Shown in pieces: positions 1 to 64,000 of a DNA stretch of 64,000 nucleotides; positions within the stretch are counted from its first letter, which is position 1; every line of letters starts with the position of its first letter. This DNA comes from Haliotis rubra. Taxonomy: Eukaryota. A program made the translations under genes and the position numbers. The notes beneath the pieces were generated by a model. That model was not told where the DNA came from and made no database searches. It was given only the letters and a program-made list of their open reading frames with translations. The stretch covers positions 372,001 to 436,000 of the forward strand of contig NW_025767319.1 in assembly GCF_003918875.1 (NCBI RefSeq), given 5' to 3'.

Positions 1-510
1 TACATGTACTAAACAAGGGCTGATGTGCCTTTTGCTATTTAGGAATTTTAAGAAAATGAATTTGTTTCTGTTTCCATGGCAACAGGTTTTACTTTGACTC
101 TGTTCATTGTGGTGTTTGTCTGGACCATATCTCGAAAGATTGCTTGGTATTCTTTCATGAAACTGCTCAAACAAAAACCAGATTGTCAACTGCTGACTTT
201 TGTTATTAGGGATTTTTAAATTTGTATTTTTCCCTTTGACTTTGATATTGGTGTGTACCTGACTTAGAAGTACAAAGTTACGAATCTCAATTCCATGTTA
301 TTGTTTTGATAGCTCAGTAACTACTCTTGTATACTGACCGACAGATTAGACAGAAGTTCTCATCAAGTTGGACTTTAAGTAACTGTCAGATGATATTTCC
401 GTTCAAAATTTGTTGTCCGTTCAAATTGAGATTTGTGATCTTCTGATGACTCTTGTATATTGTGGCCCTGAAACTGTTACGTAATGATTTAAGGATTAAC
501 CTTTTAATTA

Positions 511-1731
511 TTATCCCCTGCTGCGCATTTACCGCGAAGCAGGGGATATAGTATTAGGCTCCGTCCGTCTGTACGTACATACGAATTGGAATATCTTAAG
601 AACCGTTCACTAGATTCTTTTCATAATTACTTGTTGGTCCCTGCCTGGCACTCGGCATTAATGGGAACATCAAGGACTGGTCGGCTCGGAGTCAGTATAA
701 TGTGTCTGAGTGGGGTATTCATGCTTCACTGCGGCATGGTATCTCAGTGGGCTAGCACTATAAAAACCCAGCTTCAGTCTGGGCTAGTACAAGCAGCCGC
801 ACATACACATACACACGCATGCACGTCGTCATATGAGCGAAATATTCTCAAGCACGACGTTAAACCCAATTTCACCTCACCTCACCTTTTCATAATTGGT
901 ACCTAGGTTCATCACAGTATAAGAAAGGTTCAAGTCAGGTTTGGTGACCTTGACCTTAATTTCAAGGTCACAAGGGGACTTTAACGTTTTACCTGCATGT
1001 TAAGCTATCTCAAGAACCTTTCTCTGGATTTTCTTCATATTCAATACAAAGCTTTATCTAGGGAAGGCGCAGGGCCCAGTTGATTTTAGTTACCTTCACA
1101 TAATTTTCAAGGTAATGGCGACACTTTGATGATTTCAGCATGTACACCTGCATGTTAAGCTATCTCAAGAACCGTTCTCTGGATTTTCTTCATGGCCCAG
1201 TCGATTTAGTGACCTTCATTTAATTTTCAAGGTCACAGAGACACTTTGAAAATTTGAGCATGTAAACCTGCATGTTAAGCTATCTCAAGAACCGTTCTCT
1301 GGATTTTCTTCATATTCAATACAAAGCTTTATCTAGGGAAGGCGCAGGGCCCAGTCGATTTTGGTGACCTTCACTTAATTTTCAAGGTCACAGAGACACT
1401 TTGAAGATTTGAGCATGTTAACCTGAATTGTCAGCAAGATATTTCAAAAACTGTTCACTGGATCTTCTTCAAAGACTTTCAAGACTTCCCTTACATGTTT
1501 TTCAATAAGCAATTTCTTTAGGACTATTTTTGCATATTTCATTCACTATGACATTCATGTCAAAGGCAGTCTTGAAAATATGTGTGTGTTTGAACACCTA
1601 AAGAGCAAGACATCAAAAGAGGTTGACGGGTCATGTTTTTGTTGACATTTAACTTAAACTTTCATTACTTTATAAGTTTGATTTGATAATTTGCGGCGGG
1701 GGATTATGTCACCTTAGTGACAATGCTTGTT
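511..1731 (+). mobile_element. Non-autonomous Helentron-associated (HINE/DINE-1-like) element with ~156-bp internal tandem units
   Basis: 5' ttatcccc sub-TIR plus hairpin, (gtcc)n microsatellite, tandem core, 3' ggggat plus gtcac..gtgac hairpin, cttgtt end; second copy at 35279. Confidence 0.7.
629..885 (+). mobile_element. 5'-truncated SINE nested in the HINE-like element
   Basis: 12-bp TSD cttttcataatt (617-628 / 886-897), (cacct)n tail; body resembles a conserved metazoan SINE central domain (from recall). Confidence 0.7.
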
Positions 1732-1948
1732 TCAATTTGGAAATGCTGTTGTAACATTATAAGGACTTGAAAATGAGTTTTTTGGTATGATAGGAAAAAA
1801 ACGTCTAACCATCATACTGACCTATGTTTCCTTGGTACATTTCAGCAATTTGTGAGTATCAAACTTGATGGTTGTTTACTTGAGTTTACACAGTATATAC
1901 ACTTTTACATTAGACATAAGATTTATGAAAATAAGTGTTTCTTTGCAG

Positions 1949-2069
1949 CGGAACTAGGTGACTACAACCCAGATGAACATAAAGATGGCTACTTGGCTGA
2001 CTTCCTCTTCATCCCATCACAGACGGATGACTTTGAGAAGATGGTGTGCGAGAAGCACAAGCAACACAG
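1949..2069 (+). CDS. PTPN4: PTPN3/4-family phosphatase, FERM exon (ELGDYNPDEHKDGYLADFLFIPSQTDDFEKMVCEKHKQHR)
   Basis: tttgcag acceptor, ag|gttagg donor, 121 nt, phase 1 to 2; ELGDY motif of band-4.1 FERM F2 lobe. Confidence 0.93.
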
Positions 2070-2475
2070 GTTAGGATACTTATCTTGTAGCTTGTCAGTG
2101 GAATCTGGTGAGGATGTTGATGGAGTAATTCGTGGCAAACATTTTCATGTGCACACTAAGTGAAAACAATCCTACAGGAATCATGTATAATTGCCTTTGT
2201 TTATATTATGTTGATGACAATATAAACTCAAACAATGCGCTCAACATCAATATATTTGATAAATGTTATGCATTGAAAGTGAGTAGTGCAGCTACTATGT
2301 TAGTAAACAATAAAGTTAAAAGTATTTTTGTTACCAAACATCACTATTATAATGTCAGAAAGTTTAGTTTGGTACCATGGATGTCTGAGACAGGCATAGA
2401 GATTTCAGATGTGTGAGGTCATGGCGGTACAGATACAGATATAAAGACTAGAAACCATGTTGACTCTGTTAAAAG

Positions 2476-2563
2476 GGGCCAGACTCCGGCAGATGCGGAG
2501 TATAACTTCTTGGACAAAGCAAAGCGTCTGGACATGTATGGGATAGATCTCCACAATGCCAGG
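2476..2563 (+). CDS. PTPN4: PTPN3/4 FERM exon (GQTPADAEYNFLDKAKRLDMYGIDLHNAR)
   Basis: aag acceptor, agg|gtaagg donor, 88 nt, in frame with previous exon; GxTPAxAE..L..A..L.MYG FERM motif. Confidence 0.93.
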
Positions 2564-2641
2564 GTAAGGGTAAGCATGTCCTGTAGTGCCCTGTGGACTC
2601 CTTGGTCTAACTCACCTCTGGTCAGTCACCTCACCATCCCA

Positions 2642-2642
<1 letters not shown>

Positions 2643-2672
<30 letters not shown>

Positions 2673-2704
2673 ACTGACTGACTGTCTGCCTGTCTGCCTG
2701 CCTA

Positions 2705-2736
<32 letters not shown>

Positions 2737-2740
2737 CTGC
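2643..2740 (+). repeat. (CTGC)n/(CTGA)n microsatellite
   Basis: Direct reading. Confidence 0.95.
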
Positions 2741-3478
2741 ATTGTTGCTTGTTACTTGTTACCTTTCCTCAACTGACATGTTAGGACTGTGGGTTTGCTA
2801 ACAACTTTAACTTTGATGCTTTTCGTGTGGATCTTGTAATTATGTCGTAACCTGATAAAGGTTGTAAGTCTGATGGGGGCTATCTGTCTTTTCCTTGTAG
2901 AGCATCACACAGGAAGTTGTCTTCCATAAGATCATGGTAATTATTGCAAAATGCTTTACGGGACCAGAGCACCCAATCCTTATCATAAGGTGGAATTAAT
3001 AAGAATGGGGATCTTCTTTGAGCGGCATTTTAGAAGTTGGGACGTACAATATTAAACAAACTTTATGAATTGTTGGAAAGTCTTTAGTGGCCAATCGTTT
3101 GACTGGGGTCTGTGGTACAAAGTAATGTTAAAGCTGCAACTGTCATTATTTTCAATTCTAGAGGCATAGTATGTAAACAAACTGAGCTCTTACTGCTTTC
3201 TGTTCTTGTTTTATCAATACAACTGGCTTTGGTCAAAGTGTGGATGTTTAGCAGTGTAACTAACTTTATATTTTGGCATGTGTTATGTTTTTGTCAGTTT
3301 TGTTTAGTTTTTACAAAGCATCCTTTGTTTAGATTTAATTTTAGTTTCTCAGCATGTTTAAAAAATAGCACATTCGATTCATTCTGCTAATGAGATCAAG
3401 ACATTGTAGTCCTGTGAGAGTAGTACAGGGTTCCTTTTGTTTCAGTATTGAGGGCATTCTCTTCCCACAGAGGTTGCT

Positions 3479-3979
3479 TGTCATATCTTCCTACGAACCT
3501 CTGTTCTAATACGGCCATATTTCACGGAACTCGTACAATCCCCTAGGGGCAAAAAATCGCAACATGAATTATCTCCCTTCTTTCTATCCAATCAGAACAC
3601 GTGTTACATCGACTTAGATCCAAGTTGACTAGGACAAGCAAATATGGGGCTACAAGTATCACTCCTCTGCCGGGGACTTGTGTTGATGTGACACACAAGA
3701 CATTTAATGGCTAGCTTGTCCATTGTCAACGAGGGTGTTGGACACGCCATTGATCCGCCATTACATGACTGAATTCTGTCTAGGAGAAATGTTTGCGCAT
3801 CGCGCAGGGGAAGAGTTTTTTGGTTTCCCGAAGCATACGGAAATTTCCGAGGCCTTGCGAATGATCACTTTTGAAACAACATCACTGATTGCACAACTAA
3901 ATCTGATTGCAACCAATTACGAATCTTGAACACTCGCTTCATGAAAGGGCCGTACAGATTTTCGTAGGAAGATATGACA
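3479..3979. mobile_element. MITE-like element with 19-bp perfect TIRs
   Basis: tgtcatatcttcctacgaa (3479-3497) and its reverse complement (3961-3979); CpG-rich interior; no clear TSD. Confidence 0.75.
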
Positions 3980-4119
3980 TGTAAACGGTGTGGGAAGAGA
4001 ATGCATTGAGGGATACTCAGTTGTTTCTGTCAACCACTGATCCATTGAGAAAACAACAACTAATATGTTGATGAGTACATTGAAGATGTGTGCTGTAACC
4101 ATGATGTGTTTGTGTGTAG

Positions 4120-4208
4120 GATCAAAGTAACATAGAAATCCAGCTGGGAGTCACATCAGCAGGCCTGGTGGTCTTCCAGAACAATGTCAAGATCAACACC
4201 TTTTCCTG
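4120..4208 (+). CDS. PTPN4: PTPN3/4 FERM-C exon (DQSNIEIQLGVTSAGLVVFQNNVKINTFSW)
   Basis: tgtag acceptor, tg|gtgagt donor, 89 nt, phase 0 to 2. Confidence 0.93.
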
Positions 4209-4252
4209 GTGAGTACCACAACACGTGTCTGCAGAATCAGGTGCCTATATTG

Positions 4253-4816
4253 TTATCCCCCGCAACGCGTTTTGCGGGGGGTATTAAAATGGACTCCGTC
4301 CGTCCGTCCGTGCACATTTGTCATTTCCGGAGCAGAACTCTAAAACCGTTTAATATTTCTTCACCAAACTTGGCACATACATAGATCTGGTGGTGTACTG
4401 GTGCCTTTTGGTAGTTTTCGAATTCTGAATAAAATATTTTTGGCGTTTCCATGGCAACAAGTTCGACTTAGACTGAAATTGGTGGTAGTGCTCTTTTCTG
4501 GAGCAGAACTCTAAAACCGTGCAATATGTCTTCACCAAACTTGGCACATAGATAGATCTGGTGGTGTACTGGTACCTTTTGTTAGTTTTGGAATTCTGAA
4601 TAAAATATTTTTGGCGTTTCCATGGCAACAAGTTTGACTTAGACTGAAATTGGTGATAGTGCTCCTTTCTGGAGCAGAACTTTCAAAACCTTTCAATACT
4701 CTCCTTCCACTTTTCTATATACACACCTAAATATTTGACATAATCATAACTCGTAGACATAATCATGAAGAGTATTTTGCCATTGCTGGGGATATTGATG
4801 ACTTTGTCTTCTTGTT
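4253..4816 (+). mobile_element. HINE-like element, second family, with 171-bp tandem units
   Basis: ttatcccccgcaa..ttgcggggg hairpin, (ccgt)n, two 171-bp units, ggggatatt..cttgtt end; related sequence at about 1-250. Confidence 0.7.
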
Positions 4817-5487
4817 ATTACTCGCCCACGGAAGATACTGCACTGTAATATTTTTATGGCAATATTACACGAGTGTAATACCGCTAGATGTATGATGTCA
4901 TAATGGTTTACAGTTATGATGCCACAATGCTAATGCCTCTGTCACAATGGCATTAGACCTTGCTTGACTCGCAAAAAGCTGAGAGTCATCAATTTATGTT
5001 GGAGAATAGTAAACAGAGTACTAAACTCACTTCTGTGAAATACCATCGTGAAAGATTTAGTATAAAACTTGCTTTTCTTCGTTTGATACCAAATCATTAA
5101 CTTGTTTAATAAAAATTGTATTACACGGAAGGTCATTTAGTATCCTCAGTATTGCATCAAGGGGGTATATATCTACATATTACTTGACTTCATGATTCCC
5201 TCATTATGTGGGACAGGTCAAACAGGTGTTTACCTGTCACTGTCTATCTAAAGTGTACCTACAGGGAGTTATATGTAACATATTGTCAAGTAGAGCCGGT
5301 ATTATGGTTCTCATATCTGCATTGTGTCATTTTGTGATGAGAATGCTATGGATCTGTTTTCTGTAATGACCAAGTTACATGCAGTATGTTTGGACAGTAG
5401 TCCCCAGTTTTATGTGGCTCACATCCCCTTTCCTGCTGTATTCCTTAAAATCTGATTTCATTTTGATTTTTGCTTGACCTCTTCCAG

Positions 5488-5551
5488 GGCCAAAATAGTC
5501 AAAATATCTTTTAAGAGGAAACAGTTCTTCATCCAACTCCGACGGGAAGCG
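5488..5551 (+). CDS. PTPN4: PTPN3/4 FERM-C exon (AKIVKISFKRKQFFIQLRREA)
   Basis: cttccag acceptor, gcg|gtgagt donor, 64 nt; KIVKISFK..QFFIQLR is typical of PTPN4. Confidence 0.95.
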
Positions 5552-6030
5552 GTGAGTGTCGAGGTGATTTGTTTTCTTTATTCTTTGTGTTGTATGTCAG
5601 TAATAAGTGAGTAGAATAGCTTGGACATTTGGACAACATGCTACGTGATGGTGTTGACAGCAGGAACTTTACCAGCATTTCACTAAAACTAAAATATACA
5701 ACCATTTCAATAGGGAACATTTCTGGTAAATTAGTAAAACATACTGTATATATGAGGGAAGACAGACCTATATGTCAAAACAGATTTCTACATAGCTTGT
5801 CTTTCCATACATTGTAGGAGCTCTCATGTAGCATTTTCTGTTGGAAAGCAACGTTGTTATCTGTTGTCAACAACCCACTGTAGCATGTTAAGAATGACAC
5901 TTGTATCACATGCTATTTTTAGGCACATTGTATCTGATGCATTGTGCTCTGTTAAGGCAGTAGTAGAGTGACAGTAAAAGAACATATATCTTTTTAATGT
6001 ACATATTTTGTGAATTTGTCTTCTATGGCT

Positions 6031-6357
6031 CAATATAGAACAAACTTTATGGATAACAACTTCTTTTATTCGTGGGGGCGGTGGGGTAGCCCAGTGGTTA
6101 AAGCGTTGGCTCGTCACGCCGAAGACCCTGGTTCGAATCCCCACATGGGTACAATGTGTGAAGCCCATTTCTGGTGTCCCCCGCCATGATGTTGCTGGAA
6201 TATTGCTAAAAGCGGCGTAAAACCAAACTCAGTCAGTCAGTCTTTTATTCGTGAGTGTGACATTTCGATGCAGATTGACAACGGTACAAGAATCTGTATC
6301 GAAACGTCGCACTCACGAATAAAACAAGTTGTTATCCATGAAGTTTGTTCTATATTG
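6031..6357. mobile_element. Fold-back element (~66-bp inverted arms), probable Penelope-like pLTR remnant, interrupted by a SINE
   Basis: After removing the SINE, caatatagaac...gatgcagatt pairs with aatctgtatc...gttctatattg. Confidence 0.65.
6075..6240 (+). mobile_element. tRNA-derived SINE, copy 1
   Basis: A box tagcccagtgg, B box ggttcgaatcc, (cagt)n tail, 13-bp TSD tcttttattcgtg. Confidence 0.92.
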
Positions 6358-6597
6358 TACTTTCCAACTTTTAAAATGCCTCTCAAAGAAGTCTTCTATG
6401 GCTTCTATAAATATCAAACAAATGATACAAAACTTATGAATACTATATGCATTGATATGGTCAGTGGTCTTGTCTTTGTATGTTTCCCAACCATTTATGT
6501 CAGTGTAGTATTGCTGTGGTATTGCACTTTCTATGCTAAAACTGGACTGTTGCTGAGTATATCTAGTTGGATCAGTGTCAGCACTGTGTTCAGATTG

Positions 6598-6762
6598 AGG
6601 GCGGTGAAGTAGCCTAGTTGTTAAATCGTTCGTTCGTCACGCCGAAGACTCGGGTTCGATTCCCCACATGGGTACAATGTGTGAAGCCCATTTCTGGTGT
6701 CCTCCACTGTGATATTTCTGGAATATTGCTGAAAGCGGCGAAAAACCATACTCACTCACTCA
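6598..6762 (+). mobile_element. tRNA-derived SINE, copy 2
   Basis: Same family, (ctca)n tail, probable TSD cagattg. Confidence 0.9.
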
Positions 6763-6784
6763 TGCAGATTGTTTGTGTTGCCAG

Positions 6785-6945
6785 AACGACAGTATTGAGA
6801 ATCTGATCGGCTTCAACATGATAAGCTACCGTTCATGCAAGAACCTATGGAAGTCATGTGTTGAACATCATACTTTCTTTCGCCTTCATCACCCAAACCC
6901 ACCATCCAAAAAGATCTTCTCAATAGGCTCCAAGTTCAGATATAG
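6785..6945 (+). CDS. PTPN4: PTPN3/4 FERM-C/FA exon (NDSIENLIGFNMISYRSCKNLWKSCVEHHTFFRLHHPNPPSKKIFSIGSKFRYS)
   Basis: ccag acceptor, ag|gtaaga donor, 161 nt; CKNLWKxCVEHHTFFRL and GSKFRY motifs. Confidence 0.96.
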
Positions 6946-8349
6946 GTAAGACATCTTGATATTTCCAAGATTATTCTTACAATGTTTATGAACACTCTTC
7001 AGCACCTTTCAAAGTTCTCAATAAAAGTTGTACTATGTTGTATTGAATGTTCAAGATGCTTGACAGTATTTAATGTTTATTGCGTGTATATTACAGACTA
7101 GTGCTTTGTGATAGGAATATTTTGAATCTTTAATGATGCAGTTTGCTTATACATTATTTAGCAAGACTTTGCTGTTTCTTGTTTGCAGTTTGATGTAGTT
7201 GAAAATAAAGTTCATCAATAGTTTGAAATGCCATATAATTGACAGTGATAAGTTGTTCTTAGAAAGATTAAGTTCATGACCAAATATGTGTTGTTGTTTT
7301 ATGTTATTGATGAACACTTTCATTGCAATGTTTGTAAGATAGCAGTAATTGTATTGATGTGGTCCTGATTTACATACTACATGCATATTACTACAGTTGC
7401 ATTCAGTAACTATGAGCAGTCAGATATCTAAACATTGCCATTGTGGAACTGTTGTGTCTCATAATGTTTTTATGAATATATCCACATATCGGTGTGGCCT
7501 CAGTTGTAACAAGCATTGGCACCCTTGTGAAGGGGGAGTAACTCTTGATGTTTGTCAGTACACTGAGGCGGTGTCTCCTTGATGAAACAGGTAAATATGC
7601 TCCTCAAGGAGTCAATAGATGTTTGTCAGTTGTAAGCGAACCTCCCCTCATATGGAAGTCTGCACGACTATGGTGGTCATGCATTGTCTGCATCAAGAGT
7701 TGTCTCCCTTTTGCCAACATGGTTTTGGGGCAATATTTCACATGTTCATCACATCTAATTATTGTTTTTGTTTTTTTTCGCTTTTCTTTCTTAACTTTTG
7801 AGAAGTCACAGATTTCTGATCAAGGGGCCTAATATCTGCATCACTTTTCAGACTGTCCTTTTTGAACACAAAACATGATCTTTTACTTTTGATCATGTGT
7901 TTGATACTCATCCCTGATAGCATTATTAAAGTAGAAACCTTTGGGTTTTGCTCTGTGAAAGAGAAAGAAGACTGCTGAAATTGACAGATTCAAAAAGATA
8001 CCATTGAGTCCCATATGGATCACTTCAAAGATTGTTGTTTGTGTGTATGATCATCAATATGTCTTTTCCTGTCTTTTCATGTAGAGTTCATCATTGACAG
8101 GATGTTTGATTGTAGATGTATATCTTTCAATAATCATTAGCAAAACTCAAAGCCATACTGTATCCTTAACATAGCTCTTAATCTGTATGAAACTACAACT
8201 CAGCTACTTTCAGTAATGGATATGATTTCAATGGTATCCTGTTTGAATTTGACGGAATGAAATGAATCTGAATTGAGACTTATATTGGGTCAACTTGATG
8301 AAATCTGAAACTAACCCGTGTTTTAACTACTAACTGGTGAATCTTCCAG

Positions 8350-8418
8350 CGGGAGAACTGAGTATCAAACGCTAGAGGAGGGTAAAAGAAGAGCCAAAAT
8401 AGACAGAACATTCTCCAG
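8350..8418 (+). CDS. PTPN4: PTPN3/4 FERM-adjacent exon (GRTEYQTLEEGKRRAKIDRTFSR)
   Basis: cttccag acceptor, ag|gtagga donor, 69 nt, phase 2 to 2; SGRTExQ FA motif. Confidence 0.93.
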
Positions 8419-11285
8419 GTAGGACCTGCAGCCATGACCCCTCCCCCTCACCCCACAGCCGAATTGGTCAGATTTCTTCTTCCCATAGTGCAGAACATGC
8501 TGCTTGCTGCTTGCACTGTAGACACACACACCATACACAGTCAGTGCTGTCACTGTTTTCTGTATACGGCCAGCACATGCACCACACTGCCTGTCGGCAT
8601 CTACGCCTGCAATTAGCATAGCTGTCTTCTAGGGCAGGTAAGGCTTGTGTATAGCTACCAGATGGTCCTACTTAAGCTTATACAGGTAGTTCAAAACTCA
8701 GGGTGCTAATTTTTTCCACGTTTTCAGGATGTCTGGACTGTAAGTCTGTGCACTCAGAGAATATACTCAGTGGTCAACTTATGTAATGGAGTAATATGGA
8801 CTGAGTATGAGATGTCTATGTATCAAAATGTCTGTATATTCTTGTATTCTGCACTCACAATAAAAATGTCTCTATTTATTTGTTTGAGCCTTGGTATCAA
8901 ATTGTCTATATATTCATCCATTCTGGACTGAATATTAACTTGACCATATCTTCTTCCACTGTAGACTGAGTACCAAAATGATCACATCTTCAATCACTTT
9001 CCACTGGCATAAAAAGAAATCATGTTCAAAATGGCATTGTGTGATCACTGTGAACTAATGGAGCTCTTGTAAAGGGCTGTCACATCATCATCTCACTTTA
9101 GCAGACACAGACATCCAAATAATCAATCCAAGGTCACAATTTATGTGACAAATTCCTGCAAGCTTTCATATCCATTTTTGTTTGTGAATAAATTATGTTT
9201 CTGTTTTTGGAAAGTATATCTGTTATTTAGTTGACTTACAAAGCTTAAATCATATTGACTTCTAAGTGCTGTGCAAAGACTATAAACGATATTGTGCAGA
9301 CATGTTGCTATCCTAAGTTTCAGCAAATTTGTTTCTCCAGTCTTGTACATTTAAAAATACAATGAACAAAGATAAATGCTTTCATGAAGCTACGACTCTT
9401 CTTACAGCTAGTATTATCTAAACAAAGATTCAGCTTTCAAGGCCTTGTGGTTATTGAGAATACCATGTTTTATATTTTTGTAAAGTAAATCATGAAAAAT
9501 CCTAAGGATTTGTATTATATGTACATGTACATGTATTTTAAGCATAAGAAGACACATGTATGACCACGTTCAGCTTCATAGTACCACCAGTTTCTTATGA
9601 GAGGAATACAGACCTATGCTTAATACACATAGCAGAGACAAAGGTTGGAGTGTCATGAAAAATAGAAATTTCTGAATATCAATCAAAGATCTTGCTATCT
9701 GGACTTCCTGAGTATGTAGATGACTGGCTTAGATATCAAATATTATATGCTAAGATGTTTCCCTGACATTTGTAAGATTTTGGTATGTTAGAGATGTAAG
9801 AGTTTAGTACTATTGTTGTCTAGCTTTCCAGGTTGAACCATGCCCGTTTATATTCTGGAGGCACATGGAACTTTGTATAAATCAACAAAGTCATTTAAAT
9901 CAGTCTATTGTTCTCTTTAGGACTCATACCTCTAAGTTGACGTATGAGTTGTATATATTGTTTAATTGAATCAACTCAGTCTGTCACATTCACTTTGTTC
10001 TACCATAACTGTGGAGCCTCTTGCCATATTATGAATTGAATGTGGGTATAAAGTTGTCAAGGTAGAAAAGGTGTATTCAACAAGCTATATGGCTGCCATG
10101 CATGTCAAATACCCCCACACAATACCCTGATGTAGTGTTCATGTCCTACTGATGTTTATGCTGATTAATAACAATAAGCATATATATTGACCTGCAGTGG
10201 TTGTCCAAAGTGTTTATGGTTTCACTGTTCTGCCTGTTCTGTAGTAACAAAATGAGATAATCCCCTCCATATAATGGTCAGGCCCTCTGTACAGGGTGTT
10301 GGAGGTCACACAAATACACAGTGCATCAGGATGGAAGAAGTTATAAGTATCCTATCAAGATAGTGGATGTAGATCATGTCAGGTTATAGTGGTCCACTAG
10401 CACCTGCTGTTATCAAGGAATGTAGCAAATATTCACAGTTCACTCCAAAAAGTAGCACTTTTTCATGCAAGTTTAATATTCAGATCCCAATTTTGAAAAT
10501 GTTCATACCAAAAATGTGTTTGGTTTTATTTGACCTTTATAAGGAAATCCATTGCAGATTTGTTAATACGACCAACATCTACGAGGACATTTTTCATTGG
10601 GCAATCTCATTCCTGCTTTATTCTCACTATTCATAGCATGTCCACCAACCTCAATCGTTCAGTGGAGATAGTTCTACCTTGCAATCATTATGTTGTTTCC
10701 ATTGGTGTTACAAGCTTATTGTTATCTCAACTGTGGAGATACCTTACGCTCATTATATCATGTCCACCAACTGGTCTTAAAGGTTTATTGTTATTCATGT
10801 CCACTGGTCTCAAGGGTTCAGTGTTATACATGCAGTAGACATACCCTGTAGTCCTGATATTACCAGGCCACCAGTCTCTAGGTTTTATTGCTGTACACGT
10901 AGGAGAGATAACTTGCAGTCGTTATATGGTGTTCACTGATCTCTAGGGGTTTATTGTTATACATGTGCAGCAAGTCTGTTTCCCAGACCGTAGAGAATAA
11001 TTATATATAGGTGGCCACCTCAAATGTAGAATCATTGGACATGTCTAGATTGCCTCTATCTTAGGCAGCTTTCTTGATTCCATTTGGGCTTTATTCCATT
11101 TTATATTTTGTAAATGTGCATTTCTGTGCCTAAAATTCAAGTCTAATGTCAACTGGTCTGAAATGGTTTTTTGTTAGACATACAGCTGAGATACCTTGAA
11201 ATCATTACCTTGTCTTAAAAGGGCTTGTGCAGTGGAGATACCTTGTATTCATGATATCATTTGAGTTACCTTCCAATCATTATTT

Positions 11286-11590
11286 CATGTCCCCCCGTCT
11301 TGATGGTCTTATTGCTGTACATGTTGTATGGTGGACCGACACTCAGAGAGATGTCATCAATGAAAATACATTTCATCCTCCATGTCCCCCCGTCTTGATG
11401 GTCTTATTGCTGTACATGTTGTATGGTGGACCGACACTCAGAGAGATGTCATCAATGAAAATACATTTCATCCTCCATGTCCCCCCGTCTTGATGGTCTT
11501 AAAACTATTGCTGTACATGTTGTATGGTGGACCGACACTCGGAGAGATGTCATCAATGAAAATACATTTCGTCCTCCATGTTCCCCCGTT
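11286..11590 (+). repeat. 95-bp minisatellite, about 3 copies
   Basis: catgtccccccgtcttg at 11286, 11381 and 11476, variant at 11577; degenerate related units upstream to about 10630. Confidence 0.9.
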
Positions 11591-12337
11591 TCAAGTCATT
11601 TGACAGTGCAGTCTTTGTAATCTTTGTGATTTTTGTTGGGCTATCTTGTACATATCAATGTACATATCATAATACAAGTGGACATGATATTTTAAGAATA
11701 TAGAGTATTGATTTTATAGCTGATTGAACTTGGTCCGTGTCTGTTCACTACCTCCTACACATGTATATAGTCACGTAGTTGTTGGTGTGGAAAGTAAGGT
11801 TCTGTCATATGTTGTGTTCTAACATGAGATATCTTGTATCTAATGATGTATTACTGCAGTGCACCTATATATACTGATGCTTACACACTGACTAAAACTA
11901 CTGACATACTGTATATCTCAGTATCAACGGTATCCCTAACATGTTCACCCCCAGCTTCATGTAACCTAGAAGACAGGAGGGCTGTCTGTATACACCTCAC
12001 AGCTCACAGTTTGATAAGTGCTGTTCTTACTCAAAAAGTTAATATGGATTAAGAAAAGTTAATCAGGTGAAGAATTTCTCAAACTTGTATATCATTACAC
12101 AGAAATAGGGATATTACGTGACAGTTGTGTTTCCATATCCTAATCAAAGTAAGAAATTATGTTTGAACATGATTAGTTTCTAAACCAAATGATATACTGC
12201 TTTTATGTGCAAAGAAATGAACACTCCTGTTATCTTCAATAAAATAAAGTAAACCCAGGTAAATGATAATGATTGTAAGAGTGGAGGAAATGTGGTGTAG
12301 GTTTGTGTGTAGCTGACCATGTGCCCCACTCCTGCAG

Positions 12338-12589
12338 GTCCCCCAGCAAGCGCTATGCACGCCGGACAGTGGGCGGGGTCAGCAGGGATGCTATACTAGA
12401 AGAGAAACGCTACATTGAGGGATACAGGAACCTAACTAAGTCACAAACATTCACCAGCAACTCCACCAACTCAACACACAACTTCAACCGCTACGATGGT
12501 GTGAACAGCCACACACGGGCCACACTCCCTCATGACTACAAGTCCAGGGCATCATGGAATGATGGAACAAGATCTGAAAAATCTGATGA
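12338..12589 (+). CDS. PTPN4: PTPN3/4 FA/linker exon (SPSKRYARRTVGG...TRSEKSD)
   Basis: cctgcag acceptor, ga|gtgagt donor, 252 nt open, phase 2 to 2; RSPSK continues the FA motif. Confidence 0.9.
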
Positions 12590-12829
12590 GTGAGTATCTT
12601 CTTTGTATTGGTGAAAGAATGGCTTTATACGTTTTGGCTGCTGAGAGAAGTAACCCACACATAGAAACTATCCATCAGTATGTCTTTTCATGAGGCAATA
12701 CAGGGCAGGGTTCCAGTCCAGAACTGAGTCTTATGACTGACATTGAGTGAAGAATGTTAAGATTGCGTAGTGAACTGGGTCTGAAACTTAAAATGGCATT
12801 TGCTCTGTGTTGTGGCTGATATCAATACA

Positions 12830-13207
12830 CAGTATTTCCTCTAATAAGCGCCGGGCATCTTATAAACACCAGGGGTAAAGCAGTGGTTTACGAAATAAGT
12901 GCTGGGTCTCTAAAAAGTGTCAGGTCTATACTAATAATCGACAGGTATGTTTTTTAAAAATGTATTCTCCCTTGATCCCAAAATATATTAATCAAAGAAT
13001 GGTCCCTTCAGTCATAACTGCCTGTCCTCCACATGGCACTTGTTGATGGACATTATGCAATTGTTGAAGCTGCAATCAGGGGGTTCCATGTAATTAATGT
13101 TTACAATAAGCGTCAGGTCTCCAATAAGCACTGTGCTTCTAATAAGCGCCTTGTCTGGAAGTCTGTTGATAAAATAAGTGCTCAGGCACTTATTAGAGGA
13201 AATATGG
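12830..13207. mobile_element. Tc1/mariner(pogo)-type MITE
   Basis: ~23-bp TIRs cagtatttcctctaataagcgcc / ggcacttattagaggaaatatgg; internal aataagcgcc subterminal repeats. Confidence 0.75.
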
Positions 13208-13593
13208 CACTTCTATGGTACCAAACAAATGTGTCACCATGGAGTTGTCACCTGTCATGATCACTGATACACTCAGACATATATGCCGATACCTCCAGCC
13301 AGCACAGTCATGAGTCTTGCCTTGATTAACTTTCACTGTCTCCTGCGCATGCTTTTTGTCATATATTGAGTGTTACTGGCAACATTCTAACTGTATTAGG
13401 ATATAAGCTATAAATGTTTACCAATTTCTTGTCCATTGAAGCCACATGTGAAGCCAACATCACTTAGTTGTTGACAGTGTGGCATGACTGTTTTTGTATT
13501 TCTATCATATTGAAGTGATGATTTAAATTTTTAAGACCAAGTGTGCTGTGTACACCAGATGTTGAGGTTTCAGGAGATGACCTGTACATATAC

Positions 13594-13941
13594 TAGGGCT
13601 GCGTAATGTAACCGGTTCAGACATGAAAACGATACGTATTGCGATATGCTGATCGAAAACTGGTATTTTGACATGCATTCGGAAAACTTCGTAACACTTG
13701 GAAATCTTCGGATATTTCCGTTTTTTAAATTGTTCCTTTCCTTGTTTCATTTGTGCAAAATATTATTTACATTTTTATTTTGTCATGATTAAAAGTTTTT
13801 ATTTAAAGCCTAATCAAGCATAGTGATTTTGTTGTGTTTTTGCTTTATAAGTCAAGCATTAACTCGATTATTGTATCGGAATATATGCTTTCGCATCGCA
13901 ATATATCGCAATATGAAAATTCTCTACGATACCCACCCCTC
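13594..13941. mobile_element. hAT-type MITE
   Basis: taggg...cccct termini, 8-bp TSD acatata(c/t), CpG-rich atcg subterminal motifs. Confidence 0.65.
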
Positions 13942-14127
13942 ACATATATATCAGATGAAGGTCATCATGATGTCCACATGGTGCTAATTTAACAATTGAA
14001 ACCTCTGCCATTTGTCTTCAAGTTTAATTACGTGTTTTGCATTGAAACATGGTACATTTCTTTCCTATGTGATCTTGAAATATTTAGTGCACATTTTACA
14101 GTTACAAGTTTCTACATCAGCAAAATG

Positions 14128-14291
14128 GGCGGTGGGGTAGCCTAGTAGTTAAAGCGTTGACTCGTCATGCCGAAGACCCGGGTTCAATTCCCCACATAGG
14201 TACAATATGTGAACCCCATTTCTGGTGCCCCCGCCGTGATATTCCTGGAATATTGCTAAAAGTGGCGTAAAACTGAACTCACTGACTCACT
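14128..14291 (+). mobile_element. tRNA-derived SINE, copy 3
   Basis: Same family; 15-bp TSD tacatcagcaaaatg. Confidence 0.92.
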
Positions 14292-16171
14292 TACATCAGC
14301 AAAATGTAGCTTACAGTGTGTTAAGCCACAGTACAAAGTAGCTATGGTTGAAAGTAATCTGACTAACATGTCAGTATTTGTTGGTTCCCTAATGTCAATC
14401 TTTACTGTTTATACAATAACAAGTCATTTAGAGAAGTATCTCACACAATTAACGTCTTTTTAAGTTGTTGAAAAATGGACACCATGATAAATTTGAAAAT
14501 AGCATATTCATTATAAAGTTGTTCTTGGTTCTGTAAAGTACTTCAGAAGCATTTACATCAGGGTTGGCTATTGTGTATCATACACACATTATTGTAGTGT
14601 TCTTTGTTGGCGGTATATATTCTTTTAGCACCTTCCCATGGTTGTGATTTGAATTCAGGTGTGTGGTTTACACTAATACATATGCTGCAAGTGTCATTGT
14701 GGCAGGACACTTCCTGTGACTGATCATTCACACACTCTGATAAAGGTGGCATTATAGTCTTCATTCATTGTGTTACGATGCGTATTTGTGTATACTGACA
14801 TTAAACCTTCATTAACCTGTCTCAGCTTATCTCACACCAGTTTTAAACTTGAGAATTTGTATGTTTTGTCTCAAACTTTTAAGAAATGAACCCAAAAGAC
14901 ATCCAAATGGGTTGTAGATAGGAATGAATTAGATTAGTGGTGTTTCTCCCTGACCACACATGCTTCATACCCCTACATTATAGGGGCCATTCATGCTGGA
15001 ATATATTTCATATTGGAGCTCCATTGCAGGGAGAGTAAATACTGTATTTGTTGCATTTAGTGCCTAGTTGCATTTAGCTTTACTAATTAAAAGCTTAAAG
15101 GTCTCCTGCTATGATACCTCAGGAAATGGGGGGCACTAATGAGGAACATTTTGAAAATCACACAAAGTCAGCCACCTAACCCGCTCAGCCATCGCAACTT
15201 CCTAGCTGACTTTGTGTGCTGGCGATTAGGTGCCTGACTCTGAGGGTGTGGGTTCGAATCCCGGATGGGACTCAACCCAAACGAAGTACTAGAATTTAGA
15301 TAGTGCAATCCCAAATATAACATATGCTACATTCGACTACTTTCGAAAATGGCATTGTGTAATCATCTCTATTGATTTTTGCAACTAAAATAACATGATA
15401 TTGCAATGTAACATTTCTGGCAAAATCCCAATAGTTTACAATGTAACCTTTCCGATCATTGCAGCAAATTTGTTTGTAGTTACTTTTTAGGAACCGGTAT
15501 ATTTGAACTGAATCAGCAGTAGATTGGGAGGAAACGTGTGCACAGGTAATAGCTATTTCTGGTTATGTTTCCAAGACAATCTTAATCTCTGCACAAAGGA
15601 CAATGTCGAACAGTCATTGTCTCTTAACGTATTATCTCAAATATCTATATTCAAGAAAATATGGTACCTCATTTAGTTGTTGATCACAATACAGTTTAGC
15701 GTAGTAATTTGAAAATTAGAAGAGGTTGAACATTTTATGAATTGGGAATGCAGGTAGGGGATGCATTCAATATATTTCTAATGTGTTACACTTATTAGGG
15801 AGGGGCCCTGAATACGTTGAATATGGTAGGTAGGTAAAATGTGCATCCAACAACTTGTCTTTATGTTAGTGCTTCTTTTGTGAACCTTAATGCGACCAGT
15901 TAACCTGAGGAGACCTATGACCTAACTGTACATTCATGATATTCAGAAGATTATACCATTGATCAGGTGACACTCTTCTCCCTGCCTTCCTTCTTTAGGA
16001 AGACAATAGTGAAGAAAACCTCTCCATAGACTGTGCAATACTGTTTCCCTTTGATGTGAGGAGAGGAGAAACTATACAATTGGGGAAAATATGTCCGGTA
16101 TCGAAGCAGTTCTTGAATGTTCCTGACAATGACAGCTAATCCTATATCGATAGCATTAATGCCCCTTCTAG

Positions 16172-16202
16172 GTATCTAGAAACAAGGCCAGAGTGTATCC
16201 AG
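16172..16202 (+). CDS. Candidate 31-nt microexon A (EYLETRPECIQ)
   Basis: ccccttctag acceptor, cag|gtaagt donor, phase 2 in, phase 0 out, no stop. Confidence 0.45.
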
Positions 16203-17880
16203 GTAAGTAACTAGAGGATGATAGAGCAGATAAGCCGGGTGTTTTGGAAGGTACAAGGAGCGTTGTTAGGAAGACAGTTAGGAATGATGCTGTCAGGATT
16301 GGACAGTGATAGCCAAGCAGGGGGTCTTTAGTCTGCACTTACCTGATCTCCCAGTCCCGTCTAAACCCGTCTTCCTTGCATGGCTTAACTCCTTAACAGG
16401 GCTGGCATTCAGACGTCAGTGTATATATATCTATGTATTAAAATCATGCTTTGTTTGAGTTAAACCATGTAGTTTTTGTCATGATATAGATAAATTATTG
16501 GGGGCTTTTTGTGAATGGCTGTGGGTTATTCTGTTCAATGATGCGTTGTATTAATGTCTAGTTGAAATACTTGTCACAGGAGAGGTGGGCCATGCCAGGG
16601 GTGCATTCTTTTTCTCTGTGATTTTGTCCATTAACATAAATGATCTAGCCATTTAGCCATACATGAGTGCAAAAAGCCATGATCATTACCACCAAAGCTG
16701 TGCCTGATATTAAAATATAGTGTGTGTTGTGTCCGTTGAAGGGAGTTAAGAAATTATTTATTGATTCCTTATTGATTTAGTATCCTCAGAACATCATTTC
16801 TAACTAAATAAAGGAAGTCACTTGCAAACTATAGTAAGTCTTTAATTGATGATGATGAGGTGAAATTTGTGCATAAAATAATGTTAGTGAGTCCAATATT
16901 TAGCTGTGTCCATGTTTTTAATGCATATGAAATTACCCCTAAAACATGACTACAGTCAACCTACAGAAGCCTTTTACAATTCTCTTCTTCAATTTTTGTA
17001 CCAACTATCTTGATTCCTAAGTATTATTTCACTGGTAGGTATATATCAGGATGAAGTTTATGGTGTCAGATATCCAGATTGCTAATGTTAGGTCTGAATA
17101 TGAGACATGGGATGACCATTGAGCCAACCATTGATTATGCAGTGAGTGTCCTCGTGACAACTGGGTTAGGGCAGGTGTTGAGGGACTTACTGGGGGTCTC
17201 ATGGCTGCTTCAGAATAGATAGAATTTCATAAATGGGATATTGGAGAACTGACATTGTTCATGGCATATTCAACTATAACTTGCCTCTTGAGATGAGCAC
17301 ATCTGACATTCGGAAGACAAGTCATTATTTTTGCTTTTTTATAACGCATATGAAATATTGGGCCACAGACATTGTGAGGCCATTTTTCTGCTATTTCAGT
17401 GGACTATTGTGGGCTAATTAGTGTTTGAAGACCGCAAGAGCACAGATTATCATAATATCTTAATAGGAACACTTTACAAAATTCAATTTATTTCTGTTAG
17501 AATACCAGAAACTCTTGTATATCGACCATTCTCAGAGATTTCCAAATGATAAAAATGTGAAAGTAACTTTTCTAAAGGGAAATCAATTGTGATATCATTA
17601 AATTATAACCATTTGAGCATAAAAGGCCTAAAAATTGCATGTTCTTATTGGTATTGTATTTATATACATGTTAGAAAGGTAACTGTAACCATATGCCCCT
17701 CCACTTGCCCACAGAAAAACTTGATATACATTGAAATCCTATTGTGATGTCCTTAAACTTATTAATAATATCAATAAAATATGTGAATTTGTACTTATCA
17801 GTTTGGCATTTGGTATTTTAGCTGCAGCAATTTGTGATATGGAATAGTACCCCTAAGGTGATGATCCTGTCTTGTTTTAG

Positions 17881-17906
17881 CCTTGTTATTCAGTTTCATC
17901 CAAATG
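17881..17906 (+). CDS. Candidate 26-nt microexon B (PCYSVSSKC)
   Basis: cctgtcttgttttag acceptor, atg|gtaagt donor, phase 0 in, phase 2 out; with A totals 57 nt, in frame. Confidence 0.45.
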
Positions 17907-20900
17907 GTAAGTGTCAAGGATCAGTCACCTCCCTCCCACACTGCACTGAAGCAGGGGGATGATAGTGAAATACTGTTGTAAAATGAATCACAACAGACCA
18001 AGGTTTTAGGGAAAGATCGACTGAATGTTTTTGTTAATATATATTGCTGCTTGATAATGTTTACCTGACATGTAATATTTATGCCTTACTTAGTACATTA
18101 CCAGTGAATAGGCTTCATAAAGGATTTTTCGTTTTCAAATAGTGTAAAAATCAGTGTTTATTATCCGTAATTTATGAGGACTTAATGTAAGTTATTTGTT
18201 GAAATAAGTGGTGTATACTAATACCTCATGCTATAGGGTGTCAGTAAAATTCTAAATGACAAGCTCAACAAATACTAAAAGCCATTATAAAAACACCCTC
18301 CTCCCAGAGTGCACTGGAACTTAGCTTCACTTGTAACTTCACTGGTAACGGCATGCCTGCTGGCCTATTTACCTTCTGGATCATCAAAACTGGGATTTGT
18401 TGTGGAGGTGATTTGACTATACCATTGGCCACTGAAGATATGGCCTATTGGGGACTTACCGTAGATACTCCACAGGTCATTACTCTTACCTATTAAGGAA
18501 ACGTTGAACATTTGTTTAGATCTCTTCTAGGTCCACACCTTATGAATAGTGTAATATGAAATACGAATTTCTGTCATTCAGTATTTGTAAACATACCACA
18601 GTAGTTTGTATGTAATAAATTAACTGTCGTCATATCACATTAGCAGAATGTTTACTGTTCTGCCATCTTGGCTCAGAAAGAATCAGAGGTCAGAGGTTAC
18701 AGTCATTCACTAAAACAAATGAGAACTGTTTGAAATGGTATGTTGACTGGAGCTGTTTCTGTTAAGAGTTTTCTCAGCAACACAAGAAAGTAATTTAGTG
18801 GAGAACAACTCCTGTCATTGTCTTGGTCCTTCCCAAGGGAAGTAGTAGGGGAAAAAACTGCATATTTTGGTTAGGGTAAGCATAAAGATTGCATGGTGAG
18901 AACTAGGGCTGGAACGGGTAGACATCCTATGACCTGGGAAGTAAAACTTATTTATCTGACACTGGTACTTGAGTAATCAGCCCCAGCCCTGATGGAAACC
19001 CAACCAGGATAGCCCTGTTGTACATGCAGCTGGCCAGATAAGCATGTCACCATGTTTTGCCCCAGCACCTTTATGGAAAAGCTTGTATTTGTGGCTCATG
19101 GTGTGTGCCAGCCAGTCCAGTACTGATAGACGACAACCTACAGCTTACTCCCCATGTTTGAGAATATGGTAGCCTGTACACTGACAAGATCCGTGTTGAC
19201 ACGGGTATGTGTAAATGTCAAGACTAAGCTGTTGTTTGGCCGGAACATATTGATCCTAATGTTCTTGTTATAGTCAGCTGTGATAGACTTCCCCAACATA
19301 ACTGCCTCTCCACCCTGAGGGTAAGCAAGGTGGTCAGTAGTTGACTGATTCAGCCTGACAAGGACCTGTTTGATTGGAATTATTCAGTTACAATTTGACC
19401 ACCTTTTCATATCTGCTTTATGTGTGGCAGTCTTATAAGTATATATTAATATTTGTAAGATTTGTGCATCTAAATGAACTGGTGTGTAGTCTTTTATTCT
19501 TACCAATCTAAACTTCTTTTATGACAAAGAGTGAATTCCAGAAATACCTTATAGTCTTCTAGCTAAAGGGTTGTACTTAGTCAGCAAGGGTCAAGTGACA
19601 AAATGTTTTTGCTCAATTAAATGTCAGTGATTGTATTGGCAGTTTGAAGACTATTTGGAACTATAGGGTCTGTTGTGTCAATCTGAGGCTATGTAGGATG
19701 TGGCAAACAGACTAGCTGCCTGATAATGGCCTTTGATATGAGAGATTATTAGTTTGTTGGAGGAGACTTCACTTCATACATTATCAATGAAATGGACTTG
19801 TATCAGTTTGGGTTGAATGTATGTCATTCTACAGACACATGAAACGGAAAACTTTCATACATATTGTAAAGATTTGCTGTCTCCTGTGAGGCACGTAGTA
19901 ATTTGATATTTGCTTTAATTTGTTTGTAAAGGCAAATTAATATCATCTTAGTAGTTTATGTGGCATATTGTTGGTCTTTAAGTCCTATTTTACACTTCTC
20001 ATTGCAAGATTCCCAGCACATTCATTGCTTGATTACACCATTATTGAAATCGTGCATAACATGTATACACATACCGGGTATATAAAGGGAGAGAAGAAGA
20101 ACTCAGAACCTACAACCACTTCTGATCAAGTTTTGTAATACAACAGATGAAAGCGTGTTATTCCCTTTTTGGGCAGAGCATTCATATACATATTTCTGTG
20201 GTTCTGGCATTAATTTGTCACACTAACTTTACAGTTATTGGGATTGAATTGGGATTTAGGAGTAACTTTCTTACCATCCTTACTTTGTTCCACATGTAAC
20301 AGTAACAAAATGAAAGATTGTTGAGAGTTTGTCCTTGGATTAAAGCAGATTAATAATCCCCAAGGACCCCCCCTCCAATACTTACCAATGTGAATTGGGT
20401 TGGGTGTGCCATACAGTGAGGTCCCCTGCGTGGATAGACAGGGTGATTAATATTGGGGATGGCTCATTACCCCCTCTGTTCAGCCTGTGCTGGAGATATC
20501 TAGCCAGTCAGCCAGTAAATAGTGTGTACAGTTTGCTGTATGATACCTATCAACAGCATTGTAGGAAAACCAATTTTAGTGACTTATTAAAACTGAAATA
20601 TTTTTCATCCATGCGTTTCATGCATTTTAATACATGACATTAAACACATCACTGAAACCTAACTGTATTTGAGTGTTAAAGTGTTCAAGCTGTTGTACCT
20701 TGGGCTGCAGGCAGTCCAGGGTGAACCATGAAGGGTTAATCAACATCTGAGTGGGACTTGACCAGCTGGATTACCATGCCACATTTACAAATATAAGTAC
20801 AACCTTGCCATTATTCACAGTGTACACTAACAGGTTTTATTGGATCTAAGAAATAGTGAAGAGAAACCTCACTTTTTGCCAGTGTATGATTATTTTATAG

Positions 20901-21099
20901 ATAAATAAATAATCTAGCTGGAGATGTTGTTTGCCTGAATGTGTTGAGGATGACCACCTCAGGCCCTACTGACTGGCTGGCAGTGGTGTAGCCCAGTGTT
21001 TCATGGCTGTAGGTAGCCAGTAAATAGTGTGTGTATGGCAACTCCTACCTCCCATACCACACAGGACATGTACAGATAGGGGGGAAAAGCGAAACAAAA

Positions 21100-21142
21100 C
21101 ACATGCACGCACACACGCATGCACGCACGCACGCACGCACAC
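21100..21142 (+). repeat. (GCAC)n microsatellite
   Basis: Direct reading. Confidence 0.9.
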
Positions 21143-22260
21143 TCGGAGTTCCAGCAGCATTTGTTGTTAACAGTAAATACCTTCATATGATAGTGGAATG
21201 GTCAATATCTTTTGTCTGAACCAGCTAAATAGGTTAATTTATTCTGAATTTGGCACATCAGACATAACATTCTGTGTGACCTAGCCCACAGTCAACAGAA
21301 AACCACACATCACACCTTGTATGTCAAGTAAATAACTTTAATAAAATATATATACATATGTAAATAGAACTGTTTGTTACATCCACAATACTCATCTTTA
21401 GGCATCTTTTCCAGATTATATATATTCTAATTTGTGCTTTAAAAACATTAATTTTTAACTCTTGGTTCTATAAATTGAGTTCAAGACCACCTGGATTTAA
21501 AGACATCTAATTCAATGCAGTTTAAAACAGTGGTCAATATAGTAAGAATTTGCTGCAGTCACAGAGACTGGGAGTTTTATACATCCAAGTCTGAGATAAT
21601 GGGGTTCAGCTCTATGTTTGTTTGTAGCATTATTTCATCACTAAGAATATGTTTGTTTGTAAGTTGATCATGCTACAAGTGGTATGTCGTAAGATTGTAG
21701 AGGTTTTCACAGAAGAAACAAGTTTTCCTGAAGATAGGTTTCAAAGAATTTCTATTTCTTTGATGAAGCAGCTATGAAGAATCTGGTGGGTCAGGTTGAC
21801 TTCTTTATCCTGCGTCCTACGACATATGCTGGGGGGTGATTAATTGTGCCATTGGCTCAGATCTGTTGTAACTGGCCTGATAACATTACCTGTTTAAAAC
21901 CTCTGCCTGTTGCCATACCTGTCTACCTGCCACCCCTTTGACCAATAAAGGACTGATCAGGCTTACAATAAATGTGTGAGCTGGATGAGATTAGTACTGT
22001 ATGAGAGGTGTGACAAGTGGTGTGCAGTAGTCCCAGGAGTGTGGTCAACAGTGGAAGCAGGGTAAACTGGCAGGTTTTGGGGTGGTGATATGTGCTGATT
22101 ACCTGTAGTTGGTAGGGTATATGGCGGAGGCTACCAGAGCCAACACGGAGCGAAACCCAGACATCCAGCGACTATCTCAAGTGTGGTCTGCTCAGACAGG
22201 CATGGGATATACTTTACCTGTCCACAACAGTTAACTTAATCCACGAAAATAGGGCTCTCC

Positions 22261-22292
22261 ATGGGAAAAAGTGCCAGTCTCATCTGTGGCAG
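22261..22292 (+). CDS. Candidate alternative first coding exon, MGKSASLICG(S), N-myristoylation-type
   Basis: tccATGG, cag|gtaggt donor, 32 nt = phase 2, matches the 46673 acceptor; MGxxxS plus Cys9. Confidence 0.6.
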
Positions 22293-25200
22293 GTAGGTGC
22301 AGTTGTCCTGGAAACAAACCATCAACATAGCTTCGAAAAATAGTATTATCAGTTATAATCATTATAATATGACATACCACATTAGCCATTGAGTCTCCAA
22401 TTAACATGATATCCGTACTGAAACCAGGAAATTAAATGTAAGATGTGTTTTTGTAAGTTTGAATGAGCTTTCATATACTTTTGATTGATACTGAGATGAA
22501 GACGTGTGGTAAGAAGCCGCTATGTACACAGGGTTGCCAGGTAGCTCCTGCAGATACTACCATGACTGAGGTGATATGTCAGGACATCACAGGGCTTTCA
22601 GTTTGTGACAAGGACAGAAGAGCCACAGATGCAACATGTTTCACAAATAAATGATACAAGCACCTACTATTACTGACGATGCCAACATACATTAAAAGAC
22701 TTGTCTTCATCATTCAATAATTCAAAAGAAGAAATATGGTGTATTTCATAAACCCTATGTCTTCTATGACATTTTGAATAGGTTTGGATTTTGAAAAAAT
22801 ATCAATCAGCATTTAATTAGAGATTTAATTCTTTCATCTACATCATACCTCTTATTATAAATTACAAAACAATTGATCAAATATGCCTTTGTTTAAGTGT
22901 GTTCAAGAGATACTTTAAGCCAATCAGCTTACAGAATTGTGTTCAGAGTAGCCTGTGAAGCTGTGTGTTTGATGTGGAGAAAGTATGCCATAACCTGTTA
23001 CAGAAGTGATTTGCACCGCAAGTCTTTGATAGGGTATTGAGGGTGTCTGCATCCATTACAGATTGTAGTAAGCTACTTGTCTTCAAGCCTCTAGGGCTGA
23101 CCTGGTAACAGTTGATTTAATGAAGGGGAAAATGTTGCAGTTAAGTGTAGGCTTGTCTTGGTAACAACACACAGTCTGTGTCATAATATTGGCTTATACA
23201 CTATAGTTATCACTGATTTCATATGTTCAAAGACAATATGGCCTTTTTTAAAATTAAAGTTATATTGTGTGTAGGATAATTTTGGGTTGAGTAATGCGAT
23301 CTAAATATATGATCAGTTTTCCCGTCCCTGTTTAACCATACATTTGTAGTAGACTTGCAGCCAGTGCTGTACTGAAAGTAAACTGATGTTACTTGGTAGT
23401 TAGTTTATAATGTTTGTTGAGTCATTCATTTAGAATGTGAGACTTGAAAGATTTGATCAAACATATTATGCTATTATAGTCAATGAAAGGGTTTTTTTTA
23501 TCATGAACAGTTCCATAGATGTGATTGTGTAAGACAGCCAACATGTCAGGGTGCTGCAGGGTACAGATACAACAGGCAAGCAGCAGCATTCCATCACTAC
23601 TCCCTGTACACCTATTGCATGGTCATACTTCACCAACTAGGCCTGGTCAACACAAACAGTTAGCCTTCCATCAAGCAGAAACTGGTTCATGGATGGCACT
23701 TGTGCAGAATAGTTGTCCACAAGTAGTATGTTTTGTCTTCAGTTGTGCTGGCTACCTCAGGTTTTTAAACATGTCATATGTCATTCAGGTTCACAGAGAC
23801 CTGTGTGTACTGACTGACCAGTATCCCACTGACAAAACTTGACTTCATTTGGAATCTATGGGCTTCAGTTAATAGACACATTCATTCTTTTTAACTGTTC
23901 ATTTCCCTTCTCACTTTAGACCCAGTGAGGAAAGTGGTTGCCCAGGTAGATATACCTTGTAGAAAGCACTGCATGACAGTTGAAGGACAAGTGATAAAGG
24001 TAATAAAATGGGCAACTTTAGAGATCAGTTGATTAGGGCGGTAGCATGGCCTATGTTGCACACCTGGTTTGGACGTCAGGTCAGCACTAGCAAAATATTT
24101 CTCTCCCCCTCTTTCTCTCTTCTCCAGCCCCCCCACCCCCCAGCCCCCTAACTTTAGTCTACTGGTTCAACAGTAGGTGGTCAAGAGATGGAAGGATTGG
24201 CGGTCATGGATGCAACAGGTGGTCATGCTGGATGGAGACTATTGGCAGTCAGGCGAAATGGAAGGATTGGCAATCATGCTGGATGGAGATTATGGTGGTC
24301 ATGCTGGTTGCAAGATGGGGACAATAGGTGTCATGTTAGATAGACACAATGGGCAGTCATGCTTGATGGGTATTGACATCATGATAGGATATATAGATCT
24401 TGTAAAGATATACCTGACTAAACTGGACTTCGGTTAATTTGATGGCTTAATTCTGTCACGGCAATGAGTTATTTGTGTGATATAAAGCTTTCCTGTTCAG
24501 TCCACCATTATTGTCCATGCTGTGTTACAGTGTTAATCCCTGTAGTACCAGTCATTCAGATATGACATGCTGAGGGCACCTGCCAGCTTTCATTTTAAAA
24601 AACAGTCAGGCTGACTTGTACTTATTTACTTCTCCAGCCATATACACCAGACTGATCTATAACAATATATATTGATGAATGCTGACCTATTAAGTGTGGA
24701 ATTCATGAATGAAATGATACTTCTTTGTAAGTGTAGCATGTTTAGTTATTTGTCTCTCACACATCTGACAAAGTATAATGAACAGATATATAATTGTGAG
24801 AAGCTGACATGTTGTTCCGTCTTTGCTATTTTAAGGACACACTGAAGGAAGGTTTTACAAAAGCGATCAGCATTAATGTTGTTTCCTTCACCTGACTTGT
24901 GAATCAATACATGTCAACTAGAATGTCGTAAATCAGGTTTTTATACTGCTGTTCAAATATAAAGAGACCCATTGCTATGTTTAGGTTAAGTCGATTTAAA
25001 AAGATTGAAATTACAAGTTAATGGTTACAATGGTTAAAGTGGAACTTGTGTCTGTGTCTCTGCCTGTTACAATGCACTGTGTGACTGTGATTGTTGATTA
25101 TCACCGGTTACTTTGTCTAATTGGTCGTTACAAAGTCATGATAAGGTGGTAACTGATACACTCCTTACATGCAATGATTCAACACACTTTACAATAAACA

Positions 25201-26408
25201 ATGATTTTTTTCAACAATGTCACAATGTCTCTCACATTATGAGATTATTCAATATTCTCATCAAGGGAACTGTATTATAGCTGTGTATTGGACAAAAAGA
25301 TATGGAAATCATATAGTTGTATTAGTTTCCTACCACCTACAAATAATGTAAGTAAACAACTGGGAGATCACTGAGGGAGATGTTTAAGGAGCTTGTAATC
25401 TCAATAGTCTAGTGTGTTAATGAAGCATTCAGTCAAACAAACTCATAATGATCATAATATTAGTAACTGAAGTACTGTAACTAGCCGAAACATGTTTTGA
25501 TACACCTTATAATTTCAAAAATGCTTTTGATGTTTTGGATGAATTTATTCCACATTTCTTTGACAATGAATGTGAGTGGAGTTGGGAGACAAATTCCTGG
25601 ACTGTATCTTCCATAGGTTGCTTTTGGATAGAGCTGGCTGGCTGGCTGGCTCTAGACTTGTACAAGTTGTTAGGGAAATAATTTTTCATTTGAATAAAGA
25701 TTTTTAGATTATATAAATAAGAACAGGTTAGCCCTAAGGACTGGCGTCTTTAGATGTACTGTCCGTGTATCTAGACTTGCCCATTATAAAGACAGAGTTT
25801 CTTTACAACAGTGGCTTCATCATCTAGTACAGCCTTAAAGCAAGGCTAGGGTTGCTCCTGTATGGTCAGGTGTCCCCACACTGAGACTGCAGGAGATAGA
25901 GTGGCTGATGTGTACGGCATGAACCTAGATCAGGTGTACCTATGTCACTGACTCCAAGACTACACACTGCTATCGGTATGGGAAACCGGACACTAGTTTG
26001 TGATAACATACAGAAACTTGAAACTGATTGAAATCTTCTGTAAGATTACAATGAATGACAAAACCTTGATTTTAACCTGTTGAAATTTTGTCAAAAGCTG
26101 TAAACACAGAGATTGTCAAAGGGTCTTTGAAGTAAATGTATGAGTTAACACTACTGACTGAGAAAGCTATCACCACTTGATCTGAATTTGTCAGGCCTGG
26201 GTAGGAATTGTAGAGAGTTACTTCATGTTGGTTAGAGCCTGAGGGGTTAACAGGCTTGTGTAAGAGATTAACTCAAGGAGATTGCGACATTCTCAGCCAA
26301 TTTAAGAACTGTTGTAAGAGTTGTCAACCTGATTAGGGAAGCAAAGAGTAATGCACATGCTTCTACTCAGGTGTACATATAGTTAATGGTTAAGTTCTAC
26401 AGGAGCAG

Positions 26409-26530
26409 TTGGGTAGTGTTGTAGTTTGGGTAGTTGCAACAATAACTGGCTCCATTCTTGACATGGTGAGATCCCCGGATCCCATTATTGGTGTCCCTCT
26501 CCATCATATGGCTGGAGTATTACCAAGGTC
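26409..26530 (+). mobile_element. Highly decayed SINE of the same superfamily
   Basis: cccattattggtgtccc..catatggctggagtatt resembles the SINE core. Confidence 0.45.
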
Positions 26531-27342
26531 CCTTACCATAATATAACTGATTCAAGTTGTTTAATATCACCAGTGGTGAACAGTTGATGAAAACAGTGGA
26601 CAGTCCATTAAACCTTCACTGACCCAGCCATACTGACTTGATCAGGATTACTAATACTGATATTTTCCCAACTATACATGTTCATCTAATGGTTTAATAT
26701 TTGTACAAGAAATATAAAATGAAACATTGTTTAAGTTCAACATTTCAAAAGGTCTCTGATAAAAAATCCTTCATGACAAGTATATTTTATGATGCATATA
26801 TATAGATGAACGTAGTATAGCATGTCCACCTTATGGGATATGTGATCTTCGTGTGGATATAGTCAATACATATGCAGACCCCCACAGTCCATTACAGGGC
26901 CATGATCACCCTATTGAGCACTTGACAGTCAATGTGTTTACTCTGCTATCCAATGTAATGGGGACCTGTAATGTTGTGCTGTTAAATATTTGATTTGAAC
27001 CCCTTACCTGAAAGATTTGTCAGTCAGGTTTAACATTCATGACCTGTTCTGATGAAATTTGTAGAACTAGTTCTATTCAATATCATTTCTGGAGAAACAT
27101 TTGTTGTATAGCTTGAATTTCTTTATTTAGCTAAACATTTTTCTGACAAACTACACTTCCAGTGATAACTTTACAACAGTAATTAAAACTTCTTCTTACC
27201 ATCTCATTTGAGGTCTTGATCTGTGCAAAACTTTCTCTATTGTAATTCTAGTCTAGTCTACATGTATTTGAGGAAGACAATTTGTCATTTATACACCGTA
27301 CACACAAGATGAAGTGTTTAAGTTACCAATGTCATGGTTTAT

Positions 27343-27391
27343 AGCTGGAATAGTGCTAAAAAGGGGTGTAAAACCAAACTCACTCACTCAC
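27343..27391 (+). mobile_element. 5'-truncated SINE tail
   Basis: gctggaatagtgctaaa...aaactcactcactc, 11-bp TSD tcatggtttat. Confidence 0.8.
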
Positions 27392-27438
27392 TCATGGTTT
27401 ATTGTGGTTGGCAAAATAGGTGAGGTTTATAATTTTTC

Positions 27439-27625
27439 CTTATCCTGACTCATGCTCTTTTGCTTGTCTTCTTCTTCTTCCGAACATAGTGGAACACTTG
27501 TATCTCCCTAATTGAAGCTCCCTTCAATGTAAAATCACTAATTAGTACTCACCAAGAGTTGCTTCCCTTTCCGAAATGCGTGGGAAAGGAGGCGCCACCT
27601 CTTCCCACATGCTTCACTCTCTCCT
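27439..27625 (+). repeat. DIRS left ITR
   Basis: Reverse complement of 33494-33680; about 8 mismatches in 187 bp by eye. Confidence 0.95.
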
Positions 27626-27820
27626 TCTTCGCCCAGTGAGCAGGATGTGAGAGCGCCTGTGTCTCCCTACACACTATATCCTTTGATTATTCTTATTTAG
27701 TTACCTCTTTTAGTCATCTATAGAGGTTTAGCTAGTATCCTTCAACATTATGTATTGATATTTATTCGTATTTCTGCTGTTTATTCACGGGACGCCGTGA
27801 TTGTTCAGTAGTTTACGTTG

Positions 27821-30175
27821 ATGAAAATCTGTACTGTTTGCAGGTTACGTTTTTCTGCTGCTGATCCGCATTTAATATGCCCTAGCTGTACTGCACCATG
27901 TTCATTTTCTTCACGTTGCAGTTACTGTAATAATTTGTCTAATTCTGCTTTTAACAAATATTTACTTTGCGTTTTGAGACGCGCAGCAGATAGGTCACGT
28001 AAGCAGAGTCTAGCCATGGCTGATACATCTGAACCCCTCGCCAGTCAACTGCTGTCGGACGACCCCCTCCCGTCTGGTGTTCCGCTAGAGTTACCCTCGG
28101 AGGAGAGGCGTGGGACGCAGTCCGCCGTCTCCAAGAAGCGTCCTGCATCCCCAGACATCCCGTCGTCGCAGCCGAAGACTAAGAGGGCTTCTACTTCAAC
28201 TCAACGCAGACTCCGCACCCCAGGGCAGCGTCTACCTCCAAGGGGAAATCGGCGAAGTCTACAAGGACTTTCTCAGCTGAGATTGTTCCGCCGCCAGAAC
28301 TGGGCCTGTATGATTATCAGCCGATCATCATACCTGATGTGCATCACAAGAAAGCGACCGGTGTCGGCAACAGTGGCGTCAGCGCGCAGATCTACACGCA
28401 GCCTGATGTACCAGCGCTGATGTCTGATGATCTTCCTGAGGGTCCCGTCGCTACCAACGCAGATAGGGCAGCAACTACATCTTCGCAGACCGTCCCAGAC
28501 GACCTGGTTCTTCAGATTATGAAGATGATGGAAGACCGCTACGGACTGGAGAGACAACCAGCCCAGAGCCTGAGCCTTACGAAGGCTCCAACGTAGACGT
28601 CACCCCAGAGGGACCCCCCCCATCAACGTAGCGGCTGCTACCAAGTCATCGCTGAGGAACCCACCTGCGCGAAGGACGTCACAGCCCACCTCTGCGAAGG
28701 ACCCAGATGTTCAGCGTTCGCGAAAGCCTTCGCGAAGGACATCTAGATCGTCACCTACCTCGGACTCCGATGATCAATGCTCACGAAGAGGTTCGCGAAG
28801 GAAGATCCTCTCATCCCCGGACTCTGACTCGGACCCCCAGCCTTCGCGAAGGTCAAGTCGTCACTCCCCAGGACCGGACTCAGATGAAGCTTCGCGAAGG
28901 GCACCAGTTACAGGCTCCAAGTCATCTTCGTCTAGAAGGTCATCGAGGGATTCCCCAAGAGCTTCGCAAAGCTATCATCGTTCACCACATAGATCTCCGC
29001 GAAGGTCACCATACAGACGCAGCTCGTCAGGCCGTTCTCCACGTCGATCTCCTCGCCGTTCTCCACGTCGATCTCCTCGTCGTTCACCTCGTCGATCTCC
29101 TCACAGGTCACCACATTGTTCGCCTCACAAGTCTTCACGGAAGTCCCCAGACAGGTCTCCATTGACGTCACCCTGCAGAGCTGTACAAGTATACAGGACT
29201 CCACCTCAGTCACCATCGGAAGAGCATCAACCTCTTATCAGCGATCCCGTTACAGAAGATGATGGAGGCATCATATACTCCGACGCAGAAATACGCTACT
29301 GGATGGTTAACAACCTGGACCTATCTTCACCTTCCAAGAACGGTAACCCGGCCCACACCTATCTCATGAGGGAGGACGGCGCGCAGACACGATCACCCTA
29401 CCTCCGATCGACCCGATAGCAGCGGTCCCACAGAATCTGGACACAGCCTTCCATAAAGCCACTAAAGCCCAGGCGCCGCACTTACCACAGTTCAACGCCA
29501 AAAAGTTCTCAGCCCATAATATGGACCCATTTTTCAAGGCACAATAAATCGACGATAACTTCAAAGTCATCAACGATGCCAAGACTAAGATGTACAAGAT
29601 AGACGACCGCAAGCTGGTTCAGATCGAAACCATGACAAGAAGAATGTTCTTCGGCCTTAACAGATCAAGAACGATTAATGAAACTCTCATCACCAGATTT
29701 CGAGATTCTACATCAGAAGACGACAGAATGATATACTCGGCCCTCCTTATGCAGAAGAAGGACCAGCAGTTTTTAACGGATCATCTTACATCAGTCTCCG
29801 CAGCGCTAACTCTGGCTCGTTGTCAAGGTCTCCTGCAGTTGGGGTGAACAGTTCACATCTTCACTCTACACAGCCCCGTGGTCTTTGCCGTCAATCTTCG
29901 CTGGAGGAATAGATAAAGTCTCTAAAGAAGTCACCAAGGATTCAAGGGAAGTCCTTATGATAAAGTTGATGTACACGCTAGCTAGCGTCATCAGGCAGAC
30001 ATCACAGAGATATTCAGGAAGATCAAAGTTTACTGGCTTACAGAAAGCACGGGACAGGAAGATGGCCGGTTCAAGAGGAGGAAAAGATTCTTTTCGTAAG
30101 CCCATCACGGCAACTACAGGGGGAGGATCTGGAAGAGGCAGAGCACCCAGAGGCTCCCGCAACTATAAGCGATGA
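27821..30175 (+). pseudogene. DIRS gag-like ORF1, frameshifted and with stops
   Basis: N-terminal Cys/His finger (CTVC..DPHLICPSC..CSYC), low-complexity middle, RG-rich C-terminus; split across several ORFs. Confidence 0.75.
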
Positions 30176-31914
30176 AAGGCGGTTTGAGCGACTGGAGTCT
30201 TCCACCCCAGCCGTTCCAGTACAACCATCACAAGTGGGTGGGCGCCTTCAACTGCACTGGGAGAACTGGGGAATTCTACAGGATCCATATGTCTCCAACA
30301 TCCTACAACACGGATATCGAATCCAACTACAGGCCATGCCTCCGCTTACAGTCAACCCTCACAAGTTCGACTTCCAGGCTCAACAACTACCAAAGTTACG
30401 AGAAGCTGTTTCATCTCTCCTAACCAAGCAGGCCATAGAAGTACTGGATCAAGTAAACATCGAACCAGGCTTCTACTCCCCAGTTTTCCTAGTGCCCAAG
30501 AAAAACTCCAAGGAAAAGTTCGACTCATCTACAACATGAGCACGTTCAGCAGAGATTATCTACGCCAAACCGTAGCGTTTGCATGATACATCTACCTCAA
30601 CTACTGCACCTAGTTTGTCCCATGGACTACATGGCCAGTATAGATCTGCAGGATGCTTATCTACATATCCCGATACATCCCGAATCCAGGAAATGCCTAC
30701 TGTTTACACTAGACGGGCTGCATTACCAATGGAGAGTACTGCCATTTGGAATATCATCGGCCCCCTGGTTGTTCAAAAGAGTAACGAAACCTATCGTCAC
30801 TTACCTACATCGTCAAGGGCTACGCAGTGCGTTCTACCTCGACGACGGGATTCAAGTAGATCAAGATCCACAGCGTCTCAAACTACAGTTAAACTTCATC
30901 ATCAAGCTACTAACGCAGCTAGGATGGTTAGTAAATCTACTCAAGTCGGACCTAGAACCTACGACAAGATCTGCAATTTCTAGGCGTTCGATTTCTCACG
31001 ACACAGAACCGTATCGTCGTACCGGAGGACCGATGGCTCAAGATCCAACAGACCATCCCACAAGCCTTACTCTCTCCGCTACCACTACGACAATGGCAGA
31101 GTCTGTTGGGTCTCCTCACGTCAGCCCAAGACATGAGAGTCAGAGGCAGACTACAGTTACGTCCGTTACAGGTCCTCATCAATGCTCATCTCGACGACCT
31201 ACAACCATTCAGTCTACCGAAGCACATCAGACCTCATCTACTATGGTGGACCAGGAGGTTGAATGTCTGTGAAGGCATCTATTTAACAGAGCCGGAATTC
31301 AAAACCCATCTCTATGTAGACGCGTCGCTCCAAGGTTGGGGAGCTCATCTCGCCAACTGGACGGCATCAGGGTTATTGAACCAGCAAGAGAGCAAGCTGC
31401 ACATAAACATGCTAGAAATGAAAGCAGTAATCAACGCCCTACTATATTGGAGCACCATTCTACAGAATGCGCATCTAATGATTCACACCGACAACTCAAC
31501 AGTGACGTTTTATATAAACAAACAAGGCTCAATGAGATCATTGAACCTATTGACTCTATGCTTTCAACTGTTCGATCTAATCGACGATCTCAACATACAT
31601 GTCAGAGCATGTCACATTCCTGGAGCCAAGAATGTACTAGCAGACGCACTCTCTCGGCCACATCTACCGTCACCGACAGAATGGATGCTCCATACAGAAA
31701 TCTTTGCACAGATTATCAAGGAAATAGGAGCTCCGCTAGTAGACCTATTCACCACTCGCTTCAACAATCAGCTAACAACATTCGTATCACCAGTCCTGGA
31801 TCCACAAGCGTGGGCAACGGACGCACTAAGCATATCCTGGGAAGGCCTCAACGCGAAGCGTTTCCGCCGCCAGCGCTAATTCCAAAGGTGTTACAGAAAA
31901 TAAAGTGTGTCTAA
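30172..31914 (+). pseudogene. DIRS reverse transcriptase - RNase H - truncated methyltransferase-like domain
   Basis: VGGRL..W, FYSPVFLVPKK, IDLQDAYLHIPI, LPFG, YLDD (30835-30846), VDAS..GWGA, HINMLE, TDN, N..ADALSR, DLF..AFPP; several frameshifts. Confidence 0.93.
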
Positions 31915-32961
31915 ACAAGAGAGGTTATTCAGCCAGAGCGGCGAAAGCAGTCACGCTTGCTTTACGCAGTTCTAGGCGCAACTTGTATGACGACAAGTGG
32001 CACAGTTTTGAGACATACGCTGTTAAAAAGGGATTTACAGCTAGAAATGCTACATATCCACAAGTGGCTGACTACCTTTGTTACCTACGACAAACTAAAC
32101 GTCTAAAAGGCTCGACATTGTCAACATATCTCGCAGCTCTAAGTTCAGTGATAACTATGAGAACGGGTGTCAAGTTAACTAAGACTCCAGAGTTACTGGC
32201 CTTGCTATGTTCATTCCGATTGGAGGATCAGAAACAGAGATTTCGCGCTCCAGCATGGGATCTAAATGTAGTGCTCCAACACCTCACAAGTGAGGCCTAT
32301 GAACCACTGGAATCAACATCGTTTGAATTTCTGACACAGAAAACATTGTTCCTGTTATCCCTAGCAATGGCAGCCAGAAATTCACGCTCTAGATTATGAG
32401 AAAACACGTTTCGATGACAATCAAAACATAGTGCATATGGGACTGCGATGGAACTTTATCGCCAAGAATCAATTGCCAGGTCAACCAGACAGATTATTCC
32501 ATATCCCTGCACTTTCCTCAATTTCTCGGACCTCATGATATGCTTGACCTATCATTATGCCCAGTGAGAGCACTCAAAATCTATCTACAACGATCCAAAA
32601 CGAGGCGACGACAACTCAAGCGGTTATTCACCCCTCTATCGACAGCGACTCAGACCGAAGTCTCTCGTACCACGATATCGATATGGATCAGAACTGTCAT
32701 ACTTCATGCCCAAGTAACAAGGCTGCAGGACTCAACCCTCCAAGAGCATCTACTCCCCATGAAATCAGAGCACTGGCTTCGACACCCGCTCTACACGGAA
32801 ATTGCTCGTTGAATACCATTATGGAGGGCTGCTTTTAGAAATCCGACATGGTGTTTGCTAACCACTATCTGAGGGATATCACCACCGAGGACGTCTCAGG
32901 TATTCACCATTTCAGTCCCATGGTCCTCGCACAGCAGTTGACAGTCCCTCGTAGACGATGA
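31905..32961 (+). pseudogene. DIRS tyrosine recombinase, frameshifted
   Basis: PAWDL..VL, KTLFLLSLA.AAR, LCPVRAL..Y, HEIRALAS, F.NHYLRD; in-frame TAG at 32836. Confidence 0.9.
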
Positions 32962-33335
32962 GACATAGTCTCACGAGATTATTCTGTATATATCATACCA
33001 GTATTATCTAGCTTATAACTCTACGGAGTTTTGTGCTAATTATATACATATCTTAAGTCTACATTAGTCTTAAGCCCAGTACTGATGTTACATGTACATT
33101 GGGTCGCTTCTCCACTTTGGAGTCGCTTTTATACTATTATTATTATTATCATATTATCTAAATATTGTAGTACCCCCATCTATGGCAGCTGGTAGAACTT
33201 ATGTATTATAGCAGCAGGAATTATCTTAATTACAGTGCCATTATGAAGTTCCCGTAGGAGGTTATTACATATATAAATCACTAATTATTTAAATCCAAAG
33301 TATTCTGTTTCCCACCTCCGTTTCCGTAGGATTCT

Positions 33336-33420
33336 ACAAGCAAAAGAGCATGAGTCAGGATAAGGAAAAATATGTAATTTTCTGAATAAAATTGATATTT
33401 TATACTTATCCTGACTCATG
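33336..33420. other. DIRS internal complementary region (ICR)
   Basis: 33336-33371 is complementary to the left terminus; 33372-33420 is complementary to the right terminus (33665-33713). Confidence 0.93.
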
Positions 33421-33493
33421 AGGTAAGCCCTCCCATCCTCCCCACATAACACTTTGGATTTCCCTGTAAATTCAAGTGTTGGGCTCGTTAAAC

Positions 33494-33713
33494 AGGAGAG
33501 AGTGAAACATGTGGAAAGAGGTGGCGCCTCCTTTCCCGCGCATTTCGGAAATGGAAGCAACTCTTGGTGAGTACTAATTAGTGATTTTACATTGAAGGGA
33601 CCTTCAATTAGGGAGATACAAGTGTTCCACTATGTTTGCAAGAAGAGGAAGACAAGCAAAAGAGCATGAGTCAGGATAAGTATAAAATATCAATTTTATT
33701 CAGAAAATTACAT
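33494..33713 (-). repeat. DIRS right ITR plus right extension
   Basis: 33494-33680 inverts the left ITR; 33681-33713 is the extension complementary to the ICR. Confidence 0.93.
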
Positions 33714-35278
33714 TTTGAAGCAAATATTGATTAGAGGTGCAGAGTTCATGCCTAAGGGAAGAACTACTGTGTAGGGACATCGAAGCCATCTACTCAGAAC
33801 TTCCTCATACAGGCTTGACTTTGTTCTACCTATATGACTATGTGATATTTATTGCATATTTCATTAATCAGACGAGGTTGATGTGTTCTTATAGCAGGCG
33901 TGTAATCTCTGAATCAATAGAATATATAGTATATAAGAAATTGTTTTGTTCATGTTGTACAGATTTAGTACAGTACAGATTTTCAGGTAGTTAGCCTGAG
34001 ATGTAGTTCTTCAGTCAGTGAAATTGGCATTATATAAATTTGTCGGTCCTGTGCTTGCTGTTCATTCAGAATTTCACAGCTGATTCATACATTGCTGCCC
34101 CCCTGCATGTGTATGTTATAACTTTAGACTGGAATACACCTGGTCACACTGTATATTTATACAATGTAGTTTGTGTTGTTGTGTATTTGCCTCCATATAT
34201 ACAAGGTTCATTACAAATCCTTTTTAGCAAATCTTCAATAATATTAAATCCTTTCCAGAAACACTAATAACGATGACAACAAATATAGTTTATCACTGCA
34301 AAGTTTTGAAGATGAATGCCCACAGAAAAAACATTGAGGAAATTATACACGTCCTGCCTGGCTGCTTCATACAAGAACAACATAAATTCATGTGATACAA
34401 GGGAAGCAACTCTTGCCTACTTATTTACAACCACTCTGGTGCATACGTGTGTACATGCTTACCTGAAGGAAAACAATTGTTGTTAGATAGAATTACTTTG
34501 AAAGCTCAGATAGTCTTGTTTTGATTGTGTGTAATAACTGTTGTATATATTGCCATCTTAAATATTTGCTAACAGGGGTATACTAACTATAGATCATGGA
34601 ATTTGCCTCATATAGTTATTTTCTGTGGTTACAAGTGTGGGAAATGCTATATCCTGAGACAAGTCATGTGAAAACATGAATTCTGGTACAGTTTTCTGTA
34701 ATCAGTATGCTACATACATGAGTGTAATCACATCTGCAGTTGATAACTGGACATAGTTGGTGTGGTATAGTCTTCTACATAGACAACTATCATGATAGCA
34801 ACGTATACAGGTTAGGTCAGGAATGTTGTAGTATGTATCGTATCATGCTGAGGGTTTTGTTAACGCCTTTTTGTTTTTGACAATGGATATCAGAGCACTA
34901 TTTACCCAACGAATTCCATACTTAAGTGAATTTGGATAATAATGCATACAAAGCCATACTAACATATCTATTAATAAAACTATAAGCTTACTGACTGACA
35001 TTGAAGGAAATGCTGCAGGGGCTGCAACTGTGGAAGATGGTGAGGTATCATGCCCAGGGTAGCAGCCACAGGTTTACTTCAACATTTTATACAGCCTGTT
35101 GTCATTGTTAATTGTGCCATTCACTCACTTCTGGAGGAATGCCTATTCCTTAGCTGAACACATCATTACATTGATGTCTTGTGTGGCATTTGGCCAGACA
35201 CCAGTGGGGCAACTTGAAACTCTCATTTGCGTATTTGAGGAGTAAAATCGGTCTGGCCTCCAAGATTGTGGCTTATTT

Positions 35279-36143
35279 TTATCCCCCGCCGCGCGTTTAG
35301 CGTGAAGCAGGGGATATAGTATAAGGTTCCGTCTGTCTGTCCGTCCGTACGTGCGTATGTACGTACGAATTGGAATATCTCAAGAACCGTTTCCTGGATT
35401 TTCTTCATATTCAACCCCAATCTTTATCTAGGGAAGGCGCAGGGCCCAGTCGATTTTGGTGACCTTCACATAATTTTCAAGGTCATGGCGACACTTTGAA
35501 GATTTCAGCATGTAAACCTGCATGTTAAGCTATCTCAAGAACTGTTTACTGGATTTTCTTCATATTTAACACCAAACTTTATCCAGGGAAGGCGCAGGGT
35601 CCAGTCAATTTTGGTGTTCTTCACTTAATTTTCAAGGTCACAGAGACACTTTGAAGATTTCAGCATATTAATTAACCTACATGTTATGCTTGTCAGCGAG
35701 ATACCTCAAGAACCATTCACTGGAGTTTCTTCATATTTAAAACCAAGCTTCATCAAGGGAAGACACAGGGCCCAGTCGATTTTGGTGACCTTCGCTTAAT
35801 TTTTAGGGTCACGACGACACTATGAAGATTTCAGAATGTTAACCTGAATTGTCAGCAAGATATTTTAAGAACAGTTCACTGGATTTTCTTCATAGACTTT
35901 CAAGGCCTCCCTTGAATGTTTTTAAATAACCAGTTTCTTTAGTACTAGTTTTACATATTTCATACACTATTACATTCATGTCAAGGTCAAAGTCAGTCTT
36001 GAAAATATGTGTGTGTTTGAACAACTAAAGAGCAAGATAATGTTTTTGTTGACATTTAACTTCATCTTAAACTTTCATTACTTTATAAGTTTGATTTGAT
36101 AATTTGCAGCGGGGGATTATGTCACCTTAGTGACAATGGTTGT
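35279..36143 (+). mobile_element. HINE-like element, same family as 511-1731
   Basis: Near-identical termini and tandem units; lacks the nested SINE. Confidence 0.75.
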
Positions 36144-38059
36144 GTGTGATGTATCAGTGTCTGGGAGCCCCTATTCCTCCTCATCTGTCATTGTCCTTTT
36201 TGTCTTGGCGTTGTGCTCAGATCCAGCTAGGTTATGGGCAGATGTAGAAGATAGATCAGTCTGCTTCAGTGTTCCAGAGCTTCTCTCACTGATAACAAAT
36301 GGGAAGGCAAGACAAAATTATCTCAAACGAATAAGCAGGAACATATATCATGCTTCAAAATGTGACAGTTCCCAAGTGACAAAGTTTAGAATAGGTGCAT
36401 AAGAAATCCAGCCATTCCTAGCTGAGGGGTATTTATAATGTGCCATTTCTGATGATGGCATGCTGGCATTATTAAACACCATATTGTTCCCCCGGCCACC
36501 ACTGCTGGCGCTGAGACTGTCTGTTGGGAGTGTATCATGATAATGAAGCAGGATGTGGGCTGAAGCATAGTAATATATGATGCAGATTGACCAGCCAGTG
36601 AGTAACACCCATGTGAGATGCTCATTTGGTCTGACTCATGAATTCATCAATGTGACCATGCTGAAGCCATTGCTAGAAGAATTATTGTGTCTTTTTCATA
36701 GACCAGCATCATTTGTCAATATAACATCATGTACAATATGTATTAATTATGAAACAGGAATACAGTAACAATTTTACAAAATATGCCACAATTATTTTGC
36801 ATGAAATGCTGTGTAATGGTATTTTTGCAAATTATGTTTTAGGTTTCTGTAAACAATTATGAAAGAGATTTTTTAGATGTATTTTGTCTCAAATTAACCA
36901 TTTCTGTTTGTCTTTACTGCCACCATCTTGGCATATTTGGTAATAACTGAACTGGCTTTATTATGTTTTGATGAAAAAGTGCTGAAACTACAATATGCTA
37001 CTTTCTAAGGTGGAAATAATAATGGTTCCAGTTTACTGGTTTTGGTTGACACTCAACAAGATTATTTTTTATCAATCGAATATGAATTGTAAACGTGCTA
37101 CTTTTAAACATTGCTCCTTCAATGTGTTATATTACCCTCCAAATATCTGTGCATGAAGATGCTTCAATTATAAGATGGAAACATGCTTGAAAAAGATGTG
37201 ATAAGCTGCCTTAGATGATGTATTTGACTATTTAAACAGGCCGTGTAAATTTGCTTTGGCAGTGATGCTATTTTGTCCAGCAGCAGGGATCAGACAGGTT
37301 TGTTCAACTCCAAACACTTTTGTTCATCATTGATTTCAGGAACTTGTAGTTTGTAATTATTGATTGCCTCCAGTGGCCACCAGCCTTCATTGGCATCACT
37401 TTTGTGGTTGGCCTGTGTGCAGTTGTTTGTCGATAGGCTAGTTCCACTTGATTGAGGATTATTGGTGGGAGAGACTGCTTCTTTCCACTGTCACAGTGAC
37501 ATGTCACTTACGTAACAGGGTTCTGGGATACACTCAAGTTGGTTGAACTTAGGGCTTGTGACTGTATGGTAAATATCCCACAGTCTGTTGTAAGTCACAT
37601 TTAGTGGTGTGAGATTGTGACATACTCTCCTTTAGTTGTGTGACATGGCTGCATTTCTGGTAAAACATGCCCGTCAATTAAGGTAACATTCGTGTTGAGC
37701 CATATGGCTTGTTTGGACAATCTAGGTGCTTTAGAGAGTGTTGCTGTATCAAAGATAACAAGAAAATAAAATGCTGACTTTGTTTCAATTTGTGTATTGT
37801 ATTTTATGTTGAACCATTTGATGTCAGAGTGGAGGTTCAAGTCTCCTTCCTTATAACAAATCAGAGAGACACAGGAATAGTGACTGAAATTGTCCACATT
37901 CTGTCCAGTGTCCATTGTGTAGCTATTTCATATAAGTTTCTTGAATTCATCAACGACTGACTTCTGACAAGTGTGGGAAACATTGTTTTCCTCTGGTTAG
38001 AAATAGATCAGGTTAGTAGATAGAAAACTGTGTCAATGATTGTTGGGATTATTAGGTAG

Positions 38060-38510
38060 TAAGGCTGTTACGTAACGATTCACTCGCATATTCACTGAAT
38101 CGAACCGTAGCCCTTCATGAATTCAATTTGTTATTCGTGGTCACCAGAACCGAATATTAACGAATATTTACAATTTTTTTTTAAGGGAGCATGTTTTACT
38201 TGAACCCTTATGTCCTTTCCAAAGTGAGATATGCAAGAATGGAACATGTACTAGCATTGCAGAAGTGCAAGTCATGTTAGTTTGCCAAGACTACACATGG
38301 TACTGTCGACTATAACTATTACATACCAACTTTGAGTGGCATGAGATCACTGGTTATTGCTGTGACAAATCAAAACTGTCAACATGGGCGTTCCATAAAG
38401 TGCATCAATCACTTAACAACAATATTGTATTCGTGAATAATCATTCATTCGTTACCCAAAATTCATGATACGTATCATATTCGCCACATAGTGTATTCAT
38501 TGCAGCCCTA
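38060..38510. mobile_element. hAT-type MITE
   Basis: taaggctg..cagcccta termini, perfect 8-bp TSD ttaggtag. Confidence 0.8.
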
Positions 38511-41461
38511 TTAGGTAGTCATTGTATATGACTATTCACTAGTAAGGAATCTTATATTGACAAAAGAAACTGAACCACAACATTTTGCTATATGCAGGTA
38601 TCTGTATTGTAAAATGTATTGTGATGTATTTGGAGCTCAGGTGTTTGAAAGTGATTGACAGAGGGAGATCCATACATGGGGTTCTGATGACAGTAGTCTC
38701 AAAATTATGGTTGGTAGGTATACAGATAATAGAGATTTTTTCAAATTACGTTTGTCATATAAAATTTCAAGTTTCTAACCAACCCCAACTGTACAGTCTG
38801 TTCTGCCCCGAGAATCATAGAATCATATTTTTGCCATGCATACTTCATTAGTTGGCCTGTTTTCTTTTTCTTTTCGCGAGAACAAATTTTGCTATACTTT
38901 TAAATGTCACTGGGATGGACAGTTTCACAGTGTGTCCTTATTTGCATCCATTGTTTTCATTCACAACATACAAGGTATTATCATTGTTTCACTGTGCGAA
39001 GATTGAAAAGTACTTTGCCGTGATGTCATGAAGTTCAATGAATATCTACCATATCATGACAGATGTTCGTAAACTCGATGTGTTGTACAGTATTATCATT
39101 TAGCATAACCCTACCCTCTCATCACTGCATGGAGCTATAGAAATGTTCAGTGTCACAGTGAAACTGGTGGTCGAGAAGATGGCGGGGCAAATGTCATTAG
39201 AACATTAAAGTCAGAAGCATTTTATATGGTAGGCCAGATAATTTTGAGGAGGAACATTTATGAATGAACTTTCATGTGAATTTTAGGTTAACCAACACAA
39301 ATCATGCTTAAACTTTCTATATATTAGTTTACCCAGTATACCAGCTCTGAGAGAAATCATTGCAATATGTACGTGTATTGGGTATCATGGTATAGTTTGA
39401 AAAACAACTTGTGGAATACTGGTAATATCATGCAGTCTGAGACTTGACAAATGATACAAACAGCATTAACCATAACTTGATTGACCAATACTTTGCCTTG
39501 ACTGCATTATGTAGTGCCCTCTTATTAGTTGTATAGCACTCGGTGTAAGTTTTCATTTTGATGTGAATTTTCCAGATTCATGCAGATTTCCAGATTGTTT
39601 AAGTTAAGGAAGTGATCACCTTGTTTGTGTTGTTTCCTGTCTGTTGGTCATCATACCTACTGAGGTTAACAGTCCAGTCTTCCTCCTTTATGTAATTTTG
39701 GAATCTTGCACCTTTTGTCACATTAAACAGTTGAAAAGGTCTCACTACAGGAAGTAGTATTGATGTCATATATGATCTAGTCATTGCAAGTACATTAGTA
39801 TAAATGAAAGAATTATGTTTCTATTTGTGTACACAATTGCAACTGACCATGAAGTGACCACTGTAGACAAGCATGTGAGGTCTGCATGTGGTTTGGCCAG
39901 CAGGTGCTCCCTGTTGTGTCACTGGCCACACCTCACCAGCAACATCAAAGGTGCCACATCTCCACATGGACCACACTATGTCTTCCTTCCATGTCAGCTT
40001 GTAATGAAATTGAAAACAGGCGATATGTTACATTTGTAAATGTTTGTCTTAAGTTGTGGACTATGTCTTGTGAAAGCTTGTAATCGCAAGGTGAACATGG
40101 TCATAATATCCAACTGGCACTAAAGGTTCCATATTGTCACACTTGACAATCTGAGAATATTGCTGTCTTGTGTTTTGTATAGAGAGCCTGCAGGTGTTGT
40201 AGTCCTAAGTGCATGTGTAATCCTCGTGTTACATGGACTAATGACAAGGTGACTGTGGTGTTTGTCACTTCCAACCACAGACTGACTCATTCATTTACTC
40301 AGTGTGTTGTGTTTGCAATACTAGTGGTCATCTGTTGACCTGGGATCACTTGCTGTCAGACATTCATTAATTATCTGCTCATAGAGCAGACTGGTATCAG
40401 CTTACCCTCAAGCTATTGCATAAATATTTAAAGATGGTGGCAGGAATTTAGTAAAGCGATGAATCATCATTTGAGCTTGAGCATACTAGATATTGCAATT
40501 TGTATTCTGTTTCTGGGATGTTTTACTTCTATGCTTGCCAAGTGATGGACATCTGTTTCTTTTGTCATTGATGACAAGAGTGTTTCAGTTATTCAAAGTA
40601 AAGTGTGATATGATCAATATACCTTGGCAAGGTTGAGATCTCCTTGGACAGATTTTACAGAGATACTGTAAACAGCATGGATTACCTTCACGTGGAACTG
40701 AAACAAGTCAGCATGGTTATGCCATACACGAAGAGCCACCTGTACGGGGATCTACTTCTACTTTGAATATTGATTTGAAGCCATGTTATCAAATCCAGGA
40801 TAAATTTGAAAGGGTTACACAAGTGGTGTGTGCCAAGTTTGTGTTGTACAGCTAAGACTGGATATTCCACCAGTTTAAGGTTGCCTGGCTGAATCACCGC
40901 TCTGGCCTGTACCTATTGGCTCAACTCAGACCTTAGAATTGATTGACACAACATGTAATCGTGACCCTGTCAACATTTTCGCAAACTAAATTGACGTAGA
41001 ATTCATGTTTTGCAGGCTTCATTTGTATTCCTGCCAGATTCAGAGTTGGACTTTCTGTACCAAGCTCATTTGTGAATGTCACCCAGACATTTAGGTCATC
41101 AAGGAGCGTTCTGTGCTAGACTGTTTTTGTTTCTCATTGTATTGTTAGATGCGATACTTTCAAGGAAGGGAAACAATACATGAGTACTGTTCACATACAT
41201 CTGTATGCAAAACATGTTTGTTCATTAGTTAGTGAAGTACATTAATACATACTTGTTTTGTGTAATCTCTTGTTATGGTCAGTACAGGAATCATATAGTT
41301 GCCTTGCTAGTATTCGAGGGGATTACCCAGTGAACAGAAGAGGGATTAACAATGAATTTCAGAATGTGTCTTGGTTCTGATGTAGAAAATCATGACTTGG
41401 ATTCCAAGTGATAGTTCCACTGGAGTGAAAAGTTGTATGAATTAACACCCCGAAAGCAGCC

Positions 41462-41544
41462 ATGAAGACAACTACGTCCCCTCCATTGGTGAGGATGATT
41501 TTGAGGTGTTTTACCTGTCATACGAACAAGCAGGTCCGAGACAG
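41462..41544 (+). CDS. Candidate alternative first coding exon, MKTTTSPPLVRMILRCFTCHTNKQVRD(S)
   Basis: gcagccATG Kozak context, cag|gtaagt consensus donor, 83 nt = phase 2. Confidence 0.6.
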
Positions 41545-43810
41545 GTAAGTAAGACTATGCACTAGGGGTAAAATTAGTATTCAACACAATTACAAAGGTA
41601 GATTAATGTTTCTGTTCAGGTTGCCAGTGTATATAGGCTTGCTTGTTATTCCCCATTTCACGCTAGACTTTACAGTTTATCTAGCTGTTCATCACACCTT
41701 TCTTTAGTTTCATTTGTCTCCATAAACTTTGTAAACATTATTGAACAGCAAGGGCTTTAGGCTATTTCACACTTTCAAATGTAATTTGTTCCTTACCAAG
41801 GTGAGCATTTTGTTGTTTCTGTTGAATTTATTAAAACAACATTATTGTCATTACCTGAAGAGAAATCATTATTTTCCATATGTTCTTGTTAGACTGACAT
41901 GTTTGAACTGAAAGCTGAAGTGTTTTTGGTATCAGATTTGTTCTAATGACATGTACAGATATTAATAAACGAATGCCATTTTGCACACACTACAAATTAT
42001 TGAAACTTTTGCACAGAGATCTAACATGAGATGAATTAAAGAACCTGATAATTTACTCTTTGATATTGTTTAGCAATTGTTGCATTCTGGTTTCTATGGT
42101 AACTATCAGGAATGAACACGCTGTAACTGTATATCAAGTAATCTTGATCTTTAGATAGTGCCAGGGTCCATATGAGTTGCTTTCTATCTACAACAGCAAA
42201 CACATAAAGGTAACTGCACATTTCATAGATGTAATAAAGGTTTTCTCAGACTTCTTATCTGTTGACATTCTGAATGATCAGAAGACAAAGTATAGGTAGT
42301 GACATTTCCGTTGGGCCAGCTCCAACTCATGTTTCCTTCCATGACCATAATGTATGGTGCTGTGTTATGTTGAGGGGTATCTCTGGTTCAGCCACTCATT
42401 TTGTACAGTATTGATCCACTCCGTTGCTGCATTTTGCCAAAGCCACTTTGCCCAGTTTATTAAGAATGGGAATTGATAACCTTCAAACAGCACGGGCAAC
42501 CTCCTCGAGACATAGCTGCTTATGTTGTATGGAATATGGAATAAATTACAAGACAAAGATTATGATTCTAAAATTGTGAAAGAAGTTTCTTACCAAGGAT
42601 GGATGTTTATGCAAGCTGGCAAAAAACAACATCCAAACCCTATTTCCTGTATATTTCACTGTCTGATGTGACAGTGCCATCAACTGATCAACAATGCCAT
42701 CTTGTGAAAGTCTTGATCCAAATAAAGCATACTGTCTCCTTTTCCTTGTCTTACCCTGCTGGTACTACAGCCATGTGTTGAGCTTAGAGCACTGACTGTC
42801 TCTGCCCACTGCTACTTGCAGATAACAATGTCCTGTCCTCCACATCCTCCCACCTCTCTCCCACTGGGGTCAAGTTTCAATCTCATTAAGACAACTTACA
42901 GTCTACTATTACCTTCTGATAGTTCACAATGAATCCAGTTTCATATCTTACATGACTAGATCCTCATTCATCAACTTCTTTGTTGTTGTTAATCTTTTCA
43001 AGGTATCCAATATGCTTTAATATCCATACCAATTTGTAGAGTGATTTCTCATTAATGTTTTTATGATTCTGTTCGAGCATCTGTACTTCAGTAACTCATA
43101 AATCGATTCACTGAGAGTACAGTCTATGCATATTCCTGGAATATGTAACAGAGAGCTTTCCCAAAGTAGCTGCCAATTTAATCATGTCTAACAAATTGTA
43201 AGCCATGGAGGAATTAAGTAAAACATTTTATATGTGTGTGTAGTCTAATGGACTGACTTTCTCGACCACAGCCTAGAGATGTAAGGCACTCCAGGATTAG
43301 GTTATGTAAGATCCCATCACATTTTGCTGAGCGTGAGGTTGAGAGTATTAATTGATGGATAGAGCCCGACATTCACCTACCCACCAGTGTACAGTGCCCC
43401 CTTCTCCCCACTTCAGTGTGCCTCTCTTCCCACACCAGGCTGCCTGCTACTACGTACTCTGTATATAAATGGAAGCAGTTTAGCCACAGCGAGTTTTCCA
43501 CACAGTGACGTACACAGCTGCAGGTCTGAAGAGAAACCTCAGTGATTTGATTAGATAGGACATTATTTATCCGTTCCAAGATTAAGATGTTGCCTAATAC
43601 TGATCAGAATTGTTTTGTTGTCGGATATGTGTAGCATATTAAGGAAGTGAAGTTGAGGTAAGGCGGAAGGCAGAAGACTATTACTTGTGACAAAAACACT
43701 GTGGGAGTGTGTAACGGACTGTAAGTGAGGACTAGGAGAGGCGCTTGTTGGCTGCCATTTGGTGGGAATGCAGCTCAGGTGGACTGAGTGGTTGGGAAAT
43801 ATCAGACAGA

Positions 43811-43887
43811 ATGTATCTCATCAAACAGCTGTTTGACTGCTTCTACATCAAGTGGACGCCACATCATTTTCACAGTGATCGAGGAAG
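43811..43887 (+). CDS. Candidate alternative first coding exon, MYLIKQLFDCFYIKWTPHHFHSDRG(S)
   Basis: agaATG, aag|gtatgg donor, 77 nt = phase 2; TATA-like and CRE-like motifs about 300-350 bp upstream. Confidence 0.55.
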
Positions 43888-44904
43888 GTATGGCTGAGGT
43901 AGTTGTATAATGGGGAATAACATTATGATGAGCAGGATTAGGTCATATCAGTCAGATGGCGGTGTTTATATGAAGTAATTTGACCAATTAGGTTTTTATC
44001 ACTCCAGATTGATATCCCTTGTTTTCATTTGCAGACTGATATCATTTGCAGGATGTTTTTGTTTTTTATTTCGGTCCGTTCTGTTTTTGATAAGGTAATG
44101 TCCATATGACTAGTATGATGACTGATGCAATCATCTTTTGTAAACCCTTACCTTGTTGCCAGGCATCAATGGTGCTGCTAATGCACTGTAACTCAGTGTC
44201 GCCAATTCCTTGAAGCAACATTTTTAGCTGGGGAGAGTTCACATTGTTATATATCCATCTTATATTTTCTGTCAGTGCATTAAACTGCCTAACCTCTTTT
44301 TTTTTCAGTCTTCATTGTTGATATTTATTGGGATATGTAGTGTTACTTAGTAGAATGGACATTATGCTAGATAATTTTTGTCACATCATTTCTTTCAAAT
44401 TAACTCCCTGCCATTGACTATAACAAACAAATTTGAACTTTGTTGGACATGTAGTTGAGTAGTTGCAGCCATTGGTATGACTCTTTTCTTTTTTTTAGCA
44501 AATTCTGCTAGTTTTTAAGGTCGGTTTTGTACTAAATATATGTGAAAGGTTTTATTAAACGAGTATTTTGTTGACAGACTGACTCCATACAGCACACTTG
44601 GATTGGTGATGTTAGTTTCCAGTGCTATTTGTATAGTTTTCTGTATGCACTGTCTTTTTCCAATGCAACAGTGTTGGGTGTTTTTGATGGCTGGTAAAGT
44701 CACTCTGCATGTTTGTCTTTCACAATGTGCATCCTAATGAGGGAGCTTGTTCTTCACATGTATGTGTGGCAGTACGACTGAGGTTATTGAGTAAACTTGC
44801 ACATTCCCAAATGTTGGTGTATTACTCAGTGTGTTCCATATTGGTAGTTGATAATCTTGTATATTGCCACATGTAAGTGAATAATTGTTAGTGAATAACC
44901 CCAA

Positions 44905-45840
44905 GTATTCTGGTTATTTCGAATGATAGATGTTGTATCCTGGTTGTTCCCAACAGTAGGTGTTTTATCCTGGTTATTCCCAATGGTAGATGTTTTATCC
45001 TGGTTATTCCCAACAGTAGGTGTTTTATCCTGGTTCTTCCCAACAGTAGGTGTTTTATCCTGGTTCTTCCCAACAGTAGGTGTTTTATCCTGGTTATTCC
45101 CAATGGTAGATGTTTATCCTGGTTATTCCCAACAGTACATGTTTTATCCTGGTTATTCCCAACAGTAGGTGTTTCATCCTGGTTATTCCCAACAGTAAAT
45201 GTTTTATCCTCGGTATTCCCAACAGTAGGTGTTTTATCCTGGATAATCCCAACAGGAGGTGTTTTATCCTGGTTACTCCCAACAGTAGGTGTTTTATCAT
45301 GGATATTCCCAACAGTTGGTGTTTTAACCTCGGTATTCCCAACAGTAGGTGTTTTATCCTGGTTATTCCCAACAGTAGGTGTTTTATCCTGGTTATTCCC
45401 AACAGTAGGTGTTTTATCCTGGTTCTTCCCAACAGTAGGTGTTTTATCCTAGTTATTCCCAATGGTAGGTGTTTTGTCTTGGTTATTCCCAACAGTAGGT
45501 GTTTTATCCTGGTTATTCCCAACAGTAGGTGTTTTATCCTGGTTATTCCCAATAGTAGGTGTTTTATCCTGGATAATCCCAACAGGAGGTGTTTTATTCT
45601 GGTTACTCCCAACAGTGAGTGTTTTATCATGGATATTCCCAACAGTGAGTGTTTTATCCTTGGTATTACCAACAGTGGGTGTTTTATCCTGGTTATTCCC
45701 AACAGTAGGTGTTTTATCCTGGTTATTCCCAACAGTGGTGTTTTATCCTCGGTATTCCCAACAGTAGGTGTTTTATCCTGGTTACTCCCAACAATAGGTG
45801 TTTTATCATGGATATTCCCAACAGTAGGTGTTTTATCCTG
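44905..45840 (+). repeat. 30-bp minisatellite (cctggttattcccaacagtaggtgttttat), about 31 copies
   Basis: Direct reading. Confidence 0.97.
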
Positions 45841-46672
45841 TACAACTGTAGGTGGGATTTGTCTATAAGTGATCAGTATATGATGGAGTTGTGTTACTTT
45901 ACTTGAGCAGGAATGTTGGGGGACTTATTACAACATATAAATTGACATTTTATGTATGAGGGTTGATTGAGTTCTGGTTTAGGAGGCGATGGTGACATGG
46001 CTATGTTATGTCAGGTTACACCCATTCTCAGTAGCAAGCAGGACATGTGGAAAGTAGGGTAAACTTTGTTCCAGCATACCTGTCTTAATGCAGCAGTCAA
46101 CAAGTAAAAATTAAATCTAGTAACAGACCAACCTGGTCTGTTTTGAGATGGTAATTAGAACAATTAGGCCAAAACAAGATATCATTTGTTCAAAATATCC
46201 CTGATTTTGTTGTATATGTTTGGTTTGAGCTCTATATGATATTGGAAAACCAGTATATATGTCTGTGTTAGCTGTGTCAGGTACAAAGTAATGGGTGCAA
46301 TACAGTAAGGCAGTTCCAATATTGCACCAGATTTCTTCTACAGGCTAGAAGTTTATATGTGTATGCAGTCTGTGACTCAAGTCCGCTAGTCGAAATACCA
46401 AGTCAAATTTACTTGAGAACAGCAAGGGTACCATTTGAGTGTCAATGTTTGAAGAATATACTGAACTTGACTGTTCTGGTACTGCCAAATATGGCTGATG
46501 ACATACTGCATCACTAAATATTGCTGTGGGCAAATCATTATTCTAGCTGTCATGTATTTTAGTAATCAAGAATTGGCTCATGTCTGTTTTGATATTGAGA
46601 GATTTCAATTATTTGAAATCAAATCTTTAGAAACTCTTCTTAAGATTTATATATGTGTTTGGTTTCTTTCAG

Positions 46673-46814
46673 TGATGGGGGTTTCTTGTCGCACAACACA
46701 TCACGGGACACATATCCGGCACCTGCTCCAACCAAGGTTGTTAACTTCAACTCCTCAGAAGAGAACACTAGATCGGATCAGTACTATGATATTCCTGCAT
46801 ATGAAGAGTATATT
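46673..46814 (+). CDS. PTPN4: PTPN3/4 linker exon (DGGFLSHNTSRDTYPAPAPTKVVNFNSSEENTRSDQYYDIPAYEEYI)
   Basis: tttctttcag acceptor, att|gtgagt donor, 142 nt, phase 2 to 0; bridges the phases of the 12589 donor and the 63827 acceptor. Confidence 0.8.
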
Positions 46815-47922
46815 GTGAGTATATGCGCTGTGTCATGTAACTATTAAGGCAACTCATATTATCTAATAATTCAATGTGCGTTCATTGTTAAGACTGACCA
46901 GTCCCGGCTACAGAAAATGATATGTTGTACAGCATAGTTGATGGAAGTCTGTTTTTGTGCAGTGTGTGAATGAATGTTCCCTTCCATGCACCAGACAGTA
47001 CACAGTAAAGAATTAATGAGTGGTGGGTTTATGGGGCATGCAGTACACTGGCTTGTGTGTCCAGGGAGGATTCCTGACATGGACAAACTGTTATCTAGAC
47101 TTTCTGTGCTGCATATTTAATGCTTAATACCTCCACAACTTCCATCATGACTACATCATTTAAGATGTGTTGGAGGAGACATTAGAAGTTGTTGCAGTAT
47201 CACAATCAGTACATGTTGTTTTATTTTTCATGTCAGGGTTTGTACCACAAGTTGGATGTCAGTGGTAGTAAACCAAGCAAGGCACACATGATGGTCATAA
47301 AACACATTTATAGAATTAATTAATTGAGTGTGCATGCTACACAAGAAAATATGGTAGCTTTTTCACTTGATAGTAAGAATATTGTAGGAGGTGGGAACCA
47401 CAGGAATGGAATGTCCTACTAAGAGTTGAGAAATAAGATTATGCATCAATATTGAGTGTTCAGGCACATTAGGTCTTGTCTGGAACGCTTTGTTTTTATC
47501 TCCCAGTAAGAGCCAAGCCTTGTCAACATCGATCCTCTTGGAGCTTGTCACCCTTGAAGTATGACAATTAACATTTGCTGCTTTATCCATTCATTTTATC
47601 AATTGAGACACAGTGTATGTGTGTTCATAGTGTCTTTCAATCTAATTATGCAAACATTTCAGAATTTTCCCCTTAATTGATTTTCACGCACATATTTTCC
47701 CAGTTTGGGAAGGAAATTGCTTTCCTCTAAGTGAGTAGAATAATTCAGTCATGAAAACAGCCCCTACACCATAGGGATTCACATAGCAATATTCCTGTTG
47801 TTACTGCCAGATCATAGAGCTATGATCTGAAGACAGTGTCAAGGATTTGCATACAACATTCAGTGTGTGTTGAAGGTGCCCCATATTATGAAAACAGTGC
47901 CCCACAATAGAGGATACCACAG

Positions 47923-48555
47923 ACTGAAGTGCTGTGTTGGACTGTGTGCCTGAAGTGCTGTGTTGGACTGTGTGACTGAAGTGCTGTGTTGGACTGTGTG
48001 CCTGAAGTGCTGTGCTGGACTGTGTGCCTGAAGTGCTGTGTTGGACTGTGTGCCTGAAGTGCTGTGTTGGACTGTGTGCCTGAAGTGCTGTGTTGGACTG
48101 TGTGCCTGAAGTGCTGTGTTGGACTGTGTGCCTGAAGTGCTGTGTTGGACTGTGTGACTGAAGGGCTGTGTTGGTCTGTGTGCCTGAAGTGCTGTGTTGG
48201 ACTGTGTGACTGAAGGGCTGTGTTGGACTGTGTGCCTGAAGTGCTGTGTTGGACTGTGTGACTGAAGTGCTGTGTTGGACTGTGTGCCTGAAGTGCTGTG
48301 TTGGACTGTGTGCCTGAAGTGCTGTGTTGGACTGTGTGACTGAAGGGCTGTGTGCCTGAAGTGCTGTGCTGGACTGTGTGCCTGAAGTGCTGTGCTGGAC
48401 TGTGTGCCTGAAGTGCTGTGTTGGACTGTGTGCCTGAAGTGCTGTGTTGGACTGTGTGCCTGAAGTGCTGTGTTGGACTGTGTGCCTGAAGTGCTGTGTT
48501 GGACTGTGTGCCTGAAGTGCTGTGTTGGTCTGTGTGACTGAAGTGCTGTGTTGGA
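47923..48555 (+). repeat. 26-bp minisatellite (ctgaagtgctgtgttggactgtgtg[c/a]), about 24 copies
   Basis: Direct reading. Confidence 0.97.
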
Positions 48556-49217
48556 GTATTGTGTGTGTGAAGTAATGTGTTGGTCTATGTGCATAAACTT
48601 TGTGTTGAAACCATGTGCCTGAAGTACTGTGTTTGACTGTGTTAGAGGTATTGTGTCAGATTTTGCTTGTAGTATTGTGTTGTACATTGCTGTATATACT
48701 CAATAGGAATGTGTGTATCGCCTATGAGAACACTGTCGTAATGGAGGACAGCCCAAACTGAAGGAAGTATTGTTTAAGTGGACTGTGTCAGTCAACTGAC
48801 TAGAACAGAAAGATGACTGTTTAGAAGTTTGATCCTCATGGGATTTGTTTGGGCAACTCTACAAGTTTTATCTTTTGTTTGTAAAAGTGCAAGTCTTTGT
48901 TCTTTGTTAACCATTAAGAGTAACATGATTAACATACATACTGTTATAACCAGAGCAGTCATGATGAGAAATCATGTGTCTTCGGTTGTTATTGGAGACA
49001 CAGGATTTATGATTTTGTTGATTAGAGTGTGTGAGGGGGATGTGGAGCAGTCTGTAATTAGAGGATGAAGTTACAGTCAGGTTACAGACAGTTGATGAGA
49101 TTAGGCCGTTGACAGACAGAAGGTGAATCAATACTAGTGTATATCTTCATTAGTATGGCCTGTCAAGATACCTTGAAAACAGGCACAAGAAACCACGACA
49201 TGGTGCTACATCTGCAG

Positions 49218-49698
49218 TAGAATACAGACAGGGGACAGCTGGGGTCAGTCCATGGTGATACAGGTAGTGTAGAATACAGACAGGGGACAGCTGGGATCAG
49301 TTCATGGTGGAACAGGTAGTGTAGAATACAGACAGGGGACAGATGGGGTCAGTCCATGGTGATACAGGTAGTGTAGAATACAGACAGGGGACATCTGGGG
49401 TCAGTCCATGGTGATACAGGTAGTGTAGAATACAGACAGGGATATCTGGGGTCAGTGCATGGTGATACAGGTAGTGTAGAATACAGACAGGGGACAGCTG
49501 GGGTCAGTCCATGGTGATACAGGTAGTGTAGAATACAGACAGGGGACAGCTGGGGTCAGTCCATGGTGATACAGGTAGTGTAGAATACAGACAGGGATAT
49601 CTGGGGTCAGTGCATGGTGATACAGGTAGTGTAGAATACAGACAGGGGACAGCTGGGATCAGTGCATGGTGGTTCAGGTAGTGTAGACTTTAGACAGG
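49218..49698 (+). repeat. 52-bp minisatellite, about 9 copies
   Basis: tagaatacagacagggg recurs every 52 bp. Confidence 0.97.
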
Positions 49699-51337
49699 AA
49701 GACGCATTTATAGAACAAAAAGTTCTTCTAAAATGAAGATTGTATCACTTCGGCATAGGAACATGTCATCGAGTATAGCTCGCAGCTGCTTTTACCCAAC
49801 ACCAAATTATACATTGCTAACAGTGTTCTCAGTGCTACACTTCAGCTTCACTCACTCTCTTTTGAAGGAACTATTCAGTGTATACCTGTATCTATTTTAT
49901 TTCATTTTAATCTAGTAATAAAAAAGTTGCTTTGTGAGGAGAGTATGAGAAATATTCAGTTGATGCTGTATTGTTTGTATGTGGAAACATTGTCCTGAAG
50001 TGCCATCTCTACACTGTGTACTGTGTCCAAGTAGCAGTCTATGGAAATCAATGAATATGCAGACTAAATTGGCCCCAGTTTTCCTCCCGCTTGTCCCTGC
50101 TCGGCAGATGATGGTCATTGATTACATTCCCTCCTTTGTTCTCAGCTGGGCATTCAGGGAATCTGAAAGACATGATCATATGGCGCTCATTTATGGGTCA
50201 AGTGTGTCCCTTTCCACCAGACACAAAAGGATAACAGAGCATTTATGTCAGGGATATTGAACTCAACCAGTTGTAGCTCAATAAGTCAATACAGAACTGA
50301 CGCAAAGAGAATACACAATGAAATCTGAATGCCACACCAAGGGAGGTAACTCTTTCAGGACTGTTGATCAGGTACCAGGTGTAGCTGAGCTCACTTTGTG
50401 ATGCATATTGGAACATTGATGCTATCTTTATTAAACACAGGGTTAGACATTGCCTTCTGTCTGTTGTTGCAGGACTATTGAAAGTCCAGTCACACAACTT
50501 GTTATGTTAAATACACCAGTAGTACCAAAATGAGGCGTGGGCAAGTTGTATTTCACTCATCCTGAAACATATTTTTTAATCAGAAAGGTGGAAAGCTTTG
50601 TCAATACAATTTGAAATGTACAATGCAATGAAAATAAAATATAAGAAAGGTGAAAAAATAACTTCAAACATTAGTTATCAATTTAAATAAAGTGCAAAAT
50701 GTATTTGTTTTTTATTATAAGTTGTTAAATGGTAAACTTCCAGGTAGTGTCTAACTAACTCGCACATGATTGAGTGTTGGATATTAGCTGCAGCTGTGTG
50801 ACAAAGATAAACAAGGCTGATGGCTTTATCAGGATACAGGCTGCTGTCCTCAATACCATTAACAATATCAACAGATTTCACCTAATGCATAAGCCTTAGC
50901 ATTGTCAGTGCCAGCTTAGGCCTCTCTTTTATTGCTTGGGTTGTAAATCTGCTAACCTTAAAAATATAAATTTCAGAATAAATAATGTCCGGATGACTAC
51001 GTTTTTTTACATATAACTGACTGTCAAAATCACTTTTACAATATAAGTAGGCATAAGAGTATTTGTTTGATTAAACAGGAATGTTTCCAACGATAAGTCA
51101 GCATTACAAATCAGCTTTTGTTATACTTTTGAGGAACCAAAGCAAGTAGAGATCATCACCTTCAGAGTTTATAAAGTAACTTAGGATGATTAGAAATATT
51201 CTGTACAATGCAATTTTCCGCCTGTTCCCCACCTACCAGCAAATATTTTCAGTTTAAAAAATTTGTTTACAGGTTTATATCATGTTTTTAATAATGTGCA
51301 AGCCTAACTTTTGCTAGGGGGTATTACAAAGCTGTTT

Positions 51338-51498
51338 GGGGCGGTAGGGTAGCCTAGTGGTTAAAGCAATCGCTTGTCACGCCGAAAACCCAGGTTTGAT
51401 TCCCACCATGGGTACAATGTGTAAATCCCATTTCTGGTGTTCCCCGCCATGATATTGCTGGAATATTGCTAAAAGCGGCGTAAAACTAACTCACTTAC
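51338..51498 (+). mobile_element. tRNA-derived SINE, copy 4
   Basis: Same family; TSD tacaaagctgt. Confidence 0.9.
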
Positions 51499-53240
51499 TA
51501 CAAAGCTGTGTTTCTACTAATATAGACGTCCCTTCAAGGGGTATATTCTTGTTCTGTTTCTCCATTAGGACACTAATACATGATTTAAGTACACTCCAGT
51601 GTACATTATTTTCAGTTCAAAATATAATATACGAATATTATTTTCATTTGTGGCAAATCATATGCCTTTCACATACCTACCCTTATTTTGGCAAAAATAG
51701 TGACTTTTGAAATATTTTGCCTTCTACTAGAAACTCCATGAAATGCGATGGGCCTGTCCTTTGTAACAACTGCATAGTTTATGCCAAATAAAGACTTGTA
51801 TGGTTCTTATTCATGGTAATAGTTGTGAGTTCATAAAGGACAGTCTTGATATGTTGAAATGACATATCAGGATATCAAGTGTTTGGTAGATGTGGTTGTT
51901 TGGTAAGTGTTTAGCTTAGTGTCCTATGTCCAAGCTAATACACGTATCACTGACATGATATGGCCTGGCTTGTGTGTTGTTGCATGTGATTCATTGTTTG
52001 GGGTCGGGTGTGATGCAATGTGAAGAATGTGAGCTCTGGGGATAGTACAGACATTTTATTTCCCTATAAAGGAGTCCACAATGAAAATGTGCTGCTGGTA
52101 TCACGCAATGCTGGCTGAAATAATAACACTGGGTTTAATGTGTGGATGGGGTTACTCAGGGATTGTCCTACTTCACTTGACACATATATGAACTGAAGTA
52201 CGGAGACAATTATGCTGAGCATTTGATGTCTTGTAAAGTTGTTATTTGAATGAGGATTGGCAGATTTCCAAGCCCAACCCACTGCTTTGTGTCAGGTTGT
52301 AGGCGGGTACACACAGGACAACCGATCCCCACCCGCATTGTCAGCTAGTGCAGATGCAGCAAACTTACATTAAGTCTGTATGTTCCTCGAGTCTCTTGTG
52401 TCTGGGACAATCATGGATATTTTGATTTTTGACTTTCTGAAGACATTGAACATATATGAGAAAACTTACCTTCAGAAGTTATTTAACAATAAAATGAGTC
52501 GAGTTCGCACATCTATGAAGATACAACATGAATTTTGTATTTTAAGCTATTATCTTGAAATTGTATCCAATTTCATGCCAATACATTAATAGTTTCCCAA
52601 TAGGACTACTGATGTAAGGCAGAACTTGATAGAAGTATTGTGACATTGTCTCTACGAGACCTAAAGTGTCTCTAGATTGTGAGTGTTTCTCTACTGCACA
52701 TGAACCCTGTATCCACAAGATCTCACCTTTACTGTCATCATGAAGGGCACCTCGAGGGGCTATGTTTGGACAGTGATAAATGTCCAAGGCAGCCACACAT
52801 TTACTTGTGTCTTCTGTGAATGAATGAACATTCCTTAATGTGTCCGGACCCGAGACTATCATGACCTAAGAGGGACTAATATCTACAGCCTTATCAGCCC
52901 GGCCCTTCACAGGGTTCTCGTTTACCCCAGTTCTAAGTGATCTTAAACCTCCTTTTTTAAAAACCTGATTTGAAACATTAACCATACACAAATCCAAACA
53001 TTAGCTTACAATAGTCCCTTAATTACACTCAGTCAGGTTTGTTTTTAGTTTCAAATCCCTCCACAGATTTCACTTGTTAAATATTGTTAGAATTTGTTGA
53101 CTAATCAGCCTAGATGTAGACAATGGAGACAGAAATAGTTTATCCTTGCCCTGTGCTTGCCAGCATGGATTCTAACAAAATTGCCCAGTCAGGCTGATGA
53201 CAAGCAAATTAACAAACCCTGATTAATTAGTCATTTCATT

Positions 53241-53303
53241 ATGAGGGTCCCAAGCTGGTGGTTTGAGGTGAGTGAGCTGGCTTACCTTGCTGACCCACAC
53301 CAG
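53241..53303 (+). CDS. Candidate alternative first coding exon with two in-frame donors, MRVPSWWFE(VSELAYLADPHQ)
   Basis: attATG; gag|gtgagt after 53267 and cag|gtgagt after 53303, both phase 0, matching the PDZ exon. Confidence 0.5.
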
Positions 53304-55295
53304 GTGAGTGGAGTTCAGCCAACACAAGCCACCCTTCCTTGTTCCCTCTGGTATTCAGGAGCAGGGTACACTACCTCGCTATAGCACACAGCAATATTCA
53401 CATGTGTTACTTCTGTAGTGTTGCTGCTGTGGGGAAAAATTGTTCAAATTGGACAATTAATAGTTCATGTGAATTTTTTTTTATCAGAGGCTTTGCTGTT
53501 AGCTTGGAAACATTTTGCCTTATAAAGAATATAGCGACACTATCAGTATACATTTAAAATCCTGATGTTTTCATGAATGAAATGTGGGCATTGAATTTGA
53601 CTTCATGTAGGTAAACAAGCCAGTAATGCATTATTGACAGATATAATTTTGGATATGTAGAAGCCTTTGTATGACATAACCTAAAAATAGCATTCAGGTA
53701 AGGAGTTAGGAGCCATACCACAGAGCCAGCGAGGTAGCGCACGTCACAGTTGGTGTATTGTGTTATGAATGTATGCAGGGTCGTGTCACTGGTCTACATA
53801 CAGGCCTGGTAGAGTGAGGCTGTCTCTTTAAACGCTAGACATCTACCAGGATCAGGGGCTCCGGTAGGGGCCTTACAACTCCACTGAAGCGGGGATCCCA
53901 GGCAGGATCATGAGACATAGGCAGAAGGGATTAGGACAGTCGGGATAGTCCACAACTGAAGCCTGACTGCACTGAACAGTGTCACCGATTACTGAGAGGA
54001 CTGCCAAAGACTGGGATATTGCTGTCTTATCAAGGGACCAAGCTTACTTGAACAGCAATAATGGAAGTACATCATTCTTTTCATTCCCCTAAAGTATTCA
54101 AATATGGTTTTGTGCGGACAGACCTGTGATGTATGGAATTGGACAGCTATAAGACTGTATGTATTCAGGGGTGCTTGAAACTGGATTCACTGAGGGTCAA
54201 GTGATTATATAAGTGTGGATCCGGAATGTGTGTTTCAATGGTGTAACCCACATTGACACTCGTTTATAGCAGAGTGCATTCCATGCATGACATCAGTAAG
54301 ACTAGAATCTGTCAAGGGGCCTGTTGAAGTCGTCTGTCAGCAATAGCAGTGAAGTTTTTAGTTGTAAAAGTCTGCAATAGCCCTGATCAGCTGCCTGGGC
54401 TTAAAGTCTGTGTCAGCGTAGTCATAGTGAGAGAGGTGTGCCCTGATTGTCTCATCAAAATGTACAAAGCTTTCCTGTAAAGTAAAAATGGCCTTACTTG
54501 ATTCAGCTGACTTTACAGAGTTTGTAACGGCTGGATAATTGTTTTCAAGAGGTGACTAGCTGGGGAAAAGTTGCCTGGACAGTGTGTTGTGTGATCCCCC
54601 CTGTTGTGGACTATACTGCTGATAGATTGGATACATTGGATGATACCCAAACCTTTCCACAATTCAGAAGAGGATTTTGTTTTGAATCGATAACAAGGTT
54701 TTCATAGCAGGAAGGGATATCCCTGTGACAGGACTAACCACTTGCTCTGCCAGATAATGCAGAGTCTATAAAAGGAATTACAGATATTTATTACACAAGA
54801 TAACGCGTCCCTTATTTTGTGTGACACTTGGCTAATGTGGGACACAAGTTAAGGAAGGTGTTTGTGAAAGATGTGGAGTGGTTTTAATAGAAAAGTTGTG
54901 TCATGAGAATGTGGGTGTTTGTGTCATCTCTTCTGACAACTGTTCAAGCATTGGAGGAAAACATAGCATGTCAACACAAGTAGATGTTTGACTTCAAATT
55001 GGATCAAGTAATTGACGTAATATGCATCAACTGGCAAACACAAGAGCTTGTTCAGCTTAAGAACAGGTTATGATTATCAACAATATTCAGGTTTACGTAT
55101 GTGATTACTCCAGATACAGCCATTGTTAACATACCTAAGGATTACTGTGTAAGAATATACCATCCAGGTGTCGAAGGTTGTACTGCTCAGTTTGAAGCAA
55201 GTGGGCAAAGGGATTGATTGTATGGTAAGAAAATATAATTTTTGGGTATATAGAAACATTTTAGAGAGGATCTTGTGGTGTCCCCACTTAAACTG

Positions 55296-56570
55296 ATGGT
55301 GGTCACAGAGATGGTGGTGTTTATGGCGAGTCCATTTGAGCGTGGATCACAGGCTTTTAGGAAGGAGCAAGTGTTCCAGCTTGTCCGATCCAGAAGTGTC
55401 AGACACTCTGTAAAAACTGGCAGTGGTGAAATTGTGACGACTCAAAATGGAGTTCAGCCCGAGTCTGCTGGGAAGAGAGGAGACACAAAGCCGGAAAACA
55501 GTGTGGTGCAGGAGAAAATTTCACCAAGAAGGGTTGCTAATGGTTCAGTCCAGACTGGTCTTTATTCTCGAAGTAGGCATAAAAGCTTCGAGCATTTACC
55601 CACCTCCCAAACTGTGCATGATGATTATAAGGTCCTACAGTCTTCCAGTTCTGTAGATTCTGAATTAGATAAAACAGATTCATCAGAACAATCTGATAAG
55701 AAAGTTTTACCAATGATACTTAAAAAGAAAATCAAAGTTATACGAGGGAAAAAGGGCTTTAGAATAATTTCAGGTGACAAGGGACGTTCATCTATTAGTG
55801 CTCAAAGACGCTCCTTATTAAGTGCTAATGAAGAAGTGCTCACACAAAGTGCTCAAAGCAGACCTGAATCAACAGTCTCTGTATCTGATCTCACTCATAG
55901 CCATGACAAGTCTGTTGCTCGACGTAGTAGTGATCATCCACATGTGCCAAAAACTACAACAGAAGTTGATAAAGGAAAAGGAACCAAGTCACGAGTTTCA
56001 TGGTTGGACCAGGAAAAACATCCTCAATTCCAGGCAAAGCTATTGGCTGAGCATCTTCCTCAGTCAAATGTTTTGCCAAAGAAAGACAAGGTGAAAAAGT
56101 CAGTTAAATTTCAGCTAGACAAAATAGAAAGTGATCAGTTAAAATACATTGGAGATAAAGTGTGTGTTGGACAGAGTGATAGTGAACTGATGCAAGTTCC
56201 CCGGGAAACAGGGTTCCAGCTGATAGGGGTTCAGAGAGATTCTTCAGTGGAGAGATTGAAGAGAGATGTAGAGAACCGACTACATGTGGATGGAAAGACC
56301 CATTCTGATGGAGGTGAAAAGAAGGAAAATAGTTTCACTGTGAAGCCTGTTGGAACATCCCAAAGATTGCTCAGATCTGGTGCCTCTTTTTCTGGTGTTA
56401 CAAAACAGTCTCTAACAAAGGAGAAGGTAGTTTCAGGATTTGTGCGTAGGAACAGCATCAAATCCCTTCAACCAGCCGAGCATCAGGACAGCAAGCTGGT
56501 TGTACGAAGATGTGTTATTGGAGGTGCCCTTACATTCAGAGTTGTTCAGCTTCCACCTGCATATGAAGGA
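55296..56570 (+). CDS. Large alternative exon (~425 codons, K/S/R-rich, probably disordered) in frame with the PDZ exon
   Basis: 1.3-kb stop-free non-repetitive ORF in AT-rich intron; gga|gtaagt phase-0 donor 36 nt before the ORF end; in-frame ATGs at 55296/55311/55323; TATAAAAGG at 54767. Confidence 0.72.
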
Positions 56571-59500
56571 GTAAGTGAGGGCTATTTCAGGGATGTTGGC
56601 AGATGAGTAGAACTTAAGAAGGAAGTGTTTTTTAACAATTACTTCTGTCAAGATAAATGCATTCATCTGGGAACACTTGAGCTCCTAGTGTTCTTTGGTG
56701 TGCTGTATGTAATTGATTGAAATATTTAAGTGACATGTTGTTATCTGCCATAAGACATGCAGGTTTGCCTGGAGTCATAGAAAACTGTCAGTCATTGCCT
56801 GTGTTCATTATAGGAACTACATTGACATTGTTCAACGCTAGCTAGTGTCTTTACATGTATGAAACCTCCAGACCAGCCTTGATATGGTCCAAGTTGATTT
56901 GACCAGTGTCAACTGATCAGTTATTTGAGGTATGATGGAAATGTAGGGGTTGAGGGAAGTTTAGTAAACTGTGGCCAGTGTGTGTCAGGCTGACTGTCAC
57001 CTCACTGACCTAGCTATACATCAGACTTAATGATACTAAAAACAATCAGTGTTTAAACTTAGCTTTGGAGGTTATTGTTTAAGATATGAAAGAAATATGT
57101 GTCTAGTTTCAAGCAGAGTGAGTGATGTTCAGTTTGTCCATGACACATGCCATGTTAATGTAGGCTGACACAAGCATGACACATGTTCTGATCATGCCCC
57201 ACCTCCAAGAGTGGACCTGCTGCCACACATTCACTCCTACCTTCAGTCACAAATACCTATGTTCCTACTTAATGTCTTTTTCATTCAGTGTGAAGTTTTT
57301 CTTTATGTAATTCAAGGAGTAATAGTTGAATTAGAACGTTCCATCTGTTCTGGATGATTAGGTCTGTTTCTTCTTGTGGTAAAGAATGTGTCTCCAACTG
57401 AACATTGCAGGTGGGCGTAAGCAGATGTGTATAGCAAATGTTACTCACCTTATACTTCCGTTTACATGGGCTTTCTATTGTCATGTTTTTATTAGTTCTC
57501 AGTAGCATTTACATAGAATACAAATGCTCAGTGCAGTGTAGTGGTAATAATTTGAAAGCCATGTTGAGTATACGTTAGCATTGTGTAATGTCAATGAGTT
57601 GTATGATACATGCCCTGCATGCAGGGCTTCTGTATGTCAGGGGTATTTATAGAGGGCATTAAGTAAGGTGAATCTGGTATGTCGGACATGCAGACAGGGA
57701 GATGGTTGCCGGATTACATGTGACTGGCTTTGTGCGGTTGAGGCTGGCGCCTCTCCCAGCTCTACCTGCACCGATCAACTATGTGGCAGGAATTCACCAG
57801 GTCAGCGTCTACATTCAGTGAAGGGACATTTATAAGCATGACATGCATGCAGATATATCATGTCATACACAGTGTTTTGCAGTCGAGCTTTATTTATGAT
57901 GCCTGTAAATATACCAGCTGAGGTCTCACATAAATGAAGGAAATAAATTCTGTCAGCTGAGGTTATGAACATGAAGTTTAATCTTCTTCATTATATTTTC
58001 CTCAAAGCTGTCTTTCCTGTTAGTTTGCACAGTTCAGATATTGCTCACTGAATTGATTTTTCTGAATGCTTCCTTTCCTATAAGCAGTGTTCTGCCTTGC
58101 AACCACAAAACGGCCTGCAAGAAATTACAGGGCTTAAAAGAGTTGACAAACTAACTGGAGAAGTCATGTGGGTTAGATAAACTGATTTGTGTGTGTAGCT
58201 GCCATTGGATGATAGGGCAAGCAACTTCAGCGGTCTCATGTCTAGCTTTCTCCATCAGTGGACTCGCAAAGGAAGAGTACTTTCATCAATGTCATTCCCT
58301 TGGCACAATACCTCTTCATCTTATGAGGCCAGATTGATAATAGAAGAAGGAAGCATAAAGCCTAGCATAGAGACTCCTTGAAAGTTTTATCACAGTTTGA
58401 TATTAAATGAGGACTCATTAATTCAATCACTATTCCCTACTTGTTCACACTGGCTGTTTGTATTTCGAGATGCCTCTAAAACTGGCAGATTATTGTGGAT
58501 TTAGGCCTGGACATTGATGATTGTCATAAATCCTGTTTAGGAGGACATGTGGACAGAGCTGGGACATCCCTTCCTTGTCACATCTGTCCCCTTGTCAGGT
58601 TGGCCTTGTCTGGCCACAGGACCACTATCATCACTGGACAAACACTTCGTCTTCCATTGTCTGAAACAAAAACTCGAAACATTTATGGTTAGCTTATGGT
58701 TGTTGATTCTTTCAATTAGGAGAAAGGTTTGCTAGTAATCCTTCATTTATTATGGGATTTGTTGGTCCATTGGGCAGCAACTTATTGTACATTGGTCAGT
58801 GAAGCCTCAGTGGATCTTCAGATGGTGACAGAATGGTCAGCCGTAGCCTGTATTTGAGTTTCACAATGGATGGTGGGTGCTGTTGGTGGGATTACCATGA
58901 TTGAAAGCCATTCAGCCAGGATAATGAGCGTATCAACACTCAGTAGTAACAGCTTGTTGATCATCGGACATAGTTCACAGTCACACTTAGGAAATCTATC
59001 ATATTCTGAGAGTTGGACATCCTGTCTTCTTACACATTTCAAAGAATAATGAATACAGACCCTTGAAAGAATGTTTTCAGAAGGGTTGTATCTGGACCTG
59101 CTCAGTGGCTGATGTTCGACCCCTTCATCTACAGTTAGTGTCTGTGGAAATGCAAACTTGTAATTAAATGTTTCCCAATTCAAGTTAATATAGCTATGAC
59201 TAATCTTTTCTCTTTCTTATGTTACATCTCAAATAAGAATGAAGATGCTTATTTTACATTATTGCATTGAATACAATGCTAGAATACCTCAAAATTTAGG
59301 ACAATAAACAGTTTCCCTGCCAAGGTATCTTAGTTTGGAATCCCAGATAAATCTGTGGCAACCTGTCTGTCTGTATACCTTTCTGGAGCATCATCATCAC
59401 CACTCTGTTCCTGCTTCTTTCACAACATTAGGCTGCCTGTTGGTACTTTCTACTGGTTGGGATAGGTTTTTGTGTTAATTTTTATAGGTAGAGTTGATGG

Positions 59501-62500
59501 TTGTTTTTTCAAGAAGTTATGAATATCTCTTTACAAGACTGTAACAGAAAAAAACCTGCCCTACTATTTATCCACTTTGCCTCTGGTGTTTACAAATCAT
59601 TATCAAGATGAATCATAAATTCTGTTAGATGGATTTTTTTAACATTGATCAGTATCATGGTGTTATATTGGTGAAGGTTTTAGAACCAGAGAATTGGATA
59701 TGAGATGAATATATGCGTGCAGTTTCTTTGCTGAGTATTGATAGAATTGAGTGTTCTTGTTTGAGATTCCTTTCCTTGGCCAGTGTTCAATATATTTTTT
59801 GTTAAGGTTGTGTTACTATGCCAACCGGATTGTCTTAATTTTCCCTGATAGAGTGGGCGAGTTAGTTATTGCCAAGAACAAAACAACTGGCAAAATGTTT
59901 TTGGAAACTGCTGCTTCAGAGTGGATCTTGATGTCAGTCTTTCCCATGGTTGATCAAGTAAGAAAATGTTGCATTTTTGCCCAGGTGATTTGTTGGTGTT
60001 TCTTGTATTTGTGATCACATGTTTGTGAGTAATGAGATAAATATCAACAATGCATGGGAATATCTCTGAAGTAACTCTTTCCGTGGAGTTTGTAAGCATG
60101 CCTTATCATGGAGTATAATTAGTGATGTGCACCTTGAAGAGGAAGTGAAACATTTTTCCTCATGCAGTTTGCCTGCTTTACATTATTTGTTTAGAGTTTA
60201 TATGCAGCGGGTCTTTCATTCCTCTATTTGAGGAATGTAATGATGTGTATTGAATTAGGTGGAAATGTGAACACACATTCAGTAAATGATTTGTGAGGTG
60301 ACAGTGAAACTACCTCCTGAACCGTGATCTCACATTCACACAGAATATGTCCACCCAATTCCAGCAACATTCCACTTATTATGAAGAATAGTTGGAGTCT
60401 AACCACCCGAGTGAGGCATGTAAACATGTTGGCCAGTAGTTTCTCCTGCCTGGCTTGTCTTCCATGGCCAGAGATGGAATGTAGGCATCTGTGTTGGTTG
60501 CAATTGATACAAATTATCCAGGTGTGACGGAATTCCCCATATTTTGACACATGAACACGTTGTTACAGTGCTTCTGAACTCAATGGCCTCAGATAATAGC
60601 TTCCAGTGTTGTCTGTCTATGAAAGAGATTTGCCTATAAGCTGTATACAAAATGAGTCTTTTCAGAAAAATGAATTTATAAAAACAAACTTGTTTAACAG
60701 GAACTTTCATAGCTTGAATCTATTTTAAGATCATGATGATGGCTTTTTATGTTAAAGTTTTAAAAGGCACACACAGTTGAAAGCCTTTGGGGTGTTATTT
60801 TAACAGAAGTAAAATGATTCAATTAGTTAAGTATTTGATTATGATTTTGTTTGTTGGGCTGCTGTACTGTGTTGAAAATAGGTACAGTGAAAAACGTATG
60901 AAAATAATCTTAGTAACATGTATGGATACATGCATGAATAAATACAGGTGTAAAGTTCAAACATTGTGCGATTTTGAGAATTTTCTACTTGCGGCATATG
61001 TGACATTTTGTCAGGAAATAGATAGGGTCCTGCATTTAAGTCGACAAAATAAGTCCCTGTTACTTCTTAATGAAACAGGTGCTTGTTGTCTGATGTGCCC
61101 ATCTCGTCCACTGCTTCTAGTTCACCCAGTCTAGCAGACATAGTGGGAAGGTTGGGTTGTGGACAAAACACAGGTTCAACATGCCATGTCAGTTCTTCCC
61201 TAGTCCTCAACTACAAATTGAGGACCTCATTACAAATATTTGAATGTTTAGCTGGCCAAGTGTTAAGGATGGGATGGCTATTTCACAATAGGGTCAACAT
61301 TCCTGTGAAAAACTAACCTGTTTCAATTGGTGGTATTACAGCAATTTCAGCATTTGCCTTTTGTGTGCAGCCAGGGAGTGAAACCAAGAGAATTCCATAA
61401 TTAAACAAACAAGCCGAATAGTTTCTTAAGCTCCACCAGATGCACTCACCCAAAGGAAGGTGGTTCTGTTTAGAAGAGGGTTTACAACCAGAAACATGTT
61501 GGTGGTCAGTAATGATATGTTATTATGAAAGGGAAACATTAATGATGGTTGTAGCAGGAATGTTATGTGAGCCTTGGTAGGAAGGAAGAAGTTGTAGTAG
61601 ACAGGAAGAAGGTATATTTAAGACAAGGCTGGAGTTGGTGCTAAACACATGCAGTATTTCATCTCAGAAGCCCACTTTAACTGATCATCTGTTTCGTTTC
61701 AGTGGCACATGGCATAAAGTATGAAATGTGTTTCAGTTAATTATTAAATTTGAGTTTAAAAAATGTATGAATAATTTTCTGATATGACAGTTTAAGGAAT
61801 AAAATGTGATGTATAGTTATATTGTTGGATTGAGATTGATTAAATGCTTTAAGTATTGATACATTCAGTAAAGCATCATTTCCAGGGTGGGATGAATGAT
61901 GTGTCAGTTACACCTGGTCATACAACATAGATATGCTGGTCTTTAACATCCCACCTTGGGGACATTCATCAATGTATAGTTGGTGTTGATTGGAGGAAAT
62001 TTAGTCGCTTTAATCCACTGAAGTGTTTCTCAGTCTGCTATGGTAGGCATAAACATATTGTTGAAGGAGCCGAATGTTGTGACAAGTCTGATTTATGCAG
62101 ATATTCAATTAAAACAGGTGACAACCAATCAGTAATAATAATGAATAATAACACCAGTGGTTTTGATTTAAAGAAAAGGAAACCTCTTGGAACGTCACAC
62201 AGGGTCAGTGGATCAGAGTTTGTGGGGATAGATAATATATACTTCTGATAGCTCTAGATTGTATCTGTTGTTATTAAAATCCAGCCATAAACTTTTAGAA
62301 TGATGAGAGCAAAGGGCTTGGGGTTGTTCTGTTGTCCCTGCTGCACAGACTCAAGTCTCCATAGGTGGTGGTTATCAGGCCTGATTTATGTGCACTGGGA
62401 GACAGGTACATTCCTTTCTCCTGAGACTTGACTTACACACTGATAAACACTGTCCATGCTGGTCATGTATTCAAGAGTGAAAGTCTGCCTGTATAATCAG

Positions 62501-62537
62501 AGCCAAAAGCTGTTATTTCTCTAGTTAGTGTGTGGCA

Positions 62538-63020
62538 TTTTTAGCTCAACTAAATGACTTTCAATTGACCTTGTGTCTGTTTGTCCGTCATCCGTCGTCA
62601 GTTGTCTGTCATGCGTCATAACCATCCCTTTAGAAACTACTGAACCAATGAAGATGAAATTTCACATACTTGTTCTCACCAATGATGATACCCCAATTTG
62701 TTGGAGAGGTTGGAATAAGATTTTCAATATGGCCATTACAGTCATTTAAGTACAGAATGTTGTTAATTTTATGATATGTATAATTAGTAGTGGTGCTCAA
62801 CATATTTGGCAAAAATTTAAATTTTGATGTTGATTTTACCTTTCCATAATGATGACACTGAGACCTGAAACTTCTGATGGTCATTACTCCAACCTGTAAT
62901 TTAAAATTAAATGAAATTTGTTACATGTATTGTTAAAATTGGGGCTGAGCATAACTCTTCTGTTTTCTTGATGTTTGGAATTTAGTGCCTTTATTTGACC
63001 TTTGGACCTGACCACTTATT
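62538..63020 (+). mobile_element. Decayed HINE-like repeat
   Basis: ttttagctca start, (cgtc)-type microsatellite, tgaaattt/tgacctt motifs; boundaries approximate. Confidence 0.4.
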
Positions 63021-63826
63021 TTGTACATAAATTTTTTTGGGGGTGGGGTCATCCACATTGTACATGCTTCTCCATAAAAAATCATCACTGACACCCACTC
63101 ACCTCTCCCCTAGCCATTAATTATGAACGGTCCCTAAATCAGTGTACAGATCAGTACAAGTCACGCCATTTGATACTGTCCATTCTTTGTTTTATGCTCT
63201 GTTGGAATGGTTAACATCTGATTTTATTGTTATGGCTTGGCAATCATTGATTGCCACTTTGTAGCAGGCACACATGTGACCTAGTAGCATTTACAGGTAA
63301 TTTTGTCCAATTATGTGAGTCAATGAGGCATGCAGGTGAGATATGGATCCCTTGATAGGTGCAGGCATTGTAAGGCTCTTGTGAAGACACTTGATCTCCA
63401 CATAGCTCCCTATAGCACCACCACCTGAAATGGCTCAGTCTGACAGCTGGAAGGGCCAGCTGTTAGGAGAGGCTGCATGGACTCGTCACTAATACCTGTG
63501 GAATTAGGTAGTCCATTTACATTTAGAAGTAGGGTGTTATTTCATTGCAGTTTCCTAAAAATCCATTAGCTGTAAAGTGCATATGAGTACAGATGCTTAG
63601 GTTTAGAGGTAAATGTTGATTTTATGCCCAAGGCATTTCCTGTTTGTCTAATCCTATGATTGTATGAAAGACAAGTACACAGAGTTTGATTTGTGATGTA
63701 AGAGGTGAGGCTGCACATTGATCAACTTTATGTTGACTTCGGCAAGAACTGATTGACAGTTTCAAATGAAGAAAATAAAGAAATATTAGATCTGCAATTT
63801 GTTAATTGCTCTCAACTTTGTTTCAG

Positions 63827-63916
63827 TCTAATGGGAATGGTTATGCTGATGGACATGGGCTGGTTACCATCAGGATGACACCAGACGACTTGGGCAGGTT
63901 CGGCTTCAATGTCAAG
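63827..63916 (+). CDS. PTPN4: PTPN3/4 exon starting the PDZ domain (SNGNGYADGHGLVTIRMTPDDLGRFGFNVK)
   Basis: tttgtttcag acceptor, aag|gtcagt donor, 90 nt, phase 0; LVxIRMxPD..GRFGFNVK is the PTPN3/4 PDZ start. Confidence 0.94.
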
Positions 63917-64000
63917 GTCAGTGTACATACATCAGTCACACAAATATTGATAATTGCATTTTTGAAGCAGATTAAAAAGGTTTTGGTTTAGTTTTGTTTT

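What the first reader, a model, noticed from the sequence alone, without database searches (positions are those of the whole stretch)
22261..22292. Ten-codon exon encoding a myristoylation plus palmitoylation signal
Seen: ATG GGA AAA AGT GCC AGT CTC ATC TGT GGC AG|GTAGGT, giving MGKSASLICGS-DGGF.. after splicing to 46673. Known: Met-Gly-x-x-x-Ser is the N-myristoyltransferase consensus and a nearby Cys is often palmitoylated. Inference: a lipid-anchored, FERM-less PTP-MEG isoform, which I do not know to be described for this family.
Basis: partly seen in the sequence, partly recalled or inferred. Interest (0 to 1): 0.75.

Follow-up and report, generated by a model that had tools for sequence, protein, structure and literature searches.

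The report
Lipid-anchor start exon in abalone phosphatase
Inside a long intron of an abalone PTPN3/4-type tyrosine phosphatase gene lies a real, conserved start exon that is spliced onto the downstream exons, skipping the membrane-binding FERM domain and giving an N-terminus (MGKSASLIC...) that looks like a fatty-acid anchor signal; the lipid attachment itself is only predicted.

Summary
ATGGGAAAAAGTGCCAGTCTCATCTGTGGCAG|GTAGGT is at 22261-22292, and the acceptor cag|T is at 46673. One contig of a transcriptome-sized run (X1) lies on 22165-22292. It then continues with 30 letters that match 46673-46702 at 29 of 30 positions. X1/X2 contigs cover only 22036-22292, with nothing in the intron behind.

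The exon ends in the same codon phase (AG|) as the FERM_C exon (6945) and the FA exon (8418). The ATG frame runs open through 46673-46814, 55269-56570 and the PDZ exon 63827-63918. The 92 bases 22227-22318 are held word-for-word in four organism labels and in part in four more. The wider 321 bases are held at only 0.28 in organism C.

So this is very probably a genuine alternative first exon giving a FERM-less isoform. Gly2, Ser6 and Leu7 fit the N-myristoyltransferase pattern. Lys3 occurs in known substrates such as ARF6, hippocalcins and NCS-1 MGKSNS.

Translation from this ATG, both lipid modifications and the PTP domain are inferred, not shown. An upstream ORF sits in the leader. FERM-truncated PTPN3 isoforms are known. 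I found no report of a lipid-anchored one.

The parts
21758..22047 (+). Conserved block just upstream of, and overlapping, the 5' end of the exon. It is the putative core promoter, with an inverted CCAAT at 21851-21855, CCAAT at 21942-21946 and a TATA-like AATAAAT at 21967-21973.
   Evidence: Organism C (X6, about 93% alike overall) shows only one listed difference (21899) in these 290 nt, against about one event per 22 nt elsewhere in 21402-22420. The motifs were read. Promoter function is inferred, and the motif matches are weak evidence.
22036..22292 (+). Alternative first exon as covered by RNA-like contigs. This is the minimum extent; the true start site may lie some tens of bases upstream.
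   Evidence: X2 record 5 covers 22036-22255. X1 records 1-4 cover 22075-22292. There is no loose end on the 5' side and no X1/X2 coverage at 21400-22026 or from 22293 on.
22121..22234 (+). Upstream ORF in the leader (37 codons, different frame, stops 26 nt before the main ATG). A second upstream ATG at 22090 is specific to the window's allele.
   Evidence: One search lists the ATGs. One search shows 22090 A>T in X1, X2, X3 and X6, and a 2-nt deletion at 22140 in organism C that shifts the uORF frame, so its peptide is not conserved.
22237..22239 (+). In-frame TAA stop upstream of the ATG. It makes ATG 22261 the first start codon in the gene's frame.
   Evidence: It lies inside the conserved 92-nt block.
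22261..22292 (+). Coding part of the exon: M G K S A S L I C G plus AG, the first two bases of a Ser codon completed by T46673.
   Evidence: Splicing is shown.
22293..22298 (+). Splice donor, CAG|GTAGGT.
   Evidence: The X1 contig leaves the genome exactly after 22292.
46673..46814 (+). Shared linker exon. T completes the Ser codon, then DGGFLSHNTSRDTYPAPAPTKVVNFNSSEENTRSDQYYDIPAYEEYI. It ends in phase 0, with donor GTGAGT at 46815.
   Evidence: The first 30 nt are seen joined to 22292 in X1. Frame.
55269..56570 (+). Large linker exon of 434 codons, phase 0 in and phase 0 out. The acceptor sits in an AGAGAG run, and only 55269 keeps the frame after 46814.
   Evidence: The query, the ORF 55275-56606 covering all but the first two codons of this exon, has no relatives in 1.84 billion representative proteins. 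Whether the short isoform includes it is not shown.
63827..63918 (+). First PDZ-domain exon: SNGNGYADGHGLVTIRMTPDDLGRFGFNVK.
   Evidence: The best solved-structure matches are PTPN4 and PTPN3 PDZ domains. It is in frame with the short isoform.
6785..6945 (+). End of the FERM_C domain (...CKNLWKSCVEHHTFFRL...GSKFRY AG|). The new first exon bypasses it.
   Evidence: Pfam FERM_C 1.5e-10. Best PDB match is PTPN3 6t36 at 2.3e-13. Sequence.
8350..8418 (+). FERM-adjacent (FA) exon, (S)GRTEYQTLEEGKRRAKIDRTFS AG|. It has the same donor phase as 22292 and is bypassed by the new first exon.
   Evidence: The Pfam FA model starts at the end of the preceding exon.

Best explanation
The stretch 22036-22292 is a genuine alternative first exon of an abalone PTPN3/PTPN4-type (FERM-PDZ-PTP) gene. 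It is driven by an internal promoter in the roughly 28-kb gap between the last upstream exon candidate (17906) and exon 46673. Its last 32 nt encode MGKSASLICG plus two bases of a Ser codon. Splicing to 46673 joins this in frame to the linker and PDZ exons and, presumably, to the PTP domain. The product lacks the FERM and FA domains that normally hold the enzyme at the membrane and cytoskeleton. After Met removal, Gly2 would be N-myristoylated co-translationally, with Ser6 and Leu7 favourable and Lys3 tolerated. Cys9, next to Leu7-Ile8, could then be S-palmitoylated at a membrane. That would replace the FERM-based attachment with a lipid anchor. Shown here: the exon, the junction, the reading frame, the conservation and the gene's identity. 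Inferred: that it is a first exon, translation from this ATG, both acylations, and the downstream PTP domain.
For: Junction: X1 record 4 aligns to 22165-22292 and continues with 46673-46702 at 29/30 identity. Exon-limited coverage: X1/X2 lie only on 22036-22292. Both runs are transcriptome-sized, at 75-78 Mb of contigs against about 1-1.5 Gb for the DNA-type runs. No loose end or coverage appears on the 5' side of the exon. Frame: the exon ends AG| like the FERM_C exon (6945) and the FA exon (8418). The ATG frame stays open through 46673-46814, 55269-56570 and 63827-63918, with or without the big exon, and an in-frame TAA lies at 22237. Conservation: 22227-22318 is held 5/5 words in organisms B, C, D and E, and 3/5 in A (both RNA-like X1 and DNA X21), F, G and a mollusc metagenome. 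The wider 22100-22420 is held at only 0.28 in organism C. For X1, 3/5 is what full identity up to 22292 would give, because only 36 of the 62 words end before the junction. A nearly invariant 290-nt block with CCAAT and TATA-like motifs lies just upstream. Gene identity: Pfam FERM_M, FERM_C and FA hits, with best PDB matches to PTPN3 FERM and PTPN4 PDZ. Motif: about a dozen human NMT substrates have Lys3, and Gly-Lys peptides are myristoylated on Gly (PMC7048800). NCS-1 begins MGKSNSK and its N-terminal region contains a myristoylation site (PMC5004852).
Against: Only one short contig shows the junction, and the run's RNA nature is the tool's guess. The contig reaches only 30 nt into exon 2, so the rest of the isoform is a model. 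The leader contains an upstream ATG at 22121 with a 37-codon uORF that ends 26 nt before the main ATG. The main ATG has T at -3, a weak context. The older PROSITE myristoylation pattern excludes Lys after Gly (own knowledge). Cys9 is further from Gly2 than in classic Cys3-Cys6 dual-acylation motifs (own knowledge). The 92-nt conserved block is not statistically remarkable alone: about 0.7 gaps of that size are expected by chance at the local divergence. A pyrimidine-rich stretch followed by AG at 21959-21960 could be an acceptor, so an internal exon is not fully excluded. No protein with this N-terminus was found in the databases, though those searches were length-limited.
Confidence: 0.6

Rival explanations
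1. The alternative first exon and its splicing are real, but it acts mainly as a non-coding leader. Ribosomes would be captured by the uORF at 22121 or would start at a downstream Met, for example in the big linker exon. No MGKSAS... protein would accumulate, and the exon's role would be promoter or translational control of a FERM-less product.
For: The uATG 22121 has the same context quality as the main ATG, and its uORF ends only 26 nt upstream. A matching frame has a prior of about 1 in 3 by chance. The MGxxx[S/T] motif is common, with 11 in this window. No database protein has this N-terminus.
Against: The ATG is in the single frame that continues into the PDZ. An in-frame stop precedes it, and it lies inside the best-conserved part of the exon, while the uORF peptide is frame-shifted in organism C. 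uORFs are common in translated animal mRNAs (own knowledge).
Confidence: 0.22
2. The stretch is an internal cassette ('poison') exon of the FERM-containing mRNA, entered through an acceptor upstream of 22036, for example the AG at 21959-21960. It would bring stop codons into the frame and lower expression instead of making a new N-terminus.
For: A pyrimidine-rich tract at 21900-21945, a branch-like CTGAT and an AG at 21959-21960 precede the exon. The conserved upstream block could reflect splice signals. The contigs are low-depth, so their ends are not true transcript ends.
Against: No X1/X2 contig covers 21961-22035. No loose end to an upstream exon is seen at 22036 or 22075. CCAAT and TATA-like motifs are spaced appropriately for a start near 22000.
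Confidence: 0.12
3. The ORF and GT arose by chance in an intron. The contig would then be an assembly chimera, or would come from a genomic retrocopy or deletion and not from spliced RNA.
For: The run type is only guessed to be RNA, and a single contig shows the junction.
Against: Coverage in X1/X2 is confined to the exon. The run sizes are transcriptome-like. The exon block is conserved across species labels.
Confidence: 0.04

Closest known systems
PTPN3 (PTPH1) and PTPN4 (PTP-MEG1), including the N-terminally truncated PTPN3 isoforms
   Same: The gene has the same architecture: FERM_M, FERM_C and FA exons, a long disordered linker, and a PDZ whose start best matches the PTPN4 and PTPN3 PDZ structures. 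Human PTPN3 has isoforms with truncated FERM domains. Proteolytic removal of the FERM domain raises its activity (PMC10185773).
   Different: The described human isoforms only lose FERM sequence and are expected to lose membrane targeting. Here a dedicated first exon adds a new 10-residue N-terminus with an acylation-type motif. The linker also carries a 434-codon exon without detectable relatives.
N-myristoylated proteins with Gly2-Lys3, such as NCS-1 (MGKSNSK...), the hippocalcin family and ARF6
   Same: The N-terminus has the form Met-Gly-Lys-x-x-Ser. MGKSAS differs from NCS-1's MGKSNS at one position.
   Different: There is no homology beyond the motif. These proteins are not palmitoylated at a Cys9. 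Modification of the abalone peptide is untested.
Alternative-promoter PTP isoforms that change membrane attachment, such as STEP61/STEP46 (PTPN5) and the PTPRR isoforms
   Same: One gene uses alternative promoters to make isoforms that differ in their N-terminal membrane-targeting element while keeping the catalytic part (PMC9900141).
   Different: Those use transmembrane segments. Here the predicted element is a lipid anchor that replaces a FERM domain.
Dual-acylated SH4-type N-termini, such as Src-family kinases and G-alpha-i/o subunits
   Same: A myristoylated Gly2 is followed by a nearby Cys that can be palmitoylated once the protein touches a membrane (own knowledge; G-alpha-o paper listed).
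   Different: The classic motifs have Cys at positions 3-6. Here the only Cys is at position 9, so palmitoylation is less certain.

Membership tests
PTPN3/PTPN4 (FERM-PDZ-PTP, PTP-MEG type) | N-terminal FERM domain followed by an FA region | tested here: met
   Pfam FERM_M 3e-4 and FERM_C 1.5e-10, with the start of FA. The FA exon GRTEYQ...DRTFS is at 8350-8418. The best PDB hit for the FERM_C piece is PTPN3 6t36 at 2.3e-13.
PTPN3/PTPN4 (FERM-PDZ-PTP, PTP-MEG type) | A single PDZ domain between FERM and PTP | tested here: inconclusive
   Only the first 30 residues of the PDZ lie in the window (63827-63918). They match PTPN4 PDZ (2cs5, 2.5e-5) and PTPN3 PDZ. Pfam PDZ did not score on so short a piece.
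PTPN3/PTPN4 (FERM-PDZ-PTP, PTP-MEG type) | C-terminal classical PTP catalytic domain | not testable with these tools
   It would lie beyond base 64000, outside the window.
N-myristoyltransferase substrates | Initiator Met followed by Gly2 | tested here: met
   ATG GGA at 22261-22266, with an in-frame stop upstream at 22237.
N-myristoyltransferase substrates | Small or hydroxyl residue (S/T/A/G/C/N) at position 6 and no Pro at position 7 | tested here: met
   Ser6 (AGT) and Leu7 (CTC).
N-myristoyltransferase substrates | Acceptable residue at position 3 | tested here: inconclusive
   Lys3 is excluded by the PROSITE pattern (own knowledge). It is present in about a dozen verified human substrates, which are myristoylated on Gly (PMC7048800; NCS-1).
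N-myristoyltransferase substrates | Myristate actually attached to Gly2 | not testable with these tools
   This needs metabolic labelling, mass spectrometry or an in vitro NMT assay.
Dual-acylated (myristoyl plus palmitoyl) N-termini | Cys close to Gly2, typically at positions 3-6 | tested here: inconclusive
   The only Cys is at position 9, preceded by Leu7-Ile8. That is plausible but outside the classic spacing (own knowledge).
Alternative first exon (internal promoter) | Spliced to a shared downstream exon in a compatible phase | tested here: met
   The junction 22292>46673 is in an X1 contig. The donor phase AG| is identical to the donors at 6945 and 8418.
Alternative first exon (internal promoter) | Transcripts begin at the exon, with no upstream junction | tested here: inconclusive
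   Contigs stop at 22036 and 22075 without loose ends, and none lies upstream. Contigs cannot show true 5' ends.

The most novel reading that the evidence does not exclude
Abalones, and perhaps other molluscs, keep a conserved internal promoter. It turns a FERM-PDZ-PTP phosphatase into a myristoylated, possibly palmitoylated, PDZ-PTP enzyme. That would be the first lipid-anchored member of the PTPN3/4 class. A reversible acyl anchor would replace the FERM domain as the membrane-targeting device, and the enzyme would probably be constitutively more active because the FERM part is absent.
Probability: 0.4. Interest if true: 0.55.

Novelty: new variant of a known kind. Interest (0 to 1): 0.45.

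Why it matters
PTPN3/4 enzymes are thought to reach the membrane-cytoskeleton interface through their FERM domain, and removing that domain raises activity in vitro. A natural isoform that swaps the FERM domain for a lipid anchor would show a second, switchable way of placing the same PDZ-PTP module at membranes. It would also give a simple handle, through G2A and C9S mutants, for separating localisation from FERM-mediated regulation. It is a concrete case of an N-terminal micro-coding exon that automated annotation may miss. Its reach is limited, because it rests on a non-model mollusc and on prediction for the lipid step.

Tried and rejected
1. An exhaustive protein search with the 443-aa linker ORF gave 0 hits, so no full-length orthologue could be fetched to anchor the gene model or look for annotated isoforms.

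2. A word-index search with the 58-aa exon 1+2 peptide found no candidate, but only proteins of 32-101 aa were eligible.

3. A tiling alignment A1 (exon 1+2 peptide overlapping the big exon, 492 columns) was used as a longer query. It gave no hit at E<=0.01. This blank says nothing about proteins outside the eligible length range, such as full-length FERM isoforms.

4. Rfam found nothing in the window.

5. Pfam found nothing on the exon-1 ORF, on the big exon or on the short PDZ piece.

6. A BLAST of 21700-22420 against the whole window found only itself, so the exon is not a repeat within the window.

7. A strict GT[AG]AGT donor scan missed the real donor GTAGGT, so I dropped it as a chance estimate.

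8. Paper searches for PTPN3/PTPN4 with myristoylation returned only unrelated co-mentions. PTP-FERM with C. elegans gave one irrelevant paper.

9. Read laying allows one call, so I could not lay reads on exon 2, on the FERM>46673 junctions or on runs X22/X23.

Full report
**1. The observation**

The sequence read by the first stage is exact. ATG GGA AAA AGT GCC AGT CTC ATC TGT GGC AG occupies 22261-22292 and is followed by GTAGGT. At the proposed partner...ggtttctttcag|TGATGGGGGTTTCTTG... puts the first exon base at 46673.

That exon runs to 46814, with donor GTGAGT at 46815. It is 142 nt: one base that completes the Ser codon, then 47 codons.

An MGxxx[S/T] start is common. There are 11 on the two strands of this window. 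The motif therefore proves nothing on its own, and the case rests on independent evidence.

**2. RNA evidence**

A search for public runs holding 22100-22420 returned large DNA-type runs of several organism labels. It also returned two small runs (X1 and X2, 75-78 Mb of contigs) that the tool guesses to be RNA. Laying X1, X2, X3 and X6 on 21400-23100 gave the decisive result:

- **Junction.** X1 record 4 (161 nt) aligns to 22165-22292. It then continues for 30 letters, TGATGGGGGTTTCTTGTCGCACAACACGTC. This is window 46673-46702 with a single mismatch. The junction predicted from sequence alone is present to the base.
- **Exon-limited coverage.** X1 and X2 contigs together cover 22036-22292. They cover nothing at 21400-22026 and nothing from 22293 onward. 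The DNA-type runs X3 and X6 continue straight through into the intron.
- **No upstream junction.** No loose end is seen on the 5' side of the exon.

This is the pattern expected of an exon of at least 257 nt whose 3' end is a used donor. Three caveats apply. Only one contig shows the junction. The run type is a guess. Contigs cannot show true transcript ends or strand, so the GT..AG pair is what sets the strand.

**3. Gene context**

All exons below are on the + strand:

- **FERM_M.** The exon piece at 2417-2674 matches Pfam FERM_M at 3e-4.
- **FERM_C.** The piece ending at 6945 matches Pfam FERM_C at 1.5e-10, and the FA model begins at its end. Its best solved-structure match is human PTPN3 (6t36, 2.3e-13).
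- **FA exon.** It lies at 8350-8418 and encodes (S)GRTEYQTLEEGKRRAKIDRTFS.
- **PDZ start.** The exon 63827-63918 encodes SNGNGYADGHGLVTIRMTPDDLGRFGFNVK. Its best matches are the PTPN4 and PTPN3 PDZ domains.

The gene is therefore of the PTPN3/PTPN4 (PTP-MEG) type. The PTP domain itself lies outside the window. Earlier notes of this scan call the genome blacklip abalone; I did not test that.

The intron holding the new exon also contains a broken RT/RNase H retroelement at about 27.8-33 kb and several minisatellites.

**4. Frame logic**

The FERM_C exon ends ...TAT AG| at 6945 and the FA exon ends ...TCC AG| at 8418. The new exon ends ...GGC AG| at 22292. All three donors carry two bases of a codon, and the acceptor at 46673 supplies the third base (T, giving Ser).

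From ATG 22261 the frame stays open through 46673-46814 (phase 0 out) and 55269-56570 (phase 0 in and out). It then continues into the PDZ exon at 63827. This holds with or without the 1.3-kb exon.

An in-frame TAA at 22237-22239 precedes the ATG. The predicted product is MGKSASLICG-S-DGGFLSH...EEYI-[434-residue linker]-SNGNGY...PDZ. It lacks FERM and FA entirely.

For the big exon, only the third AG of a ttAGAGAG| run keeps the frame (exon start 55269). This differs by four bases from the start given in another note on this window.

**5. Conservation**

The 92 bases 22227-22318 are held as follows:

| Organism labels | Sampled 31-mers held |
|---|---|
| B, C, D, E | 5 of 5 |
| A (DNA run X21 and RNA-like X1), F, G, a mollusc metagenome | 3 of 5 |

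The wider 22100-22420 is held at only 0.28 in organism C. That figure agrees with the differences listed. Those differences leave only two clean blocks, 22164-22222 and 22227-22318, which predicts a share of 0.31.

For X1, 3/5 is what identity up to 22292 would give, since only 36 of the 62 possible words end before the junction. The same 3/5 in DNA of organisms A, F and G suggests that divergence begins right behind the donor. That last point is my inference.

At the local divergence of about one event per 22 nt, a 92-nt clean block is not significant on its own. About 0.7 such gaps are expected by chance.

The 290 nt at 21758-22047 are more striking, with a single listed difference in organism C. 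This block holds CCAAT at 21942, AATAAAT at 21967 and an inverted CCAAT at 21851. Those positions would suit a start site near 22000, about 35 nt upstream of the first RNA-covered base. I read this as a probable promoter, while noting that motif matches are weak evidence.

**6. Points against translation from this ATG**

- The leader has upstream ATGs. The one at 22090 is absent in X1, X2, X3 and X6, where A is replaced by T.
- The ATG at 22121 opens a 37-codon uORF that ends 26 nt before the main ATG.
- A 2-nt deletion in organism C shifts that uORF's frame, so its peptide is not conserved.
- The main ATG has T at -3 and G at +4, a weak-to-adequate context.
- A pyrimidine tract followed by AG at 21959-21960 leaves some room for an internal-exon reading.

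**7. The lipid signal**

Gly2, Ser6 and Leu7 fit the NMT requirements. Lys3 is excluded by the old PROSITE pattern (own knowledge). However, PMC7048800 states that about a dozen human NMT substrates carry Lys3, among them ARF6 and the hippocalcin family, and that such peptides are myristoylated on Gly.

NCS-1 starts MGKSNSK, and its N-terminal region contains a myristoylation site (PMC5004852). MGKSAS differs from it at one position.

Palmitoylation of Cys9 is plausible next to Leu7-Ile8. It lies outside the classic Cys3-Cys6 spacing (own knowledge). Neither modification can be tested with the tools available here.

**8. Comparison with what is known**

Human PTPN3 has isoforms with truncated FERM domains. 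Their localisation is unstudied, and proteolytic loss of the FERM domain raises activity (PMC10185773). Alternative promoters that change membrane attachment are known for PTPN5 (STEP) and PTPRR (PMC9900141).

Searches combining PTPN3 or PTPN4 with myristoylation gave only unrelated co-mentions. A search for a tyrosine phosphatase, N-myristoylated, with an alternative first exon gave nothing.

The protein database searches were blank. They were limited by protein length and by what the collection holds, so an existing gene model with this N-terminus cannot be excluded.

**9. Verdict**

| Claim | My probability |
|---|---|
| Exon and junction are real | about 0.93 |
| It is a first exon driven by an internal promoter | about 0.8 |
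| It encodes the N-terminus of a FERM-less isoform | about 0.6 |
| Myristoylation, given translation | about 0.8 |
| Palmitoylation of Cys9, given myristoylation | about 0.5 |

This is a new variant of a known kind: an alternative-promoter isoform of a known phosphatase family with a predicted lipid anchor in place of the FERM domain. It is moderately interesting and can be tested cheaply.

Noticed in passing
window 27800-33000: A GC-rich (48-53%) retroelement sits inside the same intron, on the + strand. It has reverse transcriptase (RVT_1, 8.5e-14) and RNase H (4.7e-9) ORFs split over several frames, so it is probably a decayed retrotransposon copy.
   Followed up: partly
window 55263-55269: The acceptor of the 1.3-kb linker exon lies in a ttAGAGAG| run. 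Only a start at 55269 keeps the frame after 46814. A start at 55265 would hit a stop within nine codons when joined to 46814.
   Followed up: partly
window 55269-56570: This 434-codon open exon is rich in Ser, Lys and Arg. The ORF 55275-56606, which covers all but its first two codons, has no detectable relative in 1.84 billion representative proteins. It may be a lineage-specific linker insertion or an exon missing from annotated models.
   Followed up: partly
window 16172-16202 and 17881-17906: Two candidate micro-exons (31 and 26 nt) have good splice sites and together keep the AG|/T phase between the FA exon and 46673. Skipping both also keeps the frame. No RNA evidence was obtained.
   Followed up: partly
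window 44906-45840, 47924-48642, 49217-49698: Three minisatellite arrays (periods 30, 26/52 and 52 nt; 31, about 28 and 9 copies) flank exon 46673-46814. They create long spurious ORFs on both strands.
   Followed up: no
window 22090: The window's allele has an extra upstream ATG (a two-codon ORF). All four laid runs (X1, X2, X3, X6) read T at this position, so it is a private or minority variant.
   Followed up: no
runs X22 and X23 (organism F): Two further small runs (80-90 Mb of contigs, 2025) hold 3 of 5 words of 22227-22318. That is the share expected for exon-only (RNA) coverage, so the exon may be expressed in another species. I could not lay them.
   Followed up: no
window 46740-46814: The shared linker exon ends in a Tyr-rich acidic stretch (SDQYYDIPAYEEYI) that resembles tyrosine-phosphorylation or SH2-docking sites. 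It was not examined.
   Followed up: no

What the first reader, a model, noticed from the sequence alone, without database searches (positions are those of the whole stretch)
22261..59957. Array of phase-matched alternative first exons that could replace the FERM domain with swappable N-terminal targeting tags
Seen: in the 34-kb intron (phase 2 needed) ATG-to-donor segments at 22261, 41462 and 43811 all end in phase 2. In the 17-kb intron (phase 0 needed) segments at 53241 (two donors), 55296, 57702 and 59895 end in phase 0. Several have good Kozak context or upstream TATA-like boxes. Known: the FERM domain localises PTPN3/4 to the membrane cortex, and PDZ plus PTP lie downstream. Inference: a multi-promoter system of variable first exons and shared constant exons, giving FERM-less PDZ-PTP isoforms targeted by myristoylation, Cys acylation or a long docking tail. 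Caveat: candidates were picked by eye and some short ones will match phase by chance; non-matching cases are listed under rejected.
Basis: partly seen in the sequence, partly recalled or inferred. Interest (0 to 1): 0.82.

Follow-up and report, generated by a model that had tools for sequence, protein, structure and literature searches.

The report
One real alternative exon, no array
Inside an animal PTPN3/4-type phosphatase gene, one long exon hidden in an intron is transcribed and spliced onto the PDZ exon in two related species, which would give a form of the enzyme without its membrane-binding FERM domain; the other seven short "alternative first exons" are no more than chance would give.

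Summary
The window holds the FERM-to-PDZ part of a PTPN3/4-type gene on the + strand. A full enumeration shows no phase enrichment. Intron A has 7 phase-matched segments against 5.9±2.4 in shuffles, and intron B has 6 against 4.5±2.2.

One candidate is real, 55296-56570. It is a 425-codon ORF (450 open codons; longest in 200 shuffles 255) with strong period-3 composition. RNA-like contigs from two samples of organism A and one of a about 7% diverged organism B cover about 53764/53859 to 56570 without a break. They then continue with 30 letters identical to 63827-63856, the PDZ exon. The acceptor near 55265 is not used, and an in-frame stop lies at 55251. So this is a about 2.8-kb alternative 5' exon that bypasses FERM, not a linker exon.

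The same transcriptomes do not cover 53241-53303 or 57702-57800. The ORF has no detectable relatives and looks disordered. Its 1.5-kb leader carries 27 upstream ATGs, so translation is unproven. The array is not supported; a single alternative-promoter isoform is a known kind of thing in PTP genes.

The parts
53764..56570 (+). Transcribed about 2.8-kb alternative 5' exon. The 5' limit is approximate: contigs start at 53764 in organism B and at 53859 and 54027 in organism A.
   Evidence: table 8. X1 contig covers 53859-56570, X3 contigs cover 54027-54915 and 55006-56570, and X5 contigs cover 53764-54213 and 54264-56570. None covers 53200-53763 or 56571-58903. A local GC peak of 0.52 lies at 53751-54000.
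53764..55295 (+). Leader of the exon. It holds 27 upstream ATGs, all opening uORFs of 29 codons or fewer. The in-frame stop TAG is at 55251-55253.
   Evidence: The ATG count equals the compositional expectation (28.9), so ATGs are not depleted.
55296..56570 (+). 425-codon ORF (open from 55254 to 56606) that ends in phase 0 at the donor. It is rich in S, K, R and V and is predicted to have no confident fold.
   Evidence: 450 open codons against a maximum of 255 in 200 shuffles. Period-3 chi2 is 55.8, against a maximum of 14.8 in 114 intron windows and a maximum of 50 in 5000 stop-free random ORFs. pLDDT 38. No Pfam family and no homologues.
56571..56576 (+). Donor GTAAGT used by the long exon.
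   Evidence: loose ends at 56570 in X1, X3 and X5.
63827..63916 (+). First PDZ exon, the shared acceptor (phase 0).
   Evidence: best PDB match is the PTPN4 PDZ domain, E 1.8e-5. The 30 loose letters of X1, X3 and X5 match only 63827-63856.
46673..46814 (+). Predicted linker exon of the FERM-containing form. It needs 2 nt from upstream and ends in phase 0.
   Evidence: Good acceptor and GTGAGT donor. No homology support and no reads laid here.
22261..22292 (+). Consistent with chance and not tested with reads.
41462..41544 (+). No support in organism A RNA-like runs. There is an unexplained signal in organism B runs somewhere within 41400-43900.
43811..43887 (+). Consistent with chance; same read situation as 41462.
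53241..53303 (+). Not covered by the RNA-like contigs.
   Evidence: table 2: depth 0 in X1, X3 and X5 at 53200-53599. Donor scores 7.6 and 8.8.
57702..57800 (+). Not covered by the RNA-like contigs.
   Evidence: table 2: depth 0 in X1, X3 and X5 at 56600-58799.
59895..59957 (+). Consistent with chance and not tested with reads.

Best explanation
The gene is a PTPN3/4-type (FERM-PDZ-PTP) phosphatase gene. In the intron that precedes the first PDZ exon lies one real alternative 5' exon, about 53.76-56.57 kb. It is transcribed from within the intron and is most likely a first exon driven by an internal promoter near 53.7 kb. It carries a 1.5-kb leader and a lineage-restricted 425-codon ORF. Its donor at 56570 is spliced in frame to the PDZ exon at 63827.

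If translated, the product is a FERM-less enzyme in which a disordered, basic and serine-rich tail replaces the FERM domain and the linker. That tail carries RVxF-like motifs (RVSW, KSVKF) and one PPxY motif (PPAY), and it sits ahead of PDZ and PTP.

Shown: transcription, the 56570->63827 junction in two species, non-use of any acceptor at 55254-55300, and the coding-like statistics. Inferred: the start site, translation, and any function of the motifs.

The seven short ATG-to-donor segments are what random intronic sequence yields and are not part of a system.
For:: contigs of X1 and X3 (organism A, two samples) and X5 (organism B, about 93% identical) match the genome without a break from 53859, 55006 and 54264 to 56570. 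Each then runs on for 30 letters. Those letters occur once in the window, at 63827. The flanking intron is uncovered in these runs, while the DNA run X18 covers all of it, so the runs behave as RNA.

X1 is one unbranched contig through 55254-55300, so no acceptor there is used at a detectable level. TAG at 55251 closes the frame upstream.

ORF statistics. In a sliding scan of the window, strong period-3 signal (chi2 of 30 or more) appears only at the FERM exons, the retroelement, a tandem repeat and this ORF; isolated windows elsewhere reach only 16-19.

The net length difference of X1 and X3 against the window is 12 nt, a multiple of 3 (table 8). The six variants shown inside the ORF are 3 synonymous and 3 missense, with no stop. 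None of the 12 deletions listed for organism D falls in 55269-56742, while 7 lie in the 1.4 kb before it and 5 in the 0.3 kb after it (table 4; the table is truncated).

Chance level of the short candidates.

Alternative-promoter short isoforms are well documented in other PTP genes (PTPROt, PTPRR, SHP1; PMC9900141).
Against: The runs are only guessed to be RNA, and contigs cannot show a true 5' end. An upstream non-coding exon joined at the AG at 53777-53778 is therefore not excluded.

The leader has 27 upstream ATGs, as many as random sequence, which argues against efficient scanning to ATG 55296.

Nucleotide divergence from organism D is not visibly lower in the ORF part than in its flanks (about 3.3% against 3.8% per piece). 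Word shares are similar too: 0.34 for the ORF against 0.29 for an intron stretch.

Third-position composition of the ORF (C 0.12) differs from that of the host exons (C 0.32).

No homologue exists to show conservation as protein. Whether the ORF is open in organism B was not visible.

The candidates at 22261 and 59895 were never tested with reads.
Confidence: 0.7

Rival explanations
1. One reading: a multi-promoter array of variable first exons (22261, 41462, 43811, 53241, 55296, 57702, 59895) is each spliced to constant exons, giving differently targeted FERM-less isoforms.
For: All segments exist with matching phase. One of them is real. Some have strong donors: 41544 scores 8.6 and 53303 scores 8.8. 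RNA-like runs of organism B hold 0.05-0.11 of the words of 41400-43900. No organism D differences are listed for 53200-53359, against 10 in the next 120 nt.
Against: Phase-matched segments are not enriched over shuffles or over the other phases. X1, X3 and X5 have zero coverage at 53241-53303 and 57702-57800. Organism A RNA-like runs hold 0.00 of the words of 41400-43900. The candidates share no sequence with each other. Apart from the long ORF there is no clear period-3 signal. A 9- to 33-codon open segment before a GT is expected 4 to 6 times per intron by chance.
Confidence: 0.06
2. The long exon is transcribed but gives no protein. Either it is an unproductive intronic-promoter transcript whose 1.5-kb, ATG-rich leader prevents translation of the ORF, or it is a very long internal 'poison' exon (acceptor about 53779) that brings stops into the FERM-containing mRNA. 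On this reading the ORF is a decaying or never-used reading frame.
For: 27 upstream ATGs. An acceptor-like tgtatgcag|G lies at 53778/53779, close to where the contigs start. No clear drop in nucleotide divergence over the ORF. No homologues. Third-position composition is unlike the host exons.
Against: A 450-codon open frame has a chance of about 3e-9 for the whole window, and the period-3 composition exceeds all stop-free random ORFs. The donor is in frame with PDZ. The exon and its junction are kept in a species about 7% diverged. Internal exons of 2.8 kb are rare, whereas long first exons are common (general knowledge). The organism B contig starts 15 nt upstream of the AG and matches the genome there.
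Confidence: 0.2
3. The 1.3-kb ORF is an ordinary constitutive linker exon of the FERM-containing protein, as in PTPN14/21-type genes. This was my first guess.
For: The ORF is large, disordered, carries a PPxY motif and lies between FERM and the next domain.
Against: The next exon is a PTPN4-like PDZ exon, not a PTPN14/21 layout. TAG at 55251 closes the frame. The candidate AGs at 55263-55268 have a poor pyrimidine tract, and only one gives phase 0. The contigs run straight through them into 1.4 kb of upstream genomic sequence without branching.
Confidence: 0.02

Closest known systems
Short PTP isoforms made from alternative or internal promoters (PTPROt from PTPRO, the 60-kDa and smaller PTPRR forms, the two-promoter PTPN6/SHP1; review PMC9900141)
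   Same: A second transcription start inside or beside the gene gives an mRNA that drops the N-terminal targeting part. It keeps the downstream constant exons with the catalytic domain. The new 5' exon is spliced to a normal internal acceptor.
   Different: The host here is a FERM-PDZ-PTP gene. I found no such isoform described for this gene type in the paper library. The new exon adds a large orphan coding region of 425 codons rather than a few residues. The start site itself is not mapped.
Variable-first-exon arrays (clustered protocadherins, UGT1A; from general knowledge)
   Same: The idea of several first exons, each with its own promoter, all spliced to one shared acceptor.
   Different: Those arrays consist of paralogous, long, conserved variable exons, each shown to be expressed. 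Here the candidates are unrelated to each other and are mostly 9-33 codons. Their number is at chance level, and only one is expressed.
Proteolytic removal of the FERM domain from PTPN4/PTPN3 (calpain or trypsin cleavage in the linker raises activity; general knowledge, not checked here)
   Same: The end product is a PDZ-PTP enzyme freed from FERM-mediated cortical anchoring.
   Different: Here the FERM-less form would be made at the transcript level and would gain a new N-terminal tail. No activity data exist.
PTPN14/PTPN21 linker with PPxY motifs (general knowledge)
   Same: A long disordered, serine- and basic-rich region with a PPxY motif ahead of the phosphatase part.
   Different: No sequence similarity was detected. 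Here the region is N-terminal, is followed by a PDZ domain and is not joined to FERM.

Membership tests
PTPN3/PTPN4-type gene (FERM-PDZ-PTP) | N-terminal band-4.1/FERM domain | tested here: met
   The exon at about 1945-2067 matches FERM of 4.1 proteins and PTPN3. The exon at 6779-6940 matches PTPN3 residues 276-322, E 7.9e-14.
PTPN3/PTPN4-type gene (FERM-PDZ-PTP) | A single PDZ domain after a linker | tested here: met
   63827-63916 matches the start of the PTPN4 and PTPN3 PDZ domains. Only the first PDZ exon lies in the window.
PTPN3/PTPN4-type gene (FERM-PDZ-PTP) | C-terminal PTP catalytic domain | not testable with these tools
   It lies beyond the end of the window.
Variable-first-exon array (protocadherin/UGT1A type) | Several first exons each shown to be spliced to the same constant acceptor | tested here: not met
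   Only 56570->63827 is seen. 53241-53303 and 57702-57800 are uncovered.
Variable-first-exon array (protocadherin/UGT1A type) | Variable exons are paralogues of one another | tested here: not met
   No similarity between any candidate region and the rest of the window.
Variable-first-exon array (protocadherin/UGT1A type) | More phase-compatible exons than chance | tested here: not met
   7 against 5.9±2.4, and 6 against 4.5±2.2.
Alternative-promoter N-terminally replaced PTP isoform | New 5' exon spliced in frame to a constant downstream exon | tested here: met
Alternative-promoter N-terminally replaced PTP isoform | Transcription starts inside the gene, independent of the upstream exons | tested here: inconclusive
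   Contigs end at 53764, 53859 and 54027 with no foreign letters, and there is no coverage upstream. Contigs cannot show a cap site.
Alternative-promoter N-terminally replaced PTP isoform | The new exon is translated | not testable with these tools
   Only indirect evidence is available: ORF length and period-3 signal against 27 upstream ATGs.

The most novel reading that the evidence does not exclude
This PTPN3/4-type gene may have more than one internal start. Besides the long exon at 53.8-56.6 kb, a second transcribed element in 41.4-43.9 kb (seen only as words in organism B RNA-like runs) and the invariant block at 53200-53359 might be further alternative 5' exons. Together they would make a small lineage-specific set of FERM-less isoforms with different N-termini. 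The long one would be a de novo or very fast-evolving 425-residue docking tail (RVxF-like and PPxY motifs) that retargets a PDZ-PTP enzyme.
Probability: 0.08. Interest if true: 0.55.

Novelty: new member of a known kind. Interest (0 to 1): 0.3.

Why it matters
If the long exon is translated, this animal lineage makes a PTPN3/4 enzyme that keeps PDZ and catalytic domains but swaps the cortex-anchoring FERM domain for an orphan disordered tail. That would change where the enzyme acts and what it acts on. It would also be an example of a large lineage-restricted coding exon recruited by an old, conserved gene.

It also matters for genome annotation. The exon has no homologues, so homology-based gene models will miss it.

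The wider lesson is negative. Short ATG-to-GT segments that match the phase of the next exon occur 4 to 6 times per 17-34 kb intron by chance, so they are not evidence of alternative first exons.

Tried and rejected
(1) I first guessed a PTPN14/21-type constitutive linker exon. The PDZ exon, the stop at 55251 and the unbranched contigs rule it out.

(2) Homology for the ORF all came back blank. I tried Pfam, the word search, the exhaustive search of 1.84 billion representatives and the ESM Atlas features (best score 0.80, at noise level).

(3) The AlphaFold single-sequence model had pLDDT 38, so a fold search was pointless and I did not run it.

(4) Rfam found nothing at gathering threshold over the whole window.

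(5) Self-BLAST of the candidate regions against the window gave no repeats, so there is no sign within the window that the long exon or its leader is a transposon copy. The rest of the genome could not be searched.

(6) Literature searches for a FERM-less PTPN3/4, Ptpmeg or PTP-FERM isoform found nothing specific.

(7) A PDB search for the linker exon 46674-46814 was blank.

(8) I tested 53231-53267 and 53231-53303 as in-frame cassette exons. Their lengths are 37 and 73 nt, which are not multiples of 3.

(9) My simple donor matrix (frequencies from memory) gives the real donors at 12589, 46814 and 56570 scores of only 1-2. A high donor score is therefore not a useful filter here.
Full report
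**What the window is.** The + strand carries the middle of an animal FERM-PDZ phosphatase gene.
- The exon at about 1945-2067 matches the FERM domains of 4.1 proteins and PTPN3.
- The exon at 6779-6940 matches PTPN3 residues 276-322 with E 7.9e-14.
- Further FERM-C exons can be read at about 2471-2557, 4120-4209 and 5489-5554.
- 63827-63916 encodes the start of a PDZ domain, best matched by PTPN4.
- Between these lie a predicted linker exon ending at 12589 (TGA|GTGAGT, 2 nt over) and a predicted exon at 46673-46814. The only frame of that exon compatible with the PDZ exon takes 2 nt from upstream and ends in phase 0.

The linker exons themselves have no homology or read support here.

**The observation.** All eight ATG-to-GT segments exist exactly as listed, are open and end in the stated phase.

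**Is it more than chance?** I listed every ATG-to-donor open segment in both introns, scoring donors with a simple matrix whose frequencies come from memory.
- At the level of ATG-donor pairs, the needed phase makes up 31% (intron A) and 35% (intron B) of all pairs.
- At the level of distinct donors, the needed phase makes up 30-36% in intron A. In intron B it makes up 42-50%, but phase 0 is just as over-represented in intron A, where it is the wrong phase.
- I compared against 200 dinucleotide-preserving shuffles made in 2-kb blocks. Intron A has 7 phase-2 segments against 5.9±2.4 (P=0.38). Intron B has 6 phase-0 segments against 4.5±2.2 (P=0.28).

Kozak context is also ordinary.

**The exception: 55296-56570.** The frame is open for 450 codons (55254-56606).
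- In 200 shuffles of the window the longest open frame averaged 160 codons and never exceeded 255. The analytic chance for the whole window is about 3e-9.
- Base composition by codon position gives chi2 55.8. The maximum was 14.8 in 114 intron windows of the same length and 50.0 in 5000 random ORFs built without stops. The signal is therefore more than stop avoidance.
- In a sliding scan of the whole window, strong period-3 signal (chi2 of 30 or more) appears only at the FERM exons, the retroelement, a tandem repeat with a period divisible by 3, and this ORF. Isolated windows elsewhere reach only 16-19.

**Transcript evidence.** The run search found small RNA-like contig sets that hold the ORF. 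Organism A runs hold a 0.76 share of its words. Organism B runs hold 0.09, which fits about 7% divergence. The results were:
- X18 covers the whole stretch, as DNA would.
- X1, X3 and X5 cover only about 53764/53859/54027 to 56570, plus one small X5 piece at 58904-59137.
- All three contigs stop matching exactly at 56570 and run on with TCTAATGGGAATGGTTATGCTGATGGACAT. That sequence occurs once in the window, at 63827-63856.
These runs behave as RNA.
- The overhang is exactly 30 letters (k-1 for 31-mer contigs) in all three runs. This is what a branch at the start of the PDZ exon would give, meaning that another upstream partner or unspliced RNA is present too. That step is inference from how such assemblers work.

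**First exon or internal exon?** I had first guessed a constitutive linker exon of the PTPN14/21 kind. That is wrong for three reasons:
- The frame is closed by TAG at 55251.
- The AGs at 55263-55268 have a poor pyrimidine tract.
- The contigs run through them without branching into 1.4-1.5 kb of collinear genomic sequence.

The contigs simply end at 53764 (B), 53859 and 54027 (A) with no foreign letters, and nothing upstream is covered. A local GC peak (0.52) sits at 53751-54000. This fits a transcription start near 53.7 kb, making this a 2.8-kb first exon. Long first exons are common, while 2.8-kb internal exons are rare (general knowledge). Contig ends are not cap sites, however, and an acceptor-like tgtatgcag|G lies at 53778/53779. 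An upstream non-coding exon or inclusion as a poison exon therefore cannot be excluded.

**Is the ORF translated?**

Evidence in favour:
- The ORF statistics above and the in-frame join to PDZ.
- The exon and its junction are retained in a diverged species.
- X1 and X3 differ from the window by a net 12 nt, a multiple of 3 (table 8).
- The six variants shown inside the ORF are 3 synonymous and 3 missense, with no stop.
- The 12 deletions listed for organism D skip 55269-56742, while hitting the 1.4 kb before it 7 times and the 0.3 kb after it 5 times (table 4). That table is truncated and insertions are not shown, so this is only suggestive.

Evidence against:
- The leader 53764-55295 holds 27 ATGs, as many as composition predicts (28.9), each opening a short uORF.
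- Divergence from organism D is not clearly lower over the ORF than over its flanks.
- Third positions are C-poor (0.12), unlike the host exons (0.32).
- Contig depths step up toward the ORF in X3 and X5, which could mean additional, closer start sites. Contig depth is too crude to lean on.

**What the protein would be.** It would have 425 residues, with S 13%, V 11%, K 10% and R 7%, and mean hydropathy -0.73.
- It has no Pfam family and no relative in the word search or among 1.84 billion representatives.
- The Atlas feature hits are at noise level.
- The single-sequence AlphaFold pLDDT is 38.
- It carries two RVxF-like motifs (RVSW, KSVKF), one PPxY motif (PPAY, five residues before the junction) and a basic cluster.

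These short motifs are leads only. The exon is restricted to this group of species as far as can be seen; DNA words were found in organisms A, B, C and D.

**The other candidates.**
- 53241-53303 and 57702-57800 lie in the laid stretch and have zero coverage in X1, X3 and X5. Contigs show presence, not absence.
- For 41462 and 43811, I used the second run search on 41400-43900. Organism A RNA-like runs hold 0.00 of its words. Organism B RNA-like runs from four studies hold 0.05-0.11, as much as they hold of the fully covered long exon. Something in that stretch is probably transcribed in organism B, or a short piece is perfectly conserved. There is no ORF of 70 aa or more there, no Rfam hit and no repeat within the window.
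- 22261 and 59895 were not tested with reads.
- No organism D differences are listed for 53200-53359, against 10 in the next 120 nt. Taken alone that has a chance of about 0.01, but it is one of many windows and the table is truncated. The block cannot be an in-frame cassette exon.

**Comparison with what is known.** N-terminally replaced or shortened PTP isoforms from alternative promoters are well documented for PTPRO (PTPROt), PTPRR and PTPN6 (PMC9900141). I found no report of such a form for PTPN3/4, Ptpmeg or PTP-FERM in the paper library, which is far from exhaustive. The protocadherin/UGT1A type of variable-exon array fails its defining tests here: only one exon is expressed, the candidates are not paralogous, and there is no enrichment.

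**Verdict.** The array is not a real feature. One member of it is a real alternative 5' exon with a large orphan ORF. That makes it a new member of a known kind, of modest interest.

Noticed in passing
window 41400-43900: RNA-like runs of organism B from four studies hold 0.05-0.11 of the words of this intronic stretch. That is as much as they hold of the fully transcribed long exon. Organism A RNA-like runs hold 0.00. Possibly a transcribed non-coding element or a very conserved short piece; not localised.
   Followed up: partly
window 27800-32400 (+): A degenerate retroelement inside the 34-kb intron. It is GC-rich (0.48-0.53) and has overlapping, frame-shifted ORFs with reverse transcriptase (RVT_1, E 8.5e-14) and RNase H (RT_RNaseH, E 4.7e-9) domains. 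I only described it.
   Followed up: partly
window 44906-45840; 47924-48642; 49217-49500: Three minisatellites flank the exon at 46673: 30 nt x 31 copies, 26 nt (52 nt) x about 28 copies, and 52 nt x 5.5 or more copies. The first two produce spurious 200-275 aa ORFs on both strands. The 30-nt array also gives a strong period-3 signal.
   Followed up: partly
window 53200-53359: No differences from organism D are listed over 160 nt, against 10 in the next 120 nt (table 3, truncated). RNA-like contigs do not cover it.
   Followed up: partly
window 59077-59123 and 58904-59137: Several short organism D contigs pile up on about 35-45 nt here with foreign sequence on both sides, and one organism B RNA-like contig covers 58904-59137. 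This looks like a short dispersed repeat.
   Followed up: no
window about 5998-6217, 6608-6803, 14088-14267: Three copies of a short element that translates to similar strings (…VVKAL.RHAEDPGS.PH.GT.CE.HFWCP…) in the stop-to-stop ORF list. Probably a tRNA-related SINE. Rfam found nothing at gathering threshold.
   Followed up: no
window 56610-56650: Organism D lacks 39 nt just after the stop codon that ends the long open frame (56604-56606). Several more indels follow within 450 nt, in contrast to the deletion-free ORF (tables 4, 5).
   Followed up: no
window 55296-56570 versus the host exons: Third codon positions of the long ORF are C-poor (0.12) and A/T-rich. The FERM, linker and PDZ exons have C 0.32 at third positions. 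This fits a younger or less constrained coding region.
   Followed up: no

What the first reader, a model, noticed from the sequence alone, without database searches (positions are those of the whole stretch)
55265..56570. Hidden 1.3-kb exon with PP1-docking and WW-binding motifs fused to PDZ-PTP
Seen: the longest ORF in the window, with a phase-0 GTAAGT donor right after ..QLPPAYEG. It contains KSRVSW and KKSVKF (RVxF-type PP1 motifs), basic clusters and PPAY (PPxY). The constitutive linker exon also has KVVNF and ends ..IPAYEEYI. A weak phase-2 acceptor (cattttag|55265) would alternatively make it mutually exclusive with exon 46673. Inference: an isoform that could couple a tyrosine phosphatase to PP1 and to WW-domain proteins.
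Basis: partly seen in the sequence, partly recalled or inferred. Interest (0 to 1): 0.72.

Follow-up and report, generated by a model that had tools for sequence, protein, structure and literature searches.

The report
Orphan first exon on abalone phosphatase
Inside a long intron of an abalone PTPN3/4-type tyrosine phosphatase gene lies a transcribed 425-codon reading frame with no known relatives; it is spliced in frame onto the PDZ-phosphatase part, but as an alternative first exon, not a cassette exon, and the proposed PP1 and WW docking roles are not supported beyond chance.

Summary
55254-56603 (+) is the longest open frame in the window, at 450 codons; 100 simulated windows reached at most 209. 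It shows codon periodicity (p=3e-10) that its flanks lack. It opens 14 codons before the first ATG (55296) and closes 11 codons after a GGA|GTAAGT donor at 56570.

Contigs from two runs of one study (flagged only as "RNA?") run collinear with the genome from about 53.86 kb to 56570. They then continue with 30 letters that match only 63827-63856, the first PDZ exon. The 56570>63827 junction is therefore real and in phase 0.

A relative has a 1-nt deletion at 55268. The unit is therefore an alternative first exon from an internal promoter, giving a FERM-less isoform: orphan basic disordered region, then PDZ, then PTP.

No homologue was found in Pfam, in 1.84 billion representative proteins, or in the animal's own genome.

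RVxF matches are at chance level (2 seen, 0.68 expected). PPAY is a single motif. Its DNA (13 nt, P-A-Y-E) is shared with the constitutive linker exon, which reads IPAY, not PPxY.

Translation is not shown (24 upstream ATGs), and selection in relatives could not be measured. The scan holds a second note on this same stretch and none on other DNA.

The parts
53772..55295 (+). 5' leader of the alternative first exon. The 5' end is approximate: contigs start at 53859 in organism A and 53772 in organism B, and one run has a contig starting at 55006.
   Evidence: table 8: contigs are collinear with the genome, have no loose end at their 5' side, and there is no RNA-type coverage at 53000-53770; stops in all three frames and 24 ATGs between 53859 and the first in-frame ATG; no codon periodicity; single copy in the genome.
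55296..56570 (+). Coding part of the alternative first exon: 425 codons from the first in-frame ATG to the donor. Further in-frame ATGs lie at 55311 and 55323. It encodes an orphan, basic (net +25), Ser/Val/Lys-rich region predicted to be disordered.
   Evidence: open frame and its significance. (periodicity chi2 55.8, p=3e-10; composition). (AF2 single-sequence mean pLDDT 38). (no relatives).
56571..56576 (+). GTAAGT splice donor, phase 0. The frame closes 11 codons further on, at the TGA at 56604-56606.
   Evidence: Its use is shown by the loose ends at 56570 in runs X1 and X3.
63827..63916 (+). First PDZ exon (SNGNGYADGHGLVTIRMTPDDLGRFGFNVK), the acceptor target of the new exon and of the constitutive exon.
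   Evidence: ttgtttcag|TCT; the 30 loose letters of the contigs match only 63827-63856. The PDZ domain continues in L003:484-675 (Pfam PDZ, 2.4e-13).
46673..46815 (+). Constitutive linker exon that the new exon replaces. It shares the 13-mer CCTGCATATGAAG (46794-46806, against 56556-56568), which encodes P-A-Y-E. The 13-mer ends 9 nt before this exon's donor and 2 nt before the new exon's donor.
   Evidence: Longest common word is 13. P=0.007 against codon-shuffled sequence. The best match to any other piece of the window is 11.
55986..56003 (+). KSRVSW, an RVxF-type match. It resembles KSRASWND of the constitutive exon 12338-12589.
   Evidence: KSRVSWLD against KSRASWND, 6/8 identities, E=0.10 for the single comparison, which is marginal.
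56094..56111 (+). KKSVKF, an RVxF-type match inside the basic cluster KKDKVKKSVK.
55722..55757 (+). KKKIKVIRGKKG, the core of the strongest basic-hydrophobic cluster. The 20-residue window from residue 135 has net charge +9 and is preceded by an acidic Ser-rich patch.
   Evidence: This cluster has the highest single-sequence AF2 confidence in the region (blocks at 52-64), predicted as a hairpin.
55257..55265 (+).
   Evidence: contigs of X1, X3 and X5 cross it without a joint, and X18 has a 1-nt deletion at 55268.

Best explanation
An internal promoter sits in the 17-kb intron between the last linker exon (46673-46815) and the first PDZ exon (63827) of an abalone FERM-PDZ-PTP (PTPN3/PTPN4-type) gene. 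It drives a transcript whose first exon runs from about 53.8 kb to 56570, possibly with further starts nearer the frame. After a long leader, that exon carries a 425-codon reading frame (ATG 55296). The frame is spliced in phase 0 to the PDZ exon. The product would lack the FERM domain and the constitutive linker. In their place it would carry a lineage-restricted, basic, Ser-rich, disordered N-terminal region in front of an intact PDZ and catalytic domain.

Shown: transcription, the 56570>63827 junction, in-frame continuity, the statistical coding signature, and the absence of relatives. Inferred: translation from 55296, and the role of the region.

The most likely role is an alternative targeting or regulatory module for the same PDZ-PTP core, for instance electrostatic membrane or nuclear targeting through the KKVLPMILKKKIKVIRGKKG cluster. 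Taken together with that, the gene would swap N-terminal localisation modules by promoter choice.
For: Gene context: FERM_C hits at window 4120-4263 and 6785-6901. PDZ at L003:484-675 and the PTP domain at L003:3648-4022. The VHC / SAGIGRTG catalytic signature is intact, read exon by exon. All lie on the + strand of one contig.

Transcript: the 2730-nt X1 contig is collinear with 53859-56570. Its 30 loose letters match only 63827-63856. X3 shows the same junction. Neither run has depth at 53000-53800 or beyond 56600, so the signal is neither genomic DNA nor bulk pre-mRNA. Four runs of that study hold 0.67-0.68 of the stretch's words.

Coding signature: 450 open codons against a maximum of 209 in simulations. 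The frame is bounded tightly by the first ATG (42 nt inside) and the donor (33 nt inside). Codon periodicity gives chi2 55.8, against 5.4 in the leader and 2.5-3.9 in the intron.

Constraint: in the DNA-like relative X18, all 8 deletions within 53000-56610 lie outside the frame (P about 0.03). X1 and X3 differ in length by exactly 12 nt within 55006-56570. Of six substitutions that separate the window from all four runs, 3 are synonymous, against 24% expected; this is not significant.
Against: The leader holds 24 upstream ATGs if the start is near 53.86 kb, which would hamper scanning to 55296. The true start site is not mapped, and contigs cannot show it.

X1-X4 are only guessed to be RNA, and both junction-bearing runs come from one study.

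Overall divergence of the leader-plus-frame piece (3.4% in X18, 7.1% in X5) equals that of the downstream intron (3.6% and about 6.9%). No strong purifying selection is therefore visible at this resolution.

Whether the frame is open in organisms B and D could not be read, because the tables were truncated.

In organism B the contig reads through the donor to 56911.

No protein evidence exists, and no relatives exist, so nothing independent says the product is functional.
Confidence: 0.68

Rival explanations
1. Independent unspliced gene. The transcript mostly ends downstream of the frame without splicing and encodes a stand-alone protein of about 436 aa (ATG 55296 to TGA 56604) that has nothing to do with the phosphatase. 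The spliced form is a minor by-product.
For: In organism B (X5) the 3265-nt contig runs through the donor to 56911. The frame closes only 11 codons after the donor.
Against: In organism A both laid runs end exactly at 56570 and continue with the PDZ exon, and depth beyond 56600 is zero. No AATAAA or ATTAAA lies in 56607-56911. X5 also has patchy cover of the downstream intron (57487-58996), as expected for pre-mRNA. The donor is a perfect GTAAGT in phase with the PDZ exon.
Confidence: 0.1
2. Transcribed but not translated. The RNA is an alternative-promoter or regulatory transcript of the phosphatase gene. The long frame is not read by ribosomes, so any protein would start further downstream or not at all.
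For: There are 24 upstream ATGs in the leader. No homologue exists anywhere. Nucleotide divergence is like that of the intron. AF2 sees no fold.
Against: A 450-codon open frame is about 1e-13 per site by chance. It shows codon periodicity absent from its flanks. It is bounded by an ATG and by the donor that is actually used. Deletions in a relative avoid it. A frame with no function would not stay open at this length.
Confidence: 0.14
3. Cassette or mutually exclusive internal exon. The donor at 12589 (phase 2) splices to the weak acceptor at 55265, so the region is inserted between FERM and PDZ in place of exon 46673.
For: The motif cattttag|A at 55264/55265 is in frame with the phase-2 donor at 12589. 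Contigs drop rare variants, so a minor form cannot be excluded.
Against: Contigs of three runs cross 55265 collinear with the genome, with no joint or loose end there. Organism D has a 1-nt deletion at 55268, downstream of that acceptor and upstream of the first ATG, which would shift the frame in the cassette form only. The polypyrimidine tract is poor.
Confidence: 0.05
4. SLiM scaffold. The region docks PP1 through KSRVSW and KKSVKF, and WW-domain proteins through PPAY, coupling Tyr and Ser/Thr dephosphorylation.
For: Both RVxF-type matches have the usual basic-before, acidic-after context, and they lie in a region predicted to be disordered. PPxY is rare in shuffles (P=0.004). FERM phosphatases of the PTPN14 type do use linker PPxY motifs to bind WW tandems (PMC6744271).
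Against: Two RVxF matches against 0.68 expected give P=0.16. The constitutive counterparts are KSRASW, which is not an RVxF, and IPAY, which is not a PPxY. What is shared is KSRxSW and PAYE, not the docking consensus. Conservation in relatives was not readable, and there is no binding data.
Confidence: 0.08

Closest known systems
PTPN3 (PTPH1) / PTPN4 (PTP-MEG1) / Drosophila Ptpmeg: FERM-PDZ-PTP non-receptor tyrosine phosphatases (PMC2602985, PMC9900141)
   Same: The host gene has FERM, one PDZ and one PTP domain in that order on one strand, with an intact HC-SAGIGRTG signature. The new exon is joined to the first PDZ exon.
   Different: The isoform described here drops the FERM domain and the constitutive linker. 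It replaces them with a 425-aa region that has no detectable relative in any searched collection. I found no paper describing such an N-terminus for this family.
Alternative-promoter isoforms of classical PTPs that swap or drop N-terminal targeting parts (for example PTPROt, PTPRR isoforms, SHP1 promoter variants; PMC9900141)
   Same: The logic is the same: an internal promoter and a new first exon are spliced to a shared downstream exon, so one catalytic core receives different N-termini.
   Different: Here the new first exon encodes a very long orphan disordered region rather than a few residues, and its leader is unusually long and rich in ATGs.
PTPN14 / PTPN21 / Drosophila Pez: FERM phosphatases whose linker PPxY motifs bind the WW tandems of KIBRA and YAP (PMC6744271)
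   Same: This is a tyrosine phosphatase with a disordered region carrying a PPxY-type motif (PPAY).
   Different: PTPN14 has no PDZ domain and uses closely spaced paired PPxY motifs. Here there is a single PPAY at the exon end, and the paralogous constitutive position reads IPAY. There is no sequence homology.
RVxF-type PP1-interacting proteins (established knowledge; ELM-type consensus [RK]-x(0,1)-[VI]-{P}-[FW])
   Same: There are two consensus matches in a disordered basic context.
   Different: The count is not above chance. No further PP1-docking element was looked for (none was scanned for here), and there is no conservation or binding evidence.

Membership tests
PTPN3/PTPN4-type (FERM-PDZ-PTP) phosphatase gene (host gene) | N-terminal FERM domain | tested here: met
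   Pfam FERM_C matches on the same contig and strand at G000:C2429:376120-376263 and 378785-378901, which are window 4120-4263 and 6785-6901.
PTPN3/PTPN4-type (FERM-PDZ-PTP) phosphatase gene (host gene) | Single PDZ domain between FERM and PTP | tested here: met
   L003:484-675 gives Pfam PDZ at 2.4e-13 and 50.7 bits. It is preceded by exon 63827-63916..LVTIRMTPDDLGRFGFNVK.
PTPN3/PTPN4-type (FERM-PDZ-PTP) phosphatase gene (host gene) | C-terminal classical PTP domain with the HCxxGxxR(S/T) catalytic loop | tested here: met
   Y_phosphatase scores 116.5 to 120.5 bits. The sequence ..TIVHC at the exon end is followed by SAGIGRTG in the next exon, read exon by exon and not joined.
Alternative first exon (internal promoter) | The transcript's 5' end lies inside the intron, with no splice from upstream exons into the unit | tested here: met
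   Contigs of X1 and X5 begin at 53859 and 53772 without loose ends. There is no depth upstream and no joint at 55265. Contigs cannot map the exact start, so the precise start site is inferred.
Alternative first exon (internal promoter) | Donor spliced to a shared downstream exon, in frame | tested here: met
   Loose ends at 56570 in X1 and X3 equal 63827-63856. Both sides are in phase 0.
Cassette / mutually exclusive internal exon | Use of an acceptor at its 5' side (55265) | tested here: not met
   No joint or loose end at 55265 in any of three RNA-type runs. Organism D has a 1-nt deletion at 55268. A rare form is not excluded, because contigs drop rare variants.
Protein-coding exon under selection | Frame kept open and dN/dS below 1 in related species | tested here: inconclusive
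Only partial data were available. Organism D has no deletion inside the frame against 8 outside it. Organism A shows a 12-nt length difference. Fixed differences are 3 synonymous and 3 non-synonymous.
PP1-interacting protein (RVxF docking) | RVxF consensus present more often than chance, or conserved | tested here: not met
   Two matches against 0.68 expected in 2000 shuffles give P=0.16. Conservation could not be read.
PP1-interacting protein (RVxF docking) | Binding to the PP1 catalytic subunit that depends on the motif | not testable with these tools
   This needs co-immunoprecipitation or a pull-down with motif mutants.
WW-domain ligand (PPxY) | PPxY motif in an accessible region | tested here: met
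   PPAY lies at residues 420-423, and 0.004 of shuffles reach one match. However, the homologous position of the constitutive exon reads IPAY.
WW-domain ligand (PPxY) | Binding to a WW domain | not testable with these tools
   This needs a binding assay.

The most novel reading that the evidence does not exclude
A young, abalone-restricted coding exon arose inside an intron of a deeply conserved phosphatase gene. Its 3' end would have been copied from the constitutive linker exon (the shared 13-nt P-A-Y-E element at both donors, and KSRxSW in the same order). It would now give the PDZ-PTP core a new disordered N-terminus whose short motifs recruit PP1 and/or WW proteins, creating a combined Tyr plus Ser/Thr phosphatase complex that exists in no other animal.
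Probability: 0.06. Interest if true: 0.65.

Novelty: new variant of a known kind. Interest (0 to 1): 0.36.

Why it matters
The finding shows how a conserved signalling enzyme can gain a large, lineage-specific N-terminal region through an intronic promoter and an orphan reading frame. Together they suggest that this abalone gene makes at least three N-terminal versions (FERM, lipid anchor, basic disordered region) of one PDZ-PTP core. That makes it a tractable case for studying the birth of orphan exons and localisation switching by promoter choice. For annotation, it adds an isoform that homology-based gene finders cannot see. It does not by itself establish a PP1 or WW link.

Tried and rejected
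1. Homology. All of these gave nothing: Pfam, a word-index search limited to proteins of 240-760 aa, an exhaustive HMMER search of 1.84 billion representatives, ESM Atlas features (best 0.80, within the range of shuffled sequences), a six-frame search of the animal's own genome, and Rfam and tandem-repeat scans of 53000-57500. The frame is therefore not a transposon gene, a retrocopy or a known domain. A transposon origin is also rejected because both the frame and the leader are single copy.

2. Structure. Single-sequence AF2 gave a mean pLDDT of 38. This is too poor for a fold search, so none was run.

3. Homology to the constitutive linker. BLASTP found only KSRVSWLD against KSRASWND (E=0.10), and nothing for exon 46673. 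MAFFT of the exon ends was not informative. Only the 13-nt identity stands.

4. dN/dS and frame integrity in relatives. This was not achievable.

5. Full-length orthologues, to ask whether PAYE and KSRxSW are conserved in other animals. This was not attempted. All comparisons here were made exon by exon.

6. Literature. No description was found of a comparable N-terminal isoform of PTPN3/4 or Ptpmeg.

7. A poly(A) signal for an unspliced form. No AATAAA or ATTAAA lies in 56607-56911.

Full report
THE OBSERVATION

On the + strand the frame 55254-56603 is open for 450 codons. It is the longest open frame in the window; the next, at 307 codons, belongs to a retroelement.
- The sequence ..QLPPAYEG is followed by GGA|GTAAGT, so the exon would end at 56570 in phase 0.
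- KSRVSW, KKSVKF, PPAY and the basic clusters are present.
- The constitutive exon 46673-46815 encodes ..TKVVNF.. and ends ..IPAYEEYI|GTGAGT.
- A motif cattttag|A at 55264/55265 would be in frame as a phase-2 acceptor.

The frame is not a chance event. One hundred first-order Markov simulations of the window gave a mean longest frame of 152 codons and a maximum of 209. The local stop probability of 0.066 per codon gives about 5e-14 for 450 open codons. The three codon positions differ strongly in base composition (chi2 55.8, p=3e-10; G-rich and T-poor at position 1, C-poor at position 3). The 1275 nt before the frame and two 1275-nt intron pieces after it show nothing (chi2 5.4, 3.9, 2.5). The frame opens 14 codons before the first in-frame ATG (55296; others at 55311 and 55323) and closes 11 codons after the donor. 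Its limits therefore coincide with a start codon and a splice site.

THE HOST GENE

Pfam FERM_C matches lie at window 4120-4263 and 6785-6901. The exon at 63827-63916 encodes ..LVTIRMTPDDLGRFGFNVK. The next exon, just beyond the window (L003:484-675), is a PDZ domain (2.4e-13). A Y_phosphatase domain follows at L003:3648-4022 and 4191-4352. Its catalytic loop..VHC / SAGIGRTG.., is intact when read exon by exon. The gene is therefore a FERM-PDZ-PTP gene of the PTPN3/PTPN4 (Ptpmeg) type. The window covers the end of the FERM domain, the linker and the first PDZ exon. All comparisons were made exon by exon.

EXPRESSION AND SPLICING

One search found four small runs of one study (X1-X4, organism A, about 50 million letters of contigs each, flagged "RNA?") that hold 0.67-0.68 of the stretch's words. 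It also found larger DNA-like runs, and runs of related organisms B, C and D with smaller shares. I laid X1, X3, X5 (organism B) and X18 (organism D, DNA-like, even depth) on 53000-58999.

In X1 a 2730-nt contig is collinear with 53859-56570 and then carries 30 loose letters. X3 has a 1583-nt contig over 55006-56570 with the same 30 loose letters. Those letters match the window once, with no mismatch, at 63827-63856.

In X1 and X3 there is no depth at 53000-53800 or beyond 56600. That excludes genomic DNA and bulk pre-mRNA as the source. A processed DNA copy is excluded because the stretch is single copy in the genome.

No contig has a joint or loose end at 55265; three runs cross it. The 5' ends of the contigs (53859 in A, 53772 in B) carry no foreign letters. 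The unit is therefore an alternative first exon fed by a promoter inside the intron, not a cassette exon. It excludes exon 46673 because the two belong to different transcripts that share the acceptor at 63827.

Organism D has a 1-nt deletion at 55268. That lies after the proposed acceptor and before the first ATG, so it is harmless to an ATG-initiated frame and fatal to the cassette reading.

Two caveats apply. Both junction-bearing runs come from one study, and their RNA nature is inferred. Contigs also cannot place the start site. With a start at 53.86 kb the leader holds 24 ATGs. X3's frame-bearing contig begins at 55006, which would leave four.

In organism B the contig reads through the donor to 56911, with patchy cover of the following intron. 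I read this as pre-mRNA or intron retention, because no AATAAA or ATTAAA follows the stop. An unspliced product remains a rival.

RELATIVES AND CONSTRAINT

The 425- to 435-aa product has no Pfam family. The word-index search found no hit among proteins of 240-760 aa. The exhaustive search of 1.84 billion representatives found none. The genome's own six-frame translation gave no match except itself. The ESM Atlas gave no convincing neighbour (best 0.80). It is an orphan as far as these tools can see.

Evidence on selection is thin. In X18 the listed deletions account for all deleted letters of the piece 53000-56610. All eight fall outside 55296-56570; 2.9 would be expected inside, giving P about 0.03. 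The insertions were not listed. X1 and X3 are exactly 12 nt shorter somewhere in 55006-56570, a multiple of three.

Six substitutions separate the window from all four runs inside the frame. Three are synonymous (24% expected); this is not significant. Against constraint, overall divergence of the leader-plus-frame piece equals that of the intron (3.4% against 3.6% in D; 7.1% against about 6.9% in B). Whether the frame is open in B and D could not be read.

THE ENCODED REGION

The composition is S 13%, V 11% and K 10%, with a net charge of +25. An acidic Ser-rich patch (residues 106-134) precedes the strongest basic-hydrophobic cluster, KKVLPMILKKKIKVIRGKKG, which has +9 net charge over 20 residues. 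A second basic cluster is KKDKVKKSVK. Single-sequence AF2 gives a mean pLDDT of 38 with only short hairpins or helices. This is consistent with disorder, although a single-sequence model is weak evidence.

THE MOTIFS

The loose RVxF consensus matches twice (RVSW, KSVKF), against 0.68 expected in 2000 shuffles (P=0.16). That is not more than chance, although both sites have the usual basic-then-acidic flanks. PPxY matches once (P=0.004), but the test is post hoc.

More telling is a 13-nt identity, CCTGCATATGAAG (P-A-Y-E), between the 3' end of the new exon (56556-56568, 2 nt from its donor) and the 3' end of the constitutive exon (46794-46806, 9 nt from its donor). Codon-shuffled controls reach 13 in 0.7% of trials anywhere in the sequence. 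The constitutive exon's best match to any other piece of the window is 11.

In addition, KSRVSWLD resembles KSRASWND of the constitutive exon 12338-12589 (E=0.10 for the single comparison), and the two lie in the same order. The two alternative routes to the PDZ exon therefore share KSRxSW...PAYE. The constitutive versions (RASW, IPAY) do not fit the PP1 or WW consensus. This points to partial common descent or to a shared constraint next to the PDZ domain, not to PP1 or WW docking.

HOW IT MOST LIKELY WORKS

An intronic promoter produces a FERM-less isoform made of an orphan basic disordered region, then PDZ, then PTP.
- Shown: the transcript, the junction and the frame.
- Inferred: translation, and that the region acts as an alternative targeting or regulatory module.

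Given the polybasic-hydrophobic cluster, I favour electrostatic membrane targeting, or else nuclear targeting, as a replacement for FERM-mediated cortical binding.

COMPARISON WITH WHAT IS KNOWN

The host gene passes the membership tests for the PTPN3/4 type. Alternative-promoter isoforms with different N-termini are well known among classical PTPs (PMC9900141). PPxY-to-WW coupling is known for the PDZ-less FERM phosphatase PTPN14 (PMC6744271). I found no report of a comparable orphan N-terminal region on a PTPN3/4-type enzyme. I therefore class this as a new variant of a known kind, of moderate interest. The PP1/WW scaffold idea remains an untested minority reading.

Noticed in passing
window 27800-33000 (+): A GC-rich (0.48-0.53) retroelement sits inside the phosphatase intron. 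Open frames carry RVT_1 (30493-31269, 5e-14) and RT_RNaseH (30956-31876, 7e-9), split over overlapping frames, so it is probably decayed. The element type was not determined.
   Followed up: partly
window 44906-45840; 47924-48642; 49217-49500: Three intronic satellites: period 30 (31 copies, 88% matches), period 26/52 (about 28 copies of 26 nt) and period 52 (5.5 copies). They produce long spurious open frames on both strands and the GC-skew spike at 48-50 kb.
   Followed up: partly
L003:8600-9930 (G000:C2429:444600-445930): A tandem array with a period of about 85 nt lies downstream of the PTP exons. It is seen as a ladder of identical 40-aa frames, MLKTVRCYVAYSENQCMESCRVPSRRLRDVKDSEVLCSLQ.
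   Followed up: no
window 12338-12589 and 46673-46815: The constitutive linker exons carry KSRASW, TKVVNF and PAYEEYI. YEEY resembles the acidic Tyr motifs preferred by Src-family kinases and SH2 domains (my own knowledge, not tested). Whether these are conserved linker motifs of PTPN3/4 is unknown.
   Followed up: no
window 54765-54775 and 53735-53750: A consensus-like TATAAAAG lies at 54767, inside the transcribed leader, and could be a second start region. A CACGTCAC (CRE/E-box-like) element lies just upstream of the 5' ends of the contigs. Neither was tested.
   Followed up: no
window 56610-56650: Organism D (X18) lacks 39 nt just downstream of the exon, in the intron and after the stop that closes the frame. 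This shows that indels are frequent immediately outside the frame.
   Followed up: no
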